Source: Psammoneis japonica (Eukaryota). Taken from it: a stretch of DNA of 64,000 nucleotides. The stretch spans positions 248,001 through 312,000 of the forward strand of contig QPGO01000082.1 in the NCBI GenBank assembly GCA_008632985.1, read 5' to 3'. The translations under genes and the position numbers were made by a program. Under the pieces are notes generated by a model. The model was not told the origin of the DNA, made no database searches, and saw only the letters and a list, made by a program, of their open reading frames with translations. Positions within the stretch are counted from its first letter, which is position 1. Every line of letters starts with the position of its first letter. This document shows, one piece after another, positions 1-64,000 of this stretch.

Positions 1-1427
1 CGGTTGCTTCTTCTTGTCGCTCTTGCCCTTCCACTTATACTCCGGCCCGGATCGGTGGAGAATATCAGCGACACGCTGCGGTCCATAGAGAAACGACCTT
101 GAGCTGCCACTCGTTTTTCCTAAGTGTGTAGAGCTATGCCGACCAGGGTATTCACCAGGCACAGTAGCAATTAGGTGAGCCTGAGCATCTTCAAACTTGT
201 ACCGGCTTCTCAAATCATCAATGCTAGCCATACCAAGATGCTTTTTCAGAAAAGCTTCAGGAATCATCTGGCCTTCTCGTGCCGCGTTCGACTGGAACTG
301 AAGAAAATTGGCCAGGACATGGCCAAAGTCTGATCCATTCTGTCGCATCTCGCTTGTAACCTTGGGTGGCGACTGCGCTGGTCCAAAACGTTGTACCCAG
401 GATCCATCCGTTGACCGTGGTTTTGTCAAGTTGCCGGTTGAAACGACAACGACAACTGATCCGCCCTTCTCAAACAAAATCATATACTTGGGATGGTGAA
501 CTCCAAGCTTGCGTTTTCTACGATTCACAATGGATGGATCTACGCTTGTGCAGTCTGCAGCCTCGGTACCTCTACTTGACGGTTTGGCAGGACTTTGCAT
601 AGAAGGAGCAGAGCTTAACGCGTCGCTCTTGATTGGAGGTAGCCACGTCGTCAAGATCTCGGTAAAATATACGCAAGCATTGAAAGCCGACATGCTCCGT
701 CCCCTTGTTTTGTATGTACTCGTGTTCAACCACCCCTCCTCGGGTGGAGGCTCCTCGATCTCTTGTTTAACAACTGCGTTTCCACTGACGCTCGAAAGAC
801 TCAAAACAGCCTCTGCTTTAGCATTTCCGGATTTGACCTGCTCAGAAGTACCGGAGAATAGTTCGGTCGATGTCTGCTCCTCGTCGCTGTAGTCGTCTAC
901 AAAAACAGCGTCTCCCTCTCTCTTCTTCATTGCTTGAGATTCTGATATGACTGCGTCGGGTATGCCTCAGAAATCGGAGCTTCCATGACATCAGAACTAC
1001 CATACTGAACCGGCAAAGCAGCTTGCGCCTCTTCAGTTCTCATAACAAGACCCTTGGTCCCATGCAAAACAAGAGTCGGTACAGAGCCTTCCGCAAAGAG
1101 GGACGGGAATTCTTGAACCATCCAATCAGGCTCCAGCGTGTAGGTCGCAACAATGGCCGCTTCGAGTTGAAGTGATGCCACCAACCGACCGCGGTCCAAC
1201 AAGGGCGGAGGAGTGCGTGCACCACATGTACACTCCGCCATATAGCCAGGCGATTCCGTCATCTCCGCAGGGCGATGGAGGTAAAAGCGATCACTCGAGT
1301 AGTCAATGCCGTCCACGGTAATTTTCGGCACGGGGTCTCTGCAACAGGCAGAAGAGTCGTCGCTATCGCTTTCGTCGCCGCGGCCAATGCCACGACGCTC
1401 CCACGGACGTGAAGCACGTTTTGGCAT
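1..1427 (-). CDS. TDP1: Tyrosyl-DNA phosphodiesterase 1-like (phospholipase D superfamily), runs off the left edge
   Basis: ORF 927-1427 (AAIVATYTLEPDW...TLVLHG) continues after a frameshift near 930-1020 into a frame reading GVHHPKYMILFEKGGSVVVVVSTGNL (HxK motif) and AHLIATVPG, typical of TDP1. Confidence 0.8.
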
Positions 1428-1837
1428 GATTCTCGATAATGTTACTACCGCTTAAGTTGGAAGGAAGTTAAAGTATAATGCCAAGACTCTGAGCTGCGCT
1501 GATGATGATGCTTCGAATGTTGTCTGTGTCTCGATCGAGAAAAAATGCGCGACAGTGGGTGACCGCGGAGAAACAAGATGGCGCGCGCTTGAGCTCGATA
1601 CTGCGATATCAATGAACAATATTCATGAGGAAGTACCAAACCTACAAAATCATTCCAAATTTATCTATTAAGTTTGCTCTCCAACACGAACTTGATCGGA
1701 ACTCCCGCAGCTCTGCCCATCTGTTACCAAGTGTCGCCACACTTATTGTGCCTAGAGAGCTCTATTCGCAGAAAGCAAGAATTTGGGAGTGCTCGCATCC
1801 GATCCCCTGCGCTGCTCCGCAGATCCGATGCCAATAG

Positions 1838-3002
1838 TCAAGCGCTTTCACTTTTTCCATTATTGCTATCTCTGTACGACGACGCCAATCTTTGCACATC
1901 AAGTAAAACAAAGAGAGAAGCGGGTAACGTCACTGCCGCTGCCGTTGTGACATCCAGATGAGAGGGTAAATCGACCACGAGAGACCCGTACTTTACCAAG
2001 TAACAAAACACCAGGGCGACACTGAGCGACTTGACCGCATACATCGGAGGACTGTCCATTTCTGGGGGCGGAGGAAGTTCTCTGATGGAATCAGTAGGCG
2101 AATCTATTGCTAGCTGCCATGCCGTAAAGGCTGCAATGGCGTTACCCAAGAAAAGAAGAATTCCAAATACTAGATACAACGGCGCAACTTGATTGTAAAA
2201 CATATGGAAGGTGATAATTGCAACGTTGCCGAATTGCAATGGAACCAAGCTCCACCCTAGCTTCTTCATCGATGGATTGCCCGAAACGTGCTTCGCCCAC
2301 AGAATTATAAATCGCAGCAGCATTTGGAATTGGCTTATTTCCAGGATGTGGTTGAACCAGGTGGCAACAGAGAGAGCATTTGCAGGCTCCCCATTGCACC
2401 GACGCAATCGAAAGGTCGAGCAAACCATACCAATGAGGCGAATGTACTCCGTAGCCTCTCAAGTATTCCGATAAAGAAATAGCAACAATCACACTGGTGA
2501 TGACCACACAGTATCGTAGGGCCGTAGCGTATCCCGGATCATCTCGACCATCCATGTCGTTGTCACGAATTGCCTCAAGGAGGGAAATATTGGCGACAGT
2601 GTACCCCGTGGCAAACAAGGAGCTGATCATTCCATGAACCCAATCACAGTCAAAAAAGCTAACTCCGTAGGTTTGTTGCGTAAAGAACTCCGCTGGTCCA
2701 GCAAAGAGACCGAGCAGAAAGACCCAAGCGAATCCGATGGTCGCACCCTTTGGGAAGGTCGTGAGCTTGTTCATAAAGTAAACAAATATTCCATAGGGAA
2801 CAGCACTAGAGGCAAAGACGGGAACCAGCAGAGTATTGGTCTCAGGGACTGTCAGACTGGAGAAATCTGCTAATTCCAGGCTGACCTGACGTCCTCGGAT
2901 CGGCCTCGTGCGCGGAGTGACGACGAAGGCCTCAGTTTCTGAGCCAACGAAGAGCGAGTGGAATAGCACTGCAAGAAGTATCATCATGTTCATGCTGGGC
3001 AT
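1838..3002 (-). CDS. Probably plastid-targeted membrane protein, DUF3593 + DUF2499 (Ycf49-like) fusion; split by one frameshift near 2420
   Basis: Signal peptide ending TEAF-VV; VFASSAVPYGIF...YGVSFFDCDWVHG resembles DUF3593; ANALSVATWFNH...FHMFYN...LGNAIA resembles Ycf49/DUF2499. Confidence 0.7.
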
Positions 3003-3104
3003 TTTTCGATATGTGATGATGAAAGTGGTTGTTATGTCGTATTCAGTGGATGGCTCTAGATGGATGCATCCATCGTTAAAATTCAGATTCTCAATTCTGG
3101 CTGA

Positions 3105-3860
3105 ACGCAGATGGCAATTGCAAGTGTCATATAGCCATCTATAAATATAGTTGATAATTTAGATATAGAAATCCTATGACTTGAAAATACTGACAGTAAT
3201 CATTAATTCGAAATTCCAACGAGTAGTTCAGAGTGTATGATACTGTATTCCGTTGACTCTTTCACAACTTGAACTATGGGGCAATTGGGCGCAGCTGCTG
3301 GCGCCTCACAGAATTTCAACATCATCGCTCGCAAACCAATACCATAAAACATTACAGTTGCTGTAATTGCGAANAAAGAGAATTTCATGTTCGCACCACG
3401 ATGATTCGCTGCTCATCTTCGCTCTGCTCTGTCGCGATCGAATCGTATTGTGCTTTTGTTTCATTATCTCACTCATTTTCTTTGATACATTCGTTTCAAA
3501 CACTTGTCTCACTCATTTTGTTTATGCACTCGTTTCAAACACTTATGGGCGGAAAGAGAGTTGGTGATCACGTCATGGAGGAAGGCGATGATGGGCTGTT
3601 TCTGTTTGGGACCCATTTCCAGACGCGCAGATGCCAATTGCAAGTGTCATGTGACATACATATTAATAAATGTAGTTGATCTTTTAGATATAGAAATATT
3701 ACGACTTTTAAATACTGTCAGTAATCATAATGCGAAATGCCAACGAGTAGAATATTGGGGCAATAGAAGGCGCAGCTGCTGGCGCCTCACACAGAATTCA
3801 ACATCGCTCGAAAACAACACCAAAACGCATTACTGTACCGGTACACTAAAAGCACTGCAA
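3105..3860 (+). repeat. Diverged intergenic direct repeat (~3105-3360 and ~3625-3860) with a short tandem duplication at ~3467-3545
   Basis: Shared blocks gcagatg(g/c)caattgcaagtgtcat, ttagatatagaaat, gcgcagctgctggcgcctcaca; ttcgtttcaaacactt occurs twice between them. Confidence 0.75.
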
Positions 3861-4015
3861 TTGCGAAACAAATATCATAGTTGAATATCTGAGCCTGTGC
3901 AAATAGGGCCCTACTACTGTACCGTGTAAAACGACTCCATGTACGGAACTGTATCATAGCTTTTCATCCGCCCCTCCTGTCAAAGGCTAGCAAGTGATTC
4001 ATTTTCAGAGAAATA

Positions 4016-5931
4016 ATGAAGATCTCTTTAACGCTGAGCGCAATCACCGCCGCCTGTGGCGTGGCGTCGGATAAGTCTGCTTTTGCGTTCGTTGCCTCGC
4101 CTCTTCCCACCCCGACGCCGACAAAAAACTTGCGGAGCTTCTCATCGTCAAAATTCTCCCTTTTTCTTCGACGGTTCAACCTCAATGAGGAGACTGGAGC
4201 AGAGGGATCTCGTAAGACATCTGAGTCAAAGAGGAGCCTGATTTTGTGTCCTCCAGAAGAGAAACTTGAGCAAGACTTTAGCCACACTGCCTTGGTTCTT
4301 CTCCCTGGTTGTCTCTTACAGCCACAACAATACGAAGCTCTAGCCAGGGCAGTCCAGCATGAGTCGAAGCAAGCGATCTGGATCGTTGTTCCGAAACTCC
4401 CCCTCGACATGGCGAATCCAGTGACGGTTCCCAGTGCTTTGAACGAGTCTCTCAACGCTCTCCGAGACGCCGGATATTCCGGTGAAAAGATCTTTTTAGG
4501 AGGCCATTCTTTAGGTGGTGTATTCTTGCCTGATATATTTGAGAAAGACTTTGATGATGAACGGGTTGCTGGCTTGATACTGCTCGGGTGCTTTTTAAGT
4601 CGGGACCATCGGAAGAAACTCAAACGCGGCGCCTCTGAATCGTTTGAGAAAACGCCTCGACTGATCCTCTCTGGTGACCTCGATGGACTGGTTCGCGTCT
4701 CACGCATTGCAGAGGATTTTCATAATCAGGTAGTTAAAGAGGGAAACTCAGAGAAGGAGCGTCTCCATCACTCAGTGGTTCTCGTAGAGGGAATGGTAAG
4801 TGTCCTTTCACACTAGTTACGTTGTGTACTAGTACGTGTACCGGAGTTTGACGACTCACCTCTAGCCCCCAACCGAATTGATGTTGCAGAATCACTTCCA
4901 ATTTGTCGAAGGGAAGTACCCCATTATTCATCAAGTTCGAGATTTGAAGCCAGAAATTAGCGACGCGGAAGCCGTAAAAGCTGTTGCTTCTACTATGGCC
5001 AGTTCGTGGACTGCCACAGTCTCGAGGGAAACCACGCCGTTGTAACAAAGCAACGTCTTCTGGCCAAGATCTCTTCAACAGAACAGTATTTGAAGCCCCT
5101 TCTACAGGCCATGGCTTATGAGGGAAGTTATCACATGGACACGCCTTGCCATTACTGCGAGAATGAGGATGAAGATGAATTGTGCGATGTTGATTGCAAT
5201 GTAGGCTCACCCTGGGCTGCCAAGATTCAAGAGCAAATTTTGAACACTAGCGGGCTCCTCGGTTTTGGAGCCGAACGTGCTACAAATGTCAGAGATGAGT
5301 TTCGGGAGAGTTGGTGGATTAACCCATTAGCCGATCCACCCTTTTACCATCCTCATGTAATGTCGCCGACGACGACAGCGTAGAATTGGGAACTGTCACA
5401 GAAGCTGTGTACGAGAAATCTGATTACTTCTTCTTCGACGGCGGACTCTTTTCAAATACAGCACGGGAGCTTCGATCGAAATTCAACTCCATTGAAGCCA
5501 TCCTACATGCCATAGGAGATGGAAAAGAGTCACCACAGATTAGCGAAGAAAACATTTGCAGCAAGATGAACGCCATGACAATCAAGTGGGCATTCGAGAA
5601 TGCCCCACATAGAGTAAAGAAACGATACTTGGATCGTGGTACCAAACTCAAGGCCGGCAAAGACATTGAACATCACAGTGGTCCATCCTGGATCTGGACG
5701 TATCTTGATTTTACCAAGACAGGTGATTGTAGCGCTGGTTTCGAAGACCATGCAGTTGGTGTTGGTGAAGAGGAAGAATGTCGCATTATCGATTCGCACA
5801 CAATGAAAACTCCCCTTGATCATCCTGTCCCGGCAGCAGGTGGAAAGCTCTACTGCAAGCTACTTTCTCCTGCAAGGGTGTTGGACTGGATGTACACTGA
5901 CTCGTTGCGGGGAGCAAAAGAAGCTTCGTAG
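4016..5931 (+). CDS. Secreted alpha/beta hydrolase; intron 4796-4889; apparent 1-nt frameshifts near 5000 and 5380
   Basis: N-terminal signal-like sequence, GGHSLGG nucleophile elbow, SGDLDG, and GM|NHFQF joined across a GTAAGT...TTGCAG intron. Confidence 0.8.
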
Positions 5932-6357
5932 TGGAGACCTACCCATGTATTGGAATCGAAGACAAAGGATGGTTTCCACTACTCGCTGCAGGGAGCAAAA
6001 GAACCAAAGTGCTGTACTACAGTAGAGACCTGCCCATAAATGACCAGTTGAAAGCAAGAGCTTTCGGAATCAAAGACCAAGATTGACATGCTCATTACTG
6101 AATTTACAGAGAAAACAGAAGAAGCAGTAGAAAGTCCAAACCACTGCAGAGCATTAGGCCCCAATTTCGCCTTACTTAAAGGGCTGCCAGTGTTAATAGA
6201 GCAAAACTACTACGGTACTCCTTTCCGTACCCATCATGCACGCAACGATACGATGAATGCAATGTAACTATAAATGTATTGTTTCTCAATTAATAATATC
6301 GTACGTCTTTAACAATCCAATAACTCACAACGAAAGTCACGTTGAACAAAGCTCGGT

Positions 6358-8660
6358 TTAGCCACTGTAAGCAAAGAAGTTCATAAGGATGTCCGTGCCT
6401 GTCTGACGCAAGTCAGCACTGTCCTGTTTGTTGAAACAATCCTGAAAGGGCTTCATCAGCCCAGCCTGTTCCATCTCAAACCAGCACTCAAAGTTCACTG
6501 AGAGTACCTTGAGGGCATCGAATGCCGCGGTCAAAACATGAATATTGACTTGGTGCAACAGCATGGCATTCACAAGTGCGCTACATCCACCAGCTTCGAT
6601 GACGCTCAGGGTATCATCGAGCGATCCCAACACGCAACAAGCGTACTTTTGGATGTTTGGGTTTCTCTCATGACGTTTCATTGCGTCGACAATTATCTTC
6701 AAACTACCAGACTCGGCGATTTCACTGCTGCTCGAGCCAGAGCCGTTTGAAACATCGAGTAACGACGTAAACGCCTCCTCGACAGCAGCAGGCTCTTCCT
6801 GGTTTTGTAACTGTTTCAGCAAATCAGCGACAGAGACGTCGTTCATGCTAAAAGTACGAAGACTACCACCCGTATCCTCGAATTCGTCTCTCAGGGACGA
6901 CACCATGGCTTTTGCCAGTGACATACGATCTCGAACGATGTTGGCGTCATTACGACAAACGGGGTCCACAGAGTGGGTCGCTGCCGATTGGAGCAAAGGC
7001 TCCAAGTCACGATCAAGCTGCAACAGTGTGTGAACATTGACGTCGTTGTATGTGTAGTTCTTGAGGGCAAAGCACGAAACCGACATGACTGACTTGACTG
7101 ACATGTTGGATCGATGAGCTTCCATGGCATTTACCACTGCTTCAAGTTCGTCCCTCGTTGCCCTGGCCACCTGTGAACCATCCACTTCAATCGACACATT
7201 GGACAAAAAGACGACTCCGTCTCGTTGAATGGCCTCTACACGACGTTGGTGATTCATCGAATCCAATACAAACAACTTGACGTCCAGAGCTACGTACTCT
7301 TTTCGAATCTCGGTATCCGGTGACATGGCTCGAAGAGCCCCGATGGCCGCCTCTACCACGTGCGCATCTCTGGGATGCACCTGAAGAGCTCGGAGAACTC
7401 GAGAGACGGAGCCTGCCTTTGACAAGACACGATGATTCTTCGGGCTGCCAGCCAAGGCCCGAATAATACCACAACCACGTTCTTGCACAAGGAGAGCGGT
7501 GAGGTGCATCTTCATGGCTAAAAGAACGTCCTCCAGGGCAGTCGATGAGATGAAACTTTCCCTGACGCCCGCGTTGGTCTTGCAAAAGTTCCACACAGTA
7601 CCAAGACAGAACACTTGAATGGCTTCCGCATCGGGATGCGATTTCATTGCGTGAGTTAATACGTCCACCGCAAAGTCAGGATTGCCAGTTGCTGTTAAGT
7701 CCTTCACCAAGGTGTCAAGTTCATTCAGAGTGCTTTCAATCACCTCCTGAGAGTCTCTGGTGACTTGTCGGGATGAATCTCCAGCAGAGTCGAGAGCAGA
7801 GCCGTTTGATACAGGCTGGGAAGGTGTAGGAGAAGTATGCGTGGAATCGCCTTCTGATTCAGAGTCAGATATGTCCCCAAAGTCAATTTTGGAAATATCC
7901 ACCTCAATCAGAGTGGATCTCCGAGTCGGTCGTCTACGACTGTCAGAGTGGCGTTTGTCAAACATATCCTCCAACGAACTAGCTTCGGAAGCAGCGGAGA
8001 AGCGCTTCCCAGTTTCTGGCTCTGTTCGCTTCCCTTTTTCTGACATTTGAGCACCATGCTTGCTGCTTGAATTGGCAAGATCTTGACTCTTCATCAGGCC
8101 ATCGTCTTCCATATTTGTAACTTCTGCTAAGGTCGACATGGCCTCGTTCACTCTAGATGAAACTGACTGGAGTGACTTTGCCTCTGTTTTTTCGCTCTCT
8201 CAAAGCCAATTCGAGAGGAGGCACTCGTCATACGGTTTGCCATGATTCGACTCACAGAACCGCCACCTGTTCCACTCGACAGTTGCCGGAAACTAGTCAT
8301 CTTCCCGCCGGGTGGCAGTCTCGGGTCTTTTTGCGGGTGACACAGCAAACAGACGCCATTGTAGCTCTCCCCAGTGACGTTTCGAGGTTCTTTACTGGAT
8401 GACAGGGGATTAAATCGAGATCTTTTGACATCATAAATCCGCACTGGTTCTCCCATACAAGTCAAACAAAAGCCCTGGCGCTTTCGGAGCTCTTCAATCT
8501 GTTCTCGACGCAACACCGCACCGTCGCTACTCAGGCACATTTCTGTATATGATAGTGTCATGCGCATCGGATCTCCTGACTTTTTTGGAGGACGTTGGCT
8601 TCTAAACCGCTTACTACTCTTACGCGATGCCACTAGGGCAGCGCGTGGGTCGTCCGCCAT
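6358..8660 (-). CDS. Armadillo-repeat protein with N-terminal Cys-rich domain; frameshift or intron near 8150-8200
   Basis: ORF 8148-8660 (GFCLTC...GVCLLC) abuts ORF 6358-8151 containing repeated AMxxH...VQxxGC ARM-type units. Confidence 0.75.
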
Positions 8661-8965
8661 GGTCCTTGATACGTCGACGGCTGCAAGTAAAAGAAGAGGT
8701 CACCTCTTGCCTCTTGCGACTTCGAAACTTGAAACTTGCGACGAACCTCGTGATGATGTTGTATGCTGTCGTTTTTCTCATAAAAAATTTGTGTTAATGT
8801 CCGCCGGAACTGTACTACTGAAAAGATAACGTAGCCTTCTACGAAAAGGTTTATCTGATATCTACATGTATGAAGTATATTACAAAAAGGTATTTAAGAT
8901 CAGACATAAACTGGTCACCGGTCTTCGGTGACTGCGATGCCGGTAACCTTACAGTGCGACTAACT

Positions 8966-9096
8966 GTAGCTTGCTCTACTCTCTAGCTAGCTAGCTCTCT
9001 AGATAGAGTAGAGCACTGTTTGACAGTGCCAGAGAGCAGGGCCCTAGAGTAGAGAGTGACGGACATGACCTGACTCTCTCTGCCATCTAGCTAGAG
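8966..9096. repeat. CTAG/TAGAG-rich low-complexity tract with an inverted repeat
   Basis: gctctactct at 8973-8982 and its reverse complement agagtagagc at 9005-9014 flank ctagctagctag. Confidence 0.7.
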
Positions 9097-9099
9097 ACT

Positions 9100-12000
9100 C
9101 CTGCCCTTGTCCTGCCTGCAACAAGAAAACAAATGCAGCACAGGGGGGCCTGGGCAGATTTCTGGTGCAAAATTTAAACAGAAAATCGCGTGGGAAATCT
9201 CACTCGTGGTGTTTTTCCCCGTGCTTTGCGAATCACAGGCAGACCATGACCTCAAGGAATCGATTTCAGTCACAACTGTCAGTTGACACTTTGATGTCCA
9301 TTGCACCAACCTCACAAAGTTCAACGAAAGTGAGGTGACCCAATGGGCTTTTGTTGCTTCCTCTCATTCTTCCAAAGAGGAGCAAAGCAACAACAGCCAA
9401 CTGGACAGCTTCATTGCTGTTGATGCATCAAGGATCATGCCTTTGCTGCTGCACTGGCTGTGCTTGTGTGCTTTGCTTGCAGGAAGATGAGTGACCAAGC
9501 GGTGCCAAATGCGGAGGCAGGGCAGCCTCCACCAAGACAGAACACAAACTGGCAAGGCCAAAATGATGCTGCACCACTGGCAGTGCAGCAACCTCTGTCA
9601 GTGGGCAACATGCCACCACTGCCTCAGGCACCAGTGCCACCCATGGTGCCAAAAGTGGTGCCTGCAGTGGGAGGACAGCAAGGAGCACAACAACCTCTGC
9701 AAGCACACAGCCAGCACCTCAGATTGCACCACCACCACCACTGGTCACACGCAATTGCCAGGATCATCACAAAAATGCTGGAGCGAATGATCCATGGCTT
9801 CCATTGGGCCTGTGCAGATTTCATGGCAGACTTTGCAGCCCCATCACAGGGACAGTTCCAACACAACCCGGCTGCCCTTCATGGGCAAGTCATGGCAACG
9901 TCAAGTCATGACATGCCTGTGGCATGCACAACGCACTGTCACACCCAAGATGATGCCAACGAGGGTGTCACACAAGTCATGCACCACATGTTGCTGCTTG
10001 CCTGCTCATGGCAATGGGGCCACTGGAGCCATGGGATGGCAACACCTGTGCTGTTGTGGGTGACATGGCACAGGGACAGTTTGCCCTCACCCCTGTCAGT
10101 GATGCTGCATTTCAGTTGGCGCCACATGGAACATGGGCACCAATGCATGCTGTGCTCCAGCAGCATGTTGCGGTGACACCCAAGGGACTGCACTCACACT
10201 TGTGGTTGCTGATGCCACAGATTCTGAGAGGAGGTGCACACCCAATGCAGCCATTGCAGCCAAAGGTGGCACGCACAAGAGCAGTCCGATGTCATTTGCT
10301 TTAAATGCTGTGACTTGTTTGCCAGTTTTCTTGTCCAGCAGCCGGAACACCTCCACCACTTGGTTCTTGCAGCATGTTATGTGGCACTTGGTCTTCACAC
10401 CCTTTGGACTCAGGATGTTTGCTGTTGCGGGTTTTGACCCCAGCTTCATGTTGCCCCAACCTGGCACAGTGCAGTCCTTGTCCAGGGTGTTCACTCTTGT
10501 GTTTGTGGATGGGCCAATCTTGATCTTTGCCAGTCACACATTGTGTGCCAATCTCCAGCTTGCTGCCATGCCAAGGGCAGAGCAGTTGTCAAGGACCATC
10601 TCATCAGCCTCAATGCCCATGCTGGTCTGGCTCATGCTTGTCTCTGGTCACTCATTGACCAGTTGTGACCCATGCCAAGCAGCTCCCTTGCTCCAGATTG
10701 AACATGTCAATCTGGTGGCATTGATGCTCACATCACTGTCCACCAAAGAGTGGTCATCATTGCCATCTCTTGTCAGTGCATGACTCTGCCCTCTCAGATC
10801 TGGTTTCCTTCTGGTCTTTTTGAAACAGTCATTGGCAGCTGCCTTGTCCTTGTGTTGGCAATCTGGGGACTTGTGGTCTTCCTTGCTGCAACAGTGACAC
10901 ATTGTCTTGCCTTGTGTGTCACCCTTCTGGGCATGGCTCTGGATCTTGCCCTTGTTCCCATTCTTGTCCTCACCATTCTCATTGTCACAATGGTCAGGAT
11001 TCTTGGCACATTTCTGCTTGTTGCCCCACTCATGATTGAGCAATGCATCCATTGCTCTGTCCAGGTCTTTTGGGCATGCATCATTTCCCAGACTGCACAG
11101 TCTCTCACAAAACTTTGCTTCAATGTCTTGCAGCAATGGCCGTTGCTGTTCTTGATGAACATGAAAGCAGTCCAGGCCTCAAATGCCATCTTCTTCAGCT
11201 CAGCCTGCTTGCCAGTGCCACTTGTCTTGTGCTCCTTGGTGTTCTCAATGAACCCATTTAGCATCTTGCCAGCACCCAGACCATCTCTGGTGGAGTCTTG
11301 TTGGTTCTTGAATCTTTTGACAGGCAATCTGCAATGGACTCATTCTCTTGTTGCCTCACCTGCAGTGTGTTCTTCAGGGAAATGCACAGAACAGATGTTG
11401 ATCATCCACAATCATGGCAAATGCCTTTGATTTGTTCTCTTCAAACCGTCTCAGCTTGGCACAGCAATCTTTGGATTCTGCATGATGCTTGCACTCACAC
11501 TGTTTGTTCTTGTGTTCCGTGTCCTTTGGGTCAGCCTTGCATGTGGAGTCATCTTCATTGGGTGTGATCTCTGGCTGTTTCAATTTTGGCTTTTCTGCCA
11601 TAAAGTCAGGATGCGTCATGTCCTCTGGGGACCTTGCCACACATTTGCCCTGTTTAAACTCCTTCTGTGTGCATCTGCTGATCTTCTCTTTGACATCTTT
11701 GCATGTTGCATTGCACATGTTGCTGTTCAGGGTTGAAGGATGGAAAACTTCATTTCATGCTTGAAGGACTTCTTGTTCTTGGTGTGGCTCTTGTTGCCTT
11801 TTCCACCATGACCCTTGTGTTGATCATGGTCTTTCCCAAACCTCCCATGTTCTTTGTTGCTCATGGTGCAGACATCAATGATCTTCTGATGGACTGATGG
11901 TCAGGTGTGCACTCAACATGAGCAAACAACTCTCAAGAGTGAATGTTGAACCGGCAAGTCAATGTCACCAAAAGAAAATCCCACCAGGCTTCCTGTGCAG

Positions 12001-15000
12001 TGCCAATGGCCAAATCTCATGGCAGATCAGGAGGGAGAAACACCAACAGATCTTTTTTAGGACTCTTGTCTCACATGTTGAATGGCTGGAGTGCCTTCTG
12101 CCAAAAGCAAATTTGCTTCTTCTCTTGCCACAAAACTCAAGATCTTCAAGCTTCAGCAATCTCTCAGCTTTGCTTTTGAAGAGAAGACAATGTGATGAGG
12201 ACAAATTGAGCTTCCAAGCTTGACAAGAAGAGCTGCTGTGACTGTTGCCACTGTTTGGCCACTCTAACAAGTTGTCACATTGACTGAGCTGTTTGTTTGC
12301 CACTGTTTGTTTTGGTTTTTCCTTCATGGGAGTCAACTCTTTTACTCCAAGAAGAGCTGGAGTCATGTTGCACTCACTTGGTGATGGCAGCATGATGCTG
12401 ACAGTTTTGCCATGTTCCACCTTCAAGCCCAGTGTCACCTCCCCTTGAGGGCACTGAATGGCAGCCAATGAAAGTTGAGTTGTTTCTGGCTGTGCAATCT
12501 CAGCACTGACAGATGATGTAGAGGCATGCAATGTCATGGCAACAACAGCTCAGTTGAATGATGAAAAGAAGAGTGCAGCAACAATGAAGTGATCAAAGGT
12601 GCTGGTTTTTTTTCTGTGGTGCCCAGAGGGCAGCTTTGCACTCATTTTGTGCCAAATTCATGAAGAAACCTGCGTGCTTTTGTCATTTTTTGACTTGGTG
12701 CGGCAATTCTTGTGGAGGGGCAGAGCGGCTCCCTGTTTGGGTGCCAGGAGCTGAGCTGGGATGAGGGCATGTGTGGGACCCTTAGAGGCACATGTGAGTG
12801 GCTTTGACAACTGCGGTGCTCATGCTTGCATTTGCAAAACCACATGCTTCAGAGCATGGCTTCTGACACTTGTTCGCCAGAGCCATGCAGCTGTCAACCA
12901 GAGTGCTGCCTTGGCTTCTTTGCCAAGCAGCCCATCACATGAGATCATGAAAGGACTGAAATGATGCCATCACCCAAGGCAAGGCTCAAGATGCCTGCTG
13001 GTGGACTTTGGTGATTTTGCAAGAAAAATCAAGTGGACCCATTGCTTGCAGCTGCTGGATTTCCACCCAAGAATGCAGTGCAGTCTGTGCATCACTCCCA
13101 CCTGCCTCATGTCATTTCAGCAAAAAGTGCAATCAACCTGCTTTGCACAGGAGATTTCTTGAAGCACATGCAAGCACTTTTCAGGTGAGCAAAAGTGGGG
13201 CAAGTGGGCTTTGTTAAGAAAAAATGTTGGAACACCTGTGTCACGGGGACAGGGATTGCAAAGAACCTGGGCCCATTGAGGAAAAGATGCTTTGACTCCT
13301 GATGTGGTTGACTCAAGTGACTGGTCTCTGGCAGGGAATTTCCTCTGTCACCAACCCCTTGCCTCTGCTTTCACCTCCTTTTTTAGAGTGAGTAATTTGG
13401 TTTGTCACTTGACATGTTGTTCAGCATCACTGGTCAGCTGTTGTTGTCAATTTGTGAGTTTGTGGTTTGCACTGACAACCTCCAGGTGACATTGAACCAG
13501 AAAATTGATGTTGCCAAAAGGGGGCCCTGCTGAGCTTCCTGTGGCACTTGCCAGGTTGCCTGAAGTTGTCAGCACAAACTCCAAACTCAAAAATGACAAC
13601 AGCAGCAGTTGCCCAGCACAATGCACTGGGTGACAAATCAAATGAGCCAAGTGAGCCAAATGATTCACTCCAAAGTGTGAGATAAAAATGGTGATGAAAG
13701 GTTGGCAACAGAGAAAAATCTTCAGCAAACAGTGGCTTCACTTGGTTCACCACATTTTAGAGCCAAAGCATCTTTTCCTCAGAGGACCCAGGTTTCTTGT
13801 GGTCCCTGTGATCCAGATGTGCCCATCACACCCCTGCAGCTCACACCAGCATTTCTAAAATTGGGGAAAATGGTGCTGGGGAGAATCCCCTCTGGCGGTG
13901 TCGTGGCAACCAGATCAGCACCAGCAAAACCTGCTGTCATCTTGTCTCAGAGCACTGACACCCTCCAAACTACAGCACTGCAGGTTGGCACGTTGTCCCT
14001 CATCAGAAAAGTCAATTGTGTCATAGAACAAGATGGCTGCTCCTTGCACATTCTCCACAAAGCACCCAGCAAAGGTGCAACAGATCCTTTCAAATGGGGG
14101 TCTGCTCAGCGGAACACTGGGCAGCGTCTTGATCGAACCACTGGTTTTCAAGGGAGTCAAATCAGAGAGCTCTGCATTGTGACAAGTCCATCTCAAAATT
14201 GAGCTTGTTGCATTGATGTCACAGTTGAAGGTGAGGCTGGCTGTGCTGCCCAATTGCACCGTCCATGCTCCAAACAAGCCAATGATGACTCACATTGTTC
14301 TTGGGACCTTTGACATTGATCTTCACAAGGGGCCACAAACCCCACATGCATCCATGCCAAAGGTGGGGCAACTGCCTGACAACCATGTGCTCAATTGGCC
14401 AGCAACACTGCTGTTTGTGATGCTCAAGACACCCACCACAATGACAATGACAGCACAACATGCAGCACCATTGAGGCAACCGCCAACAATGTTGCCAGCA
14501 CAATGCTCAAGACAGCCACTGGCAACAATGCCTGCTCAGTGCTTAAAATGTCCACTGACAACATTGCTGGTGCAACAATGGAGAAACTGACTTGCAATGT
14601 TGCGCCAGTGTTGTGCTCATCCAAACCAACATTTGAGTTTGAGTTGATGCTTGCTGACTCCAAACTTCCTTGCACCAAGTTGGGGCATTGCTGCCAGGCT
14701 TGTCATGCAATGGCAAGCAGCTCAAGCTGGTCCACTGTGCACCCAATGGCACTGCTTTGAGTTGTCTGCCCTGTTGGTGCAGAGGTGAGCCCAACAAGGA
14801 AATGACAAATTGCAAACAACAAAAGCAATTGCAGCGGTGCTGCGGTGTGTTGTTTTTTGAAGTTGTGTCCAAAATCTGGTGTTTTTTGTATGGGTTTTTG
14901 TGCAATGGCTTTGGGGTCACCCAGAAATGGGGTCACTGCTTTGCTTGAGGAAGAGAAAGCAAGACATTTTTGTGTGACATTTTTTGCCCAAACAGCAATG

Positions 15001-16315
15001 CCTGCTTTGGCAAGAAATGTGCTGCATGTGCAAAATGGCACACACAAGACACGTGCAAGAAAAAATTCTGCAACCCCATGTGCAATGATTGCCATCTGTC
15101 ACTTGCTGCATGCCTTCTCTGCTGTTGCAGCTGATGCACTCTCCAGAGATGATCATGTTGTGCAATGCAAAACATGGGCCAATGAAGCGTTCACACAGCT
15201 CCTTGTTTGCACAGCTCCATTTTCACACAGATGTGCCAGTCTCGCAATTTCTGCAAAATGTCTTTCAACAACCTGCTGTGCCAGTTGCTTGACAATGTGC
15301 AAGAGGGTTGCAGTGCTGGTCTTCTGACTTGAGCTCCTCAGCAGCTTCAGAAAAAATTGCTGCACTGCATGATTTGAAGCAAAGTTGGTTTGTGATGACA
15401 CCAAACCATCTCATGGCAACAAGGCAGTTGAAACAGATTGACCCCTTGACATGCTCCAAAGATTCTTGGCTGCATGGCTTTCCCCTTCACTTGTGTGGCT
15501 GGGAGTGTGAAAATGGGCACAATGGCTGAGCTCTTGCAGCAGAACAAGGCATGACCTTCTGGGTCTTGGCATGTCAAAAAACAAGATCTGTTGTTGAAAA
15601 AGCCAAAAACAATGCTCAAACATTTGAGTGCTGCTGAGCCAACAGCAGGTTGGGAAACTGAAGAAACAAGAAGAACTTCAGAAAGATTCTTGTCAAGAAG
15701 CAGACAAAGTGCAAGTGCTTGATGCAGAAGAAGCCAAGGAGCACTCTGTGGCAGATGACAACAAAACAGGAGAAGAAGAGCCTCTTGGTTTTTGAACTTG
15801 GACAGCAGCCAGTCAACATCAAAGGCGCTGTTTGTGGGAACAGGCCATGTGCAATTTTAAAAGCAGGGCAGCACCCAGAAGCAGTCAAGGCTGTTCAGAG
15901 TCTAAAGCCCAGCAAAGCATGCAAGTTGCCACAAGAAAATGTTCTGCAATGTGCAGCACAGTGCAGGTTGTCAACAACTGGTGGTTGTTGTCCAGCCAGA
16001 CTCCCAAAGAAAGGCTCAGAAAACACTTCTTGTGCATTTTTCTTCCCTGCAAGGATTGCACTGCAGACAACATCAATGTGTCCACCAGCTGTGGTGCAGC
16101 TGGCAATCATCAACTTGTGTTTGCAGCTCAAATGAAGGGTTTTTGCAACACAGGGTTTCCTCCAAAAACTGTCACAGCTTTGAAGCATCGCCATCTGCAC
16201 AGAGAGAAGTGATTTGCAACAAACCCAGAAGTTGTGTTGTTGAAGATTTGATGGGCACAAAGCTGTTGCTTTGCTGTTTTTCACACAACCACTGCATTGT
16301 TGTTTGTGTCGGTTG
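9100..16315. mobile_element. Old degenerate transposon block, depleted of TpA and CpG
   Basis: Very few TA or CG, saturated with TG/CA; spurious Cys/His-rich ORFs in all six frames; contains a Copia gag relic. Confidence 0.75.
10100..11870 (-). pseudogene. Copia-type gag / zinc knuckle / protease relic
   Basis: Fragments ATCKDVKEKISRCTQKEFKQG, SLGNDACPKDLDRAMDALLNH, CHCCSKEDHKSPDC (CCHC knuckle), VLDNCS (protease-like) and ANILS, broken by frameshifts. Confidence 0.65.
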
Positions 16316-16694
16316 TGCAACATGCGTTGTTATGTACGTATTATATATGTATATCTATATATTAAAAAAAAGTATATTTCAATCGTACGTCAATCGTGGG
16401 TTCGTACGAAGTACAGATCGGTCACACAGAAGTGATCGGATGTCGAGAATCGCAAATGCGATCGTACGATGATGTTGACATCTTATGTGTCAATGTCAAT
16501 CGTATCCGGACAATCTGTTGTCACGATCATATTCTCCGAAAGGCCTTTTGTCTGTAGGAGCAGTACAAAAGGTTTAGGCCATTGAGAACCCATTCGGAGA
16601 AACCCAAAATGATTGCATGGAAATAATTCTCATAATTTTCACTTTTTATACTTGATTCTACTTTCGTTTATACTCGTTCTTCGAGCATAGTGCA
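16316..16694 (+). repeat. Gypsy 5' LTR
   Basis: Near-identical to 21113-21492; begins tgcaa and ends gtgca. Confidence 0.95.
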
Positions 16695-16730
16695 TTGTGT
16701 ATACACACCACAGAAGGTAATAAGTTCAAG

Positions 16731-17885
16731 ATGAAGCTTTCACCTCATGCAACCAACGCTAAAACTTCGTTAAGGCAGGAGAAAATCGTTCCTCAACCGC
16801 TGGAATCGAACTCCGAGCCGAAGAGCCTCAAACCGAGCCAGTGCCTCAAGATGGAGCAACGTTTTCATCCCGAGAAGAAGGATAGCCGTACCTACACCAT
16901 CAATGTCGAGCACTACAAGAAACAAGGTGTCCCCAAGTTTGTCGAATTTCTCAAGAGCTACGATCAACTTCCAGTGGGCCAGAATGTCAGGAAGCAATCT
17001 GACAAGTTTCGTCTCATGCGCATGTTACTCCAAGGAGACGCTCTACGTGCTTTCGAGAATGCGGCAGCGAACCTTGAAGACGAATCTGCAGAAGGAAGCT
17101 TCGAGAAATGCCTGCAACATCTCACGAGGCATGTGTTTCCCAAGAACGCACTTTCGGTGCAGAAACGTTATTTGCGTCGTGATCTCAAGAAGCCGGAGTC
17201 CATGAAAGTACGCGAAATTGCTGCTTGGGTCCAGGAAGTCAACGAAGACCTCAAGTTCTATCCTCCCTTTGGGAAGGAACAGAAGATCGAGGACGACGAG
17301 CTCAAGGACATCCTCTTCAATCTTGCACCTCAAAAGTGGCAGCGTCAGTCGACCGTCCAGGGTTTCGAAATTTTGAAACACACCTGTGACGAGTTGGTTG
17401 AGTTCTTGGAGCGCCCAGAGGTCGCAGAAGACATGTTCGATGGCATTCATGCCAAGGCTGATGGCAGTGGCGGTGCTGCATCAAAAGCCAAGAGTGGCTC
17501 CCAACGTGGTTCCAAAAATGGTCACCAACATGGTGCCGAAAAATCTCAGTCCGAGAAGTGGTGCATTTCATGTGAGAAATCCACTCACAACACGGACAAG
17601 TGCTGGTCGATCAAAAGACTTGCGAAAGAACGCCATGGGAACTGTGAACCCGACCCGAAACGGCGCCGTTCAAATGGCAATCGCACGTGGTCTCGTCGCG
17701 ACAACGACAACGCCGCTCGCAAAGAAGAGTTGAATGCTGTGGCGATCCAAGCAGTTCAAAAAATGCTCAAAGCGAGTTCCTCGAACAATGATGAAAAGCA
17801 CAAGAGCAAAGATTGTGATTCTGATGCCCTTGACGAGGAGAATGATCAGTTTGAAAAAATGATGCGCAGCGATTCTGAGGAATGA
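16731..17885 (+). CDS. gag: Gypsy gag
   Basis: LLQGDAL...VFPKNALSVQKRYLRR capsid-like region; CISCEKSTHNTDKC knuckle. Confidence 0.85.
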   Translation: MKLSPHATNAKTSLRQEKIVPQPLESNSEPKSLKPSQCLKMEQRFHPEKKDSRTYTINVEHYKKQGVPKFVEFLKSYDQLPVGQNVRKQSDKFRLMRMLLQGDALRAFENAAANLEDESAEGSFEKCLQHLTRHVFPKNALSVQKRYLRRDLKKPESMKVREIAAWVQEVNEDLKFYPPFGKEQKIEDDELKDILFNLAPQKWQRQSTVQGFEILKHTCDELVEFLERPEVAEDMFDGIHAKADGSGGAASKAKSGSQRGSKNGHQHGAEKSQSEKWCISCEKSTHNTDKCWSIKRLAKERHGNCEPDPKRRRSNGNRTWSRRDNDNAARKEELNAVAIQAVQKMLKASSSNNDEKHKSKDCDSDALDEENDQFEKMMRSDSEE

Positions 17886-20800
17886 CTTGCACCGCAAGAG
17901 GAGTCTTGCGCTCCACTGGACATCAGGAAGCCCAGAAAAAGGGCCAAAGTAATTTGTGCTAGTCCAGCAGTCGTCGCCCATGTGAACACTTCATCAGGCA
18001 AAGCGAAAAACAAGCCTCTGCACATTCTCCTCGATGGCAGAACATCGTCAACCACAATTTTGCGCAAATTCACGCGGAAACTCAGAACCAAAGCATCCGC
18101 CACCAAACTCTGGGAAACCAAAGGAGGGCTCTTTACGACTGACAGTCGATGTAAGATCCAATTCTCCTCACCCGAATTTGACAAACATGAGATGATCGAA
18201 ACAACGGCACATGTTGATGGCTCCCCTTCTTCTTCAAGTTGTTGTGACATGATCATGGGACGCGACTTAATGTCAAGTCTTGGGATGACATTGGACTTCT
18301 CGAATGAAGAGATTAAATGGGAAGATGCAACTGCTCCTGTGAAGAATGTTGATGCACTCTTCGATGCCGATGTTTTTAAGTTGATTGCCGATCATGTTGA
18401 GGAATCTCATGCAGTGATTGGTCTTAATGACAGGGTCAATCGGATCCTTGACTCAGACTGTCACACTGCAAACCTCAACAATGTGACTGCAGCAGCTGCT
18501 CATCTAACTCCTGAAGAGCAGAAGCAGCTGAACTTCCTCTCAAAAAGATTTGAAAACCTTTTCGATGGTTCTCTGGGCAAATGGACCAGGAAACCGGTGG
18601 ATTTGAAGTTGAAATCGGGCGTGAGTCCGTGTCATGCCAAACCATTTCCCGCACCACAAGCCTTGGAGGCGACCACTCGTAAGGAGGTTGAAAGACTGTG
18701 CAAGTTGAAAGTCTTAAGAAAAACAAACTGTTCTGAATGGGCGGCTCCAACCTTTGTTCAACCCAAGAAAAATGGCAGAGTTTGGTTCTTGTCCGACTTT
18801 CGTGAGCCAAACAAGAGGTCAATTCGCACTCCGTTTCCTCCACCCAACATTCAGGACATGCTGCAGAAGCTCGAAGGCTTCATGTGTGCAACGTCCCTAG
18901 ATTTAAACATGGGACACTGTCATGTCGAATTGACGCCGCGTGCACGTCGCTTGTGCACGATCGTCATGCCTTGGGGCAAATGTGAGCACTGTAGACTCCC
19001 GATGGGAATCTGTGGAGCTCCAGACATTTTCCAAGAGCACATGAGTGAGCTCATGGCAGGTCTGGAGTTCGTCAGAACTTGTGTTGACAACACATTGTGT
19101 CTTGCAAAAGGTGATTTTCAAGACCACCTCAAGAAGCTTGAAACAGTGTTCTTGCGCCCAGAACAAGCCGGATTGAAGGTCAACGCCGAGAAGTCCTTTT
19201 TTGCTAAACCCGAAGCAGACCATCCAGGCTTTCACATCACCCACAAGGGCATCAGTCCGATTCCAAAAAAAAGTAGAAGCGATTCACGCGATCGCAACTC
19301 CTAAAACTCGCAAGGAATTGCGACGCTTTGTCAGCATGATCAACTGCCATCGAGACATGTGGCCTCGACGATCTCATGTTTTAGCTCCTTTGGCCAAACT
19401 CACTTCTGCCCAAGTAAAGTGGCAATGGACCGAAACAGAACAAAAAGCCTTTGAAAACATGAAGCGCGTCATCTCCAAAGACACACCACCATCACACCCG
19501 AATTTTAACACACCCTTTGAGATGTGCACCGATGCTGGCAATTCTCAATTGGGGGCGGTTGTTGCTCAGAAAAACTGACCAATTGCCTTCTACAGCCGCA
19601 AGCTGAATGGAGCACAGACGCGTCACACTGCAACGGAAAAAGAGCTGTTGACCACAGTGGAAACGTTAAAAGAGTTCCGCAATGTGCTGTTTGGCCAACA
19701 GATGAACACATGTGCGGATCACAAAAATCTCACACACAAAAAATTTCACAACGGACAGAGTCATGCATTGGTGTCCAATGACAGAAGAATGCAGCCCCAA
19801 AATGACATGCCTTGAGGGCAAGGCAAATGTTGTCGCAGATGCGATTGGCCGACTTGCCATGAAGAAAATAGAACCTGTGGAAACCCTCAGCACAGAAGAG
19901 CTGGCTGAAAAGGTCCCACCAAAATCCTGCGACAATGTCTTTCCGTCAAATTACAAAGTTCTTGATTGTGAACAAAAACGGGACAAAGACACTCTCTCCC
20001 AATTGTCAAATGAGACGTTTCATGCGAAGACTTTTCGTGGAGGCGAGCGAGACCGGTTGCTCGTGTGTCATGAGGACAAAATTGTCGTCCCGAGGACGTT
20101 GCAAAGGCAGTGACAGATTGGCATCATGTGCACCTTCTTCACCCTGGCACAAATCGAACAGAAGAAACAATCTCACAACACCTGTGGTGGTCCACCTTGC
20201 GTGAAGACATACGAAAATACGTGTCGAGATGTGAGGCGTGCCAAAAATTCAAAAAGAAACACAAGAAATGTGGACATTTGCCTCCTGAGTGCGCAGAATC
20301 CGCACCATGGGAACGACTGTGTGTGGACCTTGTTGGGCCACACAAAATGCGTCGCAAGGGAAAGAAAGAACCCCCAGTCCTGAAATGTTTGACAATGATC
20401 GATCCAGCAACCGGATGGTTTGAAGTTGTGGAAATCCCAAATGAGGAGTCCATGACTGCAGCTGGACTGCCAGAACGAACATGGTCAAGCAGACATCCTT
20501 GGCCATCGTCAATTGCATGTGACGGTGGAAGTGAGTTCATCGGACACCAATTTAGAGAAATGGTGCAAGATGATTGTGGCATTAAAGTCAAGCCTGTAAC
20601 TACACGAAATCCACAAGCAAACGCAATTGTTGAACGCGCACATCAAGCACTGGGGAACATGCTCCGTACATTTGATTTGCAACATACACCTCTAGATGCT
20701 GAGGATCCTTTCGCTGGAATGCTGTCAGCGGTAGCATTGCGGTACGTTCTACGTATCATACCACTACGCAAGCTACACCAGGACAACTAGTCTTCAATAG

Positions 20801-21086
20801 AGACATGATATTTAACGTCCAACATGTCGCAGACTGGAAATTAATCCAGCAGCGAAAACAAGATATCATAAATAAAAATAACGCTCGAGAGAATGCTCGA
20901 CGTACTCCTTACACGTACAGAGTAGGAGAAAAGATACTACTCGAGAAAGACTCGCAAAAATTAGAACAGCCCTATGTTGGACCGTACGTAATAACAACGG
21001 TACATACTAATGGCACAGTACAGATCAAACGCGGTGACGTTATTGACACTGTCAATATTCGTCGGATAATACCGTTTAACGACTGA
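17886..21086 (+). pseudogene. pol: Gypsy pol (protease, RT, RNase H, integrase), hypermutated and frameshifted
   Basis: ILLDG protease; WAAPTF..PKKNG; SLDLNMGHCH; RLPMG; CVDN at 19080 in place of YVDD; TDA..QLG; HPG...C..C; CVDLVGP; NPQANAIVER; PYVGPY tail. Frameshifts in A-runs near 19265, 19575 and 19740. Confidence 0.9.
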
Positions 21087-21112
21087 CTCTAATGTGCAAT
21101 TAGGGAGGCGAA

Positions 21113-21492
21113 TGCAATATGCGTTGTTATGTACGTATTATATATGTATATCTATATATTAAAAAAAAAGTATATTTCAATCGTACGTCAATCGTGGGTT
21201 CGTACGAAGTACAGATCGGTCACACAGAAGTGATCGGATGTCGAGAATCGCAAATGCGATCGTACGATGATGTTGACATCTTATGTGTCAATATCAATCG
21301 TATCCGGACAATCTGTTGTCACGATCATATTCTCCGAAAGGCCTTTTGTCTGTAGGAGCAGTACAAAAGGTTTAGGCTATTGAGAACCCGTTCGGAGAAA
21401 CCCAAAATGATTGCACAGAAATGATTCTCATGATTTTCACTTTTTGTGCTTGATTCTACTTTCGTTTATACTCGTTCTTCGAGCATAGTGCA
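21113..21492 (+). repeat. Gypsy 3' LTR
   Basis: Matches 16316-16694 with about 10 transitions and one A-run indel. Confidence 0.95.
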
Positions 21493-24400
21493 GTTGGATG
21501 TTTGACTCTGGACACCACAATGTGTTCCCTGTGAAAAGTTTGGCATGTTGGAGAGCTGATGTTTGGGCGACACAAGATGAAGTGTCTTGCATGATGGACA
21601 ATCTGTCTCAAAAGGCTGTGTTTGTTTTCAAGCTTCATTTGTCAAAGTTGGTTGGAAGGATTTGAAAATGCAAAACATGCAACTTGTGAGCTGGCAGCAC
21701 ACTGACACACTCGGTTTGCACACAACTGTCTGGCACCAGCCCCACTTGCTCTGTCAAAGTCAGGTCCCAAACAATGTGCTTCATCATTGCTTTCTTCTTT
21801 GTGCTCCAATTCCATCAGTTGGTCATTGTGTGCTTTGTTGCCTGGAAAGTCTTTCACACAACCAGCAGCTTTGACCAAATGCTTTGTGCAAGTCTCTTGC
21901 TTGTGACACACTCTTTCTTTAATCTTGCGGCTGGCCTCTTCAAAGCAGGCTTCACATTGCTGCCACAACTGCCAAGCACCTTGTCAGGATTTTGCAGCAT
22001 TCTTAGATGCTCATCTGCTGCAAAGCTGTGCTTGCACAAGGCGACATTCTTTCCAAGAACAACCATGAGTGCCAACTCCAGTTTTGGTTCTTCCACACCA
22101 ACAACTTCAACAGCAAAGGAGCACAAGCTGGTCTTTGAGAAACACTCCAGCAGGTTTTCACATTCTTGCAGGGCACCTGTGAGTTTTGAGCTTGGTGCCT
22201 TTCTGTGCTTCTGGATTGAGAGATCAGCTGGGACAGTCAGCAGCACCCACGTCAAGTGCCTTGTGCTTTGGAAAAAATTGAGTGTTTTCTTTTGTTGTTG
22301 TTGTTGGGGCATGGTTGCTGGCACTTGGCATGCCCCAGTCTGCTGCTCAAGAGTGCTGGTGCAAAGCAAGGTGAGCACTTCTTACACTTGCCCAGGAGAA
22401 AGAAATGCACCCAATGTGGGATTTCTTGATTTGCTGCATTGGAGCAAATGGCAGTGAGGCCACAGCATCTTTTGGATGTTGGCAAAGAGTGCTGCCACAG
22501 CAGCAGCAACTCTGTCTTCAGCAACAGCCTCAAGCCAGAATTTCTGCACTTTTAACTGACACAAATGTTGGTGCTGAAACCCACTTGATGGCACTTGCAA
22601 GAAATCCACACTGGTGCAAACACAACACAGCTGCACATGCTGCGCTGGCTGTTGTTCATTTTCTGGTGCTGTGCCAGAGTCACACACCAAAACAAGGTGT
22701 CTCCAACCCTTGTTTGTGCATTTGGCATTTTCACAAACTCTAAATCATTGGCTTCAACTGGGCCACAATGTGTCATTGTGCAACTCTTGCTGTGCAGCCA
22801 CTTGCCCACTCAACTTTTTTCCATCTGCATCCAGTGTGGCAAAGATGGAGAGCAGGGGGCAACAACACCACACTGTTGCAATGGTGTTTCACCTCAGCAG
22901 CTTGCACACACACTGTTGTGCTCCCAAGAATCAGAGAATTTGAGGTGACTTCATGCTGTCATCTTCATCTGCAAGCAGCAATGGCAGTGCAAATGAAGCC
23001 ATGCCAACAATGGATTTCTTCCTCCCAAAGCAAGCAGGAGAAAAGAGCCCAAGTGTGGTTGGCATTGAGACAGACAGACAAGCCAGCAAAAATCAGAGCT
23101 GGTCAGTCCTGCTGCCTGTGACATGCTGTCAACGAGTTGTTGCATTGGGTGCTTGTGATGTGCACAGCTTTCTTTTCAACTCTGGCAACAAAAAACATGC
23201 ATCAACTGCATTTGAAAGAGTGCCAGAAGCAAGAATGCAGTTCTTTGTTGCAGCACAGAAGACAACCACAGCGGGTTGGACAGACATGGACACTTGGTGC
23301 CACTGGACTCTGCACCTTGGCTCACACCATTGGCTTGAGCACTGCATGGTCCTGGCAGTGTGCAGGGCAATGGGTGAAACAGGTGGATGAGCATGAGGAC
23401 CTCCTGGTTGCCTTGCACAAAGATGTGTTGTTTCACCTCACAATTCTCATGGGTTTGCATGGCACTGCACACTCCCTTTGCCTGTGCATCATTTTGGCAT
23501 GAACATCTGAGCCTTTGTCAGCTTTTTTCAGATGCTGCTGACTTTGGATGGAATTTCTTTTTTGCTCAGACAGGAAGAACACATCAGTGGCAGGCTGCCT
23601 CTGGTGCAGAACATCTCTTCACCAAACACAGCAATTTTCTCACTTGGGAAATCTGTGCTGAGAGTTGAACAAACATTGGCTGTCTCATTGAGAGAAATGA
23701 TTTTGACAAATTGTCACACTGTCACAGGTGCCCAGCTTGCAAGGGAAATGAAAAATGTGGAGACAACAGCAGCGCTGGGTTGGGCAAACAAAAGCTCACA
23801 CCCTGTGAGCAGCACACCACCTTTGCAGGTTTTTTTGACCCACTGACAGCTGCTGGAAGGCAAGGCAAGCTGTGAAGCTTGGCATCACAGCACTGCAATG
23901 ACAGGCACATTTTGAGGTTTGTGGAAGACATTTTCAAAGAGAAACCCAGAAGCATGCAGAAAGCAGTGTTCTGGAGCTTGGTGATGCAAAGAAAGCAGCA
24001 AATGAGTCTCCTTCAGGGACCACAATTTTGCCTGTTGCAGCTTCCACGGAGTGTGTGCACTGAAGATGTTGCAACTTGCTTCAAAAACAAATGCAAAGCA
24101 ATTGCAGGCATCACAGCAGTGGTTCCACACATTTCCTGATTTTTCAACATCACCATGCATCACCTTTTGACATTTCATTGAGAATCAACCAACCGTGGCT
24201 CCAAAGCATGTGGTGCTGGGATGGGAATCTAGCAAATGTGCTCTGGGAATGTCGACCATCTTGTTGTGGCAAATGATTTGACACATTGTTGTGCTGCCAT
24301 GAGTGGCCAGCTTTCCAGGAAAACAAAACATGTGGAAATGATGGATGCCGCTGGGGTGGGAAATGAAAGCTGACACCCTGCATGCAAGCAACACATCCAT

Positions 24401-26750
24401 GCACTGTTTCTTGCAGGTTTTTTTGACCTGCTGACAACAGCTTAAAGGCTGGACATGCTGTGGAGCTTGACAGTGTGATGCTGCTACAACAAACACATTT
24501 TGGCTTTTACAGAAGTTGTTTCTGAAGTTCAGAGAAGCATGTGAAAGCAACATCCTGGTGCTCAGTGTTGTGGGGAAATTGGCAAATGAATCTCCTTGAA
24601 AAACCCCATGACTTTGCCCACTGCAGTTTCTGGTTTGTGCACAGAACATGTTGCATCTCATTCCAAGAACATTCAAAGCCATTGCAGGTGCCATCGCCTG
24701 CCCCCCTGCATGTTCTGATTTTTCCACATTGCCAGGTGGCACCGCTTGATGTTTCATTAAGAGTCGCCTGACCATGGCTTCAAAATGTGATGGGACAGAA
24801 ATCTGACTCATGTGCTCTGGGAACACATCTCAGTGCTGCCGCAGAAAGCAAGGGTGCCATGGTCTCCAGCCTCTTTGCTATGGCATTGCTTCTTTTTGGC
24901 TCTCTCAGAGATCACCAAAAATGGCAATTGCTGTCTCAGATGAAGTGACATGGCAAAAGATCAATTCCACCCTCAACGCCATTTGCCACACCCTCTGACA
25001 TCTGGAGCAGCACATGGCAAACCTTTGAACAAATCTTGATTGACTTGCACACATGTTCTTCCAACACAATCCAAAGAGATGAAAGACATCAAAGGTTGCA
25101 GAGCTGAGAATCAGATGCAGAAGACCACCCAGAACCACAAAGCTGCTGTGGCGAGCAATGAAACATTGAAGAGTGTGACTTCTAAAGCCTCCACTCTGTT
25201 CTCACCTGCAAGATCCCTTGCCAAAAAGATTAGAAAGGTCGCTGGATGAAATTGTTGCATGAGAGCAGTGTGCGGAAGCTTTGGTTTGGGCACCCAACTG
25301 AAAGACCTGACAAGAGAAGAGCAAAAGGGAAACTCTCAACTTGCAAGAAATCCAAAAACTGGAGGCTGCACTTCCATGATGCAGCTGCACTGGGTTTGAG
25401 GATGAAGAACTGTCAAAAAACAGAAACAAGAGACCACCCCAAATCACACAGTTGCTGCAGTGAGACAAAAGACATGAAAGGTCACAGAGCTGAGAAACAG
25501 ACACAGAAGACCACCCAGGATCACAAAGTTGCTGTGGCGCACAATCAAATGTTGCAGAGTGTGACTTCCAAAGCCTCCGTTCTGTTCTCACCCATGAGAT
25601 TCCTTGCTAAAAAGATTGGAAAGGTTGCTGGGTGAAGTTGTTGCATGAGGATAGCACGCAGAAGCTTTCAATTTGGGCACCCAATTGAATGACCTGACAA
25701 GAGGGGAGCAAAAGGGAAACTCTTGACTTGCAAGAAATCTAAAGCTGAAAGGTTGCACTCCCTTGATGCAGCTGTGTTGGGTTTGACGATGAAGAGCAGC
25801 TGTCAAGAAACAGACACAGGAGACCACCCTGAATGATCACACAGTTGCTGCGGCAAGCAATGAAATGTTGAAGAGCACGCAACGGCCTTCAAGGCCTCTG
25901 CATTGTTCTTGCCTGTAAGATCCCTGGCTAAAAAGATCAGTGGGACAGTTGAGTGAAATTTTTGCATGAGAGTGGTGCACGAAAGCTTTCAGTCAGGGTG
26001 TCTGACTGGACGACCCAACAAGAGGGGAGCAAAAGAGAACTCTCGACATGCAAAAACCCAAAACAAAATGACGGGAATCCTGTGATGCAGCTGCAGTGGG
26101 TCAAGGATGAAAAGAGCACTTCTTGTGTGGACAGTTGCAGAAAAAGCACAGCACTTGACAGAGCAGATGGACTCCTCCAGTCTGTGGGATGTTGCTGGGT
26201 GCCAAGAACACACCACAGAAAATGAGGCACATCACTTGGCCAAGGCCGAAAGGCAAATTGACAGGACATCACTGGGTGGTCAACTCGGGACAGCTGATGG
26301 GCTGATTGAAGACCTGCAGAAGGCTCCTGAAAAGCACATCCCTTGGCTTTGCGGATGATCAAGGCAATGGGCATTGCCAGGTGTCAATCACAGGACAGCT
26401 GATCAGCTTGTCAATGGCACCACAGAGCTCAAGGTGCAGCCAATGAAAAGGGGTTGCCAAAAAATGCTGTGTCCAAGTGTGGACATTCCATTGGCTCTTT
26501 ATGTGGAAGTGGCTGATGTCAGTGATGGAGTTGGATCGGATTCGGATTCAGCGCAACAGTGGGAGCACTTTGATTCGGACTTGGTGCAGTGGTGCAAGAG
26601 GCAGAGCAGGTGAGCCAATGGCCGATTCGAATTGGTGAGCAGGAGATGGTGTCGGATTGACTGTGCAGCAGGATCGGGCTTGGCACGCTGTCGCCATGTC
26701 CCTCCAATGAACCCTCATCAAATTGATGGTTGCTGTGTGGGACAAGAGAG
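21493..26750. mobile_element. Continuation of the old TpA/CpG-depleted repeat block
   Basis: Same TG/CA-saturated composition as 9100-16315; no family assignable by eye. Confidence 0.65.
25085..26110 (+). repeat. Degenerate tandem repeat, about 3 copies of 320-390 bp
   Basis: Recurring agaccaccc, aaaaagat, ttgcatgag and gagcaaaag.gaa.ctct blocks near 25085, 25471 and 25810. Confidence 0.75.
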
Positions 26751-27622
26751 CTCAAGGTGCAGCCAACGAAAAGGGATTGCTAAAAAAATGCTACGTCCAA
26801 GTGTGGACATTCCCTTGGCTCTCTCTGTCCCAAGCAGAAGTGGCTAATATCGGTGATGGAGTTGGATCGGATTCGGATTCGGCGTAGTAGTGGGAGGACT
26901 TGGATTCGGACTCGGTACAGCAGTGCAAGAGGTGGAGCAGATGGGCCAAGCCGATTCGGAATTGGTGAGTAGGGAACGGTGTCGGGTTGTTTGTGTGGCA
27001 GGATCGGGCTCAGTACGCTGTTGCCAGATCCAACCAATAAACCCTCATCAAATTAAGTGTTGCTGTGTGGGACAAGAGAGCTCAAGGTGCAGCCAACGAA
27101 AAGGGATTGCTAAAAAAATGCTACGTCCAAGTGTGGACATTCCCTTGGCTCTCTCTGTCCCAAGCAGAAGTGGCTAATGTCGGTGATGGAGTTGGATCGG
27201 ATTCGGATTCGGCGTAGTAGTGGGAGGACTAGATTCGGACTCGGTACAGCAGTGCAAGAGGTGGAGCAGATGGGCCAAGCCGATTCGGAATTGGTGAGTA
27301 GGGAACGGTGTCGGGTTGTTTGTGTGGTAGGATCGGGCTCAGTACGCTGTTGCCAGATCCAACCAATAAACCCTCATCAAATTAAGGGTTGCTGTGTGGG
27401 ACAAGAGAGCTCAAGGTGCAGCCAACGAAAAGGGATTGCTAAAAAAATGCTACGTCCAAGTGTGGACATTCCCTTGGCTCTCTCTGTCCCAAGCAGAAGT
27501 GGCTAATGTCGGTGATGGAGTTGGATCGGATTCGGATTCGGTGTAGTAGTGGGAGGACTTGGATTCGGACTCAGTACAATAGTGCGAGAGGCGGAGCAGG
27601 TGGGCCAAGCCGATTCGGAATT
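26428..27622 (+). repeat. Tandem array of ~330 bp, about 3.6 copies (starts 26428, 26751, 27081, 27410)
   Basis: ctcaaggtgcagccaa...gtgtggacattcc...ggagttggatcggattcggattc repeated at 323, 330 and 329 bp spacing. Confidence 0.95.
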
Positions 27623-27695
27623 GATGTAGGATATAGTGTAGATACTTTTTTGGGCCCCAGGGTTGACGGAGCCATTGGATCGGTGTAGTTTTAGG

Positions 27696-28326
27696 CGACG
27701 GGGTCCCTTTCAAACTTTGACAACGACAACAAGAGCAAAACACGCGTCAGTCTTTACCAAAAACTTCACTTTTTTATACTCACAAATTTGGAATTTACGT
27801 ACATCGATCGAGTGTGCAGTTATTGGCTACAACGGAGCTGCGTTTGGACTAGAGCTCGGCGCTGGGCTGCTACTTGGAGTCGTACTGGGCGTATCACTCG
27901 GTGCGGGACTACGACGGGGTCCCTTTCAAACTTTGACAACGACAACAAGAGCGAAACACGCGTCAGTCTTTACCAAAAACTTCACATTTTTATACTCACA
28001 AATTTGGAATTTACGTACATTGAGTGTGCAGTTATTGGCTACAACGGAGCTGCGTTTGGACTAGAGCTCGGCGCTGGGCTGCTACTTGGAGTCGTACTGG
28101 GCGTATCACTTGGTGCGGGACTACGACGGGGTCCCTTTCAAACTTTGACAACGACAACAAGAGCGAAACACGCGTCAGTCTTTACCAAAAACTTTACTTT
28201 TTTTATGCTCACAATTTTGGAATTTACGTACATCGAGTGTTCAGTTGTTAGCTACAACGGAGCTGCATTTGGACTAGAGCTCGGCGCTGGGCTGCTACTT
28301 GGAGTCGTACTGGGCGTATCACTCGA
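27696..28326 (+). repeat. Tandem array of 212-216 bp, 3 copies (27696, 27912, 28124)
   Basis: cgacggggtccctttcaaactttgacaacgacaacaagagc...ctgggcgtatcact repeated nearly exactly. Confidence 0.95.
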
Positions 28327-30018
28327 GCAGGACTACGACTCGGTTGTCGTGTCGTGTCGTGTGAGTCGGTACATCATTCTGAGCGGGACTCGCTCTCGGT
28401 GGATGGAAAGGCATTGGCGTTAGAGCACTGTGCTCCAAGCTGGGAGCAGGGGTTATGCTCGGTGTTCTGTTTGGAGCTTCACTCGGAGCAGGACAGCTTG
28501 ATGGATTGTCCATTGTCGACAACTACAATCGCACGGTCGCCGCCTATAATTGTGGCGAAGTTCTGAGCAGTTTCAGTTTTGGTTTTTGAAAACTGGCTCG
28601 CTCGCCGAAAAAAGAGAAACAGCGATGCGCTGCGAAACTTATTCAGCACTGTATGTACAGAAGAGAACATAGCACAGGATCAATGATGAAATAAGATATC
28701 TAGATGTTAAATGTGAATTTATTTTTCGTATGTATCATGTTGAATGAAATATAAATTATGTTGCTCTAGAATATATACATAAGTATTAGTTTTCAAAGAG
28801 CCCGCTGTCTCGGATCTGGAAGCCCGGAAGCCACTCGATTTCGAAGCTCTGAAAATGGCTGGCTGCTGGCTGGGTCGCCTGTCGCCTGCCTCCATGTCGC
28901 CTGTCGCCAACCGCCGACGATGGTGACCTTGAGCAAGTAATCGTTTGCTCCAAACCTTCATTAGCTTTCGTACACCCACTGCACTTTGTTTCGCGTGCTA
29001 TGCGGAATTCAGCCTCACGCTCTTGAATCAAAATTTTTGCCTTTTCGTTTCTATTCCCACAATGATATGATGTTGCCGGGCTGGCAATGGCAACTAGCGT
29101 GCAAAAATAATGACCCTCGTCGTGCCGACAGCCGACAGTATATTGTGACAACGACCATCAAATTGGTGTTAATGTCTAGTCTGGTCTGCTCCATGGGCAA
29201 TGCGGTGCTGTAGATGGCTAGAGTTGTCGTGGTGAATTCGTCTTGGACGTTTGAACTCACAATGTTTCCGTGGCGGACGTTGCAACGAGACTACACATTG
29301 TCTATCCACCATGTTTCGTGAAGGGTTATCAAGACCAGGGTGGAGACTGGAGTTCATCGTTGTGTTTGTGGAAATAAGAATGCCAAGTTGGTTCTTTTGC
29401 TGTCAGTTGTCGTGAGGACGGTGAGGAGGAAGAGAGCGTTGAAAGACGTGGGACGTGGCCAGTCACTTGACCTTTGCCGATTCCATTTACATTTGTTCTC
29501 AGCCGGCCATACTAAGGAGGCTAACACAAACAGAGCGAAGGTACGAATGATATTATTGAACAAGGGGGGAGATAGATTTCAACCAAAGCAAGTGGTTTGC
29601 TGTTCTGGGTGTTCGCTTGTTGTTTCGTAAGGTTTTCACTCGTACGCAGCTATGCTCACAAACTGTACTTATAGCTCAAATCTTTTCTCGTTTCAGAATA
29701 GATACTTTCCCAAAAATAATGGCGCTCTACTTACACGCATTCAATTTTGCACGCAACGCCTTCTCGTGATGTCATTTTTGTGATCTAAATTGGCTATTTT
29801 GTGGTGCCCGCTTTTAGCTACGGTACCGTACAGTGGTTTGCTCAACTACGACGTCCGACCAGCAAAAAGATGGCGCTGCTTTGCTCCTCCTGTTGCTCTA
29901 GATTCTTCTCTAGCTAGAGCTAGCTAGTCAAAATACCGGTATAATTTATACTATTCCAATTTATTTTCTTGTGTAGTGAAAACGATGTCGTTGCAATAGT
30001 CGTAGGATTCGAACACAT

Positions 30019-33000
30019 CTATTCGGTCGAAGCAGCCATTTCTGAGAGCCTCTTTTCTTCCTCCCTCTTCGCCTGTTTGGCCTCTTTCCTTCTCTTTTTG
30101 TTTCTTGCGCGTCTCTGTCTCCTGTTTTGTTTTATCCGTTCTTGTTGTTCATCTAAGGGTTCTTGTCTCTTGAGTACATATGAAGCTGTGTCGTCCTCCT
30201 CCATTGGACTTGCTCCCACGGTCGGTTCCACTTGTCTTACAACCTTGTTGGCATCTGAAGAAGTGTCTTCCTTATCTTTTTGACTTAATGCCGCTGTCGG
30301 ATCCACTTTCCTTGTGATCTTGAATATGCTGTCGATGATATTTCGCTGATCAAATAACGTCCAAAAGATCTCTCTGGCTGTCTGTTTCGCGTTGTCGTCT
30401 CGGCGATTCAACAACTCCCGATCCCTTTCATCAAGCTTGACATAGGTAAGACGAGGCTGAGTGTCCATAAGGATGCCATTCTCTGCAAAATATGCCACTG
30501 CGTGTTTGACTTTCCTGCCAACCTCGTCCCAAAAATCAATGATTACAAGATACACGCCCTCTCCTTTTAGAAGCAATTCCAGTTTACTTTGGTTTTCGTT
30601 GTGGCGTAACTTTTGCGCTTCGAATCCTTTACTCTCAAAAAACGGTATGAATTTCTTGGCCGATACCCATTCGCGTCTTGGAGCTAATTCGTTTCGAATC
30701 GCCAGCTTAGAAATATCTTGTTTCGCTCTCTCCTTTTTGTCCGGAATCATGCGCTTCAGAATACGAAATGAAGTGTCCGGAATGCAATATCCGACCGGCA
30801 CGCGCCTTTTGTCGTAACAAAATCCGTGTTCTTTAGCCTCGGCTAGGGGCATAATTCTAGCACCCACAACCGCGTTATTTCTTCTGTTCACACGTTCTTT
30901 TCTCGACGGTTTGGCAGTTTCCTTGACAGGAGCAACTACCTCAGAGTCCCCGGTCGCAGTAGCAGACGGATCCTCCAAGCGTACGCCGCTCAAGTCACCA
31001 ATTGTAGCTGTTTCGGTATCCTCAGTAGAGACATTGGAGGCTCCTGCCTCGGCGGCAGAGTAGCCCACAGTGCTAGCTCCGCGGTCGCCAACTGTCGTGC
31101 AGTATCCGGGCGCATTGACTTCTCCTTCCTCTTCTTCATCAGAGTCATAGAGAAACCGCTGCGATTTATCGTCACCAGAAGATTCATTGCCTATGTCTGT
31201 ATTCAGCAAATGATCTGAAACTGATTTGCAGCAGATTGCGTCAACAACAATTACGGTCGTGCAAGTAGCAACAACACGAGATATTCTCTTACCTATAATT
31301 CGATTGCGTTTTCTTGCGGGACTTTCTCCGTTCAAGGAGGCCATTGCATCGGATATGTTTGCAGCTTGTGACGATCTAGAGGCAACACTGTGCACTTGTA
31401 TCGCTGATTCTGAAATGGCAGAATCTTTGGTGTTGGGCTTGCAGCGGTCATCGACTTCTTCGTTCCATTCCTCGCTCGGGTCTTGCGTTGGTAATGAGTC
31501 CGTGACGGTCACAGCGGTTTCATTTTGTGGACAACATTCACTGCTCTTGCCCTTCGGCATTTCCGAATCCAGGGTAAAAACTGATTCTTTCGAAGAAATG
31601 TCTGAGAATTTGCTGGTTGGATCCATTGACCCATCGGAGGTAACGTTCTTAGTCGTTCTAGCGGGTGCCTTCGAAGCAAGGCCACACCCGTCGGACGCTC
31701 CTCCAATGAACGAGCTACAGGTACCTAATCCACTAGATTCACGGTCGCCGGCTTTCGCGAAAGGCGTGGGTGCCTTGGCCTGCTCCTCTCCCTCTTCATG
31801 GGAGATAACAAGCAGCCCTTTATTGTCGCAAGAAGATCCATTGTCTGCGTCTATTTGAAACAAAGGAGAAGGCACTGGCAAGGTATGAAGGAGGTCGTGG
31901 CAACAACAATCAATTCGCACAGGCAGCAACAAAAAGCGAGTCGATTTTCTTACCTTGAACTTGGTCGCGGCTTCTTGCCGAACATGGTCCCTGTAAGTTG
32001 GTCATCTCATCAGTTCCGTTCGCAACTTGGGGTACTCCAGAGGCAAGATTGCGCACTCGTGTGACTGATGCGGCTATAACGGTGCTATCAACGACTTCTT
32101 TATTTGCTTCTTCTTCTCCCTTCACCTCGAACGAATCTGCATCGTACACACTCAATCGAGATATGGAACTGTCATTTCTTATAAGATTTTTCCCCGTGTG
32201 GTCGTAGTCGTTTGCCGTATCTTCGGTTGGCTCTGCATTGTAATGGGAAAAAGGAGGTATGAAATGTTTGGTGGGCCCTTCCTTGTTGTGGGCAACAGGA
32301 AACTGACGCGGTGAAGCGGATGTCTTCTTGAGGGCGTCCCGTTCTTGTCCATCAGCAGTAGGCGTGCTTCCTATACCCATGGTTGCACCAATCAAAAAAG
32401 TGGCAGAAGGAGATTTCCCACTTCGCACTTCGGATCCACTGGCAACTTGAGTTGTGTCCTCCCTTGATGTTGATCCATTGGCGACAACTTCCACTGTCGT
32501 AGCAGCCCGGGTGTTGATAGATGCGCCATCTACTAAAGGATAGCAGATTCAAGACAAAAATTGACAAGAATGAGCATTGGGTAAAGAAAAAACACAAGAT
32601 GCAAACAAATCAAACCAATGTCTTACCGCGAACATTTGAAACAGTGTGCCCTGACAAGCCACTGTTTTCAGGACTCTTATTTGCACCTAACATTGAATCT
32701 GCGGTGGCTGCAAAGACGTTTTCATTTGTGGCAGGTGTCGCTTTTGCGGAAGGACCACTCCGTTTGGAGCTGGATTTGTCGAGGCCAGCATCCACTGTCG
32801 ACGCAGTGCGTACTCTATCAAGTGATGCGGAATTTGCTTTACTGCGACTGGTAGACCTGACACCTCTGTTGGGCGGAGCTTTGGACGAAATGCAGTTGAC
32901 TTTGTTTTGTTCAGCTTCTTGGTTTTCCTTTTCGTTCGTCTCGCAAACACCCGGAATGGGATAGAGTGGCCGATGCGTTTTCTTCTTGGGTGGAGTGGCT

Positions 33001-33899
33001 GCAGAAGAAAATGTCCTTGTCCGAGTTGAATGGTTGCCAGAGGAAGCGCGGCGAAGGCTTTGATGATTCGTGCTATTGACAAGCACCGGGCGGCCTCCAG
33101 TGCCCCCTTGCGTCTTGAATCTAGCTGGGCTGGTATCACGCTGATTCACAACACCAGACGCGTCCAAGACAACGGCACTCCCGGCTTTCGTGTCAGACGA
33201 TAATCCGTTTGCCTCTAGAGCTCTGCTCGATTCCATAGTATTGCTCGAAGTTTGCTTGGGAGTGACTGCCGGTTTCGTATCGTTGACAAAATAATGCCAG
33301 ACAGAAGGTGCCTTCGCTATTTCTAAATTCAAAAGAAAGAGATGAAGTCGATGAGAAGAAAGTGTCGTGATCGCGCTGGCAACAAAATGAAATGCGTGTC
33401 GCTTACCTTGATTTCGTTTTCGAATTTCATTACTGGGCCCTTGAAATGGTTTGAAATCGTTGCAAACTCGAGTCGTGGTCAGAGCTTTCGTTTCTTCTTC
33501 CGACAATCCAATCGGCCTCCTAACCAAGTAGGGTCGTTGAAGTGTCGCATTCCCGAGAATAGGCCCTAGGCTTTTATCAATCTCCGTCCACGTCAGATAT
33601 TCTTGGTATTGGATAGTTTCAGCGCGGCCCGTCTCACGCGAGCTTTGGCGGGCGCGGAGGGGCTCTGAAGACCGTTTCGAGTCGAGCTCTCTTTGGTGAT
33701 TCCTCACCCCGTTTGAATGATACTTTGGAGCTTTGTTCGCTTCATCAGATAACTTCCGTCGCTTAGACCAATTCCGATCCTTGTCTCGTTTTCCCCTCCT
33801 CCTTTTAGATATGTGCGAATCAAGAGTCAGTTTTTCGTAGAGAGGATTTGCCGACGGCGAATCTTCATCCGATGATGATGGTGCCGTGAATCTCGGCAT
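30019..33899 (-). CDS. Large hypothetical, mostly low-complexity protein; probable intron ~32531-32626 and a frameshift near 31900
   Basis: Three consecutive same-strand ORFs (32610-34043, 31910-32494, 30019-31932) with normal Tyr use; GTAAG donor and TAG acceptor; ATG of MPRFT at 33899. Confidence 0.55.
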
Positions 33900-34459
33900 A
33901 TTCAATTCGAACCGCTTCCAGCAGCTGCACAAGAGTTGGATAAGAAAACGAAGCTTGCATGTGAGAGGGAGACTTGATAAGGAGAAGTGCGAATGAACAC
34001 AACAGTGATACAAAGCAATTGTTACCTTTTTCAAGCAGGCCAACGGTTTTTCGCGGCGATTTGGATTTGGAAAGCCGACGTTTCAAACGAAGTCCTTTGA
34101 TTTTGTTGCTTGACAAAGAGCTTCTCCCAACGTTGCTACAAGCAAGGCACGAGACGTGAGATAATGAATAAGGATACAAGACGCAAGGAAAACAAGAAGG
34201 GAAGGCGAAAGAGCAACACTCACCGATTGCAAGCAAGTCAACAACGATAACAACAAAGAACGCTATGAGACTTGATGTCAATGTTTGATGTTCAGTGCTG
34301 TGACTTCGAACTCTTGTTCGGGTTGGGTGTTGGGTGTCGTGTGTCGTGTTGAGTCGTTGCAAATATCAAGTAAACGTACATTTGTCTGATGACGTCAGGG
34401 GTGTCGTAGAAGGCATAAATAACTTTTAATAACTCGTTGTTTACCACAAACGATTAGCT

Positions 34460-37400
34460 GGGGCCGCAAGGGATGGCTGGCATTGTCTTCGCCGTTGAGG
34501 CAGAACAACCACGGCAGGTGATTTCCTCCCTTTCCCACGTCACTTTTAGTTTCACACTCATGCTTGCCATTGTTGTTGCTGTTTGTTCTGTGACATTCGA
34601 GTCACATGCATGGGGTTTGTTTCTCTTTTGTTTTGGCATCAGCCAACACACGTTGCATTGTCATCTCTTGCATTGCCATTTGTTGCTCAGTGCATTTCAT
34701 GCGATGCCTTGGCATTGCGTGCTGGCGAACATCATCTGTCTTTTCATTGTTTGCTTGTTGCATCAGAGTTCTTTTGGAACACGCCATTGAAGCCATGGCA
34801 GCATCACTTTTTTCTCTTGTTGAGGCTTTGGCACAGATGCCAAAGGAGTGGTGAGGGTGTGCACAGAGCAGCTGGCTGCAGTGGCCTTGGTCATCAAGCA
34901 GAGTCAGCAAAAGGGTTTTGTGCTGTCTCCAAGAGTCCACAACAGCTTGAGATGAAATCAGGCCACCAGTTGCCCTTTTTTGTTCTTGATGCGCTGTTGA
35001 TCAACCCACCTGTAAAATGTGACAAAACACAGAAAAAGAGAGCTGATCAGAATGTTTTGGCTTGCCAAAAAGAAGTGTGTGGGCAGGATGCATGATGCGT
35101 GCATTGGCACTGACACAACTGCACAGGGACTTCGACTCGAAACTTGTGATCCTCTTCCCAATGCCTTTTAATTTGCGAATGACAAAAATGATTGTCAGCA
35201 CTGATGCAAAAACTGGCACTCTTCTGCACATGAATGTCCCATCAATGGCACTTGACGGCTTCTTGAGCTCCCAGTGGGATGGCTTGCAAGTGTGCATTGC
35301 CTTGCACATGTGTGATGAAGAGCACATTGGCAAACAAGTGTGACATGCTCTGAGGCACCAAGCAGTCTCCACGCCATGGATTTGCTTGAACTTGAGCAGG
35401 CATTTGAACATGTGGCTCCAATGCAGACACCACTCAGTGCCAAGAAGCAAATCTGGTTTTGCCTCACGTTCTGGCAATGGAGTCTTTCTGCTGTGCATTT
35501 CTTGTCACATTGCTGGGTCTGCACCAATTCTCCATCTTCACAAAAGGAGTGCATTGTGTGACTGCCAGAATCCATTGTGGGATGTGCCAACAAGGCATGA
35601 GCATCACATTTTGTAAGGAGCACAAGGCAACTTGTTGGTTGCTTGTAGTCTGAAGATGACTGTTCCCTGCTGAAAAGCCAAAACAAGTGCCGTGACTAGC
35701 AATGGTTGGCTGGGGGCACATGCAATGCAAAAAAGATGCTGCAACACAACAGAGCAACAGTTCTGTGCTGCAATCCAACCTGTTTGTTCAACACCCCACC
35801 AGTTCTGTCAGTGGGATGCCAAAAATGATGTGACACAACTTCTGTCGATGCAACAAGCCAGTGAGAAACCACAATCAAAAACAAAACAAGAAACCTGCCC
35901 AAGCCATCACAATGTGCCTCACTGTGTTAAAAATCACACCGCATGGGGTGCAGAGGCATGCTTGCTGTTGTCCATGTCCATCATGCCCACACCACAAAAA
36001 CAACCATGATTTCACACTAAAAAGCATGAAAAAGCAGGATGACAAGTGAGGGTTAGCTGAGGGGGATCACAACACATGAAAAACAACACTCAAATGCAAC
36101 AAAATAATGACATTGTGTTGCATGCACGTCCACACTGCTCTAAAATCCATCACACATGTTCTTGTGCCAAAGCTTGTCTCTCTCCATTGTTTGTGCAAAA
36201 CCAGACTTGACTGCCATCTGATCAGGTGCATTTGCTGCAAATGTGTTGATCTGAAAAATGCCTGATCAGATGTCAGTTAATTGTGCATTTTTCACAAAGA
36301 CAGAATTTGCTGTGAAAGACTGACAGATGGTTTGACCTTTGTCTTGGTGGTGCCAGTCTCCACAGCTTTTTCGATTGTGATTGCTCTGCAGCATGAAAGA
36401 CAGCTGCTGAGTCTGAAGGTTCTGGCACTCAAATCAATGTGCCATTTGCACAGCTGTCCCTCAGCCCAATGGCAGCAGTGGGGGCTTGCCCCAGTCTCCA
36501 TCCTTTGGCAGGTCTGCAAGGTCCAAGCTCCTCACACCACAATGACAAAGAGACAGTTGAGAGCAAGCAACAGAGGCTTCACCATGAGTCTGCACAATGG
36601 CTGTTCTGGCAAGGGCTGTGTGTGCACTTGAAGATTGTGTGGCAACATCCACGCTCACAGCCGAGTGATGGCTGCACCTGGAGAGCACACCCACTGACAA
36701 CTGTGCAGAAAATCCCACCACCAGTGCTCCACAGTTGAGCCTCTGCACAACAATCACCTGCTTTGCATGCTGCTCAGTGTGCAGAGCTCCAAGAAGCATC
36801 TGACCTGGAGCTCCAGAGCAGAGCAGGTCTGCTGGGTGTTCGGTCGAGACCTCTGGTGTCTCAGTGGGACAGAGTGCAAGCAGAGTGCTTCTGTGTGCTG
36901 ATGTGCAGTGGCAAGAGAGCTTGGTCAAAAGTCCTTCACAAAGCTGCTGGTGACAAAATTGTGAGCTGCCCAGATTGTGAATTTGGCAAATGGCACAAAT
37001 GGCCAATTTTGTGAGCACTTGCATTGGCAGCCAGTGCACTCTCCTCATGGGCAACCACACTGTTGCTGAAGCAACAGACAAATGTTCCAAGAACATGCTC
37101 TGTGCTTTTAAATCCTCAATGGCTTCACAGTGATCAGCTTGCTGACAGGGTCAATGTGGCTCAAAAAGAAACACAAAAAGAGCTCTGATGGGCAGAGGCA
37201 CAGACACATGTGGACAGACTGGGTTTCTGGGCAGATGACCCATGACTCTCCCTCTGGTGAAAAACTTTGAGAGGTGGGAGGTTCTCTCTGAGAACTTGGG
37301 GGCACACTTGGAATTGCAGCAGCTGGGGCACTCCTCTTCCTCAAAGGCAAGTCCAGGGCTGCTGAGGGTTCAGCAGGAGCAAGACTCCAGCCAGGCCCAG

Positions 37401-39060
37401 TGGAGGTGGGGTCAAGTCAGCAGGTGCCTTGTTTGAGTCCATGGCAGGAAACTTGGGAAGGCATGAGTGGAGATGGCAGGGCATGAGCTGCCAGAGGAGG
37501 CACTTGAAGGGGCAAAGGAGGTGACTGGGAGGTGAAAACATCAGAGGCTGCTTGAAAAATTTTGCACTTGGGGGTCTTGAAATGCATCAACCTTGACTTG
37601 TTGGTCTTCAACCACAGTGCACTGGTGTGCACTGTCTTTTTCCAAAAGGGTGGTCAGCTCTGGAGATCCCATGGCAGACAGCAAGCCCTGATTGGCAGGA
37701 ACAGTGCTGCACCCATCCTCAAAAGCAACTTGAAATTGAAGGGTGATGGCTCCCATTTCAATGCCATCTGGCTGCTCAGGAGCACCAGCAGGGCCACTGG
37801 CAGCGTTGCTCTGCACTGAGTTCCACATGCAGACACACCATTTTGGTGACTGCTTCTTGCCACTGGCAATTTTCTTTTCAAAAGTGCTGATGGGGTGCCC
37901 CCAAACACACTGTGCTGCACGTTCAACTTGCTTGGTTCCTCAATTTTAAGTTTTCTTTTGTGTTTGTTCTGTGTCTTTGTTGGCTTCATTCTTCTCAACC
38001 ACTGCTGTGACAGACAATGATGCTCAATTCTCTGTCACCCTTTTTAACTTGATTTGGCTGCTGATGTGTGCCCTGCATCTCTTTGACTGCGCACTTCAAA
38101 CTGTGGCATTCATCAGACAAACAGTGTCCACAGCCTGGCACACTGCTCAACACACAACTGTGCATTTTTTGACTGCTGTCTTGAGCCAAGGATTGCAGAT
38201 GTTTGAGCCAAGGATTGCAGATGTTGTCTTTTTCCTGCTGGTGCTTGTGCAGAACTTTCTTGTTCTTTGTCAATTTCTAAAGCCTGCCTTTGGTGGTGGC
38301 CTTGACCTGCTCAATGCATTGTTTGAGAAAAAACTCAGACATTGTGGGACAAACAAGCAACACATTCAACTCTTGCTGCCATCTGACAACAACAAAAAAT
38401 TGAAAATGAGCAAACCTTGGCCAGGCAAGAAGACAAAGCATGTGATGCCAGGTCAGCCAAAGTGTGATGCAAGACTCACAAATTGTTTTTTTGCACCAAA
38501 GCTGTTGTCTTCTCACAATTTGTGTGAAAAAACAGAGGGTTGACTGGCAACTGATCAGGTGCATGTCACAAATGTGTTGATCTAAAATGATGCACCTGGT
38601 CAGCTGCCAGTCAAGCCCATTTTTCACAAAGACAAAATTTGCTGCAAAAGATGGGCGGACAATTTCTTGGTGCTGGTGTGCAGAGTTTCCATGCAATGAC
38701 TCTGCAGTGCAAAAGATTGCTGTTGTGTCAACTCACAAGGTTTGCCTTCTTGTTCTTGTGCCCCCCTGTTGCTGGCCTTCCAGGGTGAGGTTTGCACTCA
38801 CAGCAGAATCCTTTGCTTCCCAGGGTGTGGCTTTCCAGCAATGCTCTCTCCTTTTCAGAGGGGGTGAGGAGCTCCACCATGGCAATGGCTGGAAACCCAT
38901 GTCTTTGCCATGGCTGATGAGTCCCAGTCATTTTTGCTGACAAAAGCTGTGTCTGCCATTCATGAAGAGCATCGCTTGGGCAACCTTGGCACTTCTCATC
39001 TGGCAGCGTTGAAAGCTCGATTAGACTGTGTCTCGATGTGCATTCCAAACTCGAGCTCAT
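34460..39060. mobile_element. TpA/CpG-depleted degenerate repeat block
   Basis: Abrupt compositional switch between two normal genes; TG/CA-saturated. Confidence 0.65.
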
Positions 39061-39250
39061 GACTAGCATCTTGTCCAAAGACGGACATCAAGACGGAACT
39101 TCGCTCATCTTTACTGATCTTGTCTCGTTTAAGAGAACCACACAATAATTATTACCTTAGAATGCTACCGTAGTTAGACTCCATTCCCCTCAAGTCTAAA
39201 ATTATCGTAACAAGCATCAATAGTTGCCTTCTACTGTCATTGTCCTTCCC

Positions 39251-41688
39251 TCAACGAGATCTTGATGGAGATTCTGAGCGATCTCTCCTTGATCGTTTGC
39301 GCCTGTCGCCGTTCCTATTGTTTCTTCTGTCGTTGGAGCGACTCGTGGATCTGCGACGGTCTCTGCGTTCGTCAAGCTGCTCATAGGAAGGCGAACGATC
39401 TGGCGTCCTACAGGAGATCGACTGGGGGACCGACTCCTTCGCACGCGCGAGTGACCTCTGCGAGCAGGGGACCTGCTTCTTGACGATGAATAAGAGCGAG
39501 ACCTCTTGCGCTTTCGGCGAACCGGGGAACGAGACCGGCTGCTGTCCGATGAATACGACGAGCGACTGCTCGAAGAAGAATAAGATGACCTTGAAGAATA
39601 GGACGATGAAGAGTACGAACGGGACCGATGACGGCGACTGCGACTCCCACGTCTCGAATAGATGAGGAAGAAGAAGTTGACGATGAGTAAGAGGAGGAGC
39701 TGCTTGTATAGCTCGATGTAGACAGCGAGCTACTGCTGACAGAGCTACTGGAACTGGTGACGAGACGGAGGAGTCATCGTCGGCTTCTTTTGCTGGCTTG
39801 TGCCATGATCATTTTGGGAGCATTCTTCAAGAACTCGCGCAGGCCATCAGTTAAAGGTCCCAGTCCAATGGAGTAAAAAGTTAATTGCATACCGCGTGTT
39901 GCGCACATTGTCTCTCGGAACATTCCCTTGTACCATTCGGCAAGGTCCGGTCTTGTGTTTCGAACGAGTCTTGAGTTTTGCTATTCCCATGGCTCCGCCA
40001 TTTCTTGAATCAAAATCTTAACAAAGATACGTGAAGATGAGGTTGTTTCATCTTCGTTGAGATGAATAATTGCAAGACAGCTCCATGGAATGGAGTCTGT
40101 ATGAAGCAAATGGGCAAATACTTGGCCACATTGCGCAACTTGTTGGTTTCCAATCTATGAATGGTATTGTACTGCTCGGCGAAGGACGCCAAGAATGCCT
40201 CTGTCCATCGGTCTTCCAGGAGACAGAATCTTGCGGATATTAGCCCATAATACCGCAAAAAGGTTCGCTCTTGTGAACAGCACTCAATAATCATGTTGAT
40301 CAATTCCTCTTCACGTCCAGGAGGAATGCTGACCTTCGAGAGCTTGTGAACGCATTCCTCAAACGTCGCACTTGACATAATGGTCAAGTAAATGTTACGA
40401 CGTAAATGTACAAGGTCGCCTCGGACAAATCCTGAATTGCAACTCTATCTCCAGAAGCTGCAGGCACAATGGCGGTTTCTTGTTCCTTAGGCTCTTCCTC
40501 CAGGACTTCGGATTCATCATCCGAGCTCTCTCCTCCACTATCGGTCTCGCTGTCACCACTGTCGCTGTCGTCGTCACCAAGACCAAGGATTTCGGCGCGA
40601 ATCTTGCTCCACTCCAGCTCGTTCTCCTCGTAATCGGGATCAACGTGGAATACATCAAGCTTTTCTTCCTTGTTATCTCCTCGTCATCGAGACTAAGCTC
40701 AAAGGTAATCTGGTCATCTCGCTCCACCAAATCCAACTCCTCAATGATTGGAGGGTATCACGAAAGCCAGTCTTTCTCATGGCCAAGAGCTGCTCCATTT
40801 TGTATTCGACTCTTGCATTCATACTCCTTCATGGAGCAAGGCACGAAGACGCTCCAGAACGGCTCTCACTCCAGCGGGACTTACTTCCAACAGAGCCTGT
40901 CCCACAGTGGTTAGGAATTCAACAGCCACCTCGACCGAGTCGTTGGTAGGATCACCGTCTAGTAGCACAGTCAGGATTTGCAACACTAGCAATTCGTGCA
41001 CTACGGCTTGATGGAACAAGTGTCCAAGAAAGATGCAGACAGCCAAACACAGGGACTTTTCACGTCGGCGGTAATGCCTCCGAAACAAGAGAATGGCACG
41101 CTTGACAACCAACTCTCCCACTTCTGGCAACTTTGTATTCACGACCGCCACCAGCGCAGCATACACATTGGCGTATTGGGTAGATGTTACGGCTGCTTGT
41201 AGCAAGGACCGAGCCAAGACTCCGCGGAGACGAATCAAATTGACCTTTTGAAAGAGCTCGTGAATCAGAGGTTTAATGGTGGTGGAGTTCAAACGATTCA
41301 CTGTCCCATGTACTATACGTTTCTGCTCTTGCCATGTTTCACGTTGAATCTCAGACGAATTCTTATCGTCTTGAGCAGCTTGCTGCTTTTCCATCTGCAT
41401 CTGACGGCGTTTTGCCGGTGGTATGTAGACACCACCTCCCAACGTTGCAGCGGCAGGTGCACGACGAGCCGGTGGCTTGGAGGGTTCTACACTGTACCCA
41501 CGAGGTGAGGGTTCTGCTCTATCTCCATTTGAACGTTCTGTTACCTCAACTTGCGGTCTTTCGTCGTCGTCTTCGTCAATAGCGCCCTCTTCCTCCTCGT
41601 CTTCAGCTCCCGGACCGTCCGCATGAGGTATCCGATCGAGTCCTGGTTGCTCCTCTTCTGGAGCTCTCATGGGTGGCATAACGTCCAT
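39251..41688 (-). CDS. CWC22: Pre-mRNA splicing factor CWC22 (MIF4G + MA3, RS-rich tail); several apparent frameshifts
   Basis: GGVYIPP, NLIRLRGVLARS, YAALVAVVNTKLPEVGEL, PTNDSVEVAV, MSSATFEECVHKL, IECCSQERT, IHRLETNKLRNVAK; tail ends ...SESPSRSR*. Confidence 0.92.
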
Positions 41689-41959
41689 TTTGGACTAATA
41701 ATCGCAACAAATAGGATAGCGGTGTAATAAGATATTGAAAAGCAAACGATAAGGCTTGCACAGCACAGACTCAAGGACGGGCTTTTTTTCGCTGTTGGTT
41801 ATGTGTGGTGTGTTGTGCGCTGCCGCGTGCACGCTGACCGTCACGCGTCGTCCACTCCCAGTGCGCCAACTGGGAGGTCCGCGTCGCCTGGCGGACGTTT
41901 CGTGTGGACGTTTATTTTGCGTTTTCTTCTTGCGCTGTGGCCAGTTGCCCACAAAATGA

Positions 41960-44900
41960 ACACCCGCCGTTTTGGCCGGAGCGAGGACTGTTGAATCCAT
42001 CTCAGCAGGTCAGCACCTTGATGACGTGCGACAGTGATCCACAGCACTGGGTCCAGCTGGAGGGCACATCTCCTGCACAGCATGTGCAACAGGAGACGAG
42101 GCAGCAGGAGAGCTGTGATGCTGTGGAGGCAGTGGCCAGCAGGAACATGGTCAAACAAATGTCTGCAGCATGCACACACACCAGCCTGCACTGTGTGTGA
42201 AAAAAATCAGCCCAGTCAACAAGCTGATGCAAGCCAGGGGGCTTGAGCATCATTCCTGTGGCTCAACTGTGGTGGTCTCCAATCTGCGCACGTTCATCGG
42301 CCGGTGCAAGAACAAAGTTTGTCCAAGACAGAAACTCAGCTCCAGTTGCCTGCAAAGAGCTGCTGCAAGGCAGCACTTTCTCTGGCCTGGAGGATGGACT
42401 CAAGCACAATTTGGGGGGTGGGGGTGGCCAGTGGCTTGGGCTGACCAGATGCACTTTTTTCACACAGCTCAGCCAGGCTCTTTGTTGGGCACTCTCTTGA
42501 GGAGTGAGCAGAAGTTGTTGGAACACCGGGGTGCACTGTGGTTTTCTGAGCACAGACAAACAATGTTGCAGTGAAAGATCACTGATGACCATTGATGATG
42601 TCATGAGTTTGCATCATTTGTGAATTCACCATGAAGGTGGGTTTCATGCTCACTTTTTGGCTTGTGCACCAGGGCAGCACGGCAGCAGTCAGCACAGACA
42701 AGCAGTGCTTGCAATCCATGCGGCAAGTTCAGGGGTCAGCAAGACCAACACAGACCAGTTGGCAAGCTGTGAAATCCCAGCTCAGAAGCCAAAAGGGCTG
42801 GCTGGGAAGTCATCAAAAATCCAGAGGCACAGCTCATGTCAGTGGATTGTGGCAAACAAGCTGGCTGGATGAAGCAAGCACCAAAGAAACAGTGTCTGGA
42901 GGACCTTGCTGTGCTGAAAATGGGTGCAGCAAAGTTGTGTAAGACCAGGATAAACATTGACATGGGCAAGGACACAACTGAGTGCAGAAGCATGAAAGAT
43001 TTGAAAGAGTGGTGGGTGTGTGATGCCATTGCTGAATTGGGTCACAACAGGTGGATGGATGTGCAGAGACCTTGAGGAAAACAAGTGAGCATGTCAGAAG
43101 ATTGTTCAGGCTGGAGATGCAGGTGCTGGCATCTCTGAGGCAGAAAAACAATCCACAGGAGCTGGAATGCCCAATGCCCATCAGGTGCAACAGCATCAAA
43201 GAAGGACAAGGCAATCTGGGGGAAACAATGTGATCACTGTGTGAGGCAGGGTGTGACATGCAAGATCAAAAAAGGCAAAGAGGCATTCAACACAATTGTG
43301 GGACAGTGCACAAAAGCCATCCGTCACAAGGTTGAAGGAGTGATGGAGTTTGTGAGGGTCACAAAGGAGTGGGATGTGGTGGTGCCATTGGAAGTTCACA
43401 AGTTGATCTTGTTCAATGCAAATGAGAAATCTGCTCACTTGTTCAGGCTGTCAAGGCTTGGAAACAGCTGGCATCATTTTGTCAGGATGAAGGAGAGCTG
43501 CTCTAAAATCATTGCAGTTGGTTCATGAGTGTTGCTGAGATGGTGAAGGGTCCTGTGCAGAGTCACACTGGAAGAAATTGCCAAGAAAGAAGATGGGGGT
43601 TGAGAGCAAGGATGCTGATGGCACCCGGATAAAAGAGAGGATCAAGTTGTCAAGAACAGCACTGTTCATGGAAGGCAAAAAATGTCAGTGCTTTGCTTTT
43701 GAAGGACTTGCACCAGCAGTTTCCACTGAGGGTTGACAATTGCCCCCCCCCATTGAGCCAGGGATGCACTGCAGGTGTTGAACACATGTGGGGCCAACAA
43801 GGGACTTGAGGAAACGCCAACTTGCAAACACAGAAGAAGCAGTCAATGTGGATGCAGCAAGGGGGGGGCATGTGAGAAGATGTTTTCTCATGGTTTGTCG
43901 GTGGAGTCAGATGCTGAAGTGAGCCACAGGTCTCATGAAGCAGCTGCCATGTTGTTGGGTGCATGATCAGTGTGCATAAGGTCAGTCATTGACGGCTCTA
44001 TGCAAAGGAGTGTTGAAACATCAGGGCATTGTGCAGATTTTCCAGAGGACAGACAGACAATGTTGCAGTGAAAGATCTGATGACTGTTGGTGATGTTGTG
44101 AATTTGCATTTGCAAATTCACTGTGAAGACAGGTTCAATGCTCATTTTTAGCTTCTGCACCAGAAGACACAGCAATCAGTGCAGAGCAGTGTGTGCAATC
44201 CATGCGGCAAGTTTGGGGTTGGCAAGACTGACACAGATCAGTTGGCAAGCCGTGAAATCCAGCAGAAGTCCTCATCTGGAGAGGATGGCTCTTGCCATCA
44301 AAGCACCATGGAAGGCATTGCCAACAGGGCATAAAAACAGCAACTGGTGCAAAATGTGCTTCTTGAGGATGGTGTCAAGCTGTTTGATTTGCTCACAAAA
44401 CAGCTTGCCCTCTTGATGCAAGGCAGAACATGGGTGTGCTTCATGAGCATCATGGGTGAGCCAGCACACCATCACACAGCAGCAAATCAACCACAGCAAT
44501 GTTTGGATCATCTGGGCACCGCTTCATGTCAGCACATGGGCTGGACAGGAGGTGAAATTTGCATGGCAGAGCTGCCCCAAACTCTGTGGGACTTAAATGG
44601 GGTCCAGTGTGTTGGTCCAGGGAAAACAGATGCAAGGTGCCTTTGCTGCAGCCAGCACAAGCAAGCCACAAAGGAAGATCAAAAACAGGTTGGGCTGATG
44701 CCCAAAATAGCCAACTTGTCATGCCAAAAAGCAAAAAAGGTGACAGACGTTGAAGCTGCTTTTGGCCCACCACACAATGTGTGCAAAAGAGTTTGCAAAA
44801 AAGCAACAAAAGTTGTGCCAACAATGGCTTGGGTGCTGTTGGCATGTTTTTCCATGCCATCAAAGTTGTGATGTTGCACTCTGACATCCATCAGGTTTGG

Positions 44901-45470
44901 GGGCGGCGGGGTGCTGTGCTGGCACAGGGAAATGATGCGCGCTCACTTTGGTGAAAAAGACCAAGCCATTTTGAGCCAGCCAGAAAAGCAAGTGTGTGAA
45001 TTGGTCAAAAGCTGCCTCTTGCACAACCCAAGCAGGAGCACTTTGCAGCCAACGTCACTGTTGCAAGAAACCACAAACCAGCACACACCACCCACCCTGC
45101 ACCCAAAGGGCCAGTCTTGAGAGAGATGCTGCTGGCCTGTCTGAGTGCTTGTCTACTGTACAGTTGCCCAGCTGCTTTCAACTGCTCTCTTGCAAGCTGC
45201 GGCCACCAGCAATCTCCCCAATGTGAAGCCATCCAAATGGCGACCTGAGAGATGATGATAAAAAAAAAACAGAGCACCAGTGACACTCTTGTGCTTCTAA
45301 CCCTCACCAAACACACCAGGATGGCTGATTTTGAGGTTTTGAAAAAGTCACACCAAGGCTCTTGAAAGGAGGGCCTCGGAGCAAAAAGAAGAAAAACATT
45401 CTCGCGCCGTTGTTCGGAGTTGTTCAAGTCAAGAAGATCTTGATGGGAGCTGATGATGACAACAAATTAC
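41960..45470. mobile_element. TpA/CpG-depleted block containing a short Copia-like LTR relic
   Basis: Compositional switch; internal direct repeats and gag fragment. Confidence 0.7.
42516..44268 (+). mobile_element. Internally deleted Copia-like relic: LTR-like repeats ~42516-42788 and ~44011-44268 around gag remnants
   Basis: Shared acaatgttgcagtgaaagatc, gcaatccatgcggcaagtt and cagttggcaagc; aaaggag purine tract before the second copy; KEAFNTIVGQCTKAIRHKVE and LLKDLHQQF..VDNCP gag-like fragments. Confidence 0.7.
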
Positions 45471-45807
45471 TGAGGCACGTTTTGTATAAATTGAGTCTGC
45501 CTGTCCAATGTTGAGGTTTAGTCCACGAACAAATCATTCACGCCATTTCCTCAGAGATGAAATCAGACAAGACGGATGAAGGATGACGCACCCATGACAG
45601 ATGATGGCCCCAATAAGGTGCTGGTGGGCGGGCGGGCCGGCGGGATGGATGGAGCGACGTGAAATCCTGCATGAACAAAAACTGCACGAGCAAAAAGATC
45701 CAACACGTTATGTTGGTCTCAAGTTTTAAAAGTTGCGTCCATCTGTCTCACAAATTATCGATCACGCAGATCCGACAGTAAAGAAATTGACAAAGTGTAA
45801 GCAAAAC

Positions 45808-46247
45808 ATGTCCGCTGTAACCACAGAACCGAAATCCAAGGAATACTTTCTCGCCTTTTCCAAGGGATTTGAGAACGTTGACCAAGACTGGGAAGGAATG
45901 AGAGCCGTCTTTGCAGAAGACGCTCACATCAAGTACGGCTTTGCAGGATTCCCGATTAACGAAGGCAACGAAGAAGCCGTACATGCTGGATTCAAGGCTG
46001 CTTTGAGCAAGTTCCGAGTAAAGTTCACGTATGTTGCGGGATCCGACACGGACTGCATCTGCTCTGCAGTCGCGTGTTTGAAACAACTAAGGGGGAGAGT
46101 GCTGTCTACACAACGAATGGCTACCTCGAGTTCAACAGCGATGGAAAAGTTACCAAGAAGGTCATGTACTCCACCGACAGTGAAAAGTTGGCGAAAATCA
46201 TCGTAAACGCCATTGCTGGCGACGAGGAAAAGAAAGACGAAGAGTGA
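45808..46247 (+). CDS. Small SnoaL/NTF2-like protein; frameshift near 46075
   Basis: DWEGMRAVFAEDAHI at the N-terminus and, in the shifted frame, GYLEFNSDGKVTK, typical of SnoaL-fold ends. Confidence 0.6.
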
Positions 46248-46303
46248 TCTCAATCCACGCCGCGTTAGGTGTTATGAATAAAATTTTGATCACTAAACTT
46301 TTG

Positions 46304-48820
46304 TTACAACATATCCAGTAATTCTCTTGAGTCTCGTTGACACTCCTCTGGAAACTTTTCTGCGGCCGTCTTCACAAGTTCCGTCACGTTTGCAGCTTGC
46401 AAAATCCCCACGCTGAAGTCAACGACAAGCGCTAAAAGCACCTTGCATCCTTCCCTTTGAACGGGCATATTATCAACATGTATGACCATTGCCATTACAA
46501 TGGCATCGAGACAATCCTCCTCCAGCACCTTGACCTTGTACTCATAGTCGTCCATTGCGAGATTTGCCAATACACCAAGTGCTCGTTCCTGCACAGTCGC
46601 TTCATCGGCGTAGGCTTGCATCGCATTCATCAAGGCAGAGATTCCGCCAACTTCCACCAGGAAATCTCGGTTCGGTACATCTTCCGTCAGCTTACACAAT
46701 GCGCTGCAGCACCATTCCTGTACTCCCAGTACATCGGAATGAACCCACATGGCGCGTACACACACATCAATCCCGCCACCATCACCAATGATAGCTTGGT
46801 TTTCCGCATTATCAGCGAAAACTGACAATGCCCAAGCACCAGCTTCTTGAACACCAGGTTCATCGCGGTGGACCTGCATGGCTGTAATGGCGGCATCAAT
46901 TCCTCCTACATCAGGCAACGCAATAGTATTGATGCAACAGTTCATACAGAGATTGCGTAGCGCATGAAGCGCGTCCTCCTGGAGCTTTACATCGTTGGGA
47001 TGCAAAATCATGGAAATGGCCGCAGATCCGGCAGCACCGGCTTCCATAAGCGTCGGTTTAGGGGCACTGTCGTGGTAGGCCAAATTACGAATCACAACAC
47101 AGCCTTGCGCTTGAACGGCAGCATCTTCAGAATGCTTATTCATGGTCTCTACCACCTTCTTCACTGTATCGCTTTCCATAATATCATTGAGGTTCTCCTC
47201 AGCCAAACAAAGATTACTAATCATTGCGAGAGCACTCTCTTGCAGCTCCGAGTCGCTGTCAAACCCAAGCATGGCCGTGAGGACAGCGTCAAGAGCGCCG
47301 GCTTTCATGAGACCAATCTGATTCTTGGTTGTCGTGCTCAAGTTCCACATGGCACGACATCCATGAATCTGAACATCCACTTCATGTGGGTGTGACCGCA
47401 GCCCCATAACGCACGCGTCCATTGCACCCAAGGACAGCAGCTCTTCCAATTCAACCTCGCCAAGCTCCATCATTGACAGCCCTTTCATTGCTTCTTGCTG
47501 TATAAAGTTCGAAGCTGGATGTTTCTTCATCAGCGATACAATCAATTTGTAATCATCTCGGGCGTTATGAATTCGTTCAAGAGCTCGGTCTTCTGCTTCT
47601 TCCACGACGGTGTTTCTGCTGTGAGCCCCCGAGCTTCTTCGTCGGCTGTGACTTGAACTGTCATCAAACGATACATTTCCGACACCACGCACAACACTAG
47701 ACATTCCGTGAGCGCTTCCATTGCTGAGAATTTCATTGTCATCATGCAACGCATCCGGATAATGCGCTCTACGAGAATGTCTGCTTGAATTTTGTCTGCT
47801 ACCGTTCACCACAGATTCTTCTGCAGAACACGAGCTAAGAGTGCCAACGCTCTCGTCTCGTCGCGGGTTTCTACTCATTCGAAGCCTTGAAAACGACACA
47901 GCGCCACCTCTATTCAACACGCCGTGGACGGGTCGTCTAACATATTCTTCCTCTTCTTGTTGCCGAGAGGTGTCCGGAGATACCCTCTGTGCAGGCGCTG
48001 CCTTCGGCCTTCCGGCGTCCGTACCACCGTCATTATCGTGTCTTTTAGTAACAGACTCCATCGAGCTAACGACTGACGCAACTGCAGCCTGGTATTCTGG
48101 ATCGATCTCGGCATAATTGATCGGCCTTGGATCGGGCGACGGAGACAGCGGTGCATGACTTTGTTCTTCCGAGGGTAATGCTCTGTCGGAAGCGTATTCT
48201 TGTGGAACAGAAGTTGCGCTCCGGGCACCGTAACTTTCAACGCTACGACCACTTTCTCGATCATAGTATTGGGCATTGTTGCTGTTGGTAGTTCCAACGT
48301 CACTTGAATACCGACGAAACGAAGTGATATCATTACTAATTGCAGACATGGACACGACACGCTTGGTACCGCCTGGAGAGACCATCTGTCTTGAACTCGT
48401 AGGCGAACCGTACTGCGCTGGACCAGACACAGCGGCTGATAATGTAGTAGGATGCACCCCAGATACACCCATGGATCGACGCCTATTGACCAGGCTTGCG
48501 CTGCTACGCTGCGAGGGACCTACACCTGGTCCTGCAAGCCGGGATTGGCTTAGACTGAATCTCATGATATCCTGCTGCGTTGTCCGGCGTGAAGGTGGAC
48601 TGACTACATTTCCAGCGTTTGGGTCCAATGGCTTGCATTCCAGACAGCGTCCGTTCAGAACCATTCCTGGGTCCGTGATTGGTACCATCTTGAAGAGCTT
48701 CTTCATGAAGCACTTGCGACCACATGTTAGACACTCCCCTCGCTTTCTTCTCTGGTCCTCCAGCTCGGCTCTTGTCAGAACAGACCCGGTAGCAGCAAAA
48801 TCAACCCCAACTTGCTCCAT
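46304..48820 (-). CDS. Armadillo-repeat protein with N-terminal Cys-rich domain
   Basis: Intact 838-aa ORF; GECLTCGRKC...GRCLEC then multiple AMxxH..VQExG ARM repeats. Confidence 0.9.
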   Translation of the reverse strand: MEQVGVDFAATGSVLTRAELEDQRRKRGECLTCGRKCFMKKLFKMVPITDPGMVLNGRCLECKPLDPNAGNVVSPPSRRTTQQDIMRFSLSQSRLAGPGVGPSQRSSASLVNRRRSMGVSGVHPTTLSAAVSGPAQYGSPTSSRQMVSPGGTKRVVSMSAISNDITSFRRYSSDVGTTNSNNAQYYDRESGRSVESYGARSATSVPQEYASDRALPSEEQSHAPLSPSPDPRPINYAEIDPEYQAAVASVVSSMESVTKRHDNDGGTDAGRPKAAPAQRVSPDTSRQQEEEEYVRRPVHGVLNRGGAVSFSRLRMSRNPRRDESVGTLSSCSAEESVVNGSRQNSSRHSRRAHYPDALHDDNEILSNGSAHGMSSVVRGVGNVSFDDSSSHSRRRSSGAHSRNTVVEEAEDRALERIHNARDDYKLIVSLMKKHPASNFIQQEAMKGLSMMELGEVELEELLSLGAMDACVMGLRSHPHEVDVQIHGCRAMWNLSTTTKNQIGLMKAGALDAVLTAMLGFDSDSELQESALAMISNLCLAEENLNDIMESDTVKKVVETMNKHSEDAAVQAQGCVVIRNLAYHDSAPKPTLMEAGAAGSAAISMILHPNDVKLQEDALHALRNLCMNCCINTIALPDVGGIDAAITAMQVHRDEPGVQEAGAWALSVFADNAENQAIIGDGGGIDVCVRAMWVHSDVLGVQEWCCSALCKLTEDVPNRDFLVEVGGISALMNAMQAYADEATVQERALGVLANLAMDDYEYKVKVLEEDCLDAIVMAMVIHVDNMPVQREGCKVLLALVVDFSVGILQAANVTELVKTAAEKFPEECQRDSRELLDML

Positions 48821-49499
48821 ATTTACTCAGTTTGCTGATATAAGTGGTCGAAACTTGGGAGCCTAACAGATTCAACGGCTTACTTCTAAATGATCAAGAT
48901 CGAATATTCTCACGGGAAGATACAGCCCGGCGGAATTTCGCAACGCGGTTTCTTTGTCGGATCGGATTTCGACGAGATATCCCGAAAACAGCTCTACAAG
49001 AAGTTTGCAATGGAGATCCTTTTTCTCTCTCTCTAGGCTAGACGCACTGGACTTTAACTGGTTGATTCATTCGACGCACCACCATTGGCAGCTCCAGGTG
49101 AAGGAGCTGAGCATGTTGTGTGTAGTAAGTGTGTGCAGACTCCCCCACATGTGAAAAAGACCAACCGCATGTCTCAAGTACCGCTTTCACACGTTCAGGC
49201 CCAGTATGTCAGCCGTTTTGTCTATTCAATCTTATTCAGACTCTAATGTTTTGATAAAATGACTCAGAAAATGTTCGTAATCGGTCTTGAAGGATTGTAT
49301 TCTTAGGGGTCGCGCGACGTCCGTGCGTGCGTGCGTTGCTCACAGTTGCGTCCGTCCGTCTGTGGTGGCTAACTGTTGGGCTCTTGCTTTTGCATGCTTT
49401 TGCTCGCTCTTTATGGTGCCGCACTCTCTACGGTAAGCTCTACTCTCCTATCTACTAGCTACTGTAGCTACTAGCTAGCTCTCTAGCTAGCAGCTGGCA

Positions 49500-51690
49500 G
49501 AGACTGCTCGCCCCCCCTGCGCGCTGCTCTGTTGATTTGGAGGCAGCTTTCTGCGGGTCGATCATTGATCGAGACCCTCGATCAACGAAATGTCGAGCAC
49601 AGGCGCCTGCTGAGCATCTGCGGTGATCAACGAGACTCGAACCCTTGGTCAATGCGGGAAACCTCACCTCTCCCTCTGAGCTCCACATGATAGATTTCAC
49701 AAAGAACGATGATGACGAGTTGCATTTTCATGCATCGTGTCACCGACTTGTGACTCGTCAGATGTGAATCAAGCCCTCCACATGGCTGACAATGTGGCCG
49801 ATGATGCCGACACCGGAGACCATGATGGCGACATGGCTTCGATTTGCCCCCATCCACCGTCACAAACCATTGAACAGTCATTTGAAGCGACATCAGCAAC
49901 AAGGGATTGGGACAAGGAATTTGGGGAGTTCAACCCGGACTCCTTTGAAAGGGATGCCGCGCGCCATGTGACAAAATGTGGAATCAACGAGTGTGGTGCC
50001 ATTGCTGGGGACGGAGTGACCAATCAGTCTACATGGCCAATTGCACCAGAGCAAGTCGCTCTTTTCAAAGATGCGCTCTTTTTTGCGAATCCATTCACTG
50101 ACGAATTGTTTTTTGTTTCAACAGAAGCCGACGCGTTCCAGCCCTGGGTGGGACTCCATGTGACATTGGGCCCGCAGAATTCCACGTGCGAGCTCCGTAG
50201 TGCAAGAATTTAACCAATGGATGTGTTTGTCTTCAACATCAAATAAACGGCCAAGTTTGTGGTGCAATTGTGCCTCTTGCCACTCGACGTTTTTGCAAAT
50301 GCACCTGCCCTGCGCGATTCTCAAGACATCACAGAATCGCGCTGCAACAAAAAATGTCAAAAGTTTTTGGATGGATCGCTCAATGAGTGCACCGTAAAAT
50401 GACACAAAACATCAAAAAATCACGTAGAATTCTGCGTGCGCGACATGCGACGAGATTCAAAAAACTGTGGATGTCACAGTTCAGCAGTGCGAGGTCCCAC
50501 CTGGACCTGGAACGCGTCAGCCACGAGAGACGAAATGATTCATCGTGGGTTTCGTCAGGTGCAGGCAAACCACGTTGTGGACCCATCTTGCCTGCTGGCT
50601 CCACCCCGGCAAGAACAAGCACAAGATTCAGCAGCACCACTCGGCGACCGGTTGCCTCCATCGACATTGCCAAGAGGTGGTGAGAACAAGAATTTTGCAC
50701 CAAAGCTGTTTTTTAAAACCAAAGAGGAAACGTGCACCACTGCAGCAGTCCATGCATGTGAAGAAAAGGTGGTGGATGAAACAAAAAATCAAGTGCATTC
50801 TCCAATCCGCCTGTGGTCATCTGCCGAATTGAAGAAGCACAATCTCGGCGGGGACTCGAAGCTTGCGCAGCGTCTCAAGGCTCATTGGACAATTGAACAA
50901 CCACTCAGAAAGGCGGCCAGCAGCACACATCTAAAACATCTTTGTGTTCTGCATGAGACTCAGATTGTCCATGTCAAAAAACAACACTGATGATGGCGAA
51001 GCAAATCGACTGGCATTGTTTCAAAACACAAAAACACGACAACACAAAGTGCAGCAAAAGCAGCACTGCTGTTTTTTTGCCAATTGAAACTCACCATTGG
51101 CGCCCTTGACCGCATGGCATTGCTTGTTCTGCAGTGGTGGCCAAGGCTGTCACGGATGTTTTGGGAAAGAACGGCCAAAACTCGAAAATGGGGTCTTGGT
51201 CGTCTTCGCTTGCAAGACGACTCCGCTCGTTTCCCTCGGCAACGCACTTCAACAACTCCGCAAGGCACTTCCAGTGACCAACGTTTCGAACCATGGCAGT
51301 GTGGGCCCCACAACGAGAAGCCCACTGGGCGCCCGAGCGTCGAATGCCATGGGACACGTGTGGCAGTCCCAGTGGGCCACAAATGTGTTCCCTGAGCTGC
51401 TTGTTCCAAGTCTGAGTTGAAACGGTAAAAAATGCTGGAGCCTTTGCCTTTTTCATTTTGTTTTCACCACGACAACGCCATTCCTTGAGCATCCACGTCA
51501 CAGGGTCATGTTTCAAGTTCTTTGGATTATGACAAATGCGGATGTGGTGAGGATTTCCAATGTTCACCTTCAACATTCTCAACGGCAAAGCTAACGATTT
51601 AGTGAGAAGCCGAGCTCGAGCCGAGAAGGCCATTTCCGCCATCAAAACCGTTAATCAACGGGGGTCAATGGCCGATCAATCAAGAAAACT
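49500..51690. mobile_element. TpA-depleted element carrying a tyrosine-recombinase relic (Crypton- or DIRS-like)
   Basis: TA-poor island bounded by TAG-rich tracts; recombinase motifs at 51091-51645. Confidence 0.6.
51091..51645 (-). pseudogene. Tyrosine recombinase C-terminal catalytic domain with the presumed catalytic Tyr replaced by Cys
   Basis: SHGIRRSGAQWA (HxxR), VGHWK and LLKCV at the spacing of the nucleophilic Tyr (TGC codon at 51244-51246). Confidence 0.7.
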
Positions 51691-51981
51691 GACGGACAGA
51701 CTACTCTATCTTAGCTAGAGTAGTAGTTGCTACTCTAGTATGTAGTAGTAGAGAGTAGAAGTACCTTGGGTGGACTCCTCTACCGCACCACTTCGTAGAC
51801 TACATGAGAGAGCCGGAGAATAACATCTACCACACGCCAAAGTTCGCCCCACCTGGTCCAATGCTAGAGTAGAAGACACCTTTGCCATATTCTCATCTGA
51901 AAAAGACGGCACAACTAACCAGCACAGACTGCGTCGTCGACAAGCTCACAAACATTTTTCAGACATTGTCTTCTCAATCAA

Positions 51982-53701
51982 TTATGGGCACTTTCTATTT
52001 ACAATGGCGGTGCCCCATTCGTCATATTCTGAACGTGTGATCCACATATCATGAAACGTCCCCATGCTTCCCAAGATGCTCCCTCCAAGCCAACTGCAAA
52101 TAGCCCGTTCCTGCATGCTGGGGGACAACACCTTGACTCTCCACCCAGGAGTATGGGTGTGAATAATACCCTCGACCTGTTCTCGCAACAAGTCTGGTAC
52201 GGCCTGATCTGTTGGACCCAAGCAAGCGCCACCGCCACACAGCACAACATTACCGAGCAGTGACGCCTGCTGGTCACGATCGCATCGAAAAGCCGCGTCG
52301 CAAACCATACTCGGTACCGCGGCCGACGTGATTTGTTCCAACTGATTCTGCAAATAAGGCACACAGGCACGTTGTAAATGCCGGTTTGAAAAAGGCGGTC
52401 TGCTCTTGCTTTCTTTACTGGCCTTTTCGGCAGCCTTTGTTGTTCTTTTCTTTTTGCTTCGTCGCGAAGACAATCCCACGGCTGTGCTTTCATTGTACTT
52501 TTCCTTGTACTTTTCGTTTTCTTCCGTATTGGTCTCGTCCTCCACATGAGACGCGTCAGCAACAAGGGCCGTGAACTTCTTCTGTATGTCAGCCACAGCA
52601 TCTTCTCTTTGCTGCGCGACCATGTCGTCTGTACCAAACAGCAGTTCCGGAACTGCAAAACGCTTTGCAGCAGGGACATCGACCTGCTGACCATCCGGAA
52701 GGTAAAATTCCATATGAGGAGCCTTGAATTGAGGGTTTGAAGCATTGGCATTGTCAGTCTTTGAAGCAACCGACGCACCAGCACCGGCTTCTTTTGCTTG
52801 ACGAGCCACGTCGAGACGAGCTAACCGATGAAAGGGCTCGGCGCGCTGGATATGATTCTTGCGTCGAATCTGATAAAGAGGCATGAATGGTTTGCCCGCA
52901 AGAGTATCCAAGGTCTTGAGCACTTCTTCATCCATAGCCAAGCCTCCCATGGGACTCCGACGGATACCCTTTTGCTCGACGTAGCCCTCATAGACCGGGG
53001 TGACGACAGTCCCTCCGTATCCAATATCGACAACCGTTCCGGTGGTGCGTCCCGTAGCATAGCATGCCATGGTAGCATCACGTCCTAGAAAAGCAGCGGG
53101 AACATTAAGCTCTTCCATGAGACACTCCAATACTTGTTGTCGAATGGGCGGGGGGTTGTACGAACGCTCCACCAAGAGCAAGGGAAATTGATCAGTCGTT
53201 GTTCCGAGTGCCGATTCGTATCCATGCCGAATCAAGTGCTGCAACAAATCATCCCAATCGGCGCCATTACTTTCGGTTGACATGTTGCTATTACCACTAT
53301 TATTCTCCTCGTCCCCTCCGTCATACCACAAACCCGTCGTTGGGTCTACCGGATTGCTCACATGCCACTTTCCGTCGCTGTCGTCTTTGAGGCTGATGGG
53401 ACGGGTGAAATAATCATAGTGAACCTTATCAATACGACGCCGACTTTTCGATCCGTCTGATTCCGATACGGATTTATTCTGTGTTCCTTCTTCTCTCAGG
53501 ATTGCTACATTCTGTTACGAAAAAAGAAGTGTGAGTGATAGGTGCGTGAGGAATAGACCGCACAAGCAAAAAAATCCAGCTTCATCATACCGATCGAAAA
53601 TAAGACTTTGGATAATCTTCTCCGGCAAAGCCCAATTTGCTACTATACGATCCAATATCAGCTACAATAGCATTGGCGCTATCACCACCCGTATAAGCCA
53701 T
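51982..53701 (-). CDS. ARP4: Nuclear actin-related protein 4; intron 53512-53590
   Basis: Exon 1 MAYTGGDSANAIVADIGSYSSKLGFAGEDYPK; GRTTGTVVDIG; SWLGGSILGSMGTFHDMWITRSEYDEWG...RKCP C-terminus; the splice is in frame. Confidence 0.92.
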
Positions 53702-54468
53702 TGCAGAGAGAGGGAGGAAAGGCGGCAACAACAGCGTTGCTACGGTGTATGGTGTCGTCGCTCGTCGTTCGTCGTTGTTGTGCGAGTTCACAGTGCATCG
53801 TTTGCGCGAAGATGCAAGAAACGCGCGAAAAAGCTTCACGTCATGATGACAGTCTGTCCACCCATCCGCATTCGAATGTCAACTTCTCGCTCGGGAAATC
53901 AATTGAAATGCTGTCAATTGTGATCAAAGGTGTTGCTCTTCACCATGCAAATCAAAATGCCTTTGATCAGATGACATTTCAATTGAATTCCCGAACAAAA
54001 AGTTGGCAGCTCCAATCACCCTCTCTCGTGACATTGTGTGCTCACCTCTGCACGATTTTCATTTTCCCTCATGCAAAATGTCAGTTGTGACTCTTGTGAC
54101 ATTTTCAAATGATTCCCATTGACAACATTGCACTCATTATGATCGACTCCAGCTGGAGTCTACAACATGAAAGTCTGCCAAGCCGGACATCGATGTTGTC
54201 GTGCTTCTTGCTCACAAAAAATGCGCCGCCAATCTGCTGACGTCATCGTGCACATGAGCTCAACAGGACAGAGGATCTTTGCATGATCCTGAAAAAATCA
54301 TCCCTTCATGCTTCACTGCACCATGCTGAAAACCCCGTGATGATCATCCACAATGACTGAAAGTCCAACTTTTTGTCAAAATCTCTTGTCGCACACTCAT
54401 CCAGTGCCTCGCTGATGTGATCAAATGAGAAAACTCCAAATGCCAAAAATCAACAGTCCCACTGTGGA

Positions 54469-54745
54469 TGACAGAAAATGAAGGCAAATGGCAAGAATTC
54501 AAACAACAACTCCTTGCTGCTGTCTAAATGGCAGATGAGTCTCCACTCAGAGACCGTTGCAGGAGCCGAAAGACGCGCAAGTCGGCACAATCGGGCTGCT
54601 GTCATTGTTCTTGTGAGCCTTGTGGCTCGAAAGCAAACTGCATCGCGCGCGAACGCGTGGAACTAAAAGCACACAAAACTGTGCGCGGCAAACTAAACAG
54701 CGCGCGACATTTCGCGCGCACCTGAATCCTGTTCAAATCCTGTCA
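54469..54745 (-). repeat. Copia 3' LTR
   Basis: Colinear with 61303-61579 without indels. Confidence 0.95.
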
Positions 54746-57700
54746 CTCCCCAGTTTGCTTGAGGAGCCACAGAAACAGATTCGACTTCGGATGAAATGAA
54801 GTTCCAGAACATGAGGGGGCGGAGAAGGTCCCAGATTTGGGAGCAACCCCAATGCTTGCTGAGGATGTCAGCAGGGTTGCGGGAGCCTTCGATGAAGTGG
54901 AGCCCAAGGCAACCAGAGGCAATTGCCTCACGCACACGGTGGAACGACAGTGCGGTGTGTCGCTTGTGTAACTTGGAGTGCGGGATGGTGGCACTGTCTA
55001 CAACCGACTTGTTGTCACCGAACATGTAACTGACATTGCGGATCGGGACGCCAAGGCAGTGCAGGGTGATGCGCAAGTCAACAATCTGCTCGACACAAGT
55101 CCTTGCGGCAACAAATTCAGACCCGCAGGTCGCAGTCTCCACGGTGGCTTGCTTCTTAGAGAACCAATCAGCCGGGAACTTGTTGAGGAAGTGGAGCATT
55201 CCCATGACAGAGCGTCCGGTGAGCATGCAATGGCACAAGTTTGCATCGACGCAGTGGGTGGTGGTGACGAACTTGCCAAGGGGCGGTGGAGCGTCCTTCG
55301 GGATCATCTCTTCTGCTTCGCCGCACACGGAATGCATCCATTCACAGGCCGGAGCAGGGAGATCCGAATGGTCGGGCTCTCCCGTGCGAACGCGGAGAGC
55401 ACCGTGTCGCATCTTGGAGAGGCACCCACAGACGCGTTTGGCACGATCCAAGTGGCCTTGACAGGGTGCAGCTCGGAAGCTAGAGAGTGACATGACAGCC
55501 GTGGCAATGTCAATTCGACCAAGGGACACTGCCCATTGGAGTGAGCCAACAAGAGACTGGAACTTGTGAATGCCATCGGGTCCCAGCAGTTCGGAAGTGT
55601 CCAGTTCGGGGTGGTCACCCTTCTCCAGAGGTGACAGGACGTTGGTGGCAGGTTTCTCCCCAAACAGTCGGGCGCAGCTGTCGACCATGCGCTTGATGTA
55701 CTTGCGCGGAGACAGGCACAAGGTTCCGTCGGGATCCCGGGAAAAGTCGCAACCCAGATGGAACTCAATGGGTCCCGCACCCTTGAGCTTGAACTTGTGC
55801 TTCTCCGTGAGAGTGTTGACGAAAGATTGAGGGTCCTTCATGGCAATGGCGAGGTCATCCACATAAACAGCAATGCACTCACAGTGGTCGCCGTTCCTGC
55901 ACATCCAAATGTCGGGTTCGGCGCGGCAGGGGAAGAAGCCTTCAGCTCGCAGGCAGTCGGCGAAGCGCTCGTGCCAGCGGAGACCGGAGCTGCGCAGTCC
56001 ACACAGGGCCTTGTGGATGACAAGGATGTGTCCTTCGAGTTTGCCAAATTCGGGTCCGGCTGCAATGTAAAGCTTCTCCTTGGTGGTGGCTTCAAGGCAG
56101 GCATTGCCAATGTCGGTGGCCCATGTCTCCAACTCGTTAAGTTCGGCCAGGAAAATCATCAGCCGAAGGCCACGGAGGGAGACTGCTCCGGAGCAGACAC
56201 TGTCGACAGGTGCATCTGTGAGGTGCCCGTCGGCTACGAGTCGTGCCTTGTGGCGACCGTCGTGTTTCACGTCGTACACCAGGTGCACTCGGATCTTCTT
56301 GTGTCCCGCAGGAGGAGTGGAAGACTCGAAGGGCCTGCAGTCATGGAAGACTTCACATTCGTCGAGTTGGTCCATCTCGAGATTAGTTGCGTCTCCCCAT
56401 TTGCGGTTGCCGTTGCGTTCGTCCAGTGACATGGCATGTTTGCAGTTCCGGGGAACTTCGCATCCACACTTGTGGCGAGGTGCAGTGTGGAAGGAGCGAA
56501 GCTTGGCTTGGCTGGCCATGCGAAACAGCTTCTTTTGGCACCTCGCGATGGTGCGGAACCGCTTCCAGCCATCCGTGTCAAGGAGTCCGTTCTCTCGTGC
56601 ATAGATGGCGCAGGTGACGGGGTTGTCCTTGGCGATGATGGCAAGAGGCTCGGACGTGATCTCCCCACTTTCCCATTCAAGCATGATGTTGTAGCTTGAG
56701 CCTTTCCAGGTTGGGTCGTGAGGCTTCAGAGGTCCTTCGTGTGACACGATGCGTCGAAATTTCCAAATGGCAGTGTCTTCGTCTCCTTGCTCAATGTGAT
56801 TCATGATGTCATTGCAGGCAAGGACTTCCTCGCATTCGTCGTTGTTGACAGAGCAGACGAACTCAGTGAGCTCGGGATTGCCGCTCACTTTCCATTCGTG
56901 GTCTTCGACGGCCTTGACGATGTGAGCTCTGTGGCGTTGTCCGTCCTCTTGTGGCTGCATGAGGAAGGTGCGTCCAATGATGTCTTGCGGATCAAAAACT
57001 GGCATCTTGGGTGTCCTGATCTCCCCATCAGGAGAATCGACGGGGTTGTCATCATGGCGAGATTTGATGATGGGTTCAGGTGGCTCCCCATCAGGAGGAT
57101 CAAGACGCAGGTTTCGAACGGCAGGATCGGTGGCAGCGGAGCGGACGTTGGACCGGCAGAGGATCTTCTGAGTCTCGTCAGAGAGAATCTTGAAGGTCAT
57201 CTGGTGGCCGACGTGCTCAGCAATGCCAACGAAGCGTCCACGCAACTCACGGGATTTGGACGGCCAATCGGAGTCATCGAGGTGGAAGTGCACGGGTTCC
57301 CACCAGTGAAAGCGAAGCAATGGGCTGATGTCCGGGGTGGAGCCAGTGAGAGTCTCGAGGGGCGTGCGCCAGTGGAGACATGGGGATGCTGCATGGTTGA
57401 GTGTGAAGCACACACACATGAGCGCCAGCAGCCATGTGTGGGCGGGCGAACCAAAACGATCCATGACAGTGTTCGCCATGCGCTTCACGGTCTGGTGTCG
57501 ACGCTCGGCAAAGTTTTGGTGTTGCTGGTGAGGTTCACTTTGCCAGCTGGAGATGAAGAGGGCCCGTGGGATCCCGAGCACTTTGTTGCTGATCTCAACT
57601 TGAGCACGGTCGCTGATGAGTTTGGATGGGGCACCACGCTCACGGATCTGATCCTCGAGTGTGTTGACAAACTCTTTGTCCATCTTGGTGCCGTAGACGT

Positions 57701-60363
57701 CAGTGACGGTAGACTCGGTGCCAACAAACAGTTGGGCACTGGTGCAACCAGAGTTGACGGCCGGGGTGTCGGCATGAACGGTGTCAGTGGCGACAGGCTC
57801 GTTGCGGCGGTGCACATTGAGGGCGGGGTTGGGTGATTTGCAGGCCTTCCTGAGGTGTGCACCGGCAGGCATGCGGGCGCACTGCGTGGTGCAGTCAAAA
57901 GTACGACGGACCGTGTCGGCAGGCAGGAAGCCAAAGCAAGGCCAAAGAGACTCGAAGGGCGGGTCCTTGGGCTGTGCAGTGCGCTCCGGGGGCGGGACGT
58001 CGTCGTCCTTGGGGTCAATCGCGTGTAGATGACACTCGCAGAACACGTCGTCGTTCGGAATGAGGTGATCATCGAGGGCGGACGCGTGATCGGCAGACAA
58101 GGAAGCGGACATGATGGTCTCGTTGACAACGACACGATGACGGCAGTTGCCGCATTCGTCAAACAGGTTGGCAGTGGGATCGTCCTGCAGGTCAGAGATC
58201 GCGTCGCACCACTGGTCGTCATCAGTGACAGAGTGATCGAGGACGGAAGGATCCCATGTGTCATCACCGGTGAGGATGACATGGGGCAGGGTGTCCCATT
58301 CGGCATCAGTGCAAGGTCGCATGGCAACATGAGGCAGGCCGGCCTTGATGTCAATGGGGATGACACAGCCATCAGGAGTGGCAATGCGTTGCAAGCCATT
58401 GGGCACCTTGACAGAGTGATCGTTGACATCCTGTTTGTGCCATTCGAGCTGGCCGCAGGAATGGATGGTCTTGCCCTTGCCCGTGTGTGCGTGCTGATGG
58501 AGGATGGCGATGACGGGACCACGCTGGGTCTCAATGACGGCACCAGCGGTGACAACAGGGATGTCCACCAATTGATGGTCGTCAATGCCCTGAACGTCGA
58601 CTTGGCGAGAGGTGCGTGCAATGACGCGAACGTCGTCGCCAGCAATGCCGCCGTTGGCCCCACGATCGACTAGAGTGCCAGTGCGTGTGGAGCGATGAGC
58701 AGAGGCAGAGCAAATGACATTGTGGTTGTCAATGCGGCGGCAAGTGCGGCCGTTAAGTTCCATGTCATCGGCAGAAGCTGGCGGGGTAGAGGGAGTGGCG
58801 GATGGCCCCGGTCGACTGGCATTGGGGGCTTGGTTAGGAGACAACAGACGGTGCAGATCACTGGGTGGCAGTGGCTTGCGCTTGGTGAGGTGCGCCAGGA
58901 TGGGATTGTCCGAAGTGGCACCCACATTTGGAGCAGAGTCACCAGAGTCAGCAGGAGTCGTGTTGGACAAGTTGACATCACCGTCACTCCCAAGGCGTTG
59001 GTCATGAAGGTTGGCCGTAACGGACTCATGGCAGTTGCTGGCTCGCGGGTTACGGGGAGGCGGACGAGAATGCTCAAGGATGATCGCCTTGGAGGAATGG
59101 GGCAACGAATCCCAAATCTGTTGGTGGTCGGGAGGGAGACGTTTCCATTGGTCACCGGCAAGGCTGGGACCACGGGTGCAGGCAGCATCAGCCTGAAGGA
59201 CGTCAATGTCACTGTCAATGTCGTAGAACACATCGTCGGACGGTTCGTCGGAGTGGACATCGTGTGCGCACATGGCACGTCGGGGAGCTCGAGGTGTCGT
59301 CTTGGGTTGAAAAGTGCTGTCGCATTGAGCTGCCGCAGAGAGGAGCAAGCCACAGCATTGATCGCATGTGAGGCTCTTGCCACTCTGCGTGCGATGCTGG
59401 TCAGCTTGGTTCTTGACAGCACGGAGTTCCTCGACAGGGTGCACGGCATTCTCGAGCATGACGCGCTTCTGTCCTTCAGAGAAGTGGTCACTGGCCGGGA
59501 TGAGTGCCTCGCACTTGCGCAACTGATCTTGCCAATGAAGGATGAACCCGTGGGTCGGACCTTTCCAAGCACCATCACCAAGACGTGCGGTGGTGAGGCA
59601 CGTGAGCAAGGTGGAGGACTCGACAGATGCGCGGGTGGAGGCAAGCGCATGCTCAGACAAGGCACGGCAGACGGTCTGGGCGTCAGAAGACCCCACATTT
59701 TCGCGGATGAGAGCCTTGCCCTTGTCGGTGAGAAGGGTGCGTTTGAAGACAGCGAACATGCACTTTTGCTGTTCAGCAAAGAGCAGTTTGTCTTCGAGGC
59801 TGGTCGGTTTGTACGATGAGTCTAGAATGCACTCGACGTCTTGGGCACGGGCTTGTGCCACAAGTGAGGTGTGCCAAGTGTGCCACTGCTTGTCGGATTT
59901 GAGAGCCGTGAAAGCGGTGGGATCACGCTTGATGCCTCGCTTGAAGTCTCGCACTGGGTCGCGTGCCTTGGTCGGGTTGGTGACATGCGGAGGTGCGAGG
60001 GGTGAGCTGCCGATGGACACAGAAGACATGTGGTCGGGGCTGAGGCGGCAGGCAAGGAACTCGTCATGCGTGAACAACGAGGAGTCATTGGCAACGTCAA
60101 GACCTTTGTGTGCTTTGACAATGTGCAGACCAACTAGAGCTGCTAACATGTTCTTACAACCACGGGGCAATGGGATCACACCAGTGCCGTTGTCGCACTC
60201 AAGCGAGTCGATTTGGGACGGCATGAACGTGAACAGTTCCTGATGCGAGTCCGTGCCGTCTTGGGCCAAAGCCAAACGAAGAGGGCTCCCAGCACCTTGG
60301 GCAAGCACGGTTCCAACAACGTGCTCGAAACCATCGGTTTGTTGCTGACGAGTGAGAACCATG
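54693..60363 (-). pseudogene. Copia gag-pol polyprotein, open but hypermutated
   Basis: FKRGIKRD, LVDRGANGG, VATDT..SDRAQ..SEPHQQHQNFAER, DGRHKARLVADG, DIGNACL, YVDD, WFSKKQATVETAT, NPADILSK; only about 10 Tyr in ~1890 aa. Confidence 0.93.
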
Positions 60364-61302
60364 GTAGACGAAAGTGGTGTCAGGACAATCAATTCTTGTT
60401 GGGAAGCGAAGGTAGACTTGAAACTTGGGTGAGAATGGACTTGACTTGAAATGGACTTGACTTGAAATCTTGAGCCATCTTAAAATCAGAAGTCGCCGGG
60501 CTTTGCTGTCCCGTTCGTTGTCAAGTGCTAAACTTCCTGTCCGGTCCGTAGAGTTGTGCCGGCACGTCCGAACCCGCAGCTGGTGGCGCTTTGGGTTGCT
60601 TGCGAGCGGAGCAGCGGGTTGCAAACCCCTGCAGGCAAGCTGACCAGAGGTGGACAAGACCCCCGAACCATTCTTATTTTACATCGGTTGGATTTCCCGA
60701 TCAGGCTGGCCAGTTGACGCAGGCGTCAGGCGCTGTGGACGAACGAACAAACGCGGGAAAGCACCCTCGCCCCAATGCAGGCTGCAATCACGGCTGCTTG
60801 CTCTCACAGTCGTCCTCGTGGACCTGGCAGAACTGCAGAGCACCAGCAGTCCGGGGCAGATCAGGTGCAATGGACTCGGTGTGCTTGTGGAGTGGCAGCA
60901 AAACCACAGTCCGAAGAGTGGGCACAGGTTCTTGGCTGTGAAGATGTGCACATGTGCAAATGTCTTCAGCGGCGAAGATCCTTGAACATGCAGGGTTCTT
61001 GACCGTCAACCGATGAACAGGCACACCAAGGGATGAGGATCAAGGACAGACTTGGATGTGACCGTTGAATGCATGTCTTCAGCGATCAAAGGCAGCATGA
61101 TCAATCCAGACATCCAGCGGCAAGGAGACTTGACGGTGACGTTAACTTCCTGCCGATGCCCTGGTGTTGAATGCGCGCAGACTTGCCGATGTGTGTAGAA
61201 CACATGCTGAGGTCCACGCAGAAATTGAAGTGGTGTCATTGGCAAATCAACAACGATGATGGCGGTTGCTCAATGGGTTGACAATGAGCAAGACTGTTGA
61301 TC

Positions 61303-61579
61303 TGACAGAAAATGAAGGCAAATGGCAAGAATTCAAACAATGACTCCTCACTGCTGTCTAAATGGCAGATGAGTCTCCGCTCAGAGACCGTCACAGGAGC
61401 CGAAAGACGTGCAAGTCGGCACAATCGGGCTGCTGTTGTCATTCTTGTGAGCCTTGTGGCTCGAAAGCAAACTGCATCGCGCACGAACACGCGGAACTAA
61501 AAGCACACAAAACTGTGCGCGGCAAACTGAACAGCACGCGACATTTCGCGCGCACCTGGGTCCTGTTCAAATCCTGTCA
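61303..61579 (-). repeat. Copia 5' LTR
   Basis: Matches 54469-54745; all differences are transitions. Confidence 0.95.
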
Positions 61580-61924
61580 GTGGTGGAAAACTCCACGCAA
61601 TTTCAGCACCAAGTTGTGCATGTCAAAGGTCAGTCATCACCAATCGCTGAACCAGCTCCCAAAATGACTCGGTCGCTGTCATCTGACATTTTTGCTGCGC
61701 TTGTTGTCACATCAGCTGTGGTCTTTGTGAGCCAGAACCCCCCCAGTTAGCTGTTGTTGTCATGTGCGGCCATCAATGTCACGGCGTCGTTGCTGTGATG
61801 TTTGTGTTGTGTGTGTCGGAGTGAATTCAAATCGATCACTGCGAATTTCGCAGCACATTCTACATGCGCAAACTTTGTGTGGGTCAGTGCGGGAACCGGA
61901 TTTTTGAAAGAGTGCGTTGCGCTC

Positions 61925-62090
61925 TCGCGGAGCGAGGTCATGGGTGGCAGTGCGGAGCCATGGGTGGTCGCGCGTAGGCCATGTTGGTGGTCGCGCGGAG
62001 CCATGTGGGTGGTCGCGCGGAGCAATCGAAATCAAGGGTGGTCGGGCGGTGGTCGTCGCTGGTCGCGGTCGCCGCAGAGGCCATGGGTGA
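61925..62090 (+). repeat. Short GC-rich imperfect repeats (ccatg..ggtggtcgcgcggag)
   Basis: About 5 imperfect copies of ~20-23 bp. Confidence 0.6.
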
Positions 62091-62236
62091 CTGCGCCCGC
62101 AAAAGGGTGCAAGTGCAAACTCGAAACTCGGCCTCATGGCTCATGGTGACTGCTGAGTGGCATTCACATTGCGGATTGATCATTTCGCTCTTCTTCTTCT
62201 CCTTGCAACAAATAGAAGTAGGTACTACAGGAACCG

Positions 62237-63340
62237 GTGTCACCTATTATGCAAGCTACGATCCATCGTTGCTCCAAGATGCTCGTTCTAGGAGAAAAAG
62301 ATGTGCGCCGGTGTCTGTCAATGTCGGATTGCATTGAAATGAACAGAAAGGCGCTGACCTCCCTGTCAAAGAGGTACACAAAGGACGGCAAGCCAAGTGG
62401 AGTCGTTCCGACTCGTTTAGCATTGCCTTACAGCAGTGGATTATCGACTGGAGACGATGAAGCTCCTCAAGACTGGACTCTCTTCAAACCTGCAGCTTGG
62501 TATTCACCCGATAATGTTCTAATGGGGCTCAAGATTGTTTCTGTCCGCTCCCACAACGCATCGATCGGGAAGCCAATGGTTCCCGCGACAATCATGTTGG
62601 TGGATGCTCAATCTGGAGAATCGCATGCGACTCTTGGTGGGACTTACTTGACCGCAGCACGAACTGCTGCTGGAAGTGCTGTTGCTACTCAGCTCTGTTG
62701 TTCACAGGAACCGTGTCGGAATCTATTGTTGTTTGGAGCCGGGATGCAAGCTGAATGCCACATCGATGCTCTCATGTGTGTGTTACCGAACATCAGTAGT
62801 ATTAAAATTGTGAATCGCACAAGAGACCGAGCAGAATCTTTGAAAGAGAAAGTTGCAGAGCAGTATCCAACCGTGTCGATGATAGAAACGATTCTTTTGA
62901 AAGACCACGGGTCGGTAAAGCTGGCAGTCTCGGAAGCGCATGTTATTGTGGCGTGCACCAACTCACCTACGCCTTTATGGGATGGATCATGGCTTCAGTC
63001 AAACTGTCATGTAATTGGAATTGGTTCTTATACGCCCGATATGCAAGAAGTGGACAGAGAGACTGTGGACCGATCGAATATCCTGGTCGACACGTGGGAA
63101 GCCCTGCAAGTAGGAGATTTGAAGCATCTCGACTCAAAAAGCAATCAGGCAGCCTTATTGGGGGATGCGCTATGGGATGAATCCAAGTGTAATGCTGGGA
63201 AGGAAACCGAGAGCGACAGTAGAAGGGATTGCACTTTTTACAAAGCAGTTGGGACTGCTATTCAAGATGTATTGACCGCAAGTATGGTAGTGGAGCACGC
63301 GAAGGAACTAGGTATCGGTACAGAGGTGGATATGTCATAG
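62237..63340 (+). CDS. Ornithine cyclodeaminase / mu-crystallin family protein
   Basis: LTAARTAAGSAVAT, LLFGAGMQA, IGIGSYTPDMQE, YKAVGTAIQD; the true start may be the ATG at 62279. Confidence 0.9.
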   Translation: MSPIMQATIHRCSKMLVLGEKDVRRCLSMSDCIEMNRKALTSLSKRYTKDGKPSGVVPTRLALPYSSGLSTGDDEAPQDWTLFKPAAWYSPDNVLMGLKIVSVRSHNASIGKPMVPATIMLVDAQSGESHATLGGTYLTAARTAAGSAVATQLCCSQEPCRNLLLFGAGMQAECHIDALMCVLPNISSIKIVNRTRDRAESLKEKVAEQYPTVSMIETILLKDHGSVKLAVSEAHVIVACTNSPTPLWDGSWLQSNCHVIGIGSYTPDMQEVDRETVDRSNILVDTWEALQVGDLKHLDSKSNQAALLGDALWDESKCNAGKETESDSRRDCTFYKAVGTAIQDVLTASMVVEHAKELGIGTEVDMS

Positions 63341-63378
63341 AATGCGCTTAGATGGTGTGTTACTATGCAGGCATCTTG

Positions 63379-63882
63379 CTACTTGGACGGTCGTCCCGCG
63401 ACACTCACCAAGTTGATGCAGTATCGGTTGCCCTTTCTGTCGGGAAGATTGTGTCCCAGGTGGGTCCCATCCAAACTTACAGCTTCGCCATTGGGGAGGC
63501 AGCGCACGTCATCCCAAATCACCTCATCATCGCGAAAGCTTGGCCATCCGTGGGCCTTGCTCTCCTTAACAAAGTCGTCAAAGGACCGTCCCCGGGGTGC
63601 GACAAATAGTGGCTTGCCAGTGTTGGAGTCGTAAAACGTGATCTCTTTCTCTGTTGCTATCTGCTTTGCAGCTTCCTTGAGGAATTTTGTTTCTTGAAAG
63701 TAACCAGAATGCTCAGCGTAATGCCTGTTGTAGTTGCAGATACGATCCGCGGTTTCCCAGGAGCAACCCCAACGCAAGTCATCCTGAACGGGGCTTTCCG
63801 AAGTACCATGGCTCTTTGGCTTCATTATGGATTCATCTCCAACAATCGGAAGGGTTTTATCCTTTTTCTTAAAAATGGTCAT
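63379..63882 (-). CDS. Methionine sulfoxide reductase B-like (SelR family)
   Basis: HGWPSF, GTHLGHNLPD..GNRYCIN motifs. Confidence 0.85.
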   Translation of the reverse strand: MTIFKKKDKTLPIVGDESIMKPKSHGTSESPVQDDLRWGCSWETADRICNYNRHYAEHSGYFQETKFLKEAAKQIATEKEITFYDSNTGKPLFVAPRGRSFDDFVKESKAHGWPSFRDDEVIWDDVRCLPNGEAVSLDGTHLGHNLPDRKGNRYCINLVSVAGRPSK

Positions 63883-64000
63883 CGTTCGTTTGGCAACTGT
63901 TGTGATTGGTCGTTGTATGTTATCGATTGCCAATTTATGCTTATGACTTGAAAGCTTGCGATTTATGAGCACTTGGTGAGAAAAATGAAGTGGCGAAGCG

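Follow-up and report, generated by a model that had tools for sequence, protein, structure and literature searches.

What removes almost every TA dinucleotide from discrete blocks of a diatom contig while the neighbouring genes keep theirs? We addressed this question in 64,000 nt of Psammoneis japonica (GCA_008632985.1, contig QPGO01000082.1, positions 248,001-312,000 of the forward strand), hereafter the window, for which the original prediction had proposed that repeats are hypermutated from TA to TG or CA. We read the TA-poor blocks as transposon islands, holding a Copia element, a nested Gypsy element, a MITE-like element and older unclassifiable relics, that were hypermutated in place (Table 1). 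We give a probability of about 0.7 to a TpA-specific transition process acting in place and limited to the islands, a figure that does not include its chemistry.

Table 1. Features of the window; TA-poor stretches and islands are given at their refined limits (a and b, composition classes)
Feature	Position	Strand	Remarks
Island called old relic, left part (a)	9176-16315		TA and CpG nearly gone, TG/CA doubled
Nested Ty3/Gypsy LTR retrotransposon	16316-21492	+	RVT_1, integrase; LTRs 16316-16694 and 21113-21492
TA-poor stretch in the Gypsy interior	17250-20500
Island called old relic, right part (a)	21493-26752		last 329 bp (26424-26752) are unit 1 of the tandem array
329-bp tandem array, units 2-4	26753-27623		outside the island; TA kept; internal reference for polarity
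Island called old relic (a)	34456-39021		both TA and CpG lost
Island called old relic (a)	41751-45467		moderately repeated in run X1
Younger island (b)	49489-51527		TA lost, CpG kept; contains the MITE-like element
MITE-like element, 395 bp	50127-50521		28-nt terminal inverted repeats; 5 TA, partly depleted
Younger island (b)	53749-62212		Copia element, with 0.6-0.7 kb of older repeat flanking each side
Ty1/Copia LTR retrotransposon	54471-61579	-	RVT_2; LTRs about 54471-54745 and 61305-61579

Composition and limits of the islands

To describe the islands, which total about 33.5 kb, we grouped the TA-poor stretches into class a (4 stretches, 20,044 bp) and class b (3 stretches, 13,503 bp) and compared their composition with that of six gene-bearing stretches (27,345 bp). 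In class a, 70 TA were observed against 1323 expected (observed/expected ratio, o/e, 0.05) and 144 CpG against 1175 (0.12), with TG at 1.86 and CA at 1.88. Class b holds 86 TA against 744 expected (0.12), with CpG at 0.84, TG at 1.48 and CA at 1.44. The corresponding ratios in the gene stretches are 0.60 for TA, 0.98 for CpG, 1.14 for TG and 1.15 for CA. These counts show that the predicted loss of TA and flood of TG and CA are real and strong, and that unique genes are indeed spared. AA is untouched (1.22 in both classes, 1.15 in genes), TC is not depleted (0.91 and 1.21 in the islands, 1.17 in genes), and the remaining dinucleotides are close to their values in the gene stretches. Arithmetic on the counts gives an almost exact balance between the TG+CA surplus and the TA+CpG deficit: class a has lost about 724 TA and 1007 CpG (1731) and gained about 1807 TG and CA, and for class b the loss is about 489 and the gain about 534. 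There are two tempos, young elements being without TA but with CpG, and old relics without both. CpG decay had been considered beforehand only as a contrast, and the additional loss of CpG from four stretches had been missed.

The islands have sharp borders, with transitions within less than 100 bp, and the confinement to mobile-element islands holds as proposed. Up to 49488 the spacing of TA is 4-8 bases, after which no TA occurs before 49691, and TA is dense until 53748 and dense again from 62213. Inside 49489-51527 only 5 TA remain in the 1637 bp outside the MITE-like element. The first block is not uniform, as had been supposed, since depletion of the nested Gypsy element is limited to about 17250-20500. 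Conserved retroelement motifs, on which the prediction had leaned, are present in the Copia and Gypsy elements but recognisable in no other stretch. No ORF of 9176-16315 passed the Pfam cut-off, and tblastn with Copia or Gypsy proteins matched nothing in this stretch, which has no recognisable coding remnant; across class a and the rest of class b (without the Copia and Gypsy elements), none of the 117 ORFs of at least 90 aa reached the cut-off. The class a stretches, in which no domain is found, are called transposon relics here on the basis of their repetition in run X1 and their like composition.

For other copies we relied on summarised contigs from a single sample of one study (X1-X3), possibly the same data that underlie the window's assembly. 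In X1, contigs of 41751-45467, whose initial 250 bp are poor in TA with CpG still abundant, lie at half the gene depth, and the summed depth is 200-850 against about 60 over genes. These data also bear on the possibility of a sequencing or assembly artefact, in which a modified base of heterochromatin is miscalled and TA is present in the cell. The window does look like a long-read product, having one N and, over a gene, 10 gaps relative to an X1 contig of 3.2 kb, and modified motifs give systematic long-read errors. We nevertheless hold an artefact to be very unlikely, because an 818-letter X1 contig (possibly from the window's own assembly data) repeats the TA-free stretch 42042-42859 with 0 differences at a depth of 31. 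Further X1 contigs span the borders at 49489 and 53749, and about 240 letters of other X1 copies at joints are free of TA where about 9 are expected (p=8e-5). Moreover, TG and CA outcomes are mixed by context with a clean mass balance, three unrelated public Gypsy proteins likewise show Tyr replaced by Cys or His, and a miscall of 90-95% at one dinucleotide would be far above known basecalling errors.

Direction and timing of the change

The direction of the change can be read from the proteins. The Copia element has a single open frame (54693-60479, 1928 aa) with 0.5% Tyr against a median of 3.8%. Defining a conserved Tyr column as one with Tyr in at least 80% of 45 Copia homologues, we found 34 of 40 such columns changed (Cys 26, His 6, Phe 2, with Tyr in the other 6), against 63 of 721 other conserved columns (Fisher p=2.5e-27). 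The Gypsy protein has no Tyr in 472 aa, and the 9 conserved Tyr columns of its reverse transcriptase are now all Cys (6) or His (3); the same domain carries Leu to Pro (4) and Leu to Ser (2) replacements, matching the expectation from CTA/TTA to CCA/TCA. The polarity is TA to TG or CA, that is, a transition from A:T to G:C at one or the other base pair of the TpA step; the predicted direction stands on Cys or His at 32 of the 40 Copia columns and 9 of 9 in Gypsy. A related Copia of another organism (L001) has normal TA (o/e 0.58) with decayed CpG (0.27), and a second related element, also from another source (L002), has TA at 0.6-0.9 and 18 Tyr in 394 aa. From these two sequences, the TA depletion appears to be particular to the present lineage.

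It could be argued that no mutation took place and that the elements were built without TA, through original composition or through selection to escape a nuclease that cuts at TA or UA. RNA viruses commonly avoid UpA, and the 1928-aa Copia frame appears intact at first sight; it remains open, however, only because TA to TG or CA is unable to make stop codons, and the replaced Tyr include positions of the catalytic region, where selection for function would forbid such changes. Given too the normal TA of relatives elsewhere and the recent change from TA seen in LTR doublets and in a tandem-array unit (below), we find this explanation scarcely credible. No active TA-free master copy with intact catalytic residues was seen within the window.

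Three comparisons date the change. Reduced to a purine/pyrimidine alphabet, the Copia LTRs are 100% alike over 277 bp; they differ by 19 transitions and 1 transversion, which by type are 5 TG|CA doublets (TG in one copy, CA in the other), 6 CpG differences to TpG/CpA, 1 TA|TG, 2 other transitions and the transversion; we estimate that two independent CpG hits would yield about 0.15 such doublets. The Gypsy LTRs (99.7% alike in the same alphabet) differ by 10 transitions and 0 transversions, with 8 at TA-type sites (7 TA|TG/CA and 1 TG|CA doublet) and 1 at CpG, bringing the two pairs together to 29 transitions and 1 transversion. Gypsy has a 4-bp target duplication, GTTG, Copia has a probable 5-bp one with 4 of 5 positions alike, and an X1 contig joins 54443 to 61601, the flanks without the Copia element. 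In the tandem array, units 2 and 3 differ by 4 substitutions in 328 aligned positions, while unit 1, inside the island, has 1 TA against 11 in unit 2; 10 of the 11 ancestral TA have changed, 5 to TG and 5 to CA. The MITE-like element, delimited by X1 joints at 50130 and 50519, belongs to a very high-copy family (roughly 2000 copies; X1 summed depth 123,866 in its bin). At 50322 and 50330 the window reads CA where TA is found in 80% and 83% of the family's X1 depth, and by this depth most copies retain TA at sites lost by the island copy. Because the LTRs differ, array unit 1 has lost its TA and the MITE copy departs from its family, the change came after insertion, in chromosomal DNA, as predicted.

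These same observations weigh against editing before integration, in which ADAR- or ADAT-like A-to-I editing of transcripts, or a cDNA deaminase, delivers copies that arrive TA-poor, so that the sharp borders are insertion borders. Borders are indeed sharp at element ends, and former Tyr codons have become Cys more often than His (Copia 26:6, Gypsy 6:3), which amounts to a sense-strand excess of A to G that would also be expected from RNA-level editing. Context explains this bias only in part, the ratio still being 13:3 at sites whose opposite strand offers a context at least as good (p=0.02). The Gypsy interior, Tyr-free and poor in TA, also looks as if derived from an edited or mutated template, since the LTRs and the 0.6-0.9 kb at the ends keep TA (o/e 0.78) although they lie inside a fully depleted island. 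These ends contradict the simple rule that the whole interior of an island is mutated; the Gypsy interior may have been inherited already mutated, and part of the depletion would then move along with retrotransposition. Deaminase-type transition hypermutation of retroelements by APOBEC3 and ADAR, fixed in genomic copies, is known from animals (PMC4866542 and PMC5224506, in the parts available). Those enzymes edit cDNA or RNA and leave LTRs identical at integration, yet here the LTRs differ by 5 TG|CA doublets in Copia and at 8 TA-type sites in Gypsy; a copy of the MITE, an element of DNA-transposon type without an RNA stage, carries mutations that set it apart from its family, and one array unit is mutated and its neighbours are not. 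APOBEC, besides, produces G to A, and ADAR tolerates either A or U on the 5′ side of its target, whereas AA is not depleted here and a T is needed 5′ of the A. Editing before integration is hence improbable.

Spectrum, tempo and candidate chemistries

The preferred context is T-A-N, with the +1 base in the order T>C>G>>A. The surviving sites are TTAA and CTAA/TTAG, never ATAT, and TA survival fits the product of two strand-wise terms set by the base 3′ of A. In the process that we propose, nearly every TpA of the islands was converted to TpG or CpA. It is fast, since a Copia copy whose LTRs carry almost no other change is near saturation; from the LTR counts we estimate that, per site, it outpaces the CpG to TpG/CpA decay of this DNA some 20-fold and other substitutions several hundredfold. 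Old relics have lost TA plus CpG, leaving the appearance that only TG and CA remain.

The TpA context, the sparing of AA and the near absence of transversions argue against ADAR and polymerase eta alike. Polymerase eta-like synthesis had been among the predicted effectors, and would act here through repeated error-prone repair patches in silenced, methylated DNA, inserting G opposite T at WA. In somatic hypermutation the polymerase eta phase makes A to G changes at TA, the hottest WA motif, with a bias to A on the non-transcribed strand, and the CpG decay seen in these islands points to frequent repair of T:G. The fit is nonetheless poor: AA, the other WA motif, is untouched, polymerase eta makes many transversions at A:T whereas the LTR pairs hold a single one, and polymerase error would hardly bring one dinucleotide so close to saturation. 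We give this route little credence.

The spectrum fits adenine deamination in DNA; it also fits a modified thymine that is read as C, and the data do not separate A to G on one strand from T to C on the other. Supposing the process is real, we tentatively favour a deaminase that would be recruited to silenced mobile-element chromatin and convert adenine to hypoxanthine at 5′-TA in DNA, perhaps while this DNA is transiently single-stranded. We know of no natural DNA adenine deaminase. The closest resemblance, one of outcome only, is to TadA/ADAT2 and to TadA-derived base editors, which act on an A preceded by U or T: A is converted to I and read as G, the edited A of tRNA at position 34 follows U at position 33, and TadA evolved in the laboratory works on DNA in single-stranded form. 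To our knowledge, no natural member of the family edits chromosomal DNA, and the 64-kb window holds no such gene, nor any other visible effector gene, as had been noted.

If thymine is altered instead, a TET/JBP-type dioxygenase would mark T at TpA in mobile-element DNA, in place and within the islands, and 5hmU oxidised on to 5-formyluracil would sometimes be copied or repaired as C, giving TA to CA and, through the other strand, TG. 5-formyluracil mispairs with G; 5hmU itself pairs with A, and we know of no strong mutagenicity. A precedent exists in another SAR lineage, the dinoflagellates, in which repeats and transposable elements carry 5hmU made by a TET/JBP homologue and, in earlier work, thymine was replaced preferentially in TA and TC dinucleotides (PMC11572971, in the part available). 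In that part the mark is a silencing one and is not reported as mutagenic, while TC is unaffected in our islands. Transitions at 85-95% of sites would also demand highly efficient miscoding. We consider the thymine route unlikely, although A to G and T to C on opposite strands cannot be told apart here.

Known hypermutation systems and targeting

The pattern resembles RIP of Neurospora and other ascomycetes in being a transition-only hypermutation of repeated or mobile chromosomal DNA with a dinucleotide preference, with sharp limits, spared genes, dead elements and a distorted dinucleotide content. RIP converts C:G to T:A mainly at CpA, creating TpA and destroying CpA/TpG, in a premeiotic phase that requires duplicated DNA and RID/DIM-2. 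Here, on the contrary, TpA is destroyed and CpA/TpG are made, the opposite polarity on a different base, and a high-copy MITE is unmutated in most of its copies. RIP is defined as repeat-induced point mutation (PMC3318451, in the part available). CpG decay by 5mC deamination, which includes the CpG-targeted RIP-like mutation of basidiomycetes, is present as a slower second process, as shown by the 6 CpG differences of the Copia LTRs and the low CpG of old relics. According to the part of PMC9998398 available, transposons of diatoms are methylated at CpG, and DNMT4 genes related to RID occur in many diatoms. CpG decay, however, cannot remove TpA, as illustrated by L001, where CpG has decayed with TA retained. 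The earlier judgement that neither RIP nor CpG decay alone explains the blocks is upheld, our literature search found no description of a TA to TG/CA pattern in mobile DNA, and the evidence points to an undescribed A:T-to-G:C mutator directed at mobile DNA.

We infer that this mutator may act as a defence. Elements would then be killed by replacements such as Tyr to Cys or His and not by truncation, because TA to TG or CA never yields a stop codon. As to targeting, the proposal that repeats as such are recognised gained no support: most MITE copies keep TA, and two local tandem arrays that lie beyond the island borders are unaffected. Chromosomal location or chromatin explains the targeting at least as well as homology.

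Composition and contents of the islands

Dinucleotide composition was followed in 1-kb and 250-bp profiles and in counts pooled per class of stretch. The loss of TA with gain of TG and CA that the original prediction had read from the sequence is confirmed both by the TA and CpG profiles across the window and by the pooled counts. The islands, in which nearly all TA has become TG or CA, fall into two classes, one poor in TA and CpG (class a) and one in which TA is lost and CpG kept (class b). The remaining dinucleotides depart little from gene values: the observed/expected ratio of AA is 1.22 in islands and 1.15 in genes, AG is not increased and TC is unaffected. Measured against the gene ratios, class a is short of about 724 TA and 1007 CpG (1731) and carries about 1807 extra TG plus CA, and class b has a deficit of about 489 and about 534 extra. 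The surplus of TG and CA is thus the quantity expected from the TA and CpG deficits together.

Features of the window, with observed/expected dinucleotide ratios for the three classes of stretch
Feature	Positions	Strand	Description
Class a islands	9176-16315, 21493-26752, 34456-39021, 41751-45467		four stretches, 20,044 bp; TA 70 observed, 1323 expected (0.05); CpG 0.12, TG 1.86, CA 1.88
Class b islands	17250-20500, 49489-51527, 53749-62212		three stretches, 13,503 bp; TA 86 observed, 744 expected (0.12); CpG 0.84, TG 1.48, CA 1.44
Gene-bearing parts			six stretches, 27,345 bp; TA 0.60, CpG 0.98, TG 1.14, CA 1.15
Ty3/Gypsy element	16316-21492		RVT_1 and integrase; LTRs 97% alike; 4-bp target duplication GTTG
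Ty1/Copia element	in 53749-62212; LTRs about 54471-54745 and 61305-61579	minus	RVT_2
MITE-like element	50127-50521		395 bp; 28-nt terminal and 19-nt subterminal inverted repeats
Tandem array	26424-27623		329 bp x 3.7; crosses an island border
Tandem array	27696-28339		212 bp x 3.0; in ORF 27695-28423, sub-threshold YesK match only
Actin-family protein gene	51982-53514	minus	Pfam scan of ORFs
Ornithine cyclodeaminase/mu-crystallin homologue gene	62222-63340		Pfam scan of ORFs
Other genes			armadillo-repeat proteins, plastid-type DUF3593 protein, TDP1, MIF4G protein; Pfam scan

Island sequence is complex rather than low-complexity, and its borders are sharp. TA occurs every 4-8 bases up to 49488 and next only at 49691; the island at 53749-62212 is framed by dense TA, which ends at 53748 and resumes at 62213. 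At several edges (41751-42000, 26501-26750 and 34456-34750) TA is gone with CpG at or near gene level, the first of them holding 24 CpG and 2 TA, and one such edge sits directly upstream of the MIF4G gene. Here the loss of TA either extends slightly beyond that of CpG or simply goes faster at the margins.

An error of sequencing or assembly was weighed against X1, one of three runs (X1-X3) of a single sample; the runs are of unrecorded library type and may be the window's own source. X1, whose word depth over genes is about 60, reproduces 42042-42859, part of a TA-free island, letter for letter in a contig of 818 letters; other contigs run from genes into the islands at 49489 and 53749. The window and X1 differ by 5 letters and 10 gaps over a gene contig of 3.2 kb, which makes them separate consensus sequences; over the 20 kb compared, their differences comprise 586 transitions and 132 transversions. 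Furthermore, twelve short stretches of other copies at X1 joints (about 240 letters) are free of TA; gene density would predict about 9 (p=8e-5). We therefore consider it very improbable that an artefact lies behind the loss of TA.

Both retroelements are recognizable by domain. The Copia element is probably flanked by a 5-bp target duplication, with 4 of 5 bases alike, and an X1 contig links 54443 to 61601, that is, its flanks without the element. The Gypsy element is nested inside the long class a island at 9176-26752. Joints of X1 contigs fall precisely at 50130 and 50519, next to the ends of the MITE-like element. The bin with this element reaches a summed X1 depth of 123,866, compared with about 60 for genes, and the element is probably among the most abundant of the genome. 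X1 contigs connect its ends to positions within Copia copies elsewhere.

Among class a and other unclassified stretches, none of 117 ORFs of at least 90 aa scored above the Pfam cut-off, and tblastn with five Copia homologues and the window's three Gypsy ORFs gave no match beyond the two elements. Self-comparison in a purine/pyrimidine alphabet, which is blind to transitions, found local internal repeats only and no hidden homology between islands. The class a stretch 42001-45335 reaches a summed X1 depth of 200-850 and is hence moderately repeated. We infer that class a stretches are old transposon relics. Individual X1 contigs over 42001-45335 have a word depth of 31-35, half the 57-60 of neighbouring genes, which suggests that two haplotypes differ in this island, through either a hemizygous insertion or strong divergence.

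Direction, timing and tempo of the change

The polarity of the change was read from conserved protein columns. For Copia we aligned 45 homologues longer than 1800 aa and 59-70% identical, taken from the 120 matches listed. Median Tyr and Cys among these 120 are 3.8% and 0.95%, and the window protein has 0.5% Tyr, 3.5% Cys and 4.9% His. At the 40 columns that are Tyr in at least 80% of homologues it carries Cys 26 times, His 6, Phe 2 and Tyr 6 (85% changed), against 63 changes at 721 other conserved columns (8.7%; Fisher p=2.5e-27). The Gypsy reverse transcriptase frame (17886-19304), aligned to 26 homologues of wide coverage out of 150 matches listed, contains no Tyr in 472 aa (1.7-5.0% in homologues). 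All nine columns that are Tyr in at least 60% of homologues are replaced, six by Cys and three by His, and among 24 conserved Leu columns there are four Leu>Pro and two Leu>Ser, matching CTA/TTA>CCA/TCA. Changes of TAY to TGY and of TAY to CAY at conserved Tyr fix the direction as TA>TG and TA>CA, and the predicted polarity is thereby borne out. Such changes cannot make stop codons, and TAA and TAG vanish, so that the 1928-aa frame of the Copia element stands open, as do many ORFs in other frames; an open frame in an island is no indication of function.

When an element integrates, its two LTRs are identical. Of 285 aligned positions in the Copia pair 20 are substituted, by 19 transitions and 1 transversion; these comprise five TG-versus-CA doublets, in which one ancestral site turned TG in one LTR and CA in the other, six CpG|TpG/CpA differences, one TA|TG, two other transitions and the transversion. 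With about 13% of some 20 CpG per LTR changed, two independent CpG hits would yield about 0.15 doublets; five are far above this expectation, so the ancestral site was TA and the Copia LTRs held TA at insertion. The ten substitutions of the Gypsy pair are all transitions (seven TA|TG/CA, one doublet and one CpG), which brings the pooled pairs to 29 transitions and 1 transversion. In purine/pyrimidine letters the Copia LTRs are 100% identical (277 bp) and the Gypsy LTRs 99.7%, against 92.3% and 97.1% in four letters.

The 329-bp array provides a second line of evidence. Its unit 1, inside the island, has 1 TA against 11 in unit 2, and compared with positions on which units 2 and 3 agree it shows five A>G changes after T, five T>C changes before A and six CpG transitions; only 4 substitutions separate units 2 and 3. 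Across the two tandem arrays of the window, units outside the island are 94-99% alike and retain TA. The third line is the MITE, as DNA-transposon derivatives of this type go through no RNA step. In the window copy, positions 50322 and 50330 read CA, whereas TA accounts for 80% and 83% of the X1 depth there; three more sites read TG or CA, with TA in 17-60% of X1 depth; five TA are left in its 395 bp, against five in the other 1637 bp of its island. Fourth, comparison of the internal repeats within the old islands gives 67-82% identity in four letters and 86-94% in purine/pyrimidine letters. These four lines point to a loss of TA in the chromosome, after insertion, and support the mutation of chromosomal DNA that had been proposed.

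Editing by an ADAR-type enzyme before integration would also turn A into G. ADAR accepts a 5′ U or A, hence edits AA as well as UA; in the islands AA is undepleted and AG not raised. Furthermore, pre-integration editing cannot account for LTR pairs that differ at TA-type sites, nor for the affected MITE and array, and these observations argue against it.

Rates were estimated from the same LTRs. In the Copia pair at least 11 TA events are visible and 5 TA survive across both LTRs; of about 46 ancestral CpG, 6 were hit, and about 500 other positions hold 3 further substitutions. For Gypsy the corresponding counts are 9 TA events against 63 surviving TA, 1 CpG event among about 46, and no other substitution. 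By this estimate TA is lost about 20 times faster than CpG of the methylated type and hundreds of times faster than other sites. As TA loss outpaces CpG loss, young elements are TA-free yet CpG-rich (class b) and old relics lack both (class a). Internal repeats of class a additionally carry 4-9% transversions.

The Gypsy LTRs and the adjoining 0.6-0.9 kb at each end keep TA (0.78, with CpG at 1.29) inside a fully depleted island, and the interior at about 17250-20500 is depleted (TA about 0.12-0.17, CpG 0.67-0.98). On one reading the interior was inherited already mutated, through template switching or conversion from a mutated copy, and the young insertion would itself have lost only about 12% of its LTR TA so far. 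On the other, targeting tracks homology or small RNAs that span only the interior.

Sequence context and candidate mechanisms

Surviving TA amount to 3.5 per kb in class a, 6.4 in class b and 39.4 in genes. They are mostly TTAA and CTAA/TTAG, with no ATAT and almost no ATAC/GTAT. When class b survivors are set against gene counts scaled to class b length, survival is estimated at about 70% for TTAA, 39% for CTAA/TTAG, 22% for CTAG, 9% for GTAC, 5% for ATAA, 3% for ATAC and 0% for ATAT. These values fit a product of two independent strand-wise terms, each set by the base 3′ of the A in the order T>C>G>>A. At Tyr codons the Cys:His ratio is 26:6 in Copia and 6:3 in Gypsy. Since TAY on the sense strand always has a favoured 3′ pyrimidine, part of this excess is explained; the ratio is still 13:3 where the preceding base makes the opposite-strand context equal or better (p=0.02), so that a bias towards the sense strand is suggested, not established.

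The change thus concerns one dinucleotide with a strict 5′ T, consists of transitions on either strand, nears saturation, is limited to islands and follows insertion. These features favour an enzymatic, sequence-specific conversion over polymerase error. Polymerase eta, a candidate of the original prediction, targets both TA and AA at WA motifs and mixes transitions with transversions at A:T; here AA is not depleted, only 1 of 30 LTR substitutions is a transversion, and this candidate fits poorly.

We favour a process in which adenine would be deaminated to hypoxanthine in DNA at 5′-TA. Hypoxanthine pairs with C. Adenine deamination and CpG decay would then be two hydrolytic deaminations that converge on TG and CA. 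The outcome, as distinct from the enzyme, resembles that of TadA/ADAT-like deaminases, with only TA lost and a T-A-N context in which the +1 base ranks T>C>G>>A. No CDA-fold deaminase gene was found among the window ORFs scanned against Pfam, consistent with the earlier view that the window holds no effector gene. That the diatom lineage has a natural enzyme deaminating chromosomal adenine at 5′-TA, aimed at the silenced chromatin of mobile elements, is a tentative proposal to which we give a probability of roughly 0.28. If true, this would be a mutational genome defence that reverses the polarity of RIP, and its enzyme would be the first DNA adenine deaminase from nature; elements would be inactivated by Tyr>Cys/His and similar changes, and stop codons never created.

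The main alternative is that thymine at TpA would be modified and then copied as C. Dinoflagellates offer a precedent: PMC11572971 describes 5-hydroxymethyluracil (5hmU) associated with transposons there and mentions an older report of a TA/TC preference. Hydroxylation of thymine by TET/JBP enzymes would overlap with the islands at TA, but TC is spared in them.

Two further candidates were rejected. An unrepaired deoxyinosine or modified base read as G on every platform predicts all-TG and all-CA strand versions, against the context-dependent mix of the window, and replication would fix the change anyway. GC-biased gene conversion does not single out a dinucleotide, and the DNA concerned also loses CpG.

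RIP of ascomycetes is triggered by duplication and makes C:G>T:A transitions, mostly at CpA, raising TpA and lowering CpA and TpG. It stays within the duplicated segment, works through RID/DIM-2 effectors of the cytosine methyltransferase type, and acts before meiosis. Both RIP and the island process are transition hypermutations of mobile DNA in the chromosome, and the LTR pairs are nearly free of transversions as RIP would have it. The defining polarity, however, is reversed, with TpA down to 0.05-0.12 and CpA/TpG up to 1.44-1.88, which places the island process outside the RIP family. As to a duplication trigger, the two tandem arrays are unmutated outside the islands and most depth of the MITE (395 bp, about 2000 copies) retains TA where the island copy lost it, though either may fall under a length threshold. 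According to PMC9998398, many diatoms have DNMT4/RID-related genes of unknown function, and diatoms CpG-methylate transposons. Decay of methylated CpG agrees with the CpG ratios of both classes (0.12 in a, 0.84 in b) and with the six Copia LTR differences, and explains the CpG half of the pattern only.

Relatives, significance and the gene-bearing parts

Three public Gypsy reverse transcriptase proteins, P0255, P0297 and P0322, are likewise free of Tyr. They are mutually 31-54% alike, and Cys or His occupies 7 of 9, 6 of 7 and 3 of 3 of their conserved Tyr columns, so that the signature exists in other families or other organisms. A Copia relative of 1323 bp (L001; 63% identity), the sole locus of the metagenome scan, has TA at 0.58 and CpG at 0.27, which makes CpG decay without TA loss the ordinary state of transposons. 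The sole genome-contig match to P0255 (L002; 5716 bp, 47% identity) has TA at 0.6-0.9 and 18 Tyr in 394 aa. Filed under a cyanobacterial MAG, it has an intact-looking Gypsy pol and a composition of eukaryotic type; the bacterial MAG has probably picked up eukaryotic (algal) DNA through binning. The viral contigs scanned for related elements gave no locus.

To our knowledge, every known hypermutation directed at transposons works by loss of cytosine, be it RIP, decay of methylated CpG or APOBEC editing. By contrast, the mobile DNA studied here loses A:T pairs at one dinucleotide, fast, almost fully and in the chromosome. Full-text searches turned up no account of transposons that lose TpA in any eukaryote, diatoms included; subscription journals and preprint supplements lay outside this search, and a mention in a genome paper is possible. 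There is a fair chance that a categorically new enzyme lies behind the process. Should the process be enzymatic, it would rest on a thymine modification that miscodes or on a DNA adenine deaminase occurring in nature; in both cases the biochemistry would be new, as would this arm of genome defence in one of the major groups of marine algae. In base-editor engineering, a DNA adenine deaminase had to be artificially evolved. Islands raise GC rather than lowering it, retain long false ORFs and conceal transposon proteins from homology searches, leaving old relics without any domain match; they would mislead repeat annotation, gene prediction and LTR-divergence ages in these genomes.

Depth in X2, another run of the sample, is very uneven over genes and looks like RNA, although no record says so. 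It shows one spliced join over genes, and next to no depth over islands, an absence that contigs cannot establish. Its contig over the actin-family gene (51754-53717) omits 53512-53590, a 79-base intron. Named homologues of the cyclodeaminase are all from diatoms (44-50% identity), and its best match overall, an unnamed one, reaches 62%, which places the window in a diatom lineage outside the protein collection searched. The single N of the window, at 3374, lies in an AT-richer intergenic stretch flanked by a 120-bp direct repeat (3106-3226 and 3626-3750, 82% alike).

Follow-up and report, generated by a model that had tools for sequence, protein, structure and literature searches.

Probable TpA-directed hypermutation of a young Gypsy retrotransposon after its integration in the diatom Psammoneis japonica

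Introduction

The system closest to the one described here was reported in the chlorarachniophyte alga Bigelowiella natans. According to the main text of a recent preprint (Mettrop et al., bioRxiv 10.64898/2026.01.13.699255), viral DNA integrated in this genome undergoes de novo changes of TpA to TpG or CpA, which arise in clonal lines at a rate about 1000-fold over background. The same source describes genomic clusters poor in TpA and rich in CpA+TpG, which are enriched in RT and DDE domains, and proposes an ADAT2-like adenine deaminase, unproven there, as the enzyme responsible. In a term search, the main text of the preprint mentions neither CpG, LTRs, flanking context nor diatoms, and our literature search on diatoms and algae, for TpA as well as for hypermutation, returned this preprint only. 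So far, TpA-directed hypermutation of foreign DNA comes from this single 2026 report on a rhizarian alga, and clear traces of it in diatoms would make this defence more widespread among eukaryotes and would offer a tractable group for the enzyme search.

Three further phenomena are also relevant. In the repeat-induced point mutation (RIP) of fungi (PMC2621366), CpA and TpG are converted to TpA. APOBEC editing of vertebrate LTR retrotransposons (PMC4866542) turns C into U in the minus-strand cDNA prior to integration, leaving strand-specific G to A changes that are the same in both LTRs. Finally, diatom transposable elements are reported to carry CpG methylation (PMC9998398). Here, we describe a Gypsy element of the diatom Psammoneis japonica and its surroundings, within a window of 64,000 nucleotides (contig QPGO01000082.1 of assembly GCA_008632985.1, positions 248,001 to 312,000, forward strand), and compare this locus with these systems.

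Results

A young and non-autonomous Gypsy element

The element lies on the forward strand and is made of a 5' LTR of 379 nt (16316-16694; observed/expected ratio, o/e, of 0.87 for TpA and 1.66 for CpG), an internal region (16695-21112) and a 3' LTR of 380 nt (21113-21492). Both LTRs show TG...CA ends and are 97% alike, and the four letters GTTG flank the element on both sides as a target-site duplication (16312-16315 and 21493-21496). The internal region, as delimited by Pfam, a Ty3 RT match and reading frames, holds a gag-like ORF, RT, RNase H and integrase, with Pfam matches to RVT_1 (in 17982-19304), RT_RNaseH_2 (in 19201-19578) and Integrase_H2C2 plus rve (in 20110-20790), and a purine-rich tract at 21102-21112. 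The best solved match of the RT is that of Ty3 (E 1.9e-27), and the LTRs, the target-site duplication and the order of the RT, RNase H and integrase domains are those of a Ty3/Gypsy LTR retrotransposon. The internal region is broken by frameshifts and stops, with pol spread over three frames that contain stops, the RT ORF lacks any tyrosine, and its YxDD motif, aligned with the YLDD of Ty3, now reads CVDN. With neither an intact YxDD nor an open gag-pol, this copy is, to judge from its sequence, a dead and non-autonomous member of the Ty3/Gypsy family. The protein database held no copy of the same family (best match 59% identical), a metagenome scan with a degenerate 28-nt pattern of the LTR gave 0 matches, and a metagenome scan at the protein level gave 4 short contigs of 48-58% identity, none with LTRs.

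An independent sequencing run from another strain or haplotype (X1, the sole public run to cover the locus, whose technical independence is assumed) supplied 4875 contigs aligned to the window and 842 difference rows, of which the 40 inspected lie outside the LTR sites. One of these contigs joins position 16311 to 21493 with four shared letters, that is, an empty site where the Gypsy insertion is absent. X1 contigs carry the same flanking DNA, almost free of TA and CG, with 52 of 3170 letters different from the window. The empty site within these flanks indicates that the insertion is young and that LTR-divergence dating is inflated. Moreover, the intact 4-bp duplication and the empty site argue against LTRs stemming from two different elements, and agree with the original prediction that the LTRs were hit after integration.

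The loss of TA along the element is uneven. Windows of 200 bp contain 0-5 TA in its core (16900-20600, with normal CpG) and 9-27 at both ends, so that most TA has been lost from the core and not from the LTRs or the last 900 bp at the 3' side. A mosaic of this kind is not explained by uniform mutation in place, and the TA-poor core was probably inherited by this copy.

Differences between the two LTRs

The full alignment of the LTRs (379 against 380 nt) shows 11 differing columns: ten substitutions, all of them transitions, and one A-run indel (after 16363), with no transversions. The 5' LTR has CA and the 3' LTR TA at 16321 and 16580 (C/T in both cases), and TG stands against TA at 16495 (G/A). 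The opposite arrangement, TA in the 5' LTR and TG in the 3' LTR, occurs at 16625 and 16634 (A/G), and twice more where TATA faces TGTG (A/G at 16648 and 16650). To these seven sites of TA versus TG/CA are added one CA versus CG site (A/G at 16592) and one double change of TG versus CA (T/C and G/A at 16618-16619). All the differences of the original prediction, the CA/CG site, the indel and the lack of transversions among them, are present in the alignment, its positions 16494, 16624, 16633 and 16647 being the first base of each dinucleotide. Its statement that nearly every difference is at a TA site stands for the seven TA-linked ones; the CG versus CA difference, and possibly the double as well, would come from a second and slower process of CG to TG/CA.

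The changes are specific for certain dinucleotides. All ten substitutions occur at hypermutable YR steps, while the remaining 171 positions of the LTR have none, bearing out, together with the empty site of X1, the earlier warning about LTR dating. When random transitions are placed on the same LTR, the probability that all ten fall in YR steps swapping TA or CG with TG or CA is 0.0025, and that of at least seven of ten being TA-linked is 0.011 (1.5e-4 with the double counted as TA-derived). Per-site losses in this pair are 0.111 for TA and 0.022 for CG, rates at which 0.219 doubles of TG versus CA are expected from a TA ancestor and 0.0057 from CG, where both LTRs would have to be hit. A TA ancestor at 16618 is about 38 times likelier than a CG one, which supports the palindromic ancestor that had been proposed there. 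By extension from the other parts of the window, TA would be the ancestral state at every LTR site of the Gypsy pair.

Given the polarity of TA to TG/CA, five of the ten changed letters cluster within 32 bp of the 3' LTR (21416-21448; P 0.003 for random TA sites), a pattern that could also be read as patches brought in from other members of the family, either by gene conversion, by template switching, or by assembly or polishing with paralogous reads. The family is indeed a high-copy one, with depths in X1 that sum to 3,900-23,000 where the flanks reach 78-240, and its X1 copies differ from that of the window mainly by transitions (731 places, versus 99 with transversions). Against such patches, the target-site duplication is intact and agrees with the empty site, the changes are spread across both LTRs over 330 bp, and the same signature occurs in a Copia LTR pair and in four other repeat pairs of the window. 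Patches too would derive their variation from the same TA-directed process, and overall we regard this origin of the differences as improbable.

Polarity of the changes

A Copia element on the reverse strand (54461-61579; LTRs at 54461-54745 and 61293-61579) shows a TpA o/e of 0.13 with a CpG o/e of 0.85, and encodes an open frame of 1928 aa with 0.5% Tyr. Its LTR pair displays five TG/CA doubles, six sites of CG versus TG/CA and one of TA versus TG. Only 0.27 doubles would be expected if all the ancestors were CpG (P 8.7e-6), and this excess means that CpG decay alone is insufficient. The doubles fit instead an ancestral TA, about 78% of such sites having been lost in each LTR, and TA loss in this element is near saturation. 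The per-site losses of about 0.78 for TA and 0.15 for CG, taken with those of the Gypsy pair, indicate that in the LTR pairs the decay of TA is about 5 to 9 times as fast as that of CG. Across six repeat pairs, CA/TG swaps account for 62 of 100 adjacent double transitions, out of eight possible types.

The proteins of both elements record the same polarity. In the Gypsy copy, the 12 columns with Tyr in at least 70% of 40 relatives are now occupied by Cys (7), His (3) and Phe (2), without a single Tyr, while conserved Cys is kept at two of two columns and conserved His at four of five. In the RT-RNase H region of Copia, 15 columns of conserved Tyr hold Cys (8), His (2), Tyr (2), Phe (2) and Ile (1). 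Codons of Cys or His have thereby replaced those of tyrosine (TAY) at 10 of 12 conserved columns in Gypsy and at 10 of 15 in Copia.

These data bear on a reading in the classical direction, where TG/CA would be ancestral at the TA-linked sites and cytosine deamination, by RIP or by methylation decay, would have turned CpA/TpG into TpA and CpG into TpG/CpA. A single chemistry, C:G to T:A, would then cover all ten LTR changes, which is simpler on its face, and CpG decay is certainly active in the window, as seen in an island CpG o/e of about 0.1 and in CG versus TG/CA sites in both LTR pairs. This direction clashes with the conserved columns, where Tyr went to Cys and His and not vice versa, with the doubles of Gypsy and Copia at the probabilities given above, and with the composition of the old repeats of the window. 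In sequences affected by RIP, TpA/ApT exceeds about 0.89 and (CpA+TpG)/(ApC+GpT) stays under about 1.03; the islands described below give 0.00-0.16 and 1.8-2.3 (about 2 for the old repeats), so they are depleted in TA, the reverse of RIP. We consider the classical direction very improbable. The direction of the original prediction, from TA to TG/CA, is backed by the Tyr columns, the Copia doubles, the CA/TG swaps and the TpA-poor islands.

Islands almost free of TA and CG

The Gypsy element was inserted in an island with very little TA and CG, whose left part (9200-16315) shows o/e values of 0.05 for TpA, 0.11 for CpG, 1.90 for CA and 1.87 for TG, and whose right part (21493-26500) contains internal tandem repeats with many CA/TG swaps between copies. 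A second (35000-39000) and a third island (42000-45000) have a TpA o/e of 0.06 and 0.05, and a CpG o/e of 0.09 and 0.13, respectively. In general, the islands are at about 0.05 for TpA, 0.1 for CpG and 1.9 for CA and TG, whereas host stretches stand at 0.49-0.61 for TpA and about 1 for CpG. The process is locally targeted, with a TpA o/e of 0.05-0.13 in islands and Copia against that of the host stretches, and host genes are spared. The left part of the first island occurs at low-copy depth in X1. None of 59 island frames of at least 110 aa was matched in Pfam, and the single frame searched for homologues, of 255 aa, gave none.

A forward-strand array of 329-bp units (26415-27639; 3.7 units) spans an island boundary, and the TG or CA of its innermost unit corresponds to TA or CG in the three outer ones. 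We rejected this array as a strict marker of polarity, since the outer units may have been copied from one another recently. Between tandem copies, as between the LTRs of each pair, the changes are post-integration ones.

DNA with almost no TA or CG might in principle be unreal, if heavily modified TA and CG sites were miscalled as TG on each strand: palindromic modified sites with strand-symmetric miscalls would yield TG or CA from TA just as from CG. X1, which represents another strain or haplotype, has the same flanks; the base composition switches within one base at the Gypsy LTR boundary; a random consensus at each position should leave TA and CG chimeras; and the Gypsy copy also has ordinary frameshifts and stops. 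All these observations speak against such a sequencing artefact, which we hold to be extremely improbable.

Sequence context

The TAs that survive in the islands are a biased sample. The YTAR context makes up 40 of 66 of them, compared with 106 of 664 in host DNA, while RTAY is found in only 1 of 66, compared with 186 of 664. A single-strand target motif was rejected, as the mixed contexts favour TAY six times and RTA five times in a hand tally of LTR changes and Tyr codons. The rule that holds is one of the duplex, in which RTAY is preferred over mixed contexts and these over YTAR.

Discussion

The explanation that we favour, and that we judge likely, is that of a young non-autonomous Gypsy whose LTRs were hit independently by a process turning TpA into TpG or CpA, alongside a slower decay of CpG. 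The LTRs would have been identical when the element recently inserted into the diatom genome, and each one would then have been hit separately at the DNA level. On either strand, the change of TpA is a transition from A:T to G:C. In parallel, CpG would decay more slowly to TpG/CpA, and both processes would be further advanced elsewhere, in a Copia close to TA saturation and in three to four islands almost without TA and CG. As for the chemistry, it may be adenine deamination in DNA, by analogy with the proposal for B. natans, whereas the CpG component would presumably correspond to deamination of 5-methylcytosine. We infer that the process serves to defend the genome from DNA that is foreign or mobile.

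A broader and more tentative proposal, which we put forward as somewhat less probable than its opposite, is that diatoms and chlorarachniophytes share an enzymatic and locally targeted editing defence, which would act on double-stranded genomic DNA at TpA, in clustered bursts and without any need for repeats, preferring RTAY and nearly sparing YTAR. Together with the decay of methylated CpG, it would lead to an end state free of TA and CG, in which long stop-free ghost frames are left. If true, the system would be ancient within the SAR group, or would have been transferred inside it, and would not be the peculiarity of a single alga. The enzyme behind it would then edit adenine in DNA naturally and in a specific sequence context.

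LTR pairs are built-in before/after records, which document this kind of mutation after integration, copy by copy and with its flanking-base preference. The same property inflates LTR-divergence dating, as in the Gypsy insertion with its 2.6% of divergence and its ordinary sites unchanged. Heavily hit elements are missed by domain searches, as the unmatched island frames indicate. Moreover, since TAA and TAG are erased and the changes at TA make no stops, dead DNA retains very long open frames, which may mislead gene prediction.

Regarding the known systems, the CpG methylation of diatom transposable elements (PMC9998398) accounts, through 5-methylcytosine deamination, for the slower CG to TG/CA part, but offers no means of removing TpA. 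With APOBEC editing (PMC4866542) this locus shares a deaminase-type hypermutation recorded in LTR elements. Editing before integration, of either the APOBEC or the ADAR type, is at odds with LTRs that differ from each other, with A:T to G:C changes on both strands and with the replacement of Tyr by Cys as well as by His.

The resemblance to RIP (PMC2621366) includes the restriction to transitions, the dinucleotide preference, the mobile DNA targeted and the destruction of coding capacity. The polarity is the opposite, since TpA is made there and destroyed here. In addition, the process described here makes no new in-frame stop and removes TAA and TAG, so that frames remain open, seemingly does not require copy number, and occurs in a host that is not a fungus.

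From B. natans, as presented in the preprint, our case differs in the host, a diatom (stramenopile) instead of a chlorarachniophyte (Rhizaria), and in the targets, which are LTR retrotransposons and islands here and NCLDV and virophage DNA there. The depletion is deeper, with a TpA o/e of 0.05 coupled with CpG loss compared with 0.45, and mutations were measured there, whereas the evidence here is comparative, from two haplotypes or strains. In both algae, nonetheless, TpA goes to TpG or CpA on either strand with an A:T to G:C bias, in a local manner that spares host genes, as do seven of the ten LTR substitutions and one double in the Gypsy pair, with a polarity read from the Tyr columns and extended from them to the Gypsy LTR sites. 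TpA-poor and CpA+TpG-rich clusters with RT and DDE domains are likewise common to both. Neither case seems to require repeats: the NCLDV region of B. natans is single-copy, and the islands of P. japonica are low-copy in X1.

The Gypsy LTR pair

The Ty3/Gypsy LTR element under study (16316–21492) was found as a direct repeat pair, whose LTRs of 379 and 380 nt (16316–16694 and 21113–21492) have TG...CA ends, with GTTG at either side. Their alignment shows 11 differing columns: one is an A-run indel and the other 10 are substitutions, every one a transition. All differences listed in the original prediction are among them. In seven of these substitutions one LTR carries TA and the other TG or CA, one is CG versus CA, and the remaining two are neighbours that form a “double”, with TG in one copy and CA in the other. 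Given that 208 of 379 possible transitions qualify, the placement of 10/10 substitutions in the TA/CG versus TG/CA classes has P = 0.0025, and that of at least seven of 10 in TA-linked classes P = 0.011; the remaining 171 positions hold no differences. As read from the sequence, this pattern is real and non-random. Assuming that TA changes to TG/CA, the 3′ LTR has five hits, all inside 32 bp (P 0.003), as would be expected if hits came in clusters or if the patch had been converted.

Tyrosine codons and the direction of change

Tyrosine is the sole amino acid with codons starting with TA, and it can therefore be used as a polarity test. The protease-RT frame of Gypsy was compared with 40 relatives (44–59% identity), and at the 12 columns where at least 70% of them conserve tyrosine it shows Cys in seven, His in three, Phe in two and Tyr in none, while conserved Cys (2/2) and His (4/5) are retained. 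Its tyrosine content is 0%, versus a median of 3.7% among the relatives listed (n=120). Two metagenome loci, L001 and L002 (57–58% identity), keep the motifs GYYH and WGKYEY, which read GHCH and WGKCEH in Gypsy; in the YxDD region the sequence is VYIDD in L001, VHIDD in L002 and TCVDN in Gypsy. The second LTR element, a Copia (54461–61579, minus strand), has Cys at eight, His at two, Tyr at two (including YVDD), Phe at two and Ile at one of the 15 conserved-Tyr columns of its RT-RNase H. With conserved tyrosines now Cys or His in both elements, the originally proposed direction, TA to TG/CA, is right for this genome, and by analogy would hold at the LTR sites of Gypsy as well. Tyr to Cys reflects an A to G change of the coding strand and Tyr to His a T to C change; as both are seen, both DNA strands are hit.

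Three environmental relatives of the Gypsy RT (P0138, P0175 and P0173) are also Tyr-poor (0.6–1.5% versus the median of 3.7%), and at the metagenome locus L004:651–989 Tyr is down to 0.9%, with Cys and His elevated; the same process may operate in other diatoms or sediment eukaryotes.

Action after integration, rates and context

A TG/CA double needs a palindromic ancestor, either TA or CG, resolved oppositely in each LTR. Between the two Copia LTRs (285 and 287 nt) there are 19 substitutions, of which one is a transversion and 18 are transitions; they include five such doubles, six CG versus TG/CA and one TA versus TG. If the doubles had come from CG, the per-LTR loss of 0.15 given by the CG singles would predict 0.27 of them, versus five observed (P = 8.7e-6); they fit instead an ancestor with ~12 TA sites, ~78% of which were lost in each LTR. 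Under the same model the Gypsy pair has 0.219 expected doubles from TA ancestors versus 0.0057 from CG ancestors. Across six repeat pairs of the window, CA/TG swaps make up 62/100 adjacent double transitions (eight types are possible, the runner-up having 10); two repeat pairs in host DNA show none.

Per-site losses of TA and CG are 0.111 versus 0.022 in the Gypsy LTRs and ~0.78 versus 0.15 in those of Copia, so TA decays ~5 to 9 times faster than CG. Surviving TAs are YTAR in 40/66 cases in the islands (stretches nearly free of TA and CG), 16/36 in the Gypsy core, 18/44 in Copia and 106/664 in host DNA; the RTAY shares are 1/66, 3/36, 4/44 and 186/664, respectively. In a hand tally of LTR changes and Tyr codons, no single-strand target motif fits.

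Islands and a second data set

The window is a patchwork, with host stretches of TpA o/e (observed/expected) 0.49–0.61 and CpG o/e ~1. Four stretches (9200–16315, 21493–26500, 35000–39000 and 42000–45000) have TpA o/e 0.05–0.06, CpG 0.09–0.13, and CA and TG each 1.8–2.05, with balanced base composition; in Copia TpA o/e is 0.13 and CpG is normal. The first two stretches are one island with Gypsy inside, and the shift in composition coincides with the first base of both LTRs. A 329-bp tandem array (26415–27639) crosses the island boundary, and its TG/CA state is confined to the innermost unit, which gives the mutated zone a sharp edge, within ~300 bp. Between two host genes, 50251–51500 is TA-poor with normal CpG; open frames overlap there on both strands, nothing in it is recognisable, and it may be a short hypermutated fragment. 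The sequence is complete except for one N at 3374.

The locus is present in one public sequencing run, X1, whose contigs hold the same TA/CG-free flanks, differing from the window at 52/3170 letters (1.6%); a base-calling artefact is therefore unlikely, as far as the flanks are concerned, X1 lacking a copy here. In one X1 contig 16311 runs straight on to 21493, with four letters in common, an empty site at depth 127 versus 137 for neighbouring flank contigs. X1 is thus another strain or haplotype without the insertion, and the insertion is young. The warning that LTR dating would be inflated here is borne out, with 2.6% LTR divergence, zero at ordinary sites and a polymorphic insertion.

Between window and X1, residual CG/TA sites of 14500–16315 and 21493–23500 are gone in one and kept in the other, and CA/TG doubles occur at 21866–21867 and 22890–22891. 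The tally covered 35 flank rows among 40 of 842 difference rows, leaving out one 3′ LTR row and four minor-contig rows: eight window CG versus X1 TG/CA, three window TG/CA versus X1 TA, two window CA versus X1 CG, two doubles (four letters), 14 other transitions and four transversions. These one-sided losses and doubles argue that island decay continued after the lineages split.

A dead mosaic element and ghost open frames

The Gypsy interior follows the Ty3/Gypsy order (gag-like frame, RT (RVT_1), RNase H, integrase zinc-binding domain and core), and Ty3 RT is the top solved match (E 1.9e-27). With pol broken up over three stop-containing frames and CVDN in place of the YxDD box, this copy is dead; no second copy was found within the 64-kb window. 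In X1 the family has a summed depth of 3,900–23,000 versus 78–240 for the flanks, and its copies differ from the window element at 731 transition and 99 transversion places.

The element is a compositional mosaic: its LTRs are TA-rich, as are its initial 600 bp and final 900 bp (16316–16900 and 20600–21492), and its core (~16900–20600) is Tyr-free with 0–5 TA per 200 bp. The integrase C-terminus retains Tyr codons. This mosaic suggests recombination of a hypermutated with an unmutated template, or core-only targeting. Because the indels at 19265, 19738, 20102, 20736 and 21071 are polymorphisms common to family copies in X1 contigs, the TA-poor core was likely inherited from a hypermutated, trans-mobilised lineage.

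Changes from TA to TG/CA cannot make in-frame stops and remove TAA and TAG, which is why the dead Copia keeps an open frame of 1928 aa (54693–60479, minus strand). The islands hold 59 frames of at least 110 aa, in all six frames, and a Pfam search of these gave no matches. Such ghost ORFs in islands and Copia could mislead gene callers.

Comparison with known systems

An actin-related protein of the window shows 47–54% identity to proteins of the diatoms Nitzschia, Seminavis, Mayamaea, Pseudo-nitzschia and Fistulifera and 64% to others; the Atlas cluster nearest to it consists mostly of Bacillariophyta. CG methylation is documented in diatom TEs (PMC9998398) and would account for the slower CG component. 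A full-text literature search for TpA hypermutation in diatoms or other algae found no report beyond that on Bigelowiella natans, a preprint whose main text, in a term search, leaves CpG, LTRs, flanking context and diatoms unmentioned (bioRxiv 10.64898/2026.01.13.699255, 2026). According to that preprint, an integrated giant virus and a virophage acquire de novo TpA to TpG/CpA changes at ~6e-7 per site per generation, 124 TpA-poor, CpA+TpG-rich clusters are enriched in RT and DDE domains, and an ADAT2-like adenine deaminase is proposed. Fungal RIP, in contrast, has a polarity opposite to the TA to TG/CA change of the window.

Follow-up and report, generated by a model that had tools for sequence, protein, structure and literature searches.

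The window analysed here, 64,000 nucleotides from contig QPGO01000082.1 of the diatom Psammoneis japonica, carries a Gypsy element whose interior is poor in TA and whose ends are not. A preliminary description of the locus read this as patchy mutation, with protected ends and a converted interior. The question is whether a mutator converted the core of this copy where it stands and spared the ends, or whether the copy received a core that was already converted.

Anatomy of the element and borders of the converted core

The element is a Ty3/Gypsy LTR retrotransposon on the forward strand. In brief, gag contains a CX2CX4HX4C zinc knuckle, and the Pfam domains RVT_1, RT_RNaseH_2, Integrase_H2C2 and rve follow in this order, with the integrase after the reverse transcriptase; relatives have the same Pfam set. 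The direct LTRs, of 379 bp (16316..16694) and 380 bp (21113..21492), have TG..CA ends and are identical in 369 of 380 aligned columns. The LTR alignment and an empty-site read contig place the target-site duplication GTTG at 16312..16315 on the left and 21493..21496 on the right, and the polypurine tract GGGAGGCGAA (21103-21112) abuts the start of the 3' LTR. The insertion sits within a fully converted domain. Its left flank (9201..16311), an older converted domain with TA o/e 0.05, CpG o/e 0.10 and TG+CA o/e 1.89, gave no match in a Pfam search, and the right flank (21497..26600; TA o/e 0.05, CpG o/e 0.13) is part of the same domain.

Within the element the LTRs hold 32 and 31 TA, respectively (TA o/e 0.87 and 0.85). 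The leader and N-terminal part of gag (16695..17259) are unconverted, with a TA o/e of about 0.41. Counted over 16695-17300 this end holds 16 TA (o/e 0.41), 8 of them in contexts readily converted by the mutator, and tyrosine is kept at 16893, 16914, 16959, 17169 and 17259. The converted core (17260..20596) encodes the remaining gag with the zinc knuckle, the protease, the reverse transcriptase, the RNase H and most of the integrase, and has a TA o/e of 0.13. Between 17301 and 20580 (3280 bp; TA o/e 0.13, TG+CA o/e 1.45) 27 TA survive, 24 of them in refractory contexts. The integrase C-terminal tail and the polypurine tract (20597..21112) are again unconverted, with a TA o/e of 1.06 (44 TA over 20581-21112, o/e 1.06) and tyrosine kept at 20916, 20973 and 20985. 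Altogether, 32 of the TA sites that survive in the unconverted ends stand in the most susceptible contexts. CpG is near normal along the entire element (o/e 0.77-1.7). A two-change-point model of TA along the element gave a log-likelihood ratio of 82.6, the maximum over permutations being 11.7 (n=200).

The patchiness in the preliminary description is thus real, with a TA o/e of 0.13 in the core and of 0.85-1.06 in LTRs and integrase tail, and every peptide string that it named is present in the sequence. Of the borders it gave, 17380 on the left is roughly right: the change occurs somewhere from 17259 to about 17383. The one on the right has to move from 20720-20730 to 20597-20667. The left border is blurred because relatives show a natural TA dip (0.2-0.4) in C-terminal gag. 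In length the two unconverted ends nearly match, at about 0.94-1.07 kb on the left and 0.83-0.90 kb on the right.

The core pattern of TG and CA was read in one full copy of the family, that of the window, and tyrosine positions were compared with 120 relatives of 45-57% identity. In the core (18243-20575) the 26 columns with conserved tyrosine now hold 11 Cys (TGY), 10 His (CAY), 3 Phe and 2 Tyr. The five such columns after 20720 hold 3 Tyr and no Cys or His (core vs tail, Fisher P = 0.0015). The peptides FMCATS, MGHCH, GKCEHC, RTCVDN and REPNKR correspond to the consensus FQYATS, MGYYH, GKYEYQ, RAYIDD and RELNKR of the relatives, and the reverse transcriptase motif YIDD is now CVDN. Core TA o/e was 0.60-1.09 (median 0.82) in 41 full-length metagenomic relatives and 0.15 in the window copy, and a search for TA o/e below 0.20 in 1117 windows of 600 bp from 77 relatives found none. 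Judged by this comparison of sequences, the core of such elements is not intrinsically TA-poor. TA-type changes affect 50 of 467 conserved core columns, compared with 59 of 10841 columns in 20 relatives.

A TA mutator acting on resident DNA

The cause of the TA loss is a TA-to-TG/CA mutator that acts on both strands of resident DNA. Of the ten substitution events that separate the two LTRs of the Gypsy, nine are TA-to-TG/CA (P = 2.7e-6), and at one site one LTR has TG and the other CA. A Copia element elsewhere in the window has LTRs converted oppositely (CA vs TG) at 5 sites. The conversion of the LTRs of one element in opposite directions proves, by sequence alone, that the process acts after integration. 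Within the flank, the window and read contigs also differ at TA sites. Both strands are hit in the core, with 11 Tyr-to-Cys and 10 Tyr-to-His changes and 32 TG and 19 CA, without strand runs.

The preliminary description also proposed that the mutator works in kb-scale tracts, and here it is borne out. Sharp-edged kb-scale blocks of TA loss occur elsewhere in the window at 49489-51592 and 53749-62212, together with four blocks that also lack CpG. The blocks have TA o/e 0.03-0.17 and TG+CA o/e 1.4-2.1, compared with TA o/e 0.45-0.77 in gene stretches; recognisable mobile elements make up only two of the converted blocks. On a finer scale, five consecutive TA sites are converted inside 33 bp of the Gypsy 3' LTR (21416-21448), a burst (P = 8.5e-5) that shows clustered action in place.

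The companion proposal, that the mutator is excluded from open LTR-promoter chromatin, is not supported as a rule. The Gypsy LTRs were converted at 9 of 72 TA sites after insertion, in the 5' LTR at 16321, 16495, 16580 and 16618-19, so that they keep their TA as described but are not untouched. The Copia LTRs were converted to saturation in place, with about 80% of TA lost, the ancestral TA count being an estimate, and the Gypsy insertion itself lies inside converted DNA. That the ends are protected is not shown. It should be noted that all nine conversions lie outside the TA-rich starts of the two Gypsy LTRs, where 0 of 30 TA sites are converted, a post hoc observation.

CpG decay provides a second measure of exposure. 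In the Gypsy LTR pair 1 of 90 CpG half-sites, or 1 of 45 CpG, is lost (CpG-to-CpA at 16592), compared with 10 of 75 detectable half-sites in the core (P = 0.0028). CpG-type changes are likewise raised in the core against 20 unconverted relatives (10 of 467 vs 29 of 10841 conserved columns; P = 2.8e-6). The Copia LTRs show 6 CpG-type differences over about 21 CpG per LTR. Both TA loss and CpG loss in the core equal those of the old Copia LTRs, and the Gypsy LTRs show about one tenth of either, so that one exposure clock with two ages fits all four numbers. The Gypsy LTRs are not immune; they look simply young. Other mismatches to the consensus of the relatives are equally frequent in core and tail (64 of 467 and 10 of 73, both 13.7%), so ordinary substitutions give no hint of an older core.

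Origin of the converted core

The Gypsy insertion is young and still polymorphic. An empty-site read contig runs straight from 16311 into 21493, the two sides sharing 4 letters, at a depth of 127 (flank 72-158), and the LTR pair has zero substitutions outside TA and CpG sites. The family is abundant and largely defective. Summed over the family, read depth reaches 6400-16750, while the flanks have about 100-230. All four frameshifts of the window copy are common to 60-80% of the family read depth, the minority form restoring the frame at each. Two lie in A runs, at 19265, where 29% of the depth lacks one base and the frame is restored, and at 19738, where 26% lacks one base. At 20102 20% of the depth has an extra A, and at 20736, immediately outside the converted core, 40% has an extra T. 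At least 15 of the joints listed for the family are internal deletions, and 59 further joints exist beyond those listed; so many joints indicate that template jumps are frequent in this family.

Our preferred explanation, to which we commit only tentatively, is that the element is a mosaic: recombination or trans-mobilisation would have carried an old, hypermutated core between fresh ends. The 3.3-kb core would have undergone TA-to-TG/CA hypermutation by the host, together with CpG decay, before the present copy arose. It would stem from the defective, frameshifted lineage that forms the majority of the family, and about 0.9 kb at either end would stem from an unmutated template. Such a hybrid of a dead and a live element may have formed when the reverse transcriptase switched templates between RNAs packaged together, or through ectopic gene conversion. 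On both routes, reverse transcription and integration require functional LTR, primer-binding and polypurine ends. After insertion the same resident-DNA mutator has begun on the new copy, leaving the nine LTR conversions and at least one private core conversion. The latter is at 20471, where the window has CA and 32 of 32 read contigs (depth 3603) have TA. Among the 40 places listed of the 656 at which window and contigs differ, it is the one core place where all contigs stand against the window. About 95 such core places would be expected were every core conversion private, a weak comparison, as the rule by which the places were selected is uncertain. The preliminary description had named a recombinant or mis-assembled mosaic as its second choice; with Copia-like TA and CpG loss in the core and with family-wide frameshifts, it fits at least as well as the first.

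Several observations count against a mosaic. The near symmetry of the ends is also what an artefact of assembly, or a zone surrounding each LTR, would produce, and methylation of the core alone, in place, would explain the CpG excess equally well. The fourth frameshift, at 20736, falls slightly outside the converted tract. The equal share of other mismatches in core and tail also belongs here, as does the independent conversion of the core of another copy, of which a 32-letter stretch has two TA sites converted opposite to the window; cores have therefore also been converted independently, copy by copy.

Conversion in place at a scale below the element, the first choice of the preliminary description, is possible, but we consider it unlikely. 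Here the TA mutator and CpG methylation would have been aimed at the core alone after insertion, sparing about 0.9 kb round each LTR, for example as active LTR promoters keep chromatin open or as guide small RNAs cover the core only. That the mutator acts in place in sharp-bordered blocks, that the five-site burst records clustered action, that the core of another copy was converted independently and that raised TA and CpG loss coincide in one tract all speak for this, as do, post hoc, the unconverted LTR starts. The comparable process in Bigelowiella natans, according to the available text of the preprint, is episodic and restricted to defined domains (10.64898/2026.01.13.699255). However, for targeting in place the core of a single 5.2-kb element must have received a dose at least about 20-fold higher than its LTRs did. 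These LTRs border a flank that is fully converted, and their conversion rate is what one expects for their age; the LTRs of the Copia are saturated. The frameshifts are family-common rather than private, and apparently so are most alleles of the core. The wider claim is a little more doubtful still: that the diatom TA mutator resolves below one element, so that the body of a young retrotransposon was converted in place with about 0.9 kb round active LTRs spared, and that a RIP-like defence is shared across distant algal lineages.

An assembly or polishing chimera appears improbable. Only the parts that reads anchored in the unique flanks can reach, about 0.9 kb per side, would then be truly local, the core would have been filled from the majority type of the family, and the real copy may be unconverted throughout. 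A family depth roughly 50-100 times that of the flank would invite such an error, the untouched ends are nearly symmetrical, at each of the four frameshifts the window agrees with the majority of the family, and few of the listed core places set all contigs against it. However, filling from the majority would not yield the allele at 20471, which 0 of 32 read contigs carry. The LTRs still differ by 10 substitutions that are specific to this locus and of the mutational type expected, and were therefore not homogenised. The stretch is without a gap, and the empty-site contig excises the element precisely, LTR to LTR.

Even conversion of whole copies in each period of residence, followed by selection alone, in which trans-mobilised copies need working ends and the core ratchets while the ends are purged, is very improbable: the core is dispensable for a trans-mobilised element and the intact frame in 20-40% of the read depth could supply proteins, but ends without any TA depletion (o/e 0.85-1.06) and with 32 TA in the most susceptible contexts would require protection at each of 123 TA sites.

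Editing of RNA or cDNA of the ADAR or APOBEC kind during retrotransposition, with the ends protected either by structure or through early synthesis of the second strand, is hardly credible. Exposure in an APOBEC-type gradient should peak directly upstream of the polypurine tract, yet this region is untouched. Adenosine deaminases prefer a 5' U, which would fit TA. The available discussion of the B. natans preprint raises the same preference (10.64898/2026.01.13.699255). Against editing stand the equal hits on the two strands and the divergence of LTR pairs following integration; ADAR-type A-to-G editing of the sense strand before integration was rejected on the same two grounds.

Relation to known systems and meaning

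TpA-to-TpG/CpA hypermutation of integrated viral DNA has been described in B. natans (bioRxiv 10.64898/2026.01.13.699255, 2026). In the text available, new mutations were observed in real time and were episodic between lines, and an ADAT2-like deaminase was the candidate enzyme. The likeness to the window, as far as that text goes, is close. Changes are limited to TA, giving TG or CA by strand, on resident nuclear DNA. Foreign or mobile sequence is hit in defined blocks, host genes being spared in the window (TA o/e 0.45-0.77), and TA-poor, CA+TG-rich clusters are enriched in reverse-transcriptase domains. Here, in contrast, the host is a diatom, and the best named relatives of one of its proteins, an actin-related protein, all come from pennate diatoms; the targets are LTR retrotransposons, conversion is near saturation, the oldest blocks also lack CpG, and one element is mosaic. 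The words LTR, Gypsy, CpG and boundary are all absent from the available preprint text.

The window differs from three better-known systems in other ways. Repeat-induced point mutation (RIP) of ascomycete fungi turns CpA into TpA, which creates stop codons, TpA excess and loss of CpA and TpG. Like RIP, the process is a dinucleotide-biased transition mutator at the DNA level; it disables mobile elements where they sit, and the blocks left behind have an odd composition. Its direction is opposite: TpA is destroyed, stop codons are impossible and frames remain open, and repeat dependence is a feature of RIP. Fungal RIP was rejected as the cause, the composition of the blocks being its reverse. 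APOBEC3G makes G-to-A changes on one strand only, before integration, on retroviral cDNA. It too leaves a deaminase-like footprint of uneven density on a retroelement, but the window shows both strands converted and LTRs that diverged after integration. Retroviral template switching gives recombinant, non-autonomous LTR retrotransposons that are mobilised in trans. These share with the Gypsy family working ends on a defective interior, dominance of defective copies and many internal deletions; the defective interior of the Gypsy differs in bearing the footprint of a host mutator, which makes the mosaic visible.

Among full-text literature pairing TpA or TA loss with transposable elements or retrotransposons, we found only the preprint on B. 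natans, a chlorarachniophyte, and full-text literature naming diatoms gave no report of TA-specific hypermutation in any diatom. The window has the same signature on diatom LTR retrotransposons, at saturation. The TA-specific mutator described from another alga in 2026 is thus shown to be at work in diatoms as well. Dead elements retain long open frames because TA loss never makes a stop codon, and such frames, for example the 1928-codon open frame of the Copia with only 0.5% Tyr, can mislead gene prediction. If the core was converted in place, its borders mark where the targeting signal ends, and the footprints of such targeting below the element would be a fossil map of that signal, be it chromatin state or guide RNAs. 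An inherited core would mean that elements disabled by the defence go on spreading with fresh ends taken from others, and this has a bearing on the efficacy of the defence.

The Gypsy element and the loss of TA from its core

The Gypsy element is a Ty3/Gypsy LTR retrotransposon located at 16316-21492 on the plus strand, recognized by its LTRs, target duplication and domain order. A GTTG duplication flanks the LTRs (16316-16694 and 21113-21492, plus strand), which start with TG, end with CA and agree at 369 of 380 alignment columns. The internal region has a gag frame with the knuckle CX2CX4HX4C, then RVT_1, RT_RNaseH_2, Integrase_H2C2 and rve, in this order, and a polypurine run reaches up to the 3' LTR. 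The pol region contains four frameshifts (19265, 19738, 20102 and 20736), each in a short homopolymer run. In a search aimed at copies from the same species, the best near-length protein match showed 59-60% identity. A tblastn search of the rest of the window with 40 relatives of the element gave no matches. A single N at position 3374 is the sole ambiguous base in the 64 kb.

The observed/expected ratio (o/e) of TA is 0.87 and 0.85 in the LTRs, 0.41 in 16695-17300, 0.13 in 17301-20580 (27 TA over 3280 bp) and 1.06 in 20581-21112, while CpG is near normal along the whole element. Comparing a two-border with a uniform TA model gave a log-likelihood ratio of 82.6, the maximum of 200 permutations being 11.7. 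In 41 full-length metagenomic relatives, the TA o/e of the core is 0.60-1.09 (median 0.82) against 0.15 in the window, and that of the tail is 0.63-1.30 against 1.07. An intrinsically TA-poor family was ruled out, as the relatives have overall TA o/e values of 0.59-1.18 and retain their tyrosines.

Tyrosine codons were compared with the best 120 of 564 relatives with E ≤ 0.001 (45-57% identity). Among 26 conserved tyrosine columns in 18243-20575 the window encodes Cys (TGY) in 11, His (CAY) in 10, Phe in three and Tyr in two. Beyond 20720, Tyr is kept in three of five such columns and none is Cys or His (core versus tail, P = 0.0015). In the core, 50 of 467 conserved columns are accounted for by reverting a TA-to-TG/CA change. 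The tail has 0 of 73 such columns, and 20 relatives without conversion, treated alike, have 59 of 10841. Judged from these alignments, the TA loss in the core is mutation rather than codon habit.

The patchy TA loss within the element reported in the preliminary description is thus confirmed, and is highly significant by the o/e map, the two-border model and the tyrosine columns. The bordered pattern also stands, with the right border moved from 20720 to 20597-20667. For the left border the range is 17259 to approximately 17383. It is blurred because relatives dip naturally in TA at the C-terminal part of gag, and it stays unsharpened since the gag relatives have no conserved tyrosine in 17260-17885.

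One public sequencing run matches the stretch (0.55 of sampled words), and its contigs were compared over 12000-26000. The run's 657,387 contigs total 140.7 Mb, figures that point to a short-read assembly. Because both dinucleotides, TA and CpG, end up as TG/CA, a base-calling artefact at modified bases was considered. This possibility was set aside, since these independent contigs repeat the TA- and CpG-poor flanks at 96-100% identity.

Action of the mutator on resident DNA

The window alternates between three kinds of stretches. Gene stretches have a TA o/e of 0.45-0.77. Loss of TA only is found in the Gypsy core, in 49489-51592 and in 53749-62212, and loss of both TA and CpG in the Gypsy flanks, 34.6-39.0 kb and 42.0-45.4 kb. 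The block at 53749-62212 contains a second LTR retrotransposon, Copia (RVT_2; 54461-61579, minus strand), with LTRs at 54461-54745 and 61293-61579 and an open frame at 54693-60479. The TA o/e of Copia is 0.13 over its full length, LTRs included. Its 1928-codon frame is still open, with 0.5% Tyr and 8.5% Cys plus His. By the genetic code TA loss is unable to create a stop codon, and dead elements therefore keep long frames.

The mutator, the process turning TA into TG or CA, works on resident DNA and on both strands. The two Gypsy LTRs differ by nine conversion events at eight TA sites, one CpG-to-CpA change and one change in A-run length, with no other substitutions. At one TA site the two LTRs disagree, TG against CA. 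As both LTRs were identical at insertion, these differences post-date it. The Copia LTRs show CA versus TG at five sites, meaning that the same TA was converted separately in each LTR after integration, and six CpG-type differences. Changes of Tyr to Cys and of Tyr to His are equally frequent in the Gypsy core, and 51 inferred conversions (32 TG, 19 CA) showed no strand clustering (25 runs, P = 0.58). ADAR-type and APOBEC-type editing were rejected, as both strands are affected and the LTRs diverged after integration; RIP was rejected because TA is destroyed here, the opposite direction.

Over all TA-poor blocks, TA survival relative to gene stretches is 0 for ATAT, 0.02-0.09 for ATAC, ATAG, ATAA and GTAC, 0.2-0.24 for GTAA, CTAG and CTAC, 0.41 for CTAA and 0.69 for TTAA. 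Conversion is thus favoured when A stands two bases before the target or T directly after it. Of the 27 residual TA in the core, 24 lie in refractory contexts; in the ends, half of the TA lie in susceptible ones. This indicates that the core is saturated and the ends essentially unexposed.

Origin of a converted core between clean ends

In the absolute sense, the protection of the ends proposed in the preliminary description did not hold: 9 of 72 TA sites of the Gypsy LTR pair have been converted since insertion, and the Copia LTRs are saturated. In the 3' LTR a row of five consecutive TA sites (21416-21448) has been converted, four to TG and one to CA, and the other 31 are intact. The chance of five consecutive sites among 36 is 8.5e-5, and TA sites on either side are retained. 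These conversions are an in-place local burst, shorter than 79 bp, that took place after insertion. Neither of the TA-rich LTR starts (16331-16386 and 21128-21184), with 15 TA apiece, many of them in ATAT, the context most prone to conversion, has a conversion, and eight of the nine LTR conversions fall in the second LTR half. The chance of this is approximately 0.008 if conversions are independent, and it is not significant with the burst as one event.

The Gypsy LTRs have lost 12.5% of TA and 1 of 45 CpG. The core has lost approximately 82% of TA (0.15 versus the relatives' median of 0.82) and 10 of 75 detectable CpG half-sites. The Copia LTRs have lost approximately 80% of TA, their ancestral TA count being an estimate that assumes concordant conversions equal to discordant ones, and show six CpG-type differences over approximately 21 CpG per LTR. 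A simple exposure clock fits the TA and CpG figures of all three. By TA and CpG alike, exposure of the core looks equal to that of the old Copia, and exposure of the Gypsy LTRs about one tenth of it. CpG-type damage is found at 10 of 75 in the core against 1 of 90 in the LTR pair (P = 0.0028) and affects invariant residues; a CpG transition and two TA conversions have turned the catalytic YIDD into CVDN. Core and tail each show 13.7% ordinary mismatches to the consensus, as expected if both fast processes far outpace ordinary mutation.

Summed read depth is 6400-16750 for the family, the same-genome copies of the element, against approximately 100-230 in the flanks, showing that the family is large. 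The empty site is represented by one contig (depth 127) that connects 16311 with 21493, the two sides sharing four letters at the joint; the insertion is therefore polymorphic or hemizygous. A one-base change restoring the frame at 19265, 19738, 20102 and 20736 accounts for 29, 26, 20 and 40% of depth, respectively; the broken form in the window is therefore the majority form, and inherited. Internal-deletion joints in the family number at least 15 among those listed, with 59 more beyond these. At 20471 the window has CA and 32 of 32 contigs have TA, a private core conversion. This is the only such place in the core among 40 listed of 656 places with other letters, and the approximately 95 fully discordant places predicted if the whole core were privately converted make a suggestive comparison only, as the selection rule of those listed is unclear.

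We tentatively prefer an inherited mosaic, to which we give somewhat less than an even chance, in which the core was converted before the present copy arose and was joined to unmutated ends. Such a hybrid of a dead and a live element could form through template switching between co-packaged RNAs or through ectopic gene conversion. Either route would require live ends, so clean ends and a ruined core would be the expected form rather than a sign of special protection. The clock, the shared frameshifts, the young insertion, the single private core conversion and the many template jumps all fit. Counting against it is an internally deleted copy: in 32 letters of it that cover window positions 19505-19541, two TA sites that are TG in the window are CA. 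The core of that copy was thus converted independently.

The main idea of the preliminary description, in-place targeting of the core only, is in our view unlikely. The mutator does act in place, block-wise and in bursts, and to this extent the earlier interpretation is supported. However, targeting needs at least a twenty-fold difference in dose within 5.2 kb, beside a converted flank, and leaves the family-wide alleles unexplained. The idea of tracts is moved one step back: even under an inherited mosaic, the founder of the lineage would have had to gain the pattern by recombination or a tract-limited event.

Less probable still is that the assembly filled or polished the core from majority copies and took the ends from flank-anchored reads. 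Such reads would give near-symmetrical clean ends, and these are 0.94-1.07 kb and 0.83-0.90 kb long, but the Gypsy LTRs are not homogenised and the allele at 20471 is private, which both argue against it. Selection alone is disfavoured as very improbable, and editing of RNA or cDNA is disfavoured even slightly more.

Other TA-poor blocks and relation to a known system

The Gypsy element is surrounded by a domain of 12 kb (9.2-16.3 and 21.5-26.6 kb) in which TA o/e is 0.05, CpG o/e is 0.10-0.13 and TG+CA reaches double the expected value. Between flank contigs and the window, 0-4.5% of letters differ. The 38 listed flank differences comprise 13 of CpG type, five with TA in the reads and TG/CA in the window, and 20 others, indicating that both fast processes are still segregating between haplotypes or strains. 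In 9201-16311, 21497-26600, 34601-39000 and 42001-45400, TA and CpG o/e are 0.03-0.2 and TG+CA is twice the expected. We detected no Gypsy remnant in these four blocks, and Pfam found no families in seven open frames from TA-/CpG-poor blocks (nine frames were submitted in all). The four blocks resemble older targets, with TA lost first and CpG decaying afterwards.

The TA-poor block around Copia exceeds its LTRs by 712 bp (53749-54460, two TA) and 633 bp (61580-62212, three TA) and ends sharply beside the neighbouring genes. Either the process spread outward or Copia inserted into an older TA-poor block. The 2.1-kb block at 49489-51592, between two host genes, has approximately 10 TA, normal CpG and sharp borders; neither LTRs nor a long open frame were found in it.

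In four metagenome loci (L009, L044, L051 and L068) a gag match follows pol, or occurs twice approximately 5.1-5.5 kb apart, which suggests that related elements exist in tandem or circular form. Of 240 relatives of the Gypsy element, three metagenomic proteins (P0278, P0315 and P0313) are Tyr-poor (0.6-1.5%); where tyrosine is conserved, they carry Cys or His in 8 of 12, 7 of 10 and 4 of 9 columns, respectively. The same footprint is thus present in other environmental hosts of the element's clade, where the process seems to operate too.

According to a 2026 preprint, mutation-accumulation lines of Bigelowiella natans show exactly such a TA signature, with A-to-G and T-to-C changes at TpA only, at approximately 6e-7 per site per generation (10.64898/2026.01.13.699255). 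These mutations are limited to two integrated viral regions and to some lines, the rest of the genome contains 124 TpA-poor clusters, and the authors propose an ADAT2-like deaminase as the candidate enzyme. The words LTR, Gypsy, CpG and boundary are absent from the preprint, and its abstract, Results and Discussion make no mention of the context preference seen in the window. A full-text literature search did not find a TA-to-TG/CA process in a diatom. The host here is a diatom and not Bigelowiella natans; the named relatives of its actin-related protein all come from pennate diatoms (47-53% identity; best match overall 64%). The mutator belongs to a kind described for the first time in 2026, of which it is a further case, here in a diatom and on retrotransposons.

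Follow-up and report, generated by a model that had tools for sequence, protein, structure and literature searches.

A TpA-erased tract ends at the first junction of a tandem array in Psammoneis japonica, where position separates mutated from spared copies

One question that this locus raises is how a single unit of a tandem array could lose its TA dinucleotides while the units next to it keep theirs. In the window (the whole stretch of DNA that was analysed, 64,000 nucleotides of Psammoneis japonica), the repeats at 26424-27623 were called by Tandem Repeats Finder as one array with a period of 329 bp, 3.7 copies and 91% matches. For alignment the array was cut into the four units listed in Table 1, the last of them partial, and unit 1 was compared with the majority of units 2-4 over 321 aligned columns. 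Self-comparison of the window found no copy of the 329-bp unit beyond the array.

Unit 1 differs from this majority by 46 substitutions, and the alignment also contains indels and transversions between unit 1 and units 2-4. All 10 TA dinucleotides of units 2-4 are altered in unit 1, each by one transition (five T>C, giving CA, and five A>G, giving TG). CGs are altered to TG or CA in six of 15 cases, an excess that is not significant when taken alone (p = 0.13), and the remaining columns are altered in 30 of 273 cases, eight of these columns forming four swaps between CA and TG. A Fisher test of TA columns against other columns gives p = 2.9e-5, and when the 46 differences were placed randomly all 10 TA sites were struck in none of 200,000 permutations (maximum 9). 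Counted directly, unit 1 has 1 TA where 18.4 are expected from its base composition, as compared with 11 (19.4 expected) in unit 2, 12 (19.2) in unit 3 and 7 (12.6) in unit 4. Units 2 and 3 are 98.8% identical, have 10 TAs in common and differ by four substitutions, three of which exchange TA with CA or TG; unit 1 is 85% identical to them. The original prediction, that the first copy differs from the next three at TA sites and at some CpGs, is borne out by the alignment. The eight TA changes that it listed are all present, together with two that it did not list (gcgTAgTAg in units 2-4, gcgCAaCAg in unit 1), and the enrichment of TA sites among the differences, on which it had staked itself beforehand, is what the test and the permutations found.

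The position at which the erasure stops can be read closely. The last converted TA lies at 26724-26725 and the first kept TA at 26781, and therefore the border that had been placed near 26750 is correct within ~55 bp. The CGs of unit 1 are lost in three of three cases up to 26520 and kept in nine of 12 from 26537, so that the CG-free core ends ~230 bp within the TA-free zone. The TA-free zone extends past the CG-free zone at each of the six free borders in the window; the five other than the junction of units 1 and 2 have the same nested offset, and none of them is located in a repeat. Unit 1 forms the outermost ~320 bp of a 12.5-kb TA/CG-free domain (about 9100-26746), which is interrupted by a younger LTR retrotransposon and contains, in its right half, decayed tandem arrays at 23695-24823 and 25076-26111 and no Pfam-recognisable ORF.

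Seven depleted tracts were found in the window, four of them TA/CG-free domains and three depleted in TA only. In the four domains the observed/expected ratio (o/e) is 0.05 for TA, 0.11-0.15 for CG, 1.80-1.99 for CA and 1.83-1.87 for TG, and the three TA-only tracts retain CG at 0.81-0.86; in the ordinary parts of the window TA stands at 0.55-0.61 and CG at 0.95-1.05. As for mobile origin, an LTR retrotransposon was recognised in two of the TA-only tracts. In the four TA/CG-free domains and the remaining 2-kb TA-only tract, none of 109 ORFs of at least 90 amino acids matches Pfam at E<=0.01, and a search of the domains with purine/pyrimidine-recoded exact words and recoded BLAST gave nothing above the null of reversed and complemented controls. 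The window as a whole gave no Rfam matches and no tRNAs, and no RNA data set is listed as carrying 22000-30000.

Table 1. Coordinates of the array units, borders, depleted tracts and retrotransposons in the window
Feature	Position	Strand	Remarks
Left half of large TA/CG-free domain	9100..16315	.	TA border 9092/9175; CG fades out by ~9500
Younger LTR retrotransposon inserted into domain	16316..21492	+	LTRs 16316-16694 and 21113-21492; ends TG..CA; flanking duplication GTTG
Right half of large TA/CG-free domain	21493..26746	.	TA o/e 0.05, CG 0.15, CA 1.80, TG 1.85
Unit 1, mutated copy	26424..26746	.	1 TA (18.4 expected); 10 TA sites to CA/TG; 6/15 CGs lost
Inner border of CpG loss	26520..26537	.	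CG sites of unit 1: 3/3 lost up to 26520, 9/12 kept from 26537
Outer border of TA loss	26725..26781	.	Last converted TA site to first kept TA; includes junction of units 1 and 2
Unit 2, spared	26747..27076	.	11 TA, 15 CG; TA density as in ordinary parts of window
Unit 3, spared	27077..27405	.	12 TA, 15 CG
Unit 4, spared partial copy, 218 bp	27406..27623	.	7 TA, 11 CG
212-bp tandem array, unmutated neighbour	27696..28339	.	3 copies, 94-98% identical
Further TA/CG-free domain	34548..39021	.	Nested borders as in large domain
Further TA/CG-free domain	41914..45153	.	Nested borders as in large domain
TA-only depleted 2-kb tract	49489..51425	.	TA o/e 0.08, CG 0.84
TA-only depleted zone with Copia element	53750..62212	-	Copia 54461-61579, 1899-aa ORF, RVT_2; flanks ~700 bp left, 630 bp right

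Is it position or repeat status that marks a copy for erasure? Only unit 1 adjoins a 5-kb TA-free tract, and it alone lost all of its TAs, as expected if one sequence is erased or left intact depending on where it lies. Repeat-induced point mutation (RIP), a mutational genome defence of Neurospora and other fungi, depends on duplication and, like the process described here, leaves mobile DNA riddled with transitions at one dinucleotide and with a skewed dinucleotide signature. Here, in contrast to RIP, tandem units of near identity escape and the one diverged unit is struck by position: units 2 and 3 keep their TAs, and so does the neighbouring 212-bp array, with 10-12 TAs retained per pair of copies. 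Repeat identity is not the trigger, in agreement with the original prediction, and since the nearly identical units 2-4 are spared the process is not RIP-like. We also considered that time rather than position separates the copies and rejected this, because unit 1 and the lineage of units 2-4 have by definition had the same time since they split.

Another question is whether TA was lost in unit 1 or gained in its neighbours. The Copia element of the window allows the direction of change to be followed at 41 alignment columns in which Tyr is present in 80% or more of 40 Copia homologues. At these columns the window element has Cys (TGY) in 26, His (CAY) in 6, Tyr in 6 and Phe in 3, whereas conserved residues of other types are each retained in 79-100% of their columns; Tyr makes up 0.5% of the element as against 2.9-5.0% in 120 of 120 homologues among the matches listed. 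The LTR pair of the same element differs by 19 transitions and one transversion, which include five swaps, six CG-type changes and one TA-type change. As judged from this outgroup comparison, the direction of change is TA to TG or CA, with TA as the ancestral state. This is the reverse of RIP, which makes TpA from CpA by C>T and so raises TpA; the present process destroys TpA and has erased it. Selection for a functional sequence free of TA and CG was also considered and was rejected in view of the replacement of conserved Tyr and of LTRs that diverge at TA sites.

For unit 1 itself the polarity rests on context and on the other elements of the window, because an outgroup copy of the 329-bp unit is lacking. 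It could then be argued that copy 1 is ancestral and that units 2-4 gained their TAs by RIP-like C>T changes at CpA/TpG before amplification, given that RIP in fungi does yield TpA from CpA and that, with the TAs common to units 2-4, parsimony within the array cannot polarise the change on its own. Such an origin is very improbable. The TA density of units 2-4 (11-12 per full unit, 19 expected) matches the ordinary window and shows no excess, the ancestor would need to have lacked TA, as the adjoining 5 kb does, nearly identical repeats show no mutation of this kind, and the four swaps between CA and TG need a TA- or CG-losing step either way. The Copia comparison, by which TA is ancestral in this genome, and the divergence of LTR pairs both support the loss of TA in copy 1, as had been predicted.

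The younger LTR retrotransposon inside the large domain shows both that the process acts after insertion and that its history is not simple. Its LTRs are 97% identical and differ by 10 substitutions, all of them transitions: seven exchange TA with CA or TG, two form one swap between CA and TG, and one is of CG type, which amounts to ~9 TA events among ~70 TA site-copies and one other substitution. Nearly all differences within the two LTR pairs of the window are at sites derived from TA or CG. Within the younger element the loss of TA is confined to the core (17050-20550) and CG is at a normal level, and the LTRs remain TA-rich, with o/e about 0.9. LTRs inserted in the old domain that are still TA-rich imply that this domain may be a fossil and not currently active; alternatively, the element may have been copied from a source that was already mutated, which would account for its TA-poor interior. 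These LTRs, and the very sharp border (<=55 bp) at the junction of units 1 and 2, complicate a simple picture of a standing domain.

The same observations could be taken to mean that the junction is a recombination or rearrangement joint, in which the tract of unit 1 was hypermutated earlier and acquired its unmutated neighbours later, through unequal crossing-over, gene conversion among units 2-4 or amplification of a spared unit. A border this narrow that includes the junction would fit such a joint, as would the youth of units 2-4, seen in the identity of units 2 and 3 and the greater distance of unit 1, and a domain whose inserted LTRs are TA-rich need not be active now. Yet the spared source unit must already have lain beside unit 1, so that a position effect is still required, and the nested offset, with CG loss ending ~230 bp inside TA loss, matches the five other borders and would not be reproduced by a joint. 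Evidence of continued activity comes from an independent deep run, X1 (word depth about 140-250; library type not on record), that was assembled from k-mers. Its contigs span 30 of 30 bins of 16700-26790 and are likewise TA/CG-poor. Their divergence from the window is about 2% (14 of 661 letters in one comparison, 18 of 932 in another), with transitions at 227 of 255 changed places. Nothing was placed from two other runs, X2 and X3. Among 31 classified events, six are swaps between CA and TG, three have TA in X1 and CA or TG in the window, and eight exchange CG with CA or TG. The X1 contigs, allelic or from another strain, resolve some sites of the domain independently, and activity therefore continued after the copies diverged. 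We consider a joint unlikely, and position in the chromosome is retained as the explanation for the fate of unit 1.

The X1 contigs also bear on whether the depletion is an artefact of sequencing or assembly. Long-read basecallers miscall methylated bases as transitions, and if TA and CG carry modified bases where DNA is silent, these might in this way have been read systematically as their transition partners. However, the k-mer assembly is also without TA and CG in the domain and carries alternative CA and TG states; miscalls on both strands should leave a mixture in which TA and CG are still present, which is not what a TA o/e of 0.05 or the existence of CG-normal, TA-free tracts indicates; and the indels and transversions of unit 1, like the divergence of the LTRs, fit real evolution. 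An artefact is extremely improbable.

Editing at the RNA or cDNA stage by an ADAR- or APOBEC-like enzyme, inherited through retrotransposition, is a further alternative. APOBEC3 and ADAR leave deaminase-type transition clusters in mobile elements, as seen here, retrotransposons make up two of the three TA-only tracts, and the LTR element is depleted in its interior when its LTRs are not. The Discussion of a recent preprint (Mettrop et al. 2026, bioRxiv 10.64898/2026.01.13.699255) also notes that ADARs favour a U preceding the A that is edited. These enzymes act on cDNA or RNA, and their changes are strand-asymmetric and would be limited to reverse-transcribed sequence. In contrast, both strands are struck equally here, CA/(CA+TG) being 0.47-0.53 in seven of seven depleted tracts, and DNA that was not retrocopied is struck as well: unit 1, the flanks of the Copia element, whose ends are overrun by the TA-free zone by about 630-700 bp, and LTR pairs that were identical at insertion and later diverged at TA sites. 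Editing of this kind could have a part in making the interior of the LTR element 16316..21492 poor in TA; as an account of the signature as a whole it is hardly credible.

The second layer of the pattern, the loss of CG, has a familiar counterpart. Methylated transposons lose CpG by deamination of 5-methylcytosine, as in vertebrates, and transposon methylation is reported in diatoms. The old domains show a CG-to-TG/CA change in their cores that tails off gradually at the edges and resembles this decay: CG o/e falls to 0.11-0.15 with CA and TG doubled, and unit 1 has lost six of its 15 CGs, three of three in the inner 100 bp. Such decay accounts for the CG half only, since the loss of TA extends further out and is separable from it, as is seen in the three tracts that lost TA and kept CG.

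The process that erases TA is real, acts in place and on both strands alike, and depends on chromosomal position. The reading that fits these data, to which we give a probability of roughly 0.8, is that unit 1 is the outer edge of a tract in which TA-directed transitions ran to completion in place, starting in silenced DNA. The change would be from TpA to TpG or CpA, which is A>G whichever strand is read, and the preferred A would be that of 5'-TAY-3'. It would start in silenced mobile or foreign DNA and then extend a few hundred bases beyond, and a slower decay of CpG to TpG or CpA, most simply by deamination of methylated cytosine, would follow in a core ending 50-400 bp further inward. Unit 1 would lie within the spreading margin and units 2-4 outside it, and with this arrangement the same sequence would be erased or spared by position. 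The positional cue is probably a spreading silent-chromatin state, and the chemistry may be enzymatic adenine deamination on double-stranded DNA, by analogy with what has been proposed for Bigelowiella natans; modification of T in RTA fits the same data equally well.

In the literature that we searched no report of TpA-directed hypermutation in diatoms was found, and the signature is in print only for B. natans, in the 2026 preprint. PMC9258296 was considered and set aside, as its one passage on the subject concerns immunoglobulin hypermutation. In the preprint (Mettrop et al. 2026, bioRxiv 10.64898/2026.01.13.699255), mutation-accumulation lines of B. natans carried 231 mutations in two integrated viral regions, of which 230 are A>G or T>C, all at TpA; TpA-poor genes are enriched in reverse-transcriptase and DDE domains; and an ADAT2-like deaminase is proposed, not shown. 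The signature is identical to ours, TpA to TpG/CpA on either strand, and in both cases kb-scale regions show TpA depletion coupled to a gain of CpA and TpG; these are of foreign or mobile origin in B. natans and include two LTR retrotransposons here. In our window this change is found at 10 of 10 TA sites of unit 1, in 32 of 41 Tyr columns (as Cys or His) and in nine of 10 substitutions between the LTRs of the younger retrotransposon. The systems differ in host, which is here probably a diatom (Stramenopila) and there a chlorarachniophyte (Rhizaria), and in extent, erasure being nearly complete here (TA o/e 0.05) as against a Rho of 0.45 in the giant-virus region of B. natans. The placement as a diatom comes from the named hits of one protein; an ornithine cyclodeaminase and a CWC22-like protein were uninformative as to taxon. 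The rate in B. natans was measured directly; here the evidence is indirect, ~9 TA events against one other substitution between LTRs that were identical at insertion. Relative to the main text of the preprint, as far as it was available, the preference for a 3' pyrimidine, the sharpness of the borders, the extension into flanks and the internal control of the repeat array are new, and so is the nested erasure of CpG, a word that occurs 0 times in the preprint text seen.

The finding goes beyond the preprint in the occurrence of the signature in a probable diatom, in nested CpG loss, TAY preference and sharp borders; the same signature is present in a probably unrelated lineage, where it has gone to its end point. 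The array amounts to a natural experiment: of four adjacent copies one is erased and three are intact, which parts position from sequence and from repeat status. Its border, pinned to ~55 bp, offers an exact locus for probing the mark of the domain (methylation, histone marks, small RNAs), and the residual TA sites of unit 2 together with the young LTRs are places where fresh mutations could be scored. Any candidate enzyme is constrained by the preference for TAY and by the nested loss of CpG. Taken jointly, and tentatively, for we hold it somewhat less probable than an even chance, diatoms, like B. natans, may possess a mutational genome defence that is guided by silent chromatin and has two layers. 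The first would be directed at adenine in double-stranded DNA (5'-TAY-3'), nucleate in mobile DNA, spread 0.2-0.7 kb beyond it and erase TA completely; the second would be the slower CpG decay in the core. If this is true, such a system would be of long standing and common across the SAR clade, and genome sequence alone would suffice to read sharp fossil maps of where heterochromatin once lay.

The 329-bp tandem array at 26424-27623 (3.7 copies and 91% matches in Tandem Repeats Finder) was cut at the conserved start of the repeat into four units, u1 to u4, which were then aligned. Sequence identity is 98.8% between u2 and u3 and ~85% between u1 and either of them. Compared with the u2-u4 majority, u1 carries 46 substitutions in 321 aligned columns. 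None of the ten consensus TA dinucleotides survives in u1, where one transition apiece has turned five into CA and the other five into TG; the eight sites listed in the original prediction are all correct and the alignment adds two. Among the other columns 30 of 273 differ (Fisher p = 2.9e-5 for TA columns against these), eight of which form four swaps, meaning CA in one copy and TG in the other. In 200,000 trials with the 46 differences scattered randomly, at most nine of the ten TA sites were struck, never all of them. The predicted TA enrichment over the overall divergence of u1 is thus confirmed, well beyond chance. CpG changes had also been claimed, and 6 of 15 CGs are indeed altered to TG or CA, but this excess taken alone is not significant (p = 0.13). 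Only one TA is left in u1 against 18.4 expected from base composition, while u2, u3 and u4 hold 11, 12 and 7 (expected 19.4, 19.2 and 12.6), which is the level of ordinary window sequence. A border had been placed near 26750, in agreement with the final converted TA site of u1 at 26724-26725 and the earliest retained TA beyond it at 26781. The CGs of u1 are all lost in its inner 100 bp (3/3) and mostly retained further out (9/12). Between the spared u2 and u3 (26747-27405), three of four substitutions are TA<>CA/TG differences; outside the border there may still be weak activity of the process, or simply ordinary YpR-biased transitions.

A 500-bp dinucleotide scan, together with observed/expected (o/e) ratios per tract, divides the window into three interspersed classes of sequence: TA/CG-free, TA-only depleted and ordinary. 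The first two TA/CG-free tracts are a single domain, interrupted by an LTR retrotransposon at 16316-21492, and u1 is the outer end of this domain. The 329-bp repeat is therefore mutated or spared by its position, as predicted, with u2-u4 intact beyond the border. Repetition is not the trigger, again as proposed, since the near-identical u2-u4 and the 212-bp array that follows them are intact. In the 212-bp array most transitions between units are of TA and CG type, and four different tandem arrays lie side by side at 23.7-28.3 kb. The ordinary parts contain genes for actin, armadillo-repeat proteins, a CWC22-like protein and ornithine cyclodeaminase; the only organism-named relatives of the 838-aa armadillo protein are from the pennate diatoms Seminavis, Nitzschia and Pseudo-nitzschia (28-40% identity, none near 100%). 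The DNA is eukaryotic, and by this one protein its source is probably a diatom rather than Bigelowiella natans. The TA/CG-free tracts are enriched in the dinucleotide GC (o/e 1.30-1.34, ordinary sequence 0.97-1.09) and poor in AT (0.75-0.85), possibly as a by-product of GTA>GCA and TAC>TGC conversions. The 2-kb TA-free, CG-normal tract at 49489-51425 matches no other part of the window as a repeat, and none of its ORFs is recognised by Pfam.

Features of the window, with o/e ratios of tracts and TA and CG limits of borders
Feature	Position	Strand	TA	CG	Remarks
TA/CG-free tracts	~9100-16315, 21493-26746, 34548-39021, 41914-45153		o/e 0.05	o/e 0.11-0.15	CA o/e 1.80-1.99, TG 1.83-1.87
TA-only depleted tracts	17050-20550, 49489-51425, 53750-62212		o/e 0.08-0.14	o/e 0.81-0.86	CA o/e 1.26-1.53, TG 1.39-1.61
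Ordinary sequence	rest of window		o/e 0.55-0.61	o/e 0.95-1.05	CA o/e 1.09-1.27, TG 1.07-1.19
u1	26424-26746				mutated copy
u2	26747-27076				spared copy
u3	27077-27405				spared copy
u4	27406-27623				spared copy, partial
212-bp tandem array	27696-28339				follows 329-bp array
Tandem array inside large domain	23695-24823				period ~576 bp
Tandem array inside large domain	25076-26111				period ~386 bp
Copia element	54461-61579	-			1899-aa open frame, reverse-transcriptase domain
Copia 1899-aa frame	54693-60392	-
Large domain, left end			limit 9092/9175	limit ~9325-9512
Border at array			limit 26725-26781	limit 26520/26537
Border 34.5 kb			limit 34455/34547	limit ~34782
Border 39.0 kb			limit 39022	limit 38973
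Border 41.9 kb			limit 41913	limit ~42029-42302
Border 45.2 kb			limit 45154	limit ~44748-45053

The 329-bp array alone is unable to polarise the change because u2-u4 share their states; the Copia frame, the LTR pairs and the decayed repeats inside the domains do polarise it. The Copia frame was aligned with 40 homologues of 58-70% identity; Tyr in 80% or more of these defined a conserved-Tyr column. Of the 41 conserved-Tyr columns, the window copy retains Tyr in 6; 26 now read Cys (TGY), 6 His (CAY) and 3 Phe, and the other conserved residue types are each retained in 79-100% of their own columns. All 120 listed homologues contain 2.9-5.0% Tyr and 0.7-1.4% Cys, against 0.5% and 3.6% in the window copy. 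TA is therefore ancestral and TG/CA derived, which backs the direction of change that the original prediction assumed for u1. The Copia LTR pair differs by 19 transitions and one transversion, including 5 swaps, 6 CG-type, 1 TA-type and 2 other changes; no target-site duplication was recognised at 54461-61579. The Copia frame remains open despite ~32 conserved Tyr positions turned to Cys or His, and in the TA-free DNA of the window several long ORFs overlap on both strands. TA>TG/CA makes no in-frame stop from sense codons and clears every frame of TAA and TAG, and long ORFs in such DNA are therefore uninformative and no sign of function. The two arrays inside the large domain have decayed to 69-83% identity, largely by transitions and swaps. 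In decayed repeats inside domains swaps occur at 10/62, 30/98 and 10/55 aligned CA/TG sites, against 3/31, 5/29 and 1/21 for the mirror control AC<>GT, an excess expected if copies resolved one ancestral TA or CG independently.

The domain was also compared with contigs from a public sequencing run, X1 (library type not on record), in which 57% of the words sampled from 22000-30000 occur; two other runs, X2 and X3, yielded nothing. With a minimum likeness of 90%, the X1 contigs cover 30 of 30 bins of 16700-26790, and word depth in the unique domain is ~140-250. About 2% of their letters differ from the window (e.g., 14/661 and 18/932), and 227 of the 255 changed places are transitions. Event classes rest on 40 listed places of the 255, giving 31 events: 6 swaps, 3 where X1 has TA and the window CA/TG, 5 where X1 has TG/CA and the window CG, 3 where X1 has CG and the window CA, and 14 others. 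The independent assembly is therefore as TA/CG-poor as the window, with some sites resolved the other way, which fits two alleles or strains that have undergone real and recent mutation independently of each other. Base miscalling as the source of the TA/CG loss does not fit these data.

The process is strand-symmetric, with CA/(CA+TG) of 0.47-0.53 across all seven depleted tracts. Relative to the TA density of ordinary sequence, TA survival in TA-only and TA/CG-free tracts, respectively, is 7% and 0.7% for RTAY, 15% and 6% for YTAY, 31% and 12.5% for RTAR, and 66% and 51% for YTAR (R, purine; Y, pyrimidine); the surviving TAs are mostly YTAR. On either strand the A of 5'-TAY-3' appears to be preferred as the target, and the prevalence of Cys over His at the Copia Tyr codons is consistent with this rule. 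It is a preference only, as even the three YTAR sites of u1 are converted.

Wherever a TA/CG-free domain has a free edge, its TA loss extends outward beyond its CG loss, by ~50-400 bp. TA-free zones also reach beyond the Copia LTR ends, ~700 bp to the left (53750-54460) and ~630 bp to the right (61580-62212), ending just short of the flanking actin and ornithine cyclodeaminase genes. The nested borders and the Copia flank zones are consistent with nucleation of the process in mobile DNA followed by spreading, and it is here that the domain idea of the original prediction has its best support; for the position-dependence itself we infer a chromatin basis. A simple standing domain is opposed by the array border, which spans at most 55 bp and falls on the junction of two units. 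This same narrowness and coincidence could suggest that the border is a recombination joint mimicking a targeting boundary, an explanation we consider improbable because a joint would not reproduce the nested CG/TA offset. Also against a simple standing domain is the retrotransposon inserted in the old domain (LTRs 97% identical, TG..CA ends, flanking GTTG duplication), in which TA depletion is limited to a 3.5-kb core (17050-20550) and the LTRs are TA-rich. The two LTRs of one element are identical at insertion. This pair (16316/21113) now differs by 10 substitutions, all transitions (seven TA<>CA/TG, one swap, one CG-type), with 27 TAs still common to both; by this pair and the Copia pair, the change therefore occurs on chromosomal DNA after insertion. 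The element is high-copy in X1 (summed word depth ~6000 in the interior and 31,000 in one LTR bin, against ~140-250 for the unique domain), and its core may have been mutated where it stands or copied from an already mutated source element.

In mutation-accumulation lines of Bigelowiella natans, 231 of 302 nuclear mutations fell inside two integrated viral regions, all but one of those in these regions being A>G or T>C, invariably at TpA; 124 TpA-poor, CpA+TpG-rich clusters were found genome-wide and an ADAT2-like deaminase was proposed (10.64898/2026.01.13.699255). The window shows such TpA-directed hypermutation in a host from a new lineage, probably the diatoms. Our literature search found no diatom report of it, and the signature is in print once, in this 2026 preprint. 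In its text, CpG, tandem repeats and boundaries are never mentioned and a TAY context rule is not stated (10.64898/2026.01.13.699255). Beyond the printed description, the window offers near-complete erasure, a nested core of CpG loss, a TAY preference and, at the array, borders sharp enough for study.

Follow-up and report, generated by a model that had tools for sequence, protein, structure and literature searches.

A decayed copy of a dispersed element in Psammoneis japonica pairs a Cre-like tyrosine recombinase remnant with a convergent gene and is probably a Crypton-type DNA transposon

To our knowledge, the control of Crypton excision and integration is barely known. Among the closest described systems, the CryptonS elements of oomycetes and Phaeodactylum have TATGG-type termini in the majority of cases described (Kojima and Jurka 2011, PMC3212892), and CryptonF-1_cRei of Chlamydomonas is presented as an active element that carries a GCR1_C domain and targets CAYCG (Lopez-Cortegano et al. 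2023, PMC9977147). In Bigelowiella natans, integrated viral DNA is described as undergoing TpA hypermutation (Mettrop et al., 10.64898/2026.01.13.699255); the mutator whose traces are reported below matches the hypermutation set out in that 2026 preprint and is not itself new.

The locus studied here lies in a window of 64,000 nucleotides of Psammoneis japonica (contig QPGO01000082.1, positions 248,001 to 312,000), the whole stretch of DNA that was analysed. A preliminary description had reported a tyrosine recombinase (YR) relic whose catalytic Tyr had been converted to Cys, and had raised the possibility of a Crypton-like DNA element. We consider it likely that the locus is a dead copy of a dispersed element of ~3 kb, which encodes a Cre-like YR and a convergent gene of ~300 aa (ORF2) and is probably a Crypton-type DNA transposon. 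Its features, in positions of the window, are the following.

49401..49482, other half at 51719-51800, no strand: CTA/TAG-rich host flanking tract, by triplet counts the likely split target
49483..51718, minus strand: whole element copy, 2,236 bp, delimited by end alignment across copies with unrelated flanks
49483..49490, no strand: terminal CTAGCTAG, ORF2-5' end; CTAG in 4 of the 5 right ends shown, TA-mutated in the fifth
49782..50897, plus strand: convergent ORF2 remnant of a ~300-aa family, split by a MITE; no significant Pfam or PDB match
50130..50518, no strand: 389-bp MITE of an unrelated high-copy family, lodged in ORF2; it has terminal inverted repeats and is flanked by a duplicated 4-bp target
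51075..51564, minus strand: YR C-terminal remnant, P0001 residues ~372-534, 54% identity to P0001
51244-51246, minus strand: former catalytic Tyr codon, TGC (Cys), aligned to Cre Y324; TAC in copies C17 and C36
51564..51565, no strand: 1,074-bp internal deletion junction; gap of 1,074-1,079 bp relative to copies C17, C120, and C5
51565..51714, minus strand: left subterminal region, non-coding, containing TTGAT-type motifs; identity to four other copies 95-99%
51715..51718, no strand: terminal CTAG, YR-5' end; of the 11 left ends shown, 8 have CTAG or a TA-mutated form, and two of these have one flank in common
54693-60479, minus strand: Copia pol, open frame of 1,928 aa, RVT_2 E 5.7e-24

The minus-strand frame at 51091-51654 reads HGIRR...GHW...LLKCV and contains no Tyr in 187 aa. 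By itself it gave no match in Pfam or PDB sequence searches, and its recognition as a recombinase therefore rests on relatives. A PF00589 search over the host genome returned 0 candidates, its controls being detected in 14 cases out of 14, and no Rfam family was matched. A longer sister copy in the host genome retrieved an intact relative of 534 aa, P0001, to which residues 31-187 of the window ORF align with 84 identities in 157 positions (E 1e-62), so that the resemblance is not due to chance. Searches with P0001 yielded 343 clusters at E 0.001 or better. Alignment of 152 family proteins, in which spanning rows only were counted and gaps were scored as misses, revealed a conservation of 84-92% per column for R325 (116/128), K366 (117/127), H443 (109/129), R446 (114/128), W469 (105/123), and Y478 (106/123). 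The homologues thus carry Tyr at the column in question, the remaining rows being 11 gaps, 2 C, 2 H, 1 L, and 1 other residue.

A 59-sequence profile of the family matched Cre variants only in the PDB (E 2e-7), placing Y478 on Cre Y324, and Phage_integrase, the sole Pfam match among these members at E 0.01, was found in 19 of the 59 (best 4.6e-7). A profile search of the kind proposed in the preliminary description finds no Pfam family with the window ORF alone but succeeds through its relatives. An alignment-based AlphaFold model of the YR reached a pLDDT of 84.8 (32.8 for the single-sequence model), and its top Foldseek hit was Cre (E 2.7e-7), followed by XerH and Tn1549 Int. Judged by alignment and predicted structure, the family belongs to the tyrosine recombinases of the Cre/lambda-Int superfamily, with the R-K-HxxR-W-Y set kept and a modelled Int-family fold.

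One YR cluster bears a Prymnesium label and the nearest ESM Atlas cluster is mostly haptophyte (one record); none of the 20 clusters looked up, most of which are unlabelled, has an oomycete label. Several relatives differ in architecture. In P0092, a member of 1,239 aa, a C-terminal YR is preceded by a long N-terminal region of low complexity in which a C2H2-like motif occurs. L104-L107 are short metagenomic elements in which only the YR C-terminal motif is found, between complex inverted repeats, and may be non-autonomous derivatives. In L103, a tandem array of ~55-bp repeats (3060-3307) lies immediately downstream of the YR, with a weak ORF2 match further on.

In the window copy, positions 51091-51564 represent the C-terminal third of this Cre-like YR. 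The active-site codons found there are those of H (51349-51351), R (51340-51342), and W (51271-51273). The motif by which the relic was noticed is present to the letter, but the family reads HSxRR...GRW, so that the G of HGIRR and the H of GHW are mutations private to this copy, and the H/W catalytic position is occupied by the W of 'GHW' and not by its H. The first ~27 codons of the ORF as originally read (51565-51645) are spurious and correspond to the non-coding end of the element, fused in frame by the 1.07-kb deletion, which took away the N-terminal domain and start codon of the YR together with R325 and K366. A 1-base frameshift also lies near 51121, where a contig has a one-base insertion. 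The active site is not intact, R and K being deleted and Y being now Cys; given the loss of R and K, the Tyr to Cys change did not by itself kill this copy. The conversion as such is confirmed, with TGC at the Tyr column of the family and TAC in two sister copies.

The rho TA value is 0.05-0.08 in the coding parts of the element versus 0.59-0.60 in the flanking genes, and the TA-rich host tracts at the element edges are untouched, with values of 2.0-2.6 right up to the ends. Among six close copies, there are 136 ex-TA sites at which some have TG where others have CA or TA, and two copies agree in the direction of mutation at 47-76% of sites, these concordance figures (0.47-0.76) being lowered by the choice of sites that vary among copies. 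Transversions pair C17 with the window copy, C36 with C120, and C5a with C5b. Over 17 aligned copies, the catalytic codon encodes Cys in 13 (three of them near-duplicates), Tyr in 2, and Ser in 2. Since C17 and C36 keep TAC and their sisters have TGC, the change probably arose several times, and these sister pairs date it to after insertion, the change being attributable to a TA>TG transition. C17 moreover has the same ORF2 deletion as the window copy, other flanks, and an unchanged TAC, which makes it likely that the window copy lost its Tyr after its last move.

Flanking bases have a marked effect on TA survival, which is 35 of 113 in YTAR versus 11 of 196 in RTAY, and all five Tyr sites of the window remnant (5/5) are now His or Cys. 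The catalytic TAC is the only surviving RTAY site in C17 and in C36 (1/35 each). In the host genome, GTACG outlasts RTACC, with a relative survival of 0.05-0.15 versus 0.004-0.007 in a count that includes both catalytic sites. Selection may have kept the catalytic Tyr but is not claimed here, given this slower context and the fact that C17 and C36 are both broken elsewhere. In the Copia family, the Tyr of YxDD survives in 18 of 30 copies versus 205 of 1005 when all 34 ex-Tyr codons are pooled, in a tally whose query excluded the motif. The mutator thus strikes Tyr codons according to sequence context and does not aim at catalytic motifs; as the TAC and TGC sisters indicate, the loss of a given tyrosine depends on its sequence context and not on what it does in the protein. 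The suggestion that it is well suited to disabling YRs and YxDD reverse transcriptases (RTs) holds in that Tyr codons, because they start with TA, are preferentially lost, but does not extend to any targeting of catalytic sites.

The Copia copy of the window has a rho TA of 0.12 and only 10 Tyr, that of YxDD among them; its family (557 candidates) comprises 150 close copies or more, long open frames being frequent among them, and survival at individual Tyr sites ranges from 0/30 to 29/30. In four blocks of the window (10001-16000, 22001-26000, 36001-38000, and 42001-44000), TA and CG are both nearly gone (rho under 0.2), whereas the element and Copia retain most of their CG.

The host genome contains 31 DNA matches to the remnant, and the copies sit in unrelated flanks. 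Less deleted copies measure 2.9-3.1 kb. Similarity between copies ends on either side at a CTAG (51715-51718 and 49483-49486), which defines the termini from copies with unrelated flanks, as had been proposed; because these ends lie within CTAG-rich tracts, the boundary is uncertain by a few bases. Neither terminal inverted repeats nor long direct repeats were found at the ends, left-versus-right alignments remaining below shuffle maxima. The left subterminal region aligns upstream of the YR in the metagenomic loci L094 (score 56) and L096 (score 52), with shuffle maxima of 33 and 41 of 300, and has no match in L093. These properties, namely dispersal, a YR, the lack of RT, terminal inverted repeats, and long repeats, and a terminal direct repeat of 4-6 bp (CTAG), are those of Cryptons in the broad sense, and bear out the Crypton-like DNA element without RT that had been envisaged. 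The accompanying remark that no RT is visible nearby is inexact with regard to the Copia RT at 54693-60479, but this RT lies beyond the actin-related gene and outside the element.

The element has a host armadillo-repeat gene on one side and an actin-related gene on the other. Its immediate flanks contain 13 and 9 CTA/TAG triplets per 60 bp, compared with a mean of 0.94 and a maximum of 6 in 347 control windows; for C17, one flank is CTA/TAG-rich (7) and the other is not (2). The sequence of the flanking tract is not common to other copies. CTA/TAG-rich tracts similar to it also flank the copies on C17, C36, C120, and C11. On C5 (151160-157270; L034 and L035), two copies lie tail to tail at their ORF2 ends, are 94% identical, and have both lost their right termini. 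No empty target site or circle junction was seen, nor an empty allele in the contigs examined; in read run X1, which may be the window's own source and is not independent of it, the depth changes stepwise where the element ends, and no empty site is present.

What is new in this finding is the conserved partner gene. The frames at 49716-50213 and 50403-50990 form one gene interrupted by the MITE; the 3' end of this ORF2 was lost through a deletion of ~170 bp at 50894/50898, common to the window copy and C17. The convergent ORF remnants that had been noticed at 49737-50990 are accordingly part of the element, the same pairing being found in sister copies. Since the window copy and C17 share this deletion and differ in their flanks, that move did not require an intact ORF2 in cis. 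The MITE family gave 1,545 first-look candidates in the host genome, 40 of which were scored, and an empty site was seen. Its copies have variable 4-bp target duplications and 2-28 TA each, and thus span stages of mutation.

Intact ORF2 relatives are ~300 aa long; one of them, P0164, is 64% identical to a sister copy, and 28 proteins were collected by profile. In the host genome, 14 of the 16 ORF2 matches are on contigs where ORF2 faces a YR, including a distant subfamily on C44: the two genes are convergent on C5 (twice), C17, C120, C83, C36, C11, C44, C52, and C101, and the fragments on C217 and C56 have no adjacent YR. Among metagenomic YR loci, ORF2 was matched in 9 of 26, always downstream and on the opposite strand, these 9 reducing to about 6 independent families; 3 of the 9 loci are within or beside the ORF2 training alignment. 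When only loci with at least 790 bp downstream are considered, 8 of 16 are positive. ORF2 went undetected in the other 8 of these roomy loci (L093, L098, L105-L107, L113 by HMM, L117, and L118), and may therefore be dispensable or lineage-limited; tblastn added weak matches in L108, L110, and L113. The nearest YR and ORF2 clusters are both on contigs sized 3042, 3059, and 3194, which suggests that these are the same contigs.

As for the function of ORF2, nothing was found in Pfam (25 members), in the PDB (no match under E 0.5), or in the ESM Atlas (no usable match). The idea of a split-off GCR1_C domain was not supported by hmmsearch or hhalign. A RusA or other known nuclease was likewise rejected after the same Pfam, PDB, and ESM Atlas searches. 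The predicted complex of P0001 with P0175 scored 0.55, the best of three controls reaching 0.01 and the partner being modelled at a pLDDT of 33. The score mark applied is reached by 51 of 78 solved pairs and by 2 of 108 mismatched pairs; of the pairs that reach it, those scoring 0.60 or under include only 5 of the 78 solved ones, but all 4 of the mismatches that passed (of 180). The prediction runs agree in at least 49% of contacts. This model gives a slight hint that the YR and ORF2 bind each other.

By analogy with the Crypton model, the YR would recombine the two terminal CTAG sites and release a circle, whose single CTAG would then be joined by recombination to a CTAG located within an intergenic tract rich in CTA/TAG. 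More speculatively, ORF2 could assist the reaction by contacting the YR or the termini of the element, for instance to set the direction. After insertion, 1.07 kb of the window copy disappeared, R and K included, the MITE settled in ORF2, and TA>TG/CA hypermutation converted all five remaining Tyr codons, including that of the nucleophile, to Cys or His according to context.

The element could instead be an ordinary CryptonS, or a member of another Crypton group listed in Repbase, with ORF2 as a passenger that has no role in transposition. Several CryptonS traits agree with this, as most of those described are 2.8-3.9 kb long and have short terminal direct repeats, one member is from a diatom, and second genes are optional (PMC3212892), and ORF2 is absent from some loci. 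We nevertheless regard it as rather unlikely. The ends are CTAG and not TATGG, TTACTG, TAATG, or CTGTAAG, and the sole second gene described for the group in that account, a C48 peptidase, is not matched by ORF2 (PMC3212892). The same ORF2 also remains convergent across YRs that are only ~30-35% identical. With regard to other Crypton groups, GCR1_C, expected of a CryptonF, was found in 0 of 59 YRs and 0 of 25 ORF2 proteins, and the 10 GCR1_C matches of the host genome are all at other loci; no DUF3504-type YR, as in CryptonA, occurs among the 59 members at E 0.01. The GCR1_C-bearing Crypton-like YRs of the host genome are only remotely similar to the family (hhalign E 0.0065 and 0.46). These other families (L177-L186), which have a C-terminal GCR1_C and are in some cases still Tyr-rich, include L180 of the NDC10_II type and L177 and L183 of another type.

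DIRS recombinases have a Cre-like spacing. The HSxRR...GRW...Y spacing of the YR studied here is Cre-like as well, and an ALOG/Phage_integrase cluster stands among its ESM Atlas neighbours at 0.97, both of which would suit a YR retrotransposon of the DIRS, Ngaro, or PAT type that lost its RT and RNase H and moved in trans. Such an origin seems very improbable in view of the four near-full copies of 2.9-3.1 kb, whose space is filled by YR and ORF2, and of a two-gene layout conserved over distant hosts. The element has no RT or RNase H and no long terminal, inverted, or split direct repeats, and no RT was found among 18 neighbouring ORFs, a subset, scanned from metagenomic loci. We attach an equally small probability to an integrated extrachromosomal replicon, plasmid-like as the yeast 2-micron circle with its Flp, in which ORF2 would be a replication or partition protein. 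Many relatives do occur on contigs of 2.9-3.5 kb, close to the length of one element, and two C5 copies are tail to tail; however, collapsed repeats in short-read assemblies also yield element-length contigs, L094, L101, and L109 have long flanks that contain other genes, L097 has no terminal overlap, and no relative was found in viral contigs or phage records.

The reading as a Crypton-type element with a Cre-like YR and a conserved partner gene is thus the one we retain. More tentatively, the YR and ORF2 might define a group of eukaryotic YR transposons of their own, ranging from diatom-like hosts to haptophytes, in which ORF2 would bind the YR and control excision versus integration. This would constitute a two-component YR transposition system in eukaryotes, with L094, L097, and the P0001/P0175 pair as intact examples. 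A literature search, to which Repbase, Dfam, and subscription papers were external, revealed no description of a YR element with such a convergent gene, a pairing in which this YR faces this partner gene also in the relatives from other algae. The compactness of the element, its conserved second gene and mapped ends, its site of 4 bp, and the existence of intact relatives in the environment make Crypton control testable, and such an element may also yield a new Cre-like tool.

Comparison with the known systems places the element as follows. In the mutations it has accumulated, it resembles the viral insertions of Bigelowiella as the preprint presents them, with TA>TG and TA>CA transitions that affect only foreign or mobile DNA and spare host genes; unlike there, the pattern is read here from transposon copies, is near saturation, and displays a clear dependence on flanking bases. 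As reported for CryptonF-1_cRei, insertion is modelled as recombination of a short terminal motif with a matching target, and the preference of that element for gene-proximal intergenic DNA fits the site in the window; its activity was observed, whereas only dead copies are found here (PMC9977147). With the CryptonS elements as described, it shares a YR, the lack of RT and of terminal inverted repeats, a short terminal direct repeat, a size of about 3 kb, a low copy number, and an algal host, and it differs in its CTAG ends as opposed to TATGG or CTGTAAG and in a convergent ~300-aa gene as opposed to a C48 peptidase (PMC3212892). It is set apart from CryptonS by these described features, termini and second gene, and not by a comparison of YR sequences; its YR matches none of GCR1_C, NDC10_II, and DUF3504, and its relatives reach haptophytes, unlike those of CryptonS. 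The recombinase itself is closest to Cre of phage P1, which is the best profile and fold match and agrees with it in the R-K-HxxR-W-Y set as well as in the H-to-W and W-to-Y distances, but it is only about 15% identical to Cre, extends to ~480-560 aa with additional N- and C-terminal parts, and is encoded by a dispersed element of eukaryotes.

Follow-up and report, generated by a model that had tools for sequence, protein, structure and literature searches.

The locus described here raises the question of how a retrotransposon polyprotein could be stripped of most of its tyrosines while its reading frame remained open. The element lies in the genome of the pennate diatom Psammoneis japonica, within a stretch of 64 kb that was analysed over its full length (hereafter the window), and its polyprotein is encoded without a single stop across 1899 codons (Table 1). 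It is assigned to the Ty1/Copia LTR retrotransposons, as an RVT_2-type reverse transcriptase is embedded in a long gag-pol polyprotein, and as the element is enclosed by two direct LTRs with TG...CA ends and an apparent short target-site duplication. The reverse transcriptase score of 85.5 bits compares with a cut-off of 31.6 bits for PF07727 and with 82-97 bits in relatives of normal Tyr content, for which RVT_2 is likewise the sole Pfam match. A full set of Tyr thus brings no higher RVT_2 score, which would make a rise in HMM score after back-mutation of Cys and His an uninformative criterion; neither integrase nor protease gave a Pfam match in the polyprotein or in its relatives. In a tblastn search, a relative of 1881 aa (P0121) covered positions 60362-54777 at 48.9% identity in an alignment of 1928 columns. 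The stop codon of the polyprotein is located inside the 3' LTR, 22-29 codons beyond the ends of the closest relatives.

The LTRs, which begin and end with TGACAG...CTGTCA when read on the + strand, were recovered by self-BLAST as a pair (54461-54745 and 61293-61579) with 92.3% identity. They are flanked by the 5-mers GTGGA and GTGGT, identical in four of five letters, which look like a target-site duplication, and a purine-rich tract directly inside the 3' LTR looks like the polypurine tract (PPT). The nearest named relatives found in a protein database search are from Cylindrotheca, and no close copies were present in the protein databases, the best match to the reverse transcriptase piece being 68% identical. 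The CoDi group of diatom Ty1/Copia elements (Maumus et al. 2009, PMC2806351) is similar in that its members are LTR elements with an RVT_2 polyprotein.

Table 1. Positions of the Copia element, its surroundings and the other TA-depleted features of the window
Feature	Position	Strand	Details
Polyprotein ORF	54693..60392	-	1899 aa, 10 Tyr
RVT_2 reverse-transcriptase domain	55677..56315	-	Residues 1360-1572; Pfam PF07727, E 5.7e-24, 85.5 bits
5' LTR (element orientation)	61303..61579	-	277 bp; self-BLAST and alignment
3' LTR	54469..54745	-	277 bp; self-BLAST and alignment
TA-poor domain around Copia element	53749..62212	.	49 TA (o/e 0.12; ~253 expected), CG o/e 0.87, GC 55.5% vs ~48% nearby
Left flank outside LTR	53749..54468	.	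2 TA in 720 bp, at 54138 and 54161 only
Right flank outside LTR	61580..62212	.	3 TA in 633 bp
Ty3/Gypsy LTR element	16316..21492	+	Signature in core only, 17000-20550: TA o/e 0.13, CG 0.81
High-copy repeat, TA lost, CpG kept	49500..51500	.	TA o/e 0.08, CG 0.84
TA+CG-poor domain	9400..16300	.	TA o/e 0.05, CG 0.10, TG 1.89, CA 1.91
TA+CG-poor domain	21500..26400	.	TA o/e 0.05, CG 0.13
TA+CG-poor domain	34500..39000	.	TA o/e 0.06, CG 0.11
TA+CG-poor domain	42000..45200	.	TA o/e 0.06, CG 0.12; reproduced in depth-35 contig of run X1

Tyrosine accounts for 0.53% of the polyprotein, cysteine for 3.58% (68 residues) and histidine for 4.89% (93 residues), compared with medians of 3.82%, 1.24% and 3.11%, respectively, in the best 150 of 44,152 relatives. 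A MAFFT alignment of the polyprotein with 30 long relatives contains 19 columns with consensus Tyr, at which the polyprotein has Cys in ten, His in two, Tyr in four, Phe in two and Ile in one, and at the Tyr positions of its nearest relative 31 Cys and nine His are found. At the other conserved columns it carries the consensus residue in 311 of 356 cases (87.4%) and thereby matches the consensus as well as any relative does; when each of the 30 relatives was left out in turn, agreement ranged over 65-90% at the non-Tyr columns and 68-100% at the Tyr columns. The original prediction that Tyr has been systematically replaced is borne out by these counts, and the relatives carry Tyr at these positions, not Cys or His of their own. 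Among the motifs on which that prediction was based, a replaced Tyr is well founded for KALCGL (Tyr in 30/30 relatives), DIGNACL and AGHKKIR (26/30 each), ETATCGSEF (19/28) and the first H of HKCGCEVPRNC (19/30), but the second and third C of the latter face residues that are mostly not Tyr in relatives, HCVDA falls at a column split between Phe (14) and Tyr (13) in 29 relatives, and KHWGC is a weak case with Tyr in 6/27. The reading of LGIPRAL as a probable CTA>CCA change is compatible with the alignment, in which this P stands opposite L in 12/28 relatives.

The explanation lies in the dinucleotides of the underlying DNA, from which TA has been lost. In the polyprotein ORF the observed/expected ratios are 0.12 for TA, 0.86 for CG, 1.33 for TG and 1.60 for CA, compared with 0.60, 0.97, 1.15 and 1.16 outside the depleted domains, and a profile of the window in 500-bp bins places the element in one of seven such domains, bordered by the last dense TA at 53748 on the left and by dense TA again from 62213. 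The combined excess of TG and CA in this domain is 333, as against a combined deficit of TA and CG of 267; the corresponding pairs in the other six domains are 641/605, 114/140, 412/417, 402/387, 298/272 and 86/79, so that gain and loss are roughly equal in all seven. Conserved columns hold 59 mismatches to the consensus, of which 26 are explained by one transition, namely 13 sense-strand TA>TG, three TA>CA, eight CpG-type and two other changes. Both the signature and its direction are established. Because Tyr codons are TAY, such changes turn Tyr mostly into Cys (TGY) or His (CAY), and because TAA and TAG contain TA while loss of TA cannot yield TGA, the reading frame is left open; the expectation that no stops would be created follows from the genetic code and agrees with the intact ORF. 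ATAT-like sites are hit preferentially, TTAA-like sites being spared. GC-biased gene conversion was rejected by reasoning, as it is not dinucleotide-specific.

Several further expectations about the nature of the change can be judged from the same counts. TAY->TGY and TAY->CAY were both expected and both occur, and the changes are indeed concentrated at TA, in the LTR pairs as well as in the codons. Strand symmetry is upheld insofar as both directions are present, but not in its strict form, TA>TG on the sense strand being in excess: 13 vs 3 codon changes, 31 Cys vs nine His, and a domain-wide excess of 181 TG vs 152 CA. CpG is still abundant in the Copia domain, as had been stated, yet its decay has begun, as seen from six of the 14 LTR differences and eight of the 26 codon changes. 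The depletion does not appear to have been inherited from the Copia family, as judged from homologous sequences: relatives of normal Tyr content are plentiful in marine metagenomes, TA o/e is 0.51-1.02 in 78 of 80 metagenomic relatives, and four control loci retain Tyr at 13-15 of 15 columns.

The two LTRs of one element are copied from one template and are identical at insertion, and their present differences therefore record what happened afterwards. Between the Copia LTRs 14 differences were counted, five of them TG vs CA, one TA vs TG, six CG vs TG or CA and two other; between the LTRs of a Ty3/Gypsy element in the same window there are nine, comprising seven TA vs TG or CA, one double change and one CG vs CA. 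The share located at TA is thus 6/14 and 8/9, respectively. Since LTRs that were once identical now read TG in one copy and CA in the other, TA must have been converted in each independently, after insertion and in DNA, which demonstrates that the conversion is a post-insertion, DNA-level process. A TA survival of ~0.19, set against two non-context differences in 277 bp, gives by rough hand estimate a rate per site that is a hundred-fold or more higher. These LTR differences, together with the TA-poor flanks, also provide a better basis than symmetry for the predicted action on double-stranded DNA instead of RNA editing of the sense strand. It is improbable, although not without points in its favour, that TA was lost before integration and that the copy was born TA-poor, either by ADAR-like A-to-I editing of RNA with a 5' U preference or by APOBEC-like deamination of cDNA, acting on A. 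The sense-strand A>G excess described above would be expected in that case, as would the 85 TG vs 29 CA in excess in the Gypsy core, and the restriction of the Gypsy signature to its core, with LTRs and ends spared, could fit recombination with a mutated donor or editing while the element was being reverse transcribed; however, LTRs made from one template differ at the very sites concerned in both elements, TA>CA is common (an excess of 152 on the sense strand), and the Copia flanks, which were never part of an element RNA, are TA-poor as well. The sense-strand excess could nevertheless reflect some transcription-linked or RNA/cDNA-level contribution to a process that otherwise takes place in integrated DNA.

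TA loss reaches ~650-700 bp past both Copia LTRs, and its regional nature is evident from DNA that is single copy by contig depth: no TA occurs in 53749-53879 (depth 58), where ~5 are expected by hand, and two occur in 61838-62202 (depth 45), where ~15 are expected, both expectations using the background of 4.06%. On the right the TA-poor domain ends where the next gene begins (OCD_Mu_crystall ORF, 62222-63337). On the left, contig depths add up to 944 over 53672-54338, ~16 times single copy, and what is left of an older repeat, itself mutated, might account for the TA-poor flanks instead of spill-over from the element; at E<=1e-4 the two flanks matched neither one another nor the repeat at 49.5-51.5 kb.

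Flanks and LTRs also bear on whether Tyr residues were under selection. Tyr survives in 4/19 conserved columns, a fraction close to that of TA in the whole domain (49/~253, about 19%), and selection for keeping Tyr was rejected, as Tyr survival equals neutral TA survival. That an active lineage purged TA from its own sequence, perhaps as a means of evading some nuclease or editor directed at TA, with Cys and His being tolerated, is scarcely credible. The ORF is intact, the catalytic Tyr of the YVDD motif (aligned in the AVYVDD columns) persists together with three further conserved Tyr, and the family is very abundant by summed contig depth (60,000-158,000 vs ~58 for single-copy DNA, a sum that is not a copy number), all of which would suit an active lineage; yet the Tyr of KALYGL, invariant in 30/30 relatives, and that of column 1690 (29/29) have been replaced, survival is at the neutral level, LTR sites were resolved differently after insertion, and depletion includes non-coding flanks.

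The Gypsy element exhibits the same signature in another retrotransposon superfamily. The 472 aa encoded by its pol ORF (17886-19301) include no Tyr, and the 13 columns in which relatives conserve Tyr are occupied by Cys in seven cases, His in three and Phe in three. Its LTRs (380 bp, TA-rich) and the outermost ~700-900 bp on either side have escaped, which is not predicted by a model in which a whole element or a whole block of heterochromatin is affected; the TA-poor core could have been inherited in part from a mutated donor copy. Three of the seven depleted domains either harbour or consist of retrotransposons or high-copy repeats, and the four others lack CpG too; these four gave no Pfam match and no tblastn match with Copia or Gypsy proteins. 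The neighbouring genes (actin-related protein, ARM-repeat, MIF4G and OCD) have TA o/e of 0.4-0.9.

The reading favoured here, with a probability of roughly 0.8, is that locally targeted, post-integration TpA>TpG/CpA hypermutation of DNA in a young, CoDi-like Copia element explains the locus. After integration of the element, TpA would be converted to TpG or CpA by A:T>G:C transitions that affect the A of TA in one strand or the other, far faster than by ordinary substitution, until about four in five TA sites were changed; the frame would persist, and the Copia protein is predicted to be dead. Several transposon families of the window would be targeted, with domains, not exact element borders, as the unit acted upon, and ATAT-like sites would be preferred over TTAA-like ones. 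A slower CpG>TpG/CpA decay, presumably via cytosine methylation, may follow and give rise to older domains without TA and CG.

As for the chemistry, by analogy an enzymatic deamination of adenine in DNA (to hypoxanthine, read as G) with a role in genome defence seems probable. TA is palindromic, so that a lesion on A and one on the paired T cannot be separated by sequence, and none of the counts given here distinguishes T>C from A>G on the opposite strand. An unlikely alternative is that the lesion is on T, for example through oxidation at TpA by a dioxygenase of the TET/JBP type whose product would serve as a mark of silenced transposons. Such oxidation would lead to 5-hydroxymethyluracil and on to 5-formyluracil, a base that mispairs with G, with T>C at TpA as the result. 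According to one report (PMC11572971), 5-hydroxymethyluracil (5hmU) is made in dinoflagellates by a TET/JBP enzyme and has a connection with the silencing of transposons, and earlier studies to which that report refers had observed a preferential replacement of T in TA and TC; an ADAT2-like adenine deaminase is, however, favoured in a proposal for the chlorarachniophyte Bigelowiella natans (Mettrop et al., bioRxiv 10.64898/2026.01.13.699255). No deaminase gene was identified among the ORFs scanned in the 64-kb window.

The B. natans preprint of 2026 is the sole matching description found. In that work, TpA-only A:T>G:C hypermutation of integrated viral DNA is described, the TpA signature is measured as de novo mutation in mutation-accumulation lines, and an ADAT2-like DNA adenine deaminase is proposed as the cause (10.64898/2026.01.13.699255). 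The likeness is considerable: there as here, the changes are almost all A>G or T>C and are restricted to TpA, from which TpG or CpA results in either strand (the non-TA events in the LTRs examined here being CpG-type save two); they are confined to stretches of mobile or foreign DNA that have clear-cut limits, with host genes of the present window spared; and TA is lost in the long term while CA and TG are gained. The process in B. natans runs at a rate orders of magnitude over background, and its TpA-poor coding sequences are enriched in reverse-transcriptase and DDE domains. The differences concern the host, a diatom (Stramenopiles) as opposed to a member of Rhizaria; the targets, which here are LTR retrotransposons near saturation (o/e 0.05-0.13), compared with a Rho(TpA) of 0.45 in a giant-virus region of B. 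natans; and the kind of evidence, namely measured de novo events in B. natans and a sequence footprint here. Added here are the LTR-pair proof of timing, the TA-poor flanks, the ATAT/TTAA preference, the Tyr>Cys/His footprint and the older CpG-lost domains; in a word search, the available text of the preprint (10.64898/2026.01.13.699255) did not mention diatoms, CpG, context or retrotransposons. The TA process is read, by analogy, as probably of the same kind as that of B. natans and newly seen in diatoms. A word search of Maumus et al. 2009 (PMC2806351) gave no mention of TpA, dinucleotide, RIP, hypermutation or deamination, and no report of TpA hypermutation in diatoms was found in the full-text literature within reach, which included that article and a 2025 diatom-transposon preprint and did not extend to subscription journals and bioRxiv supplements.

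Two better known systems share some of these properties. RIP of ascomycete fungi consists of C>T changes mainly at CpA, which create TpA, raise AT and make stop codons. It is likewise a DNA-level, transition-only and dinucleotide-specific process that inactivates repeats and mobile DNA in place and leaks into flanks. In the present case, however, TpA is destroyed (o/e 0.05-0.13 in place of a TpA excess), GC is raised to 55-59% and no stops are made, so that neither the TpA excess nor the AT enrichment expected of RIP was found. ADAR hyper-editing of repeat-derived dsRNA in animals is similar in changing A to G, in preferring U/T 5' of the edited A and in targeting repeats, but ADARs act on RNA, whereas here LTRs that diverged at TA after integration and flanks that do not belong to the element place the change in integrated DNA; ADARs are, moreover, described as a metazoan family (10.64898/2026.01.13.699255). 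A wider proposal, somewhat less than evenly probable, is that diatoms and perhaps much of SAR possess a dedicated enzyme system that edits A (or the paired T) at R-T-A-Y in dsDNA, acts episodically on transposon chromatin before and independently of CpG-methylation decay, silences elements unobtrusively in that it turns Tyr into Cys or His and even erases TAA and TAG, and that it constitutes a natural A:T>G:C base editor of DNA and a RIP-like defence of opposite polarity common to Rhizaria and Stramenopiles.

The footprint is thus recorded in a second eukaryotic supergroup lineage, one of ecological weight, in a saturated form, in two retrotransposon superfamilies and in integrated DNA. It may render the question of the enzyme tractable by comparative genomics, in that deaminase or dioxygenase genes common to species with the footprint and absent from others can be sought, additional handles being the preference for certain flanking bases and the succession of losses (TA first, CpG later). 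Genome engineers would have an interest in a natural enzyme capable of A:T to G:C editing in dsDNA. For annotation, a long intact ORF in genomes of this kind may belong to a dead gene, since stop codons are removed by the process and none are made.

The signature extends to other genomic copies and to public sequences, and these bear on whether it could be an artefact of sequencing or assembly, in which base modification at TA, and in the older domains also at CG, leads to systematic misreading as TG or CA depending on the strand. Strand-specific miscalls of a symmetric modification would produce TG or CA and never CG, as observed, and small indels separate the window from contigs of run X1 (for example, 10 gaps in 3236 bp), as is typical of long-read assemblies; the four runs used derive from a single sample in a single study, could be the very data from which the assembly was built, and are thus not independent proof against a read-level artefact. 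Such an origin is nonetheless highly improbable. K-mer contigs of run X1 with a depth of 35-60 reproduce a TA/CG-poor domain as well as unique DNA, 0-8 letters being different, and the TA-poor element occurs in thousands of contig pieces; copies differ mostly by transitions, with 116 A>G, 100 G>A, 128 C>T and 82 T>C, each kind of transversion occurring at 6-14 places. The de novo mutation in B. natans was seen with Illumina data, according to the preprint (10.64898/2026.01.13.699255). Unrelated public assemblies and protein sets contain the signature too: an environmental diatom Copia sequence from another assembly (L050) has three TA in 2766 bp and, at 15 Tyr columns, five His, three Cys, five Phe, one Gln and one Tyr, and four proteins (P0213, P0253, P0293 and P0372) differ in their choice of Cys or His at the same columns. 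The loss of TA is present in some environmental diatom Copia sequences as well.

The Copia polyprotein belongs to a full-length LTR element of Ty1/Copia type (7111 bp), as the open frame with its RVT_2 domain is accompanied by paired 277-bp LTRs with TGACAG...CTGTCA ends, and by flanking 5-mers (GTGGA and GTGGT) that are equal at four of five positions. The underlying direct repeat (54461-54745 and 61293-61579, 92.3% identity) was identified by self-comparison of the window. The closest named relatives of the element are from Cylindrotheca. An adjoining gene (51982-53361) encodes an actin-related protein whose named best relatives belong to Nitzschia, Seminavis, Mayamaea, Cylindrotheca and Pseudo-nitzschia, the top match overall being 66% identical. 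These affinities point to a pennate diatom as host.

Features of the two LTR elements and of the domains poor in both TA and CG
Feature	Coordinates	Strand	Remark
Copia polyprotein ORF	54693-60392	minus	single open frame, 1899 codons
RVT_2 reverse transcriptase in Copia ORF	residues 1360-1572	minus	Pfam, 85.5 bits
Copia LTRs, 277 bp each	54469-54745 and 61303-61579	minus	letter-level reading of direct repeat
Gypsy LTRs, ~380 bp	16316-16694 and 21113-21492		97% identical (self-comparison)
TA+CG-poor domains	9400-16300, 21500-26400, 34500-39000, 42000-45200		sharp edges

The Copia ORF encodes 10 Tyr (0.53%), 68 Cys (3.58%) and 93 His (4.89%), as compared with medians of 3.82%, 1.24% and 3.11%, respectively, in the best 150 of 44,152 HMMER relatives. 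When aligned with 30 long relatives, its 19 consensus-Tyr columns are occupied by Cys (10), His (2), Tyr (4), Phe (2) and Ile (1), and the original prediction that Tyr gave way to Cys or His throughout the polyprotein is confirmed. At the other conserved columns the ORF matches the consensus in 311 of 356 cases (87.4%), equal to or above 29 of the 30 relatives, which agree with the consensus at 65-90% of columns and retain Tyr at 68-100% of Tyr columns (both leave-one-out). Hence the loss is specific to Tyr, in a protein that is well preserved elsewhere. Most of the motifs previously proposed to have carried Tyr are confirmed: KALCGL has Tyr in 30/30 relatives, DIGNACL and AGHKKIR each in 26/30, and ETATCGSEF in 19/28; KHWGC is a weak case (6/27), and two of the Cys in HKCGCEVPRNC are not old Tyr. 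Since Tyr residues invariant in 30/30 and in 29/29 relatives have been replaced, loss of protein function is likely. The retained Tyr of the YVDD reverse transcriptase motif has a CTAT context. Tyr survival (4/19) equals the overall TA survival (~19%), giving no sign of selection protecting Tyr.

The Tyr loss is caused by loss of the TA dinucleotide. Observed/expected (o/e) ratios within the ORF are 0.12 for TA, 0.86 for CG, 1.33 for TG and 1.60 for CA, versus 0.60, 0.97, 1.15 and 1.16 in the window outside depleted domains. A codon-usage effect is ruled out by the 32 TA left in the ORF (stop codon included), which occupy all three codon phases (11, 8 and 13). Across the TA-poor stretch around the element (the Copia domain, 53750-62210), 49 TA are left versus ~253 expected, and the TG+CA surplus (333) is similar in size to the TA+CG deficit (267). 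At conserved columns the ORF departs from the consensus 59 times, and a single transition would reverse 26 of these changes: 16 are TA-type (TA to TG or CA), 8 are CpG-type (CG to TG or CA) and just 2 are transitions of another type.

The genetic code does not allow TA loss to give TAA, TAG or a new TGA. This agrees with the absence of stops from the 1899 codons of the Copia frame, as anticipated by the earlier claim of change without stop creation, versus 12-86 TGA in each of the other five frames. The ORF ends 22-29 codons beyond the ends of its five closest relatives, with the stop inside the 3' LTR, and the codons CAA (1878), TGG (1881) and CAG (1888) in this C-terminal extension (54696-54776) are perhaps former TAA or TAG stops erased by TA loss.

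The original prediction was also checked against homologues that might themselves have Cys or His at the Tyr positions. TA o/e is 0.51-1.02 in 78 of 80 metagenomic loci encoding Copia relatives, and four control loci carry Tyr at 13-15 of the 15 Tyr columns covered. The environmental contig L050 (1-2766), from a separate assembly and encoding a Copia reverse transcriptase 63% identical, has 3 TA in 2766 bp (TA o/e 0.02, CG o/e 0.44) and two in-frame stops, and its residues at the 15 columns are His (5), Cys (3), Phe (5), Gln (1) and Tyr (1). L048 (1-2561), a locus in another assembly, is intermediate (TA o/e 0.33), and four public protein fragments (P0213, P0253, P0293 and P0372) show Tyr replaced by Cys or His with differing choices at identical columns. 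TA loss is not a trait of the Copia family, the original prediction withstands this check, and other diatom-type Copia elements have been struck independently. Sequencing data with the DNA of the window were found in four runs from one sample and one study, possibly the assembly's own data. The run contigs reproduce unique DNA and one TA+CG-poor domain with few differences; the Copia element is in thousands of contig pieces, and the differences among these are mostly transitions (A>G at 116 places, G>A at 100, C>T at 128 and T>C at 82, with 6-14 for each transversion kind). As both the run contigs and independent public sequences carry the TA-loss signature, a base-calling artefact is unlikely.

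Because both Copia LTRs were identical at insertion, their comparison is informative on later change. The 14 difference events comprise five of TG versus CA, one of TA versus TG, six of CG versus TG or CA, and two other A/G differences. Where one LTR has TG and its partner CA, an ancestral TA must have been converted separately in the two copies, and sites 3 bp apart resolved in opposite directions argue for many separate hits rather than a single processive sweep along one strand. Conversion of TA happened in integrated DNA, and the earlier suggestion of a DNA-level process is supported by this divergence and by the TA-poor flanks. Dense TA ends at 53748 and restarts at 62213, ~700 bp and ~630 bp beyond the LTRs. 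Two flank pieces are on contigs at single-copy depth in the single public sample: 53749-53879 (depth 58) has no TA versus ~5 expected, and 61838-62202 (depth 45) has two versus ~15, the expected counts being calculated by hand from a background frequency of 4.06%. The flanks may have been reached by spill-over, or they may be what is left of an older, mutated repeat; under either reading they never belonged to the element's RNA. The domain border at 62213 is within ~10 bp of the next ORF start (62222), of the ornithine cyclodeaminase family, which suggests selection or a chromatin border at this gene. A rough estimate by hand, from a TA survival of ~0.19 and two non-context differences over 277 bp of LTR, implies a per-site rate of TA conversion that exceeds ordinary substitution by a factor of the order of a hundred or more, with the CpG loss rate between the two.

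The strand symmetry originally proposed holds in part, as TA>TG and TA>CA are both present; it is not strict, the sense strand being richer in TA>TG. The respective counts are 13 versus 3 at conserved Copia columns and 181 versus 152 on the sense strand of the whole Copia domain, and Cys exceeds His at Tyr positions of the nearest relative (31 versus 9) and of the 30 relatives pooled (433 versus 188). The Ty3/Gypsy element, on the opposite strand, has the same direction of sense bias (85 versus 29). Relative to background frequency, trinucleotides in all domains are at 0.03 for ATA, 0.08 for GTA, 0.15 for CTA and 0.24 for TTA. Surviving TA is over-represented in TTAA (4.8-fold) and CTAA/TTAG (3.2-fold), with ATAC/GTAT at 0.13, and ATAT is absent among the 159 TA left in domains versus 95 of 1238 in background. 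This base preference, together with C-rich third codon positions, may account for part of the apparent strand bias.

Fungal RIP, which makes TpA and stop codons, follows a similar logic with opposite polarity. ADAR editing shares the 5' T preference; the diatom process, however, acts on DNA. The sole matching description from full-text literature searches was a 2026 preprint on Bigelowiella natans (bioRxiv 10.64898/2026.01.13.699255). In that work, 231 of 302 nuclear point mutations in mutation-accumulation lines were in integrated giant-virus and virophage regions, all but one being A>G or T>C and the GC-biased ones all at TpA; the rate was ~1000 times background, in some lines only. Reverse-transcriptase and DDE domains were over-represented among TpA-poor coding sequences, and its authors proposed an adenine deaminase of DNA that resembles ADAT2. 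Word searches of that text gave no mention of diatom, CpG, context or retrotransposon, and no report of TpA hypermutation in diatoms was found in the full-text searches, nor by word searches in the founding diatom Copia paper (PMC2806351) and of a 2025 diatom-transposon preprint. Thymine oxidation at TpA is an alternative chemistry, which sequence alone cannot separate from the adenine route; dinoflagellates offer a precedent of sorts, as PMC11572971 links 5hmU from a TET/JBP enzyme to transposon silencing and reports that it replaces T preferentially in TA and TC. The diatom case is best filed with TpA-directed A:T>G:C hypermutation of mobile DNA, at saturation, a very recently described kind to which a diatom host is new. 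Further new features are the timing taken from LTR pairs, the TA loss in flanking DNA, the preference by flanking base, the Tyr>Cys/His footprint, and a course of events in which TA was lost before CpG. We infer an enzyme, a targeting signal and a defence function for the diatom process.

Seven TA-poor domains with sharp borders were identified in the window (500-bp bins), and CpG is kept in three of them: the Copia domain, 49500-51500 and 17000-20550. The 49500-51500 repeat is high-copy, with a summed contig depth of ~52,000-65,000 versus 58 for single-copy DNA, and is joined to internal Copia points in run contigs (e.g. 50519>60033, 55365>50130); it may derive from a related element, as a fragment or as a non-autonomous form. 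The other four domains lack both dinucleotides (TA o/e 0.05-0.06, CG 0.10-0.13, TG and CA 1.8-2.0), the TG+CA surplus balances the TA+CG deficit, and no protein similarity is recognisable within them. CpG decay has already begun in the Copia element, and the four domains can be read as targets hit earlier, where CpG decay of the methylation type has since caught up.

The Ty3/Gypsy element (16316-21492) has RVT_1, Integrase_H2C2 and rve domains, and its core makes up the TA-poor domain at 17000-20550. Its pol ORF has no Tyr in 472 residues, versus a median of 3.7% in 120 relatives, and Cys (7), His (3) and Phe (3) at 13 conserved Tyr columns. TA is depleted in the central 3.5 kb alone, the LTRs and ~700-900 bp per end having normal or high TA; the ends are spared in Gypsy, whereas depletion overshoots the LTRs in Copia. 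The Gypsy LTRs are TA-rich and lightly touched, with TA sites making up 8/9 of their differences. The Gypsy element may have inserted into a single old element, of which the two flanking TA+CG-poor domains would then be the halves. Several tandem arrays (repeat units of ~215-570 bp) are located at 23695-24823 and 25076-26111, inside a TA+CG-poor domain, and at 26415-27639 and 27696-28339, just past its edge and of intermediate to normal composition. The window contains one N, at 3374.
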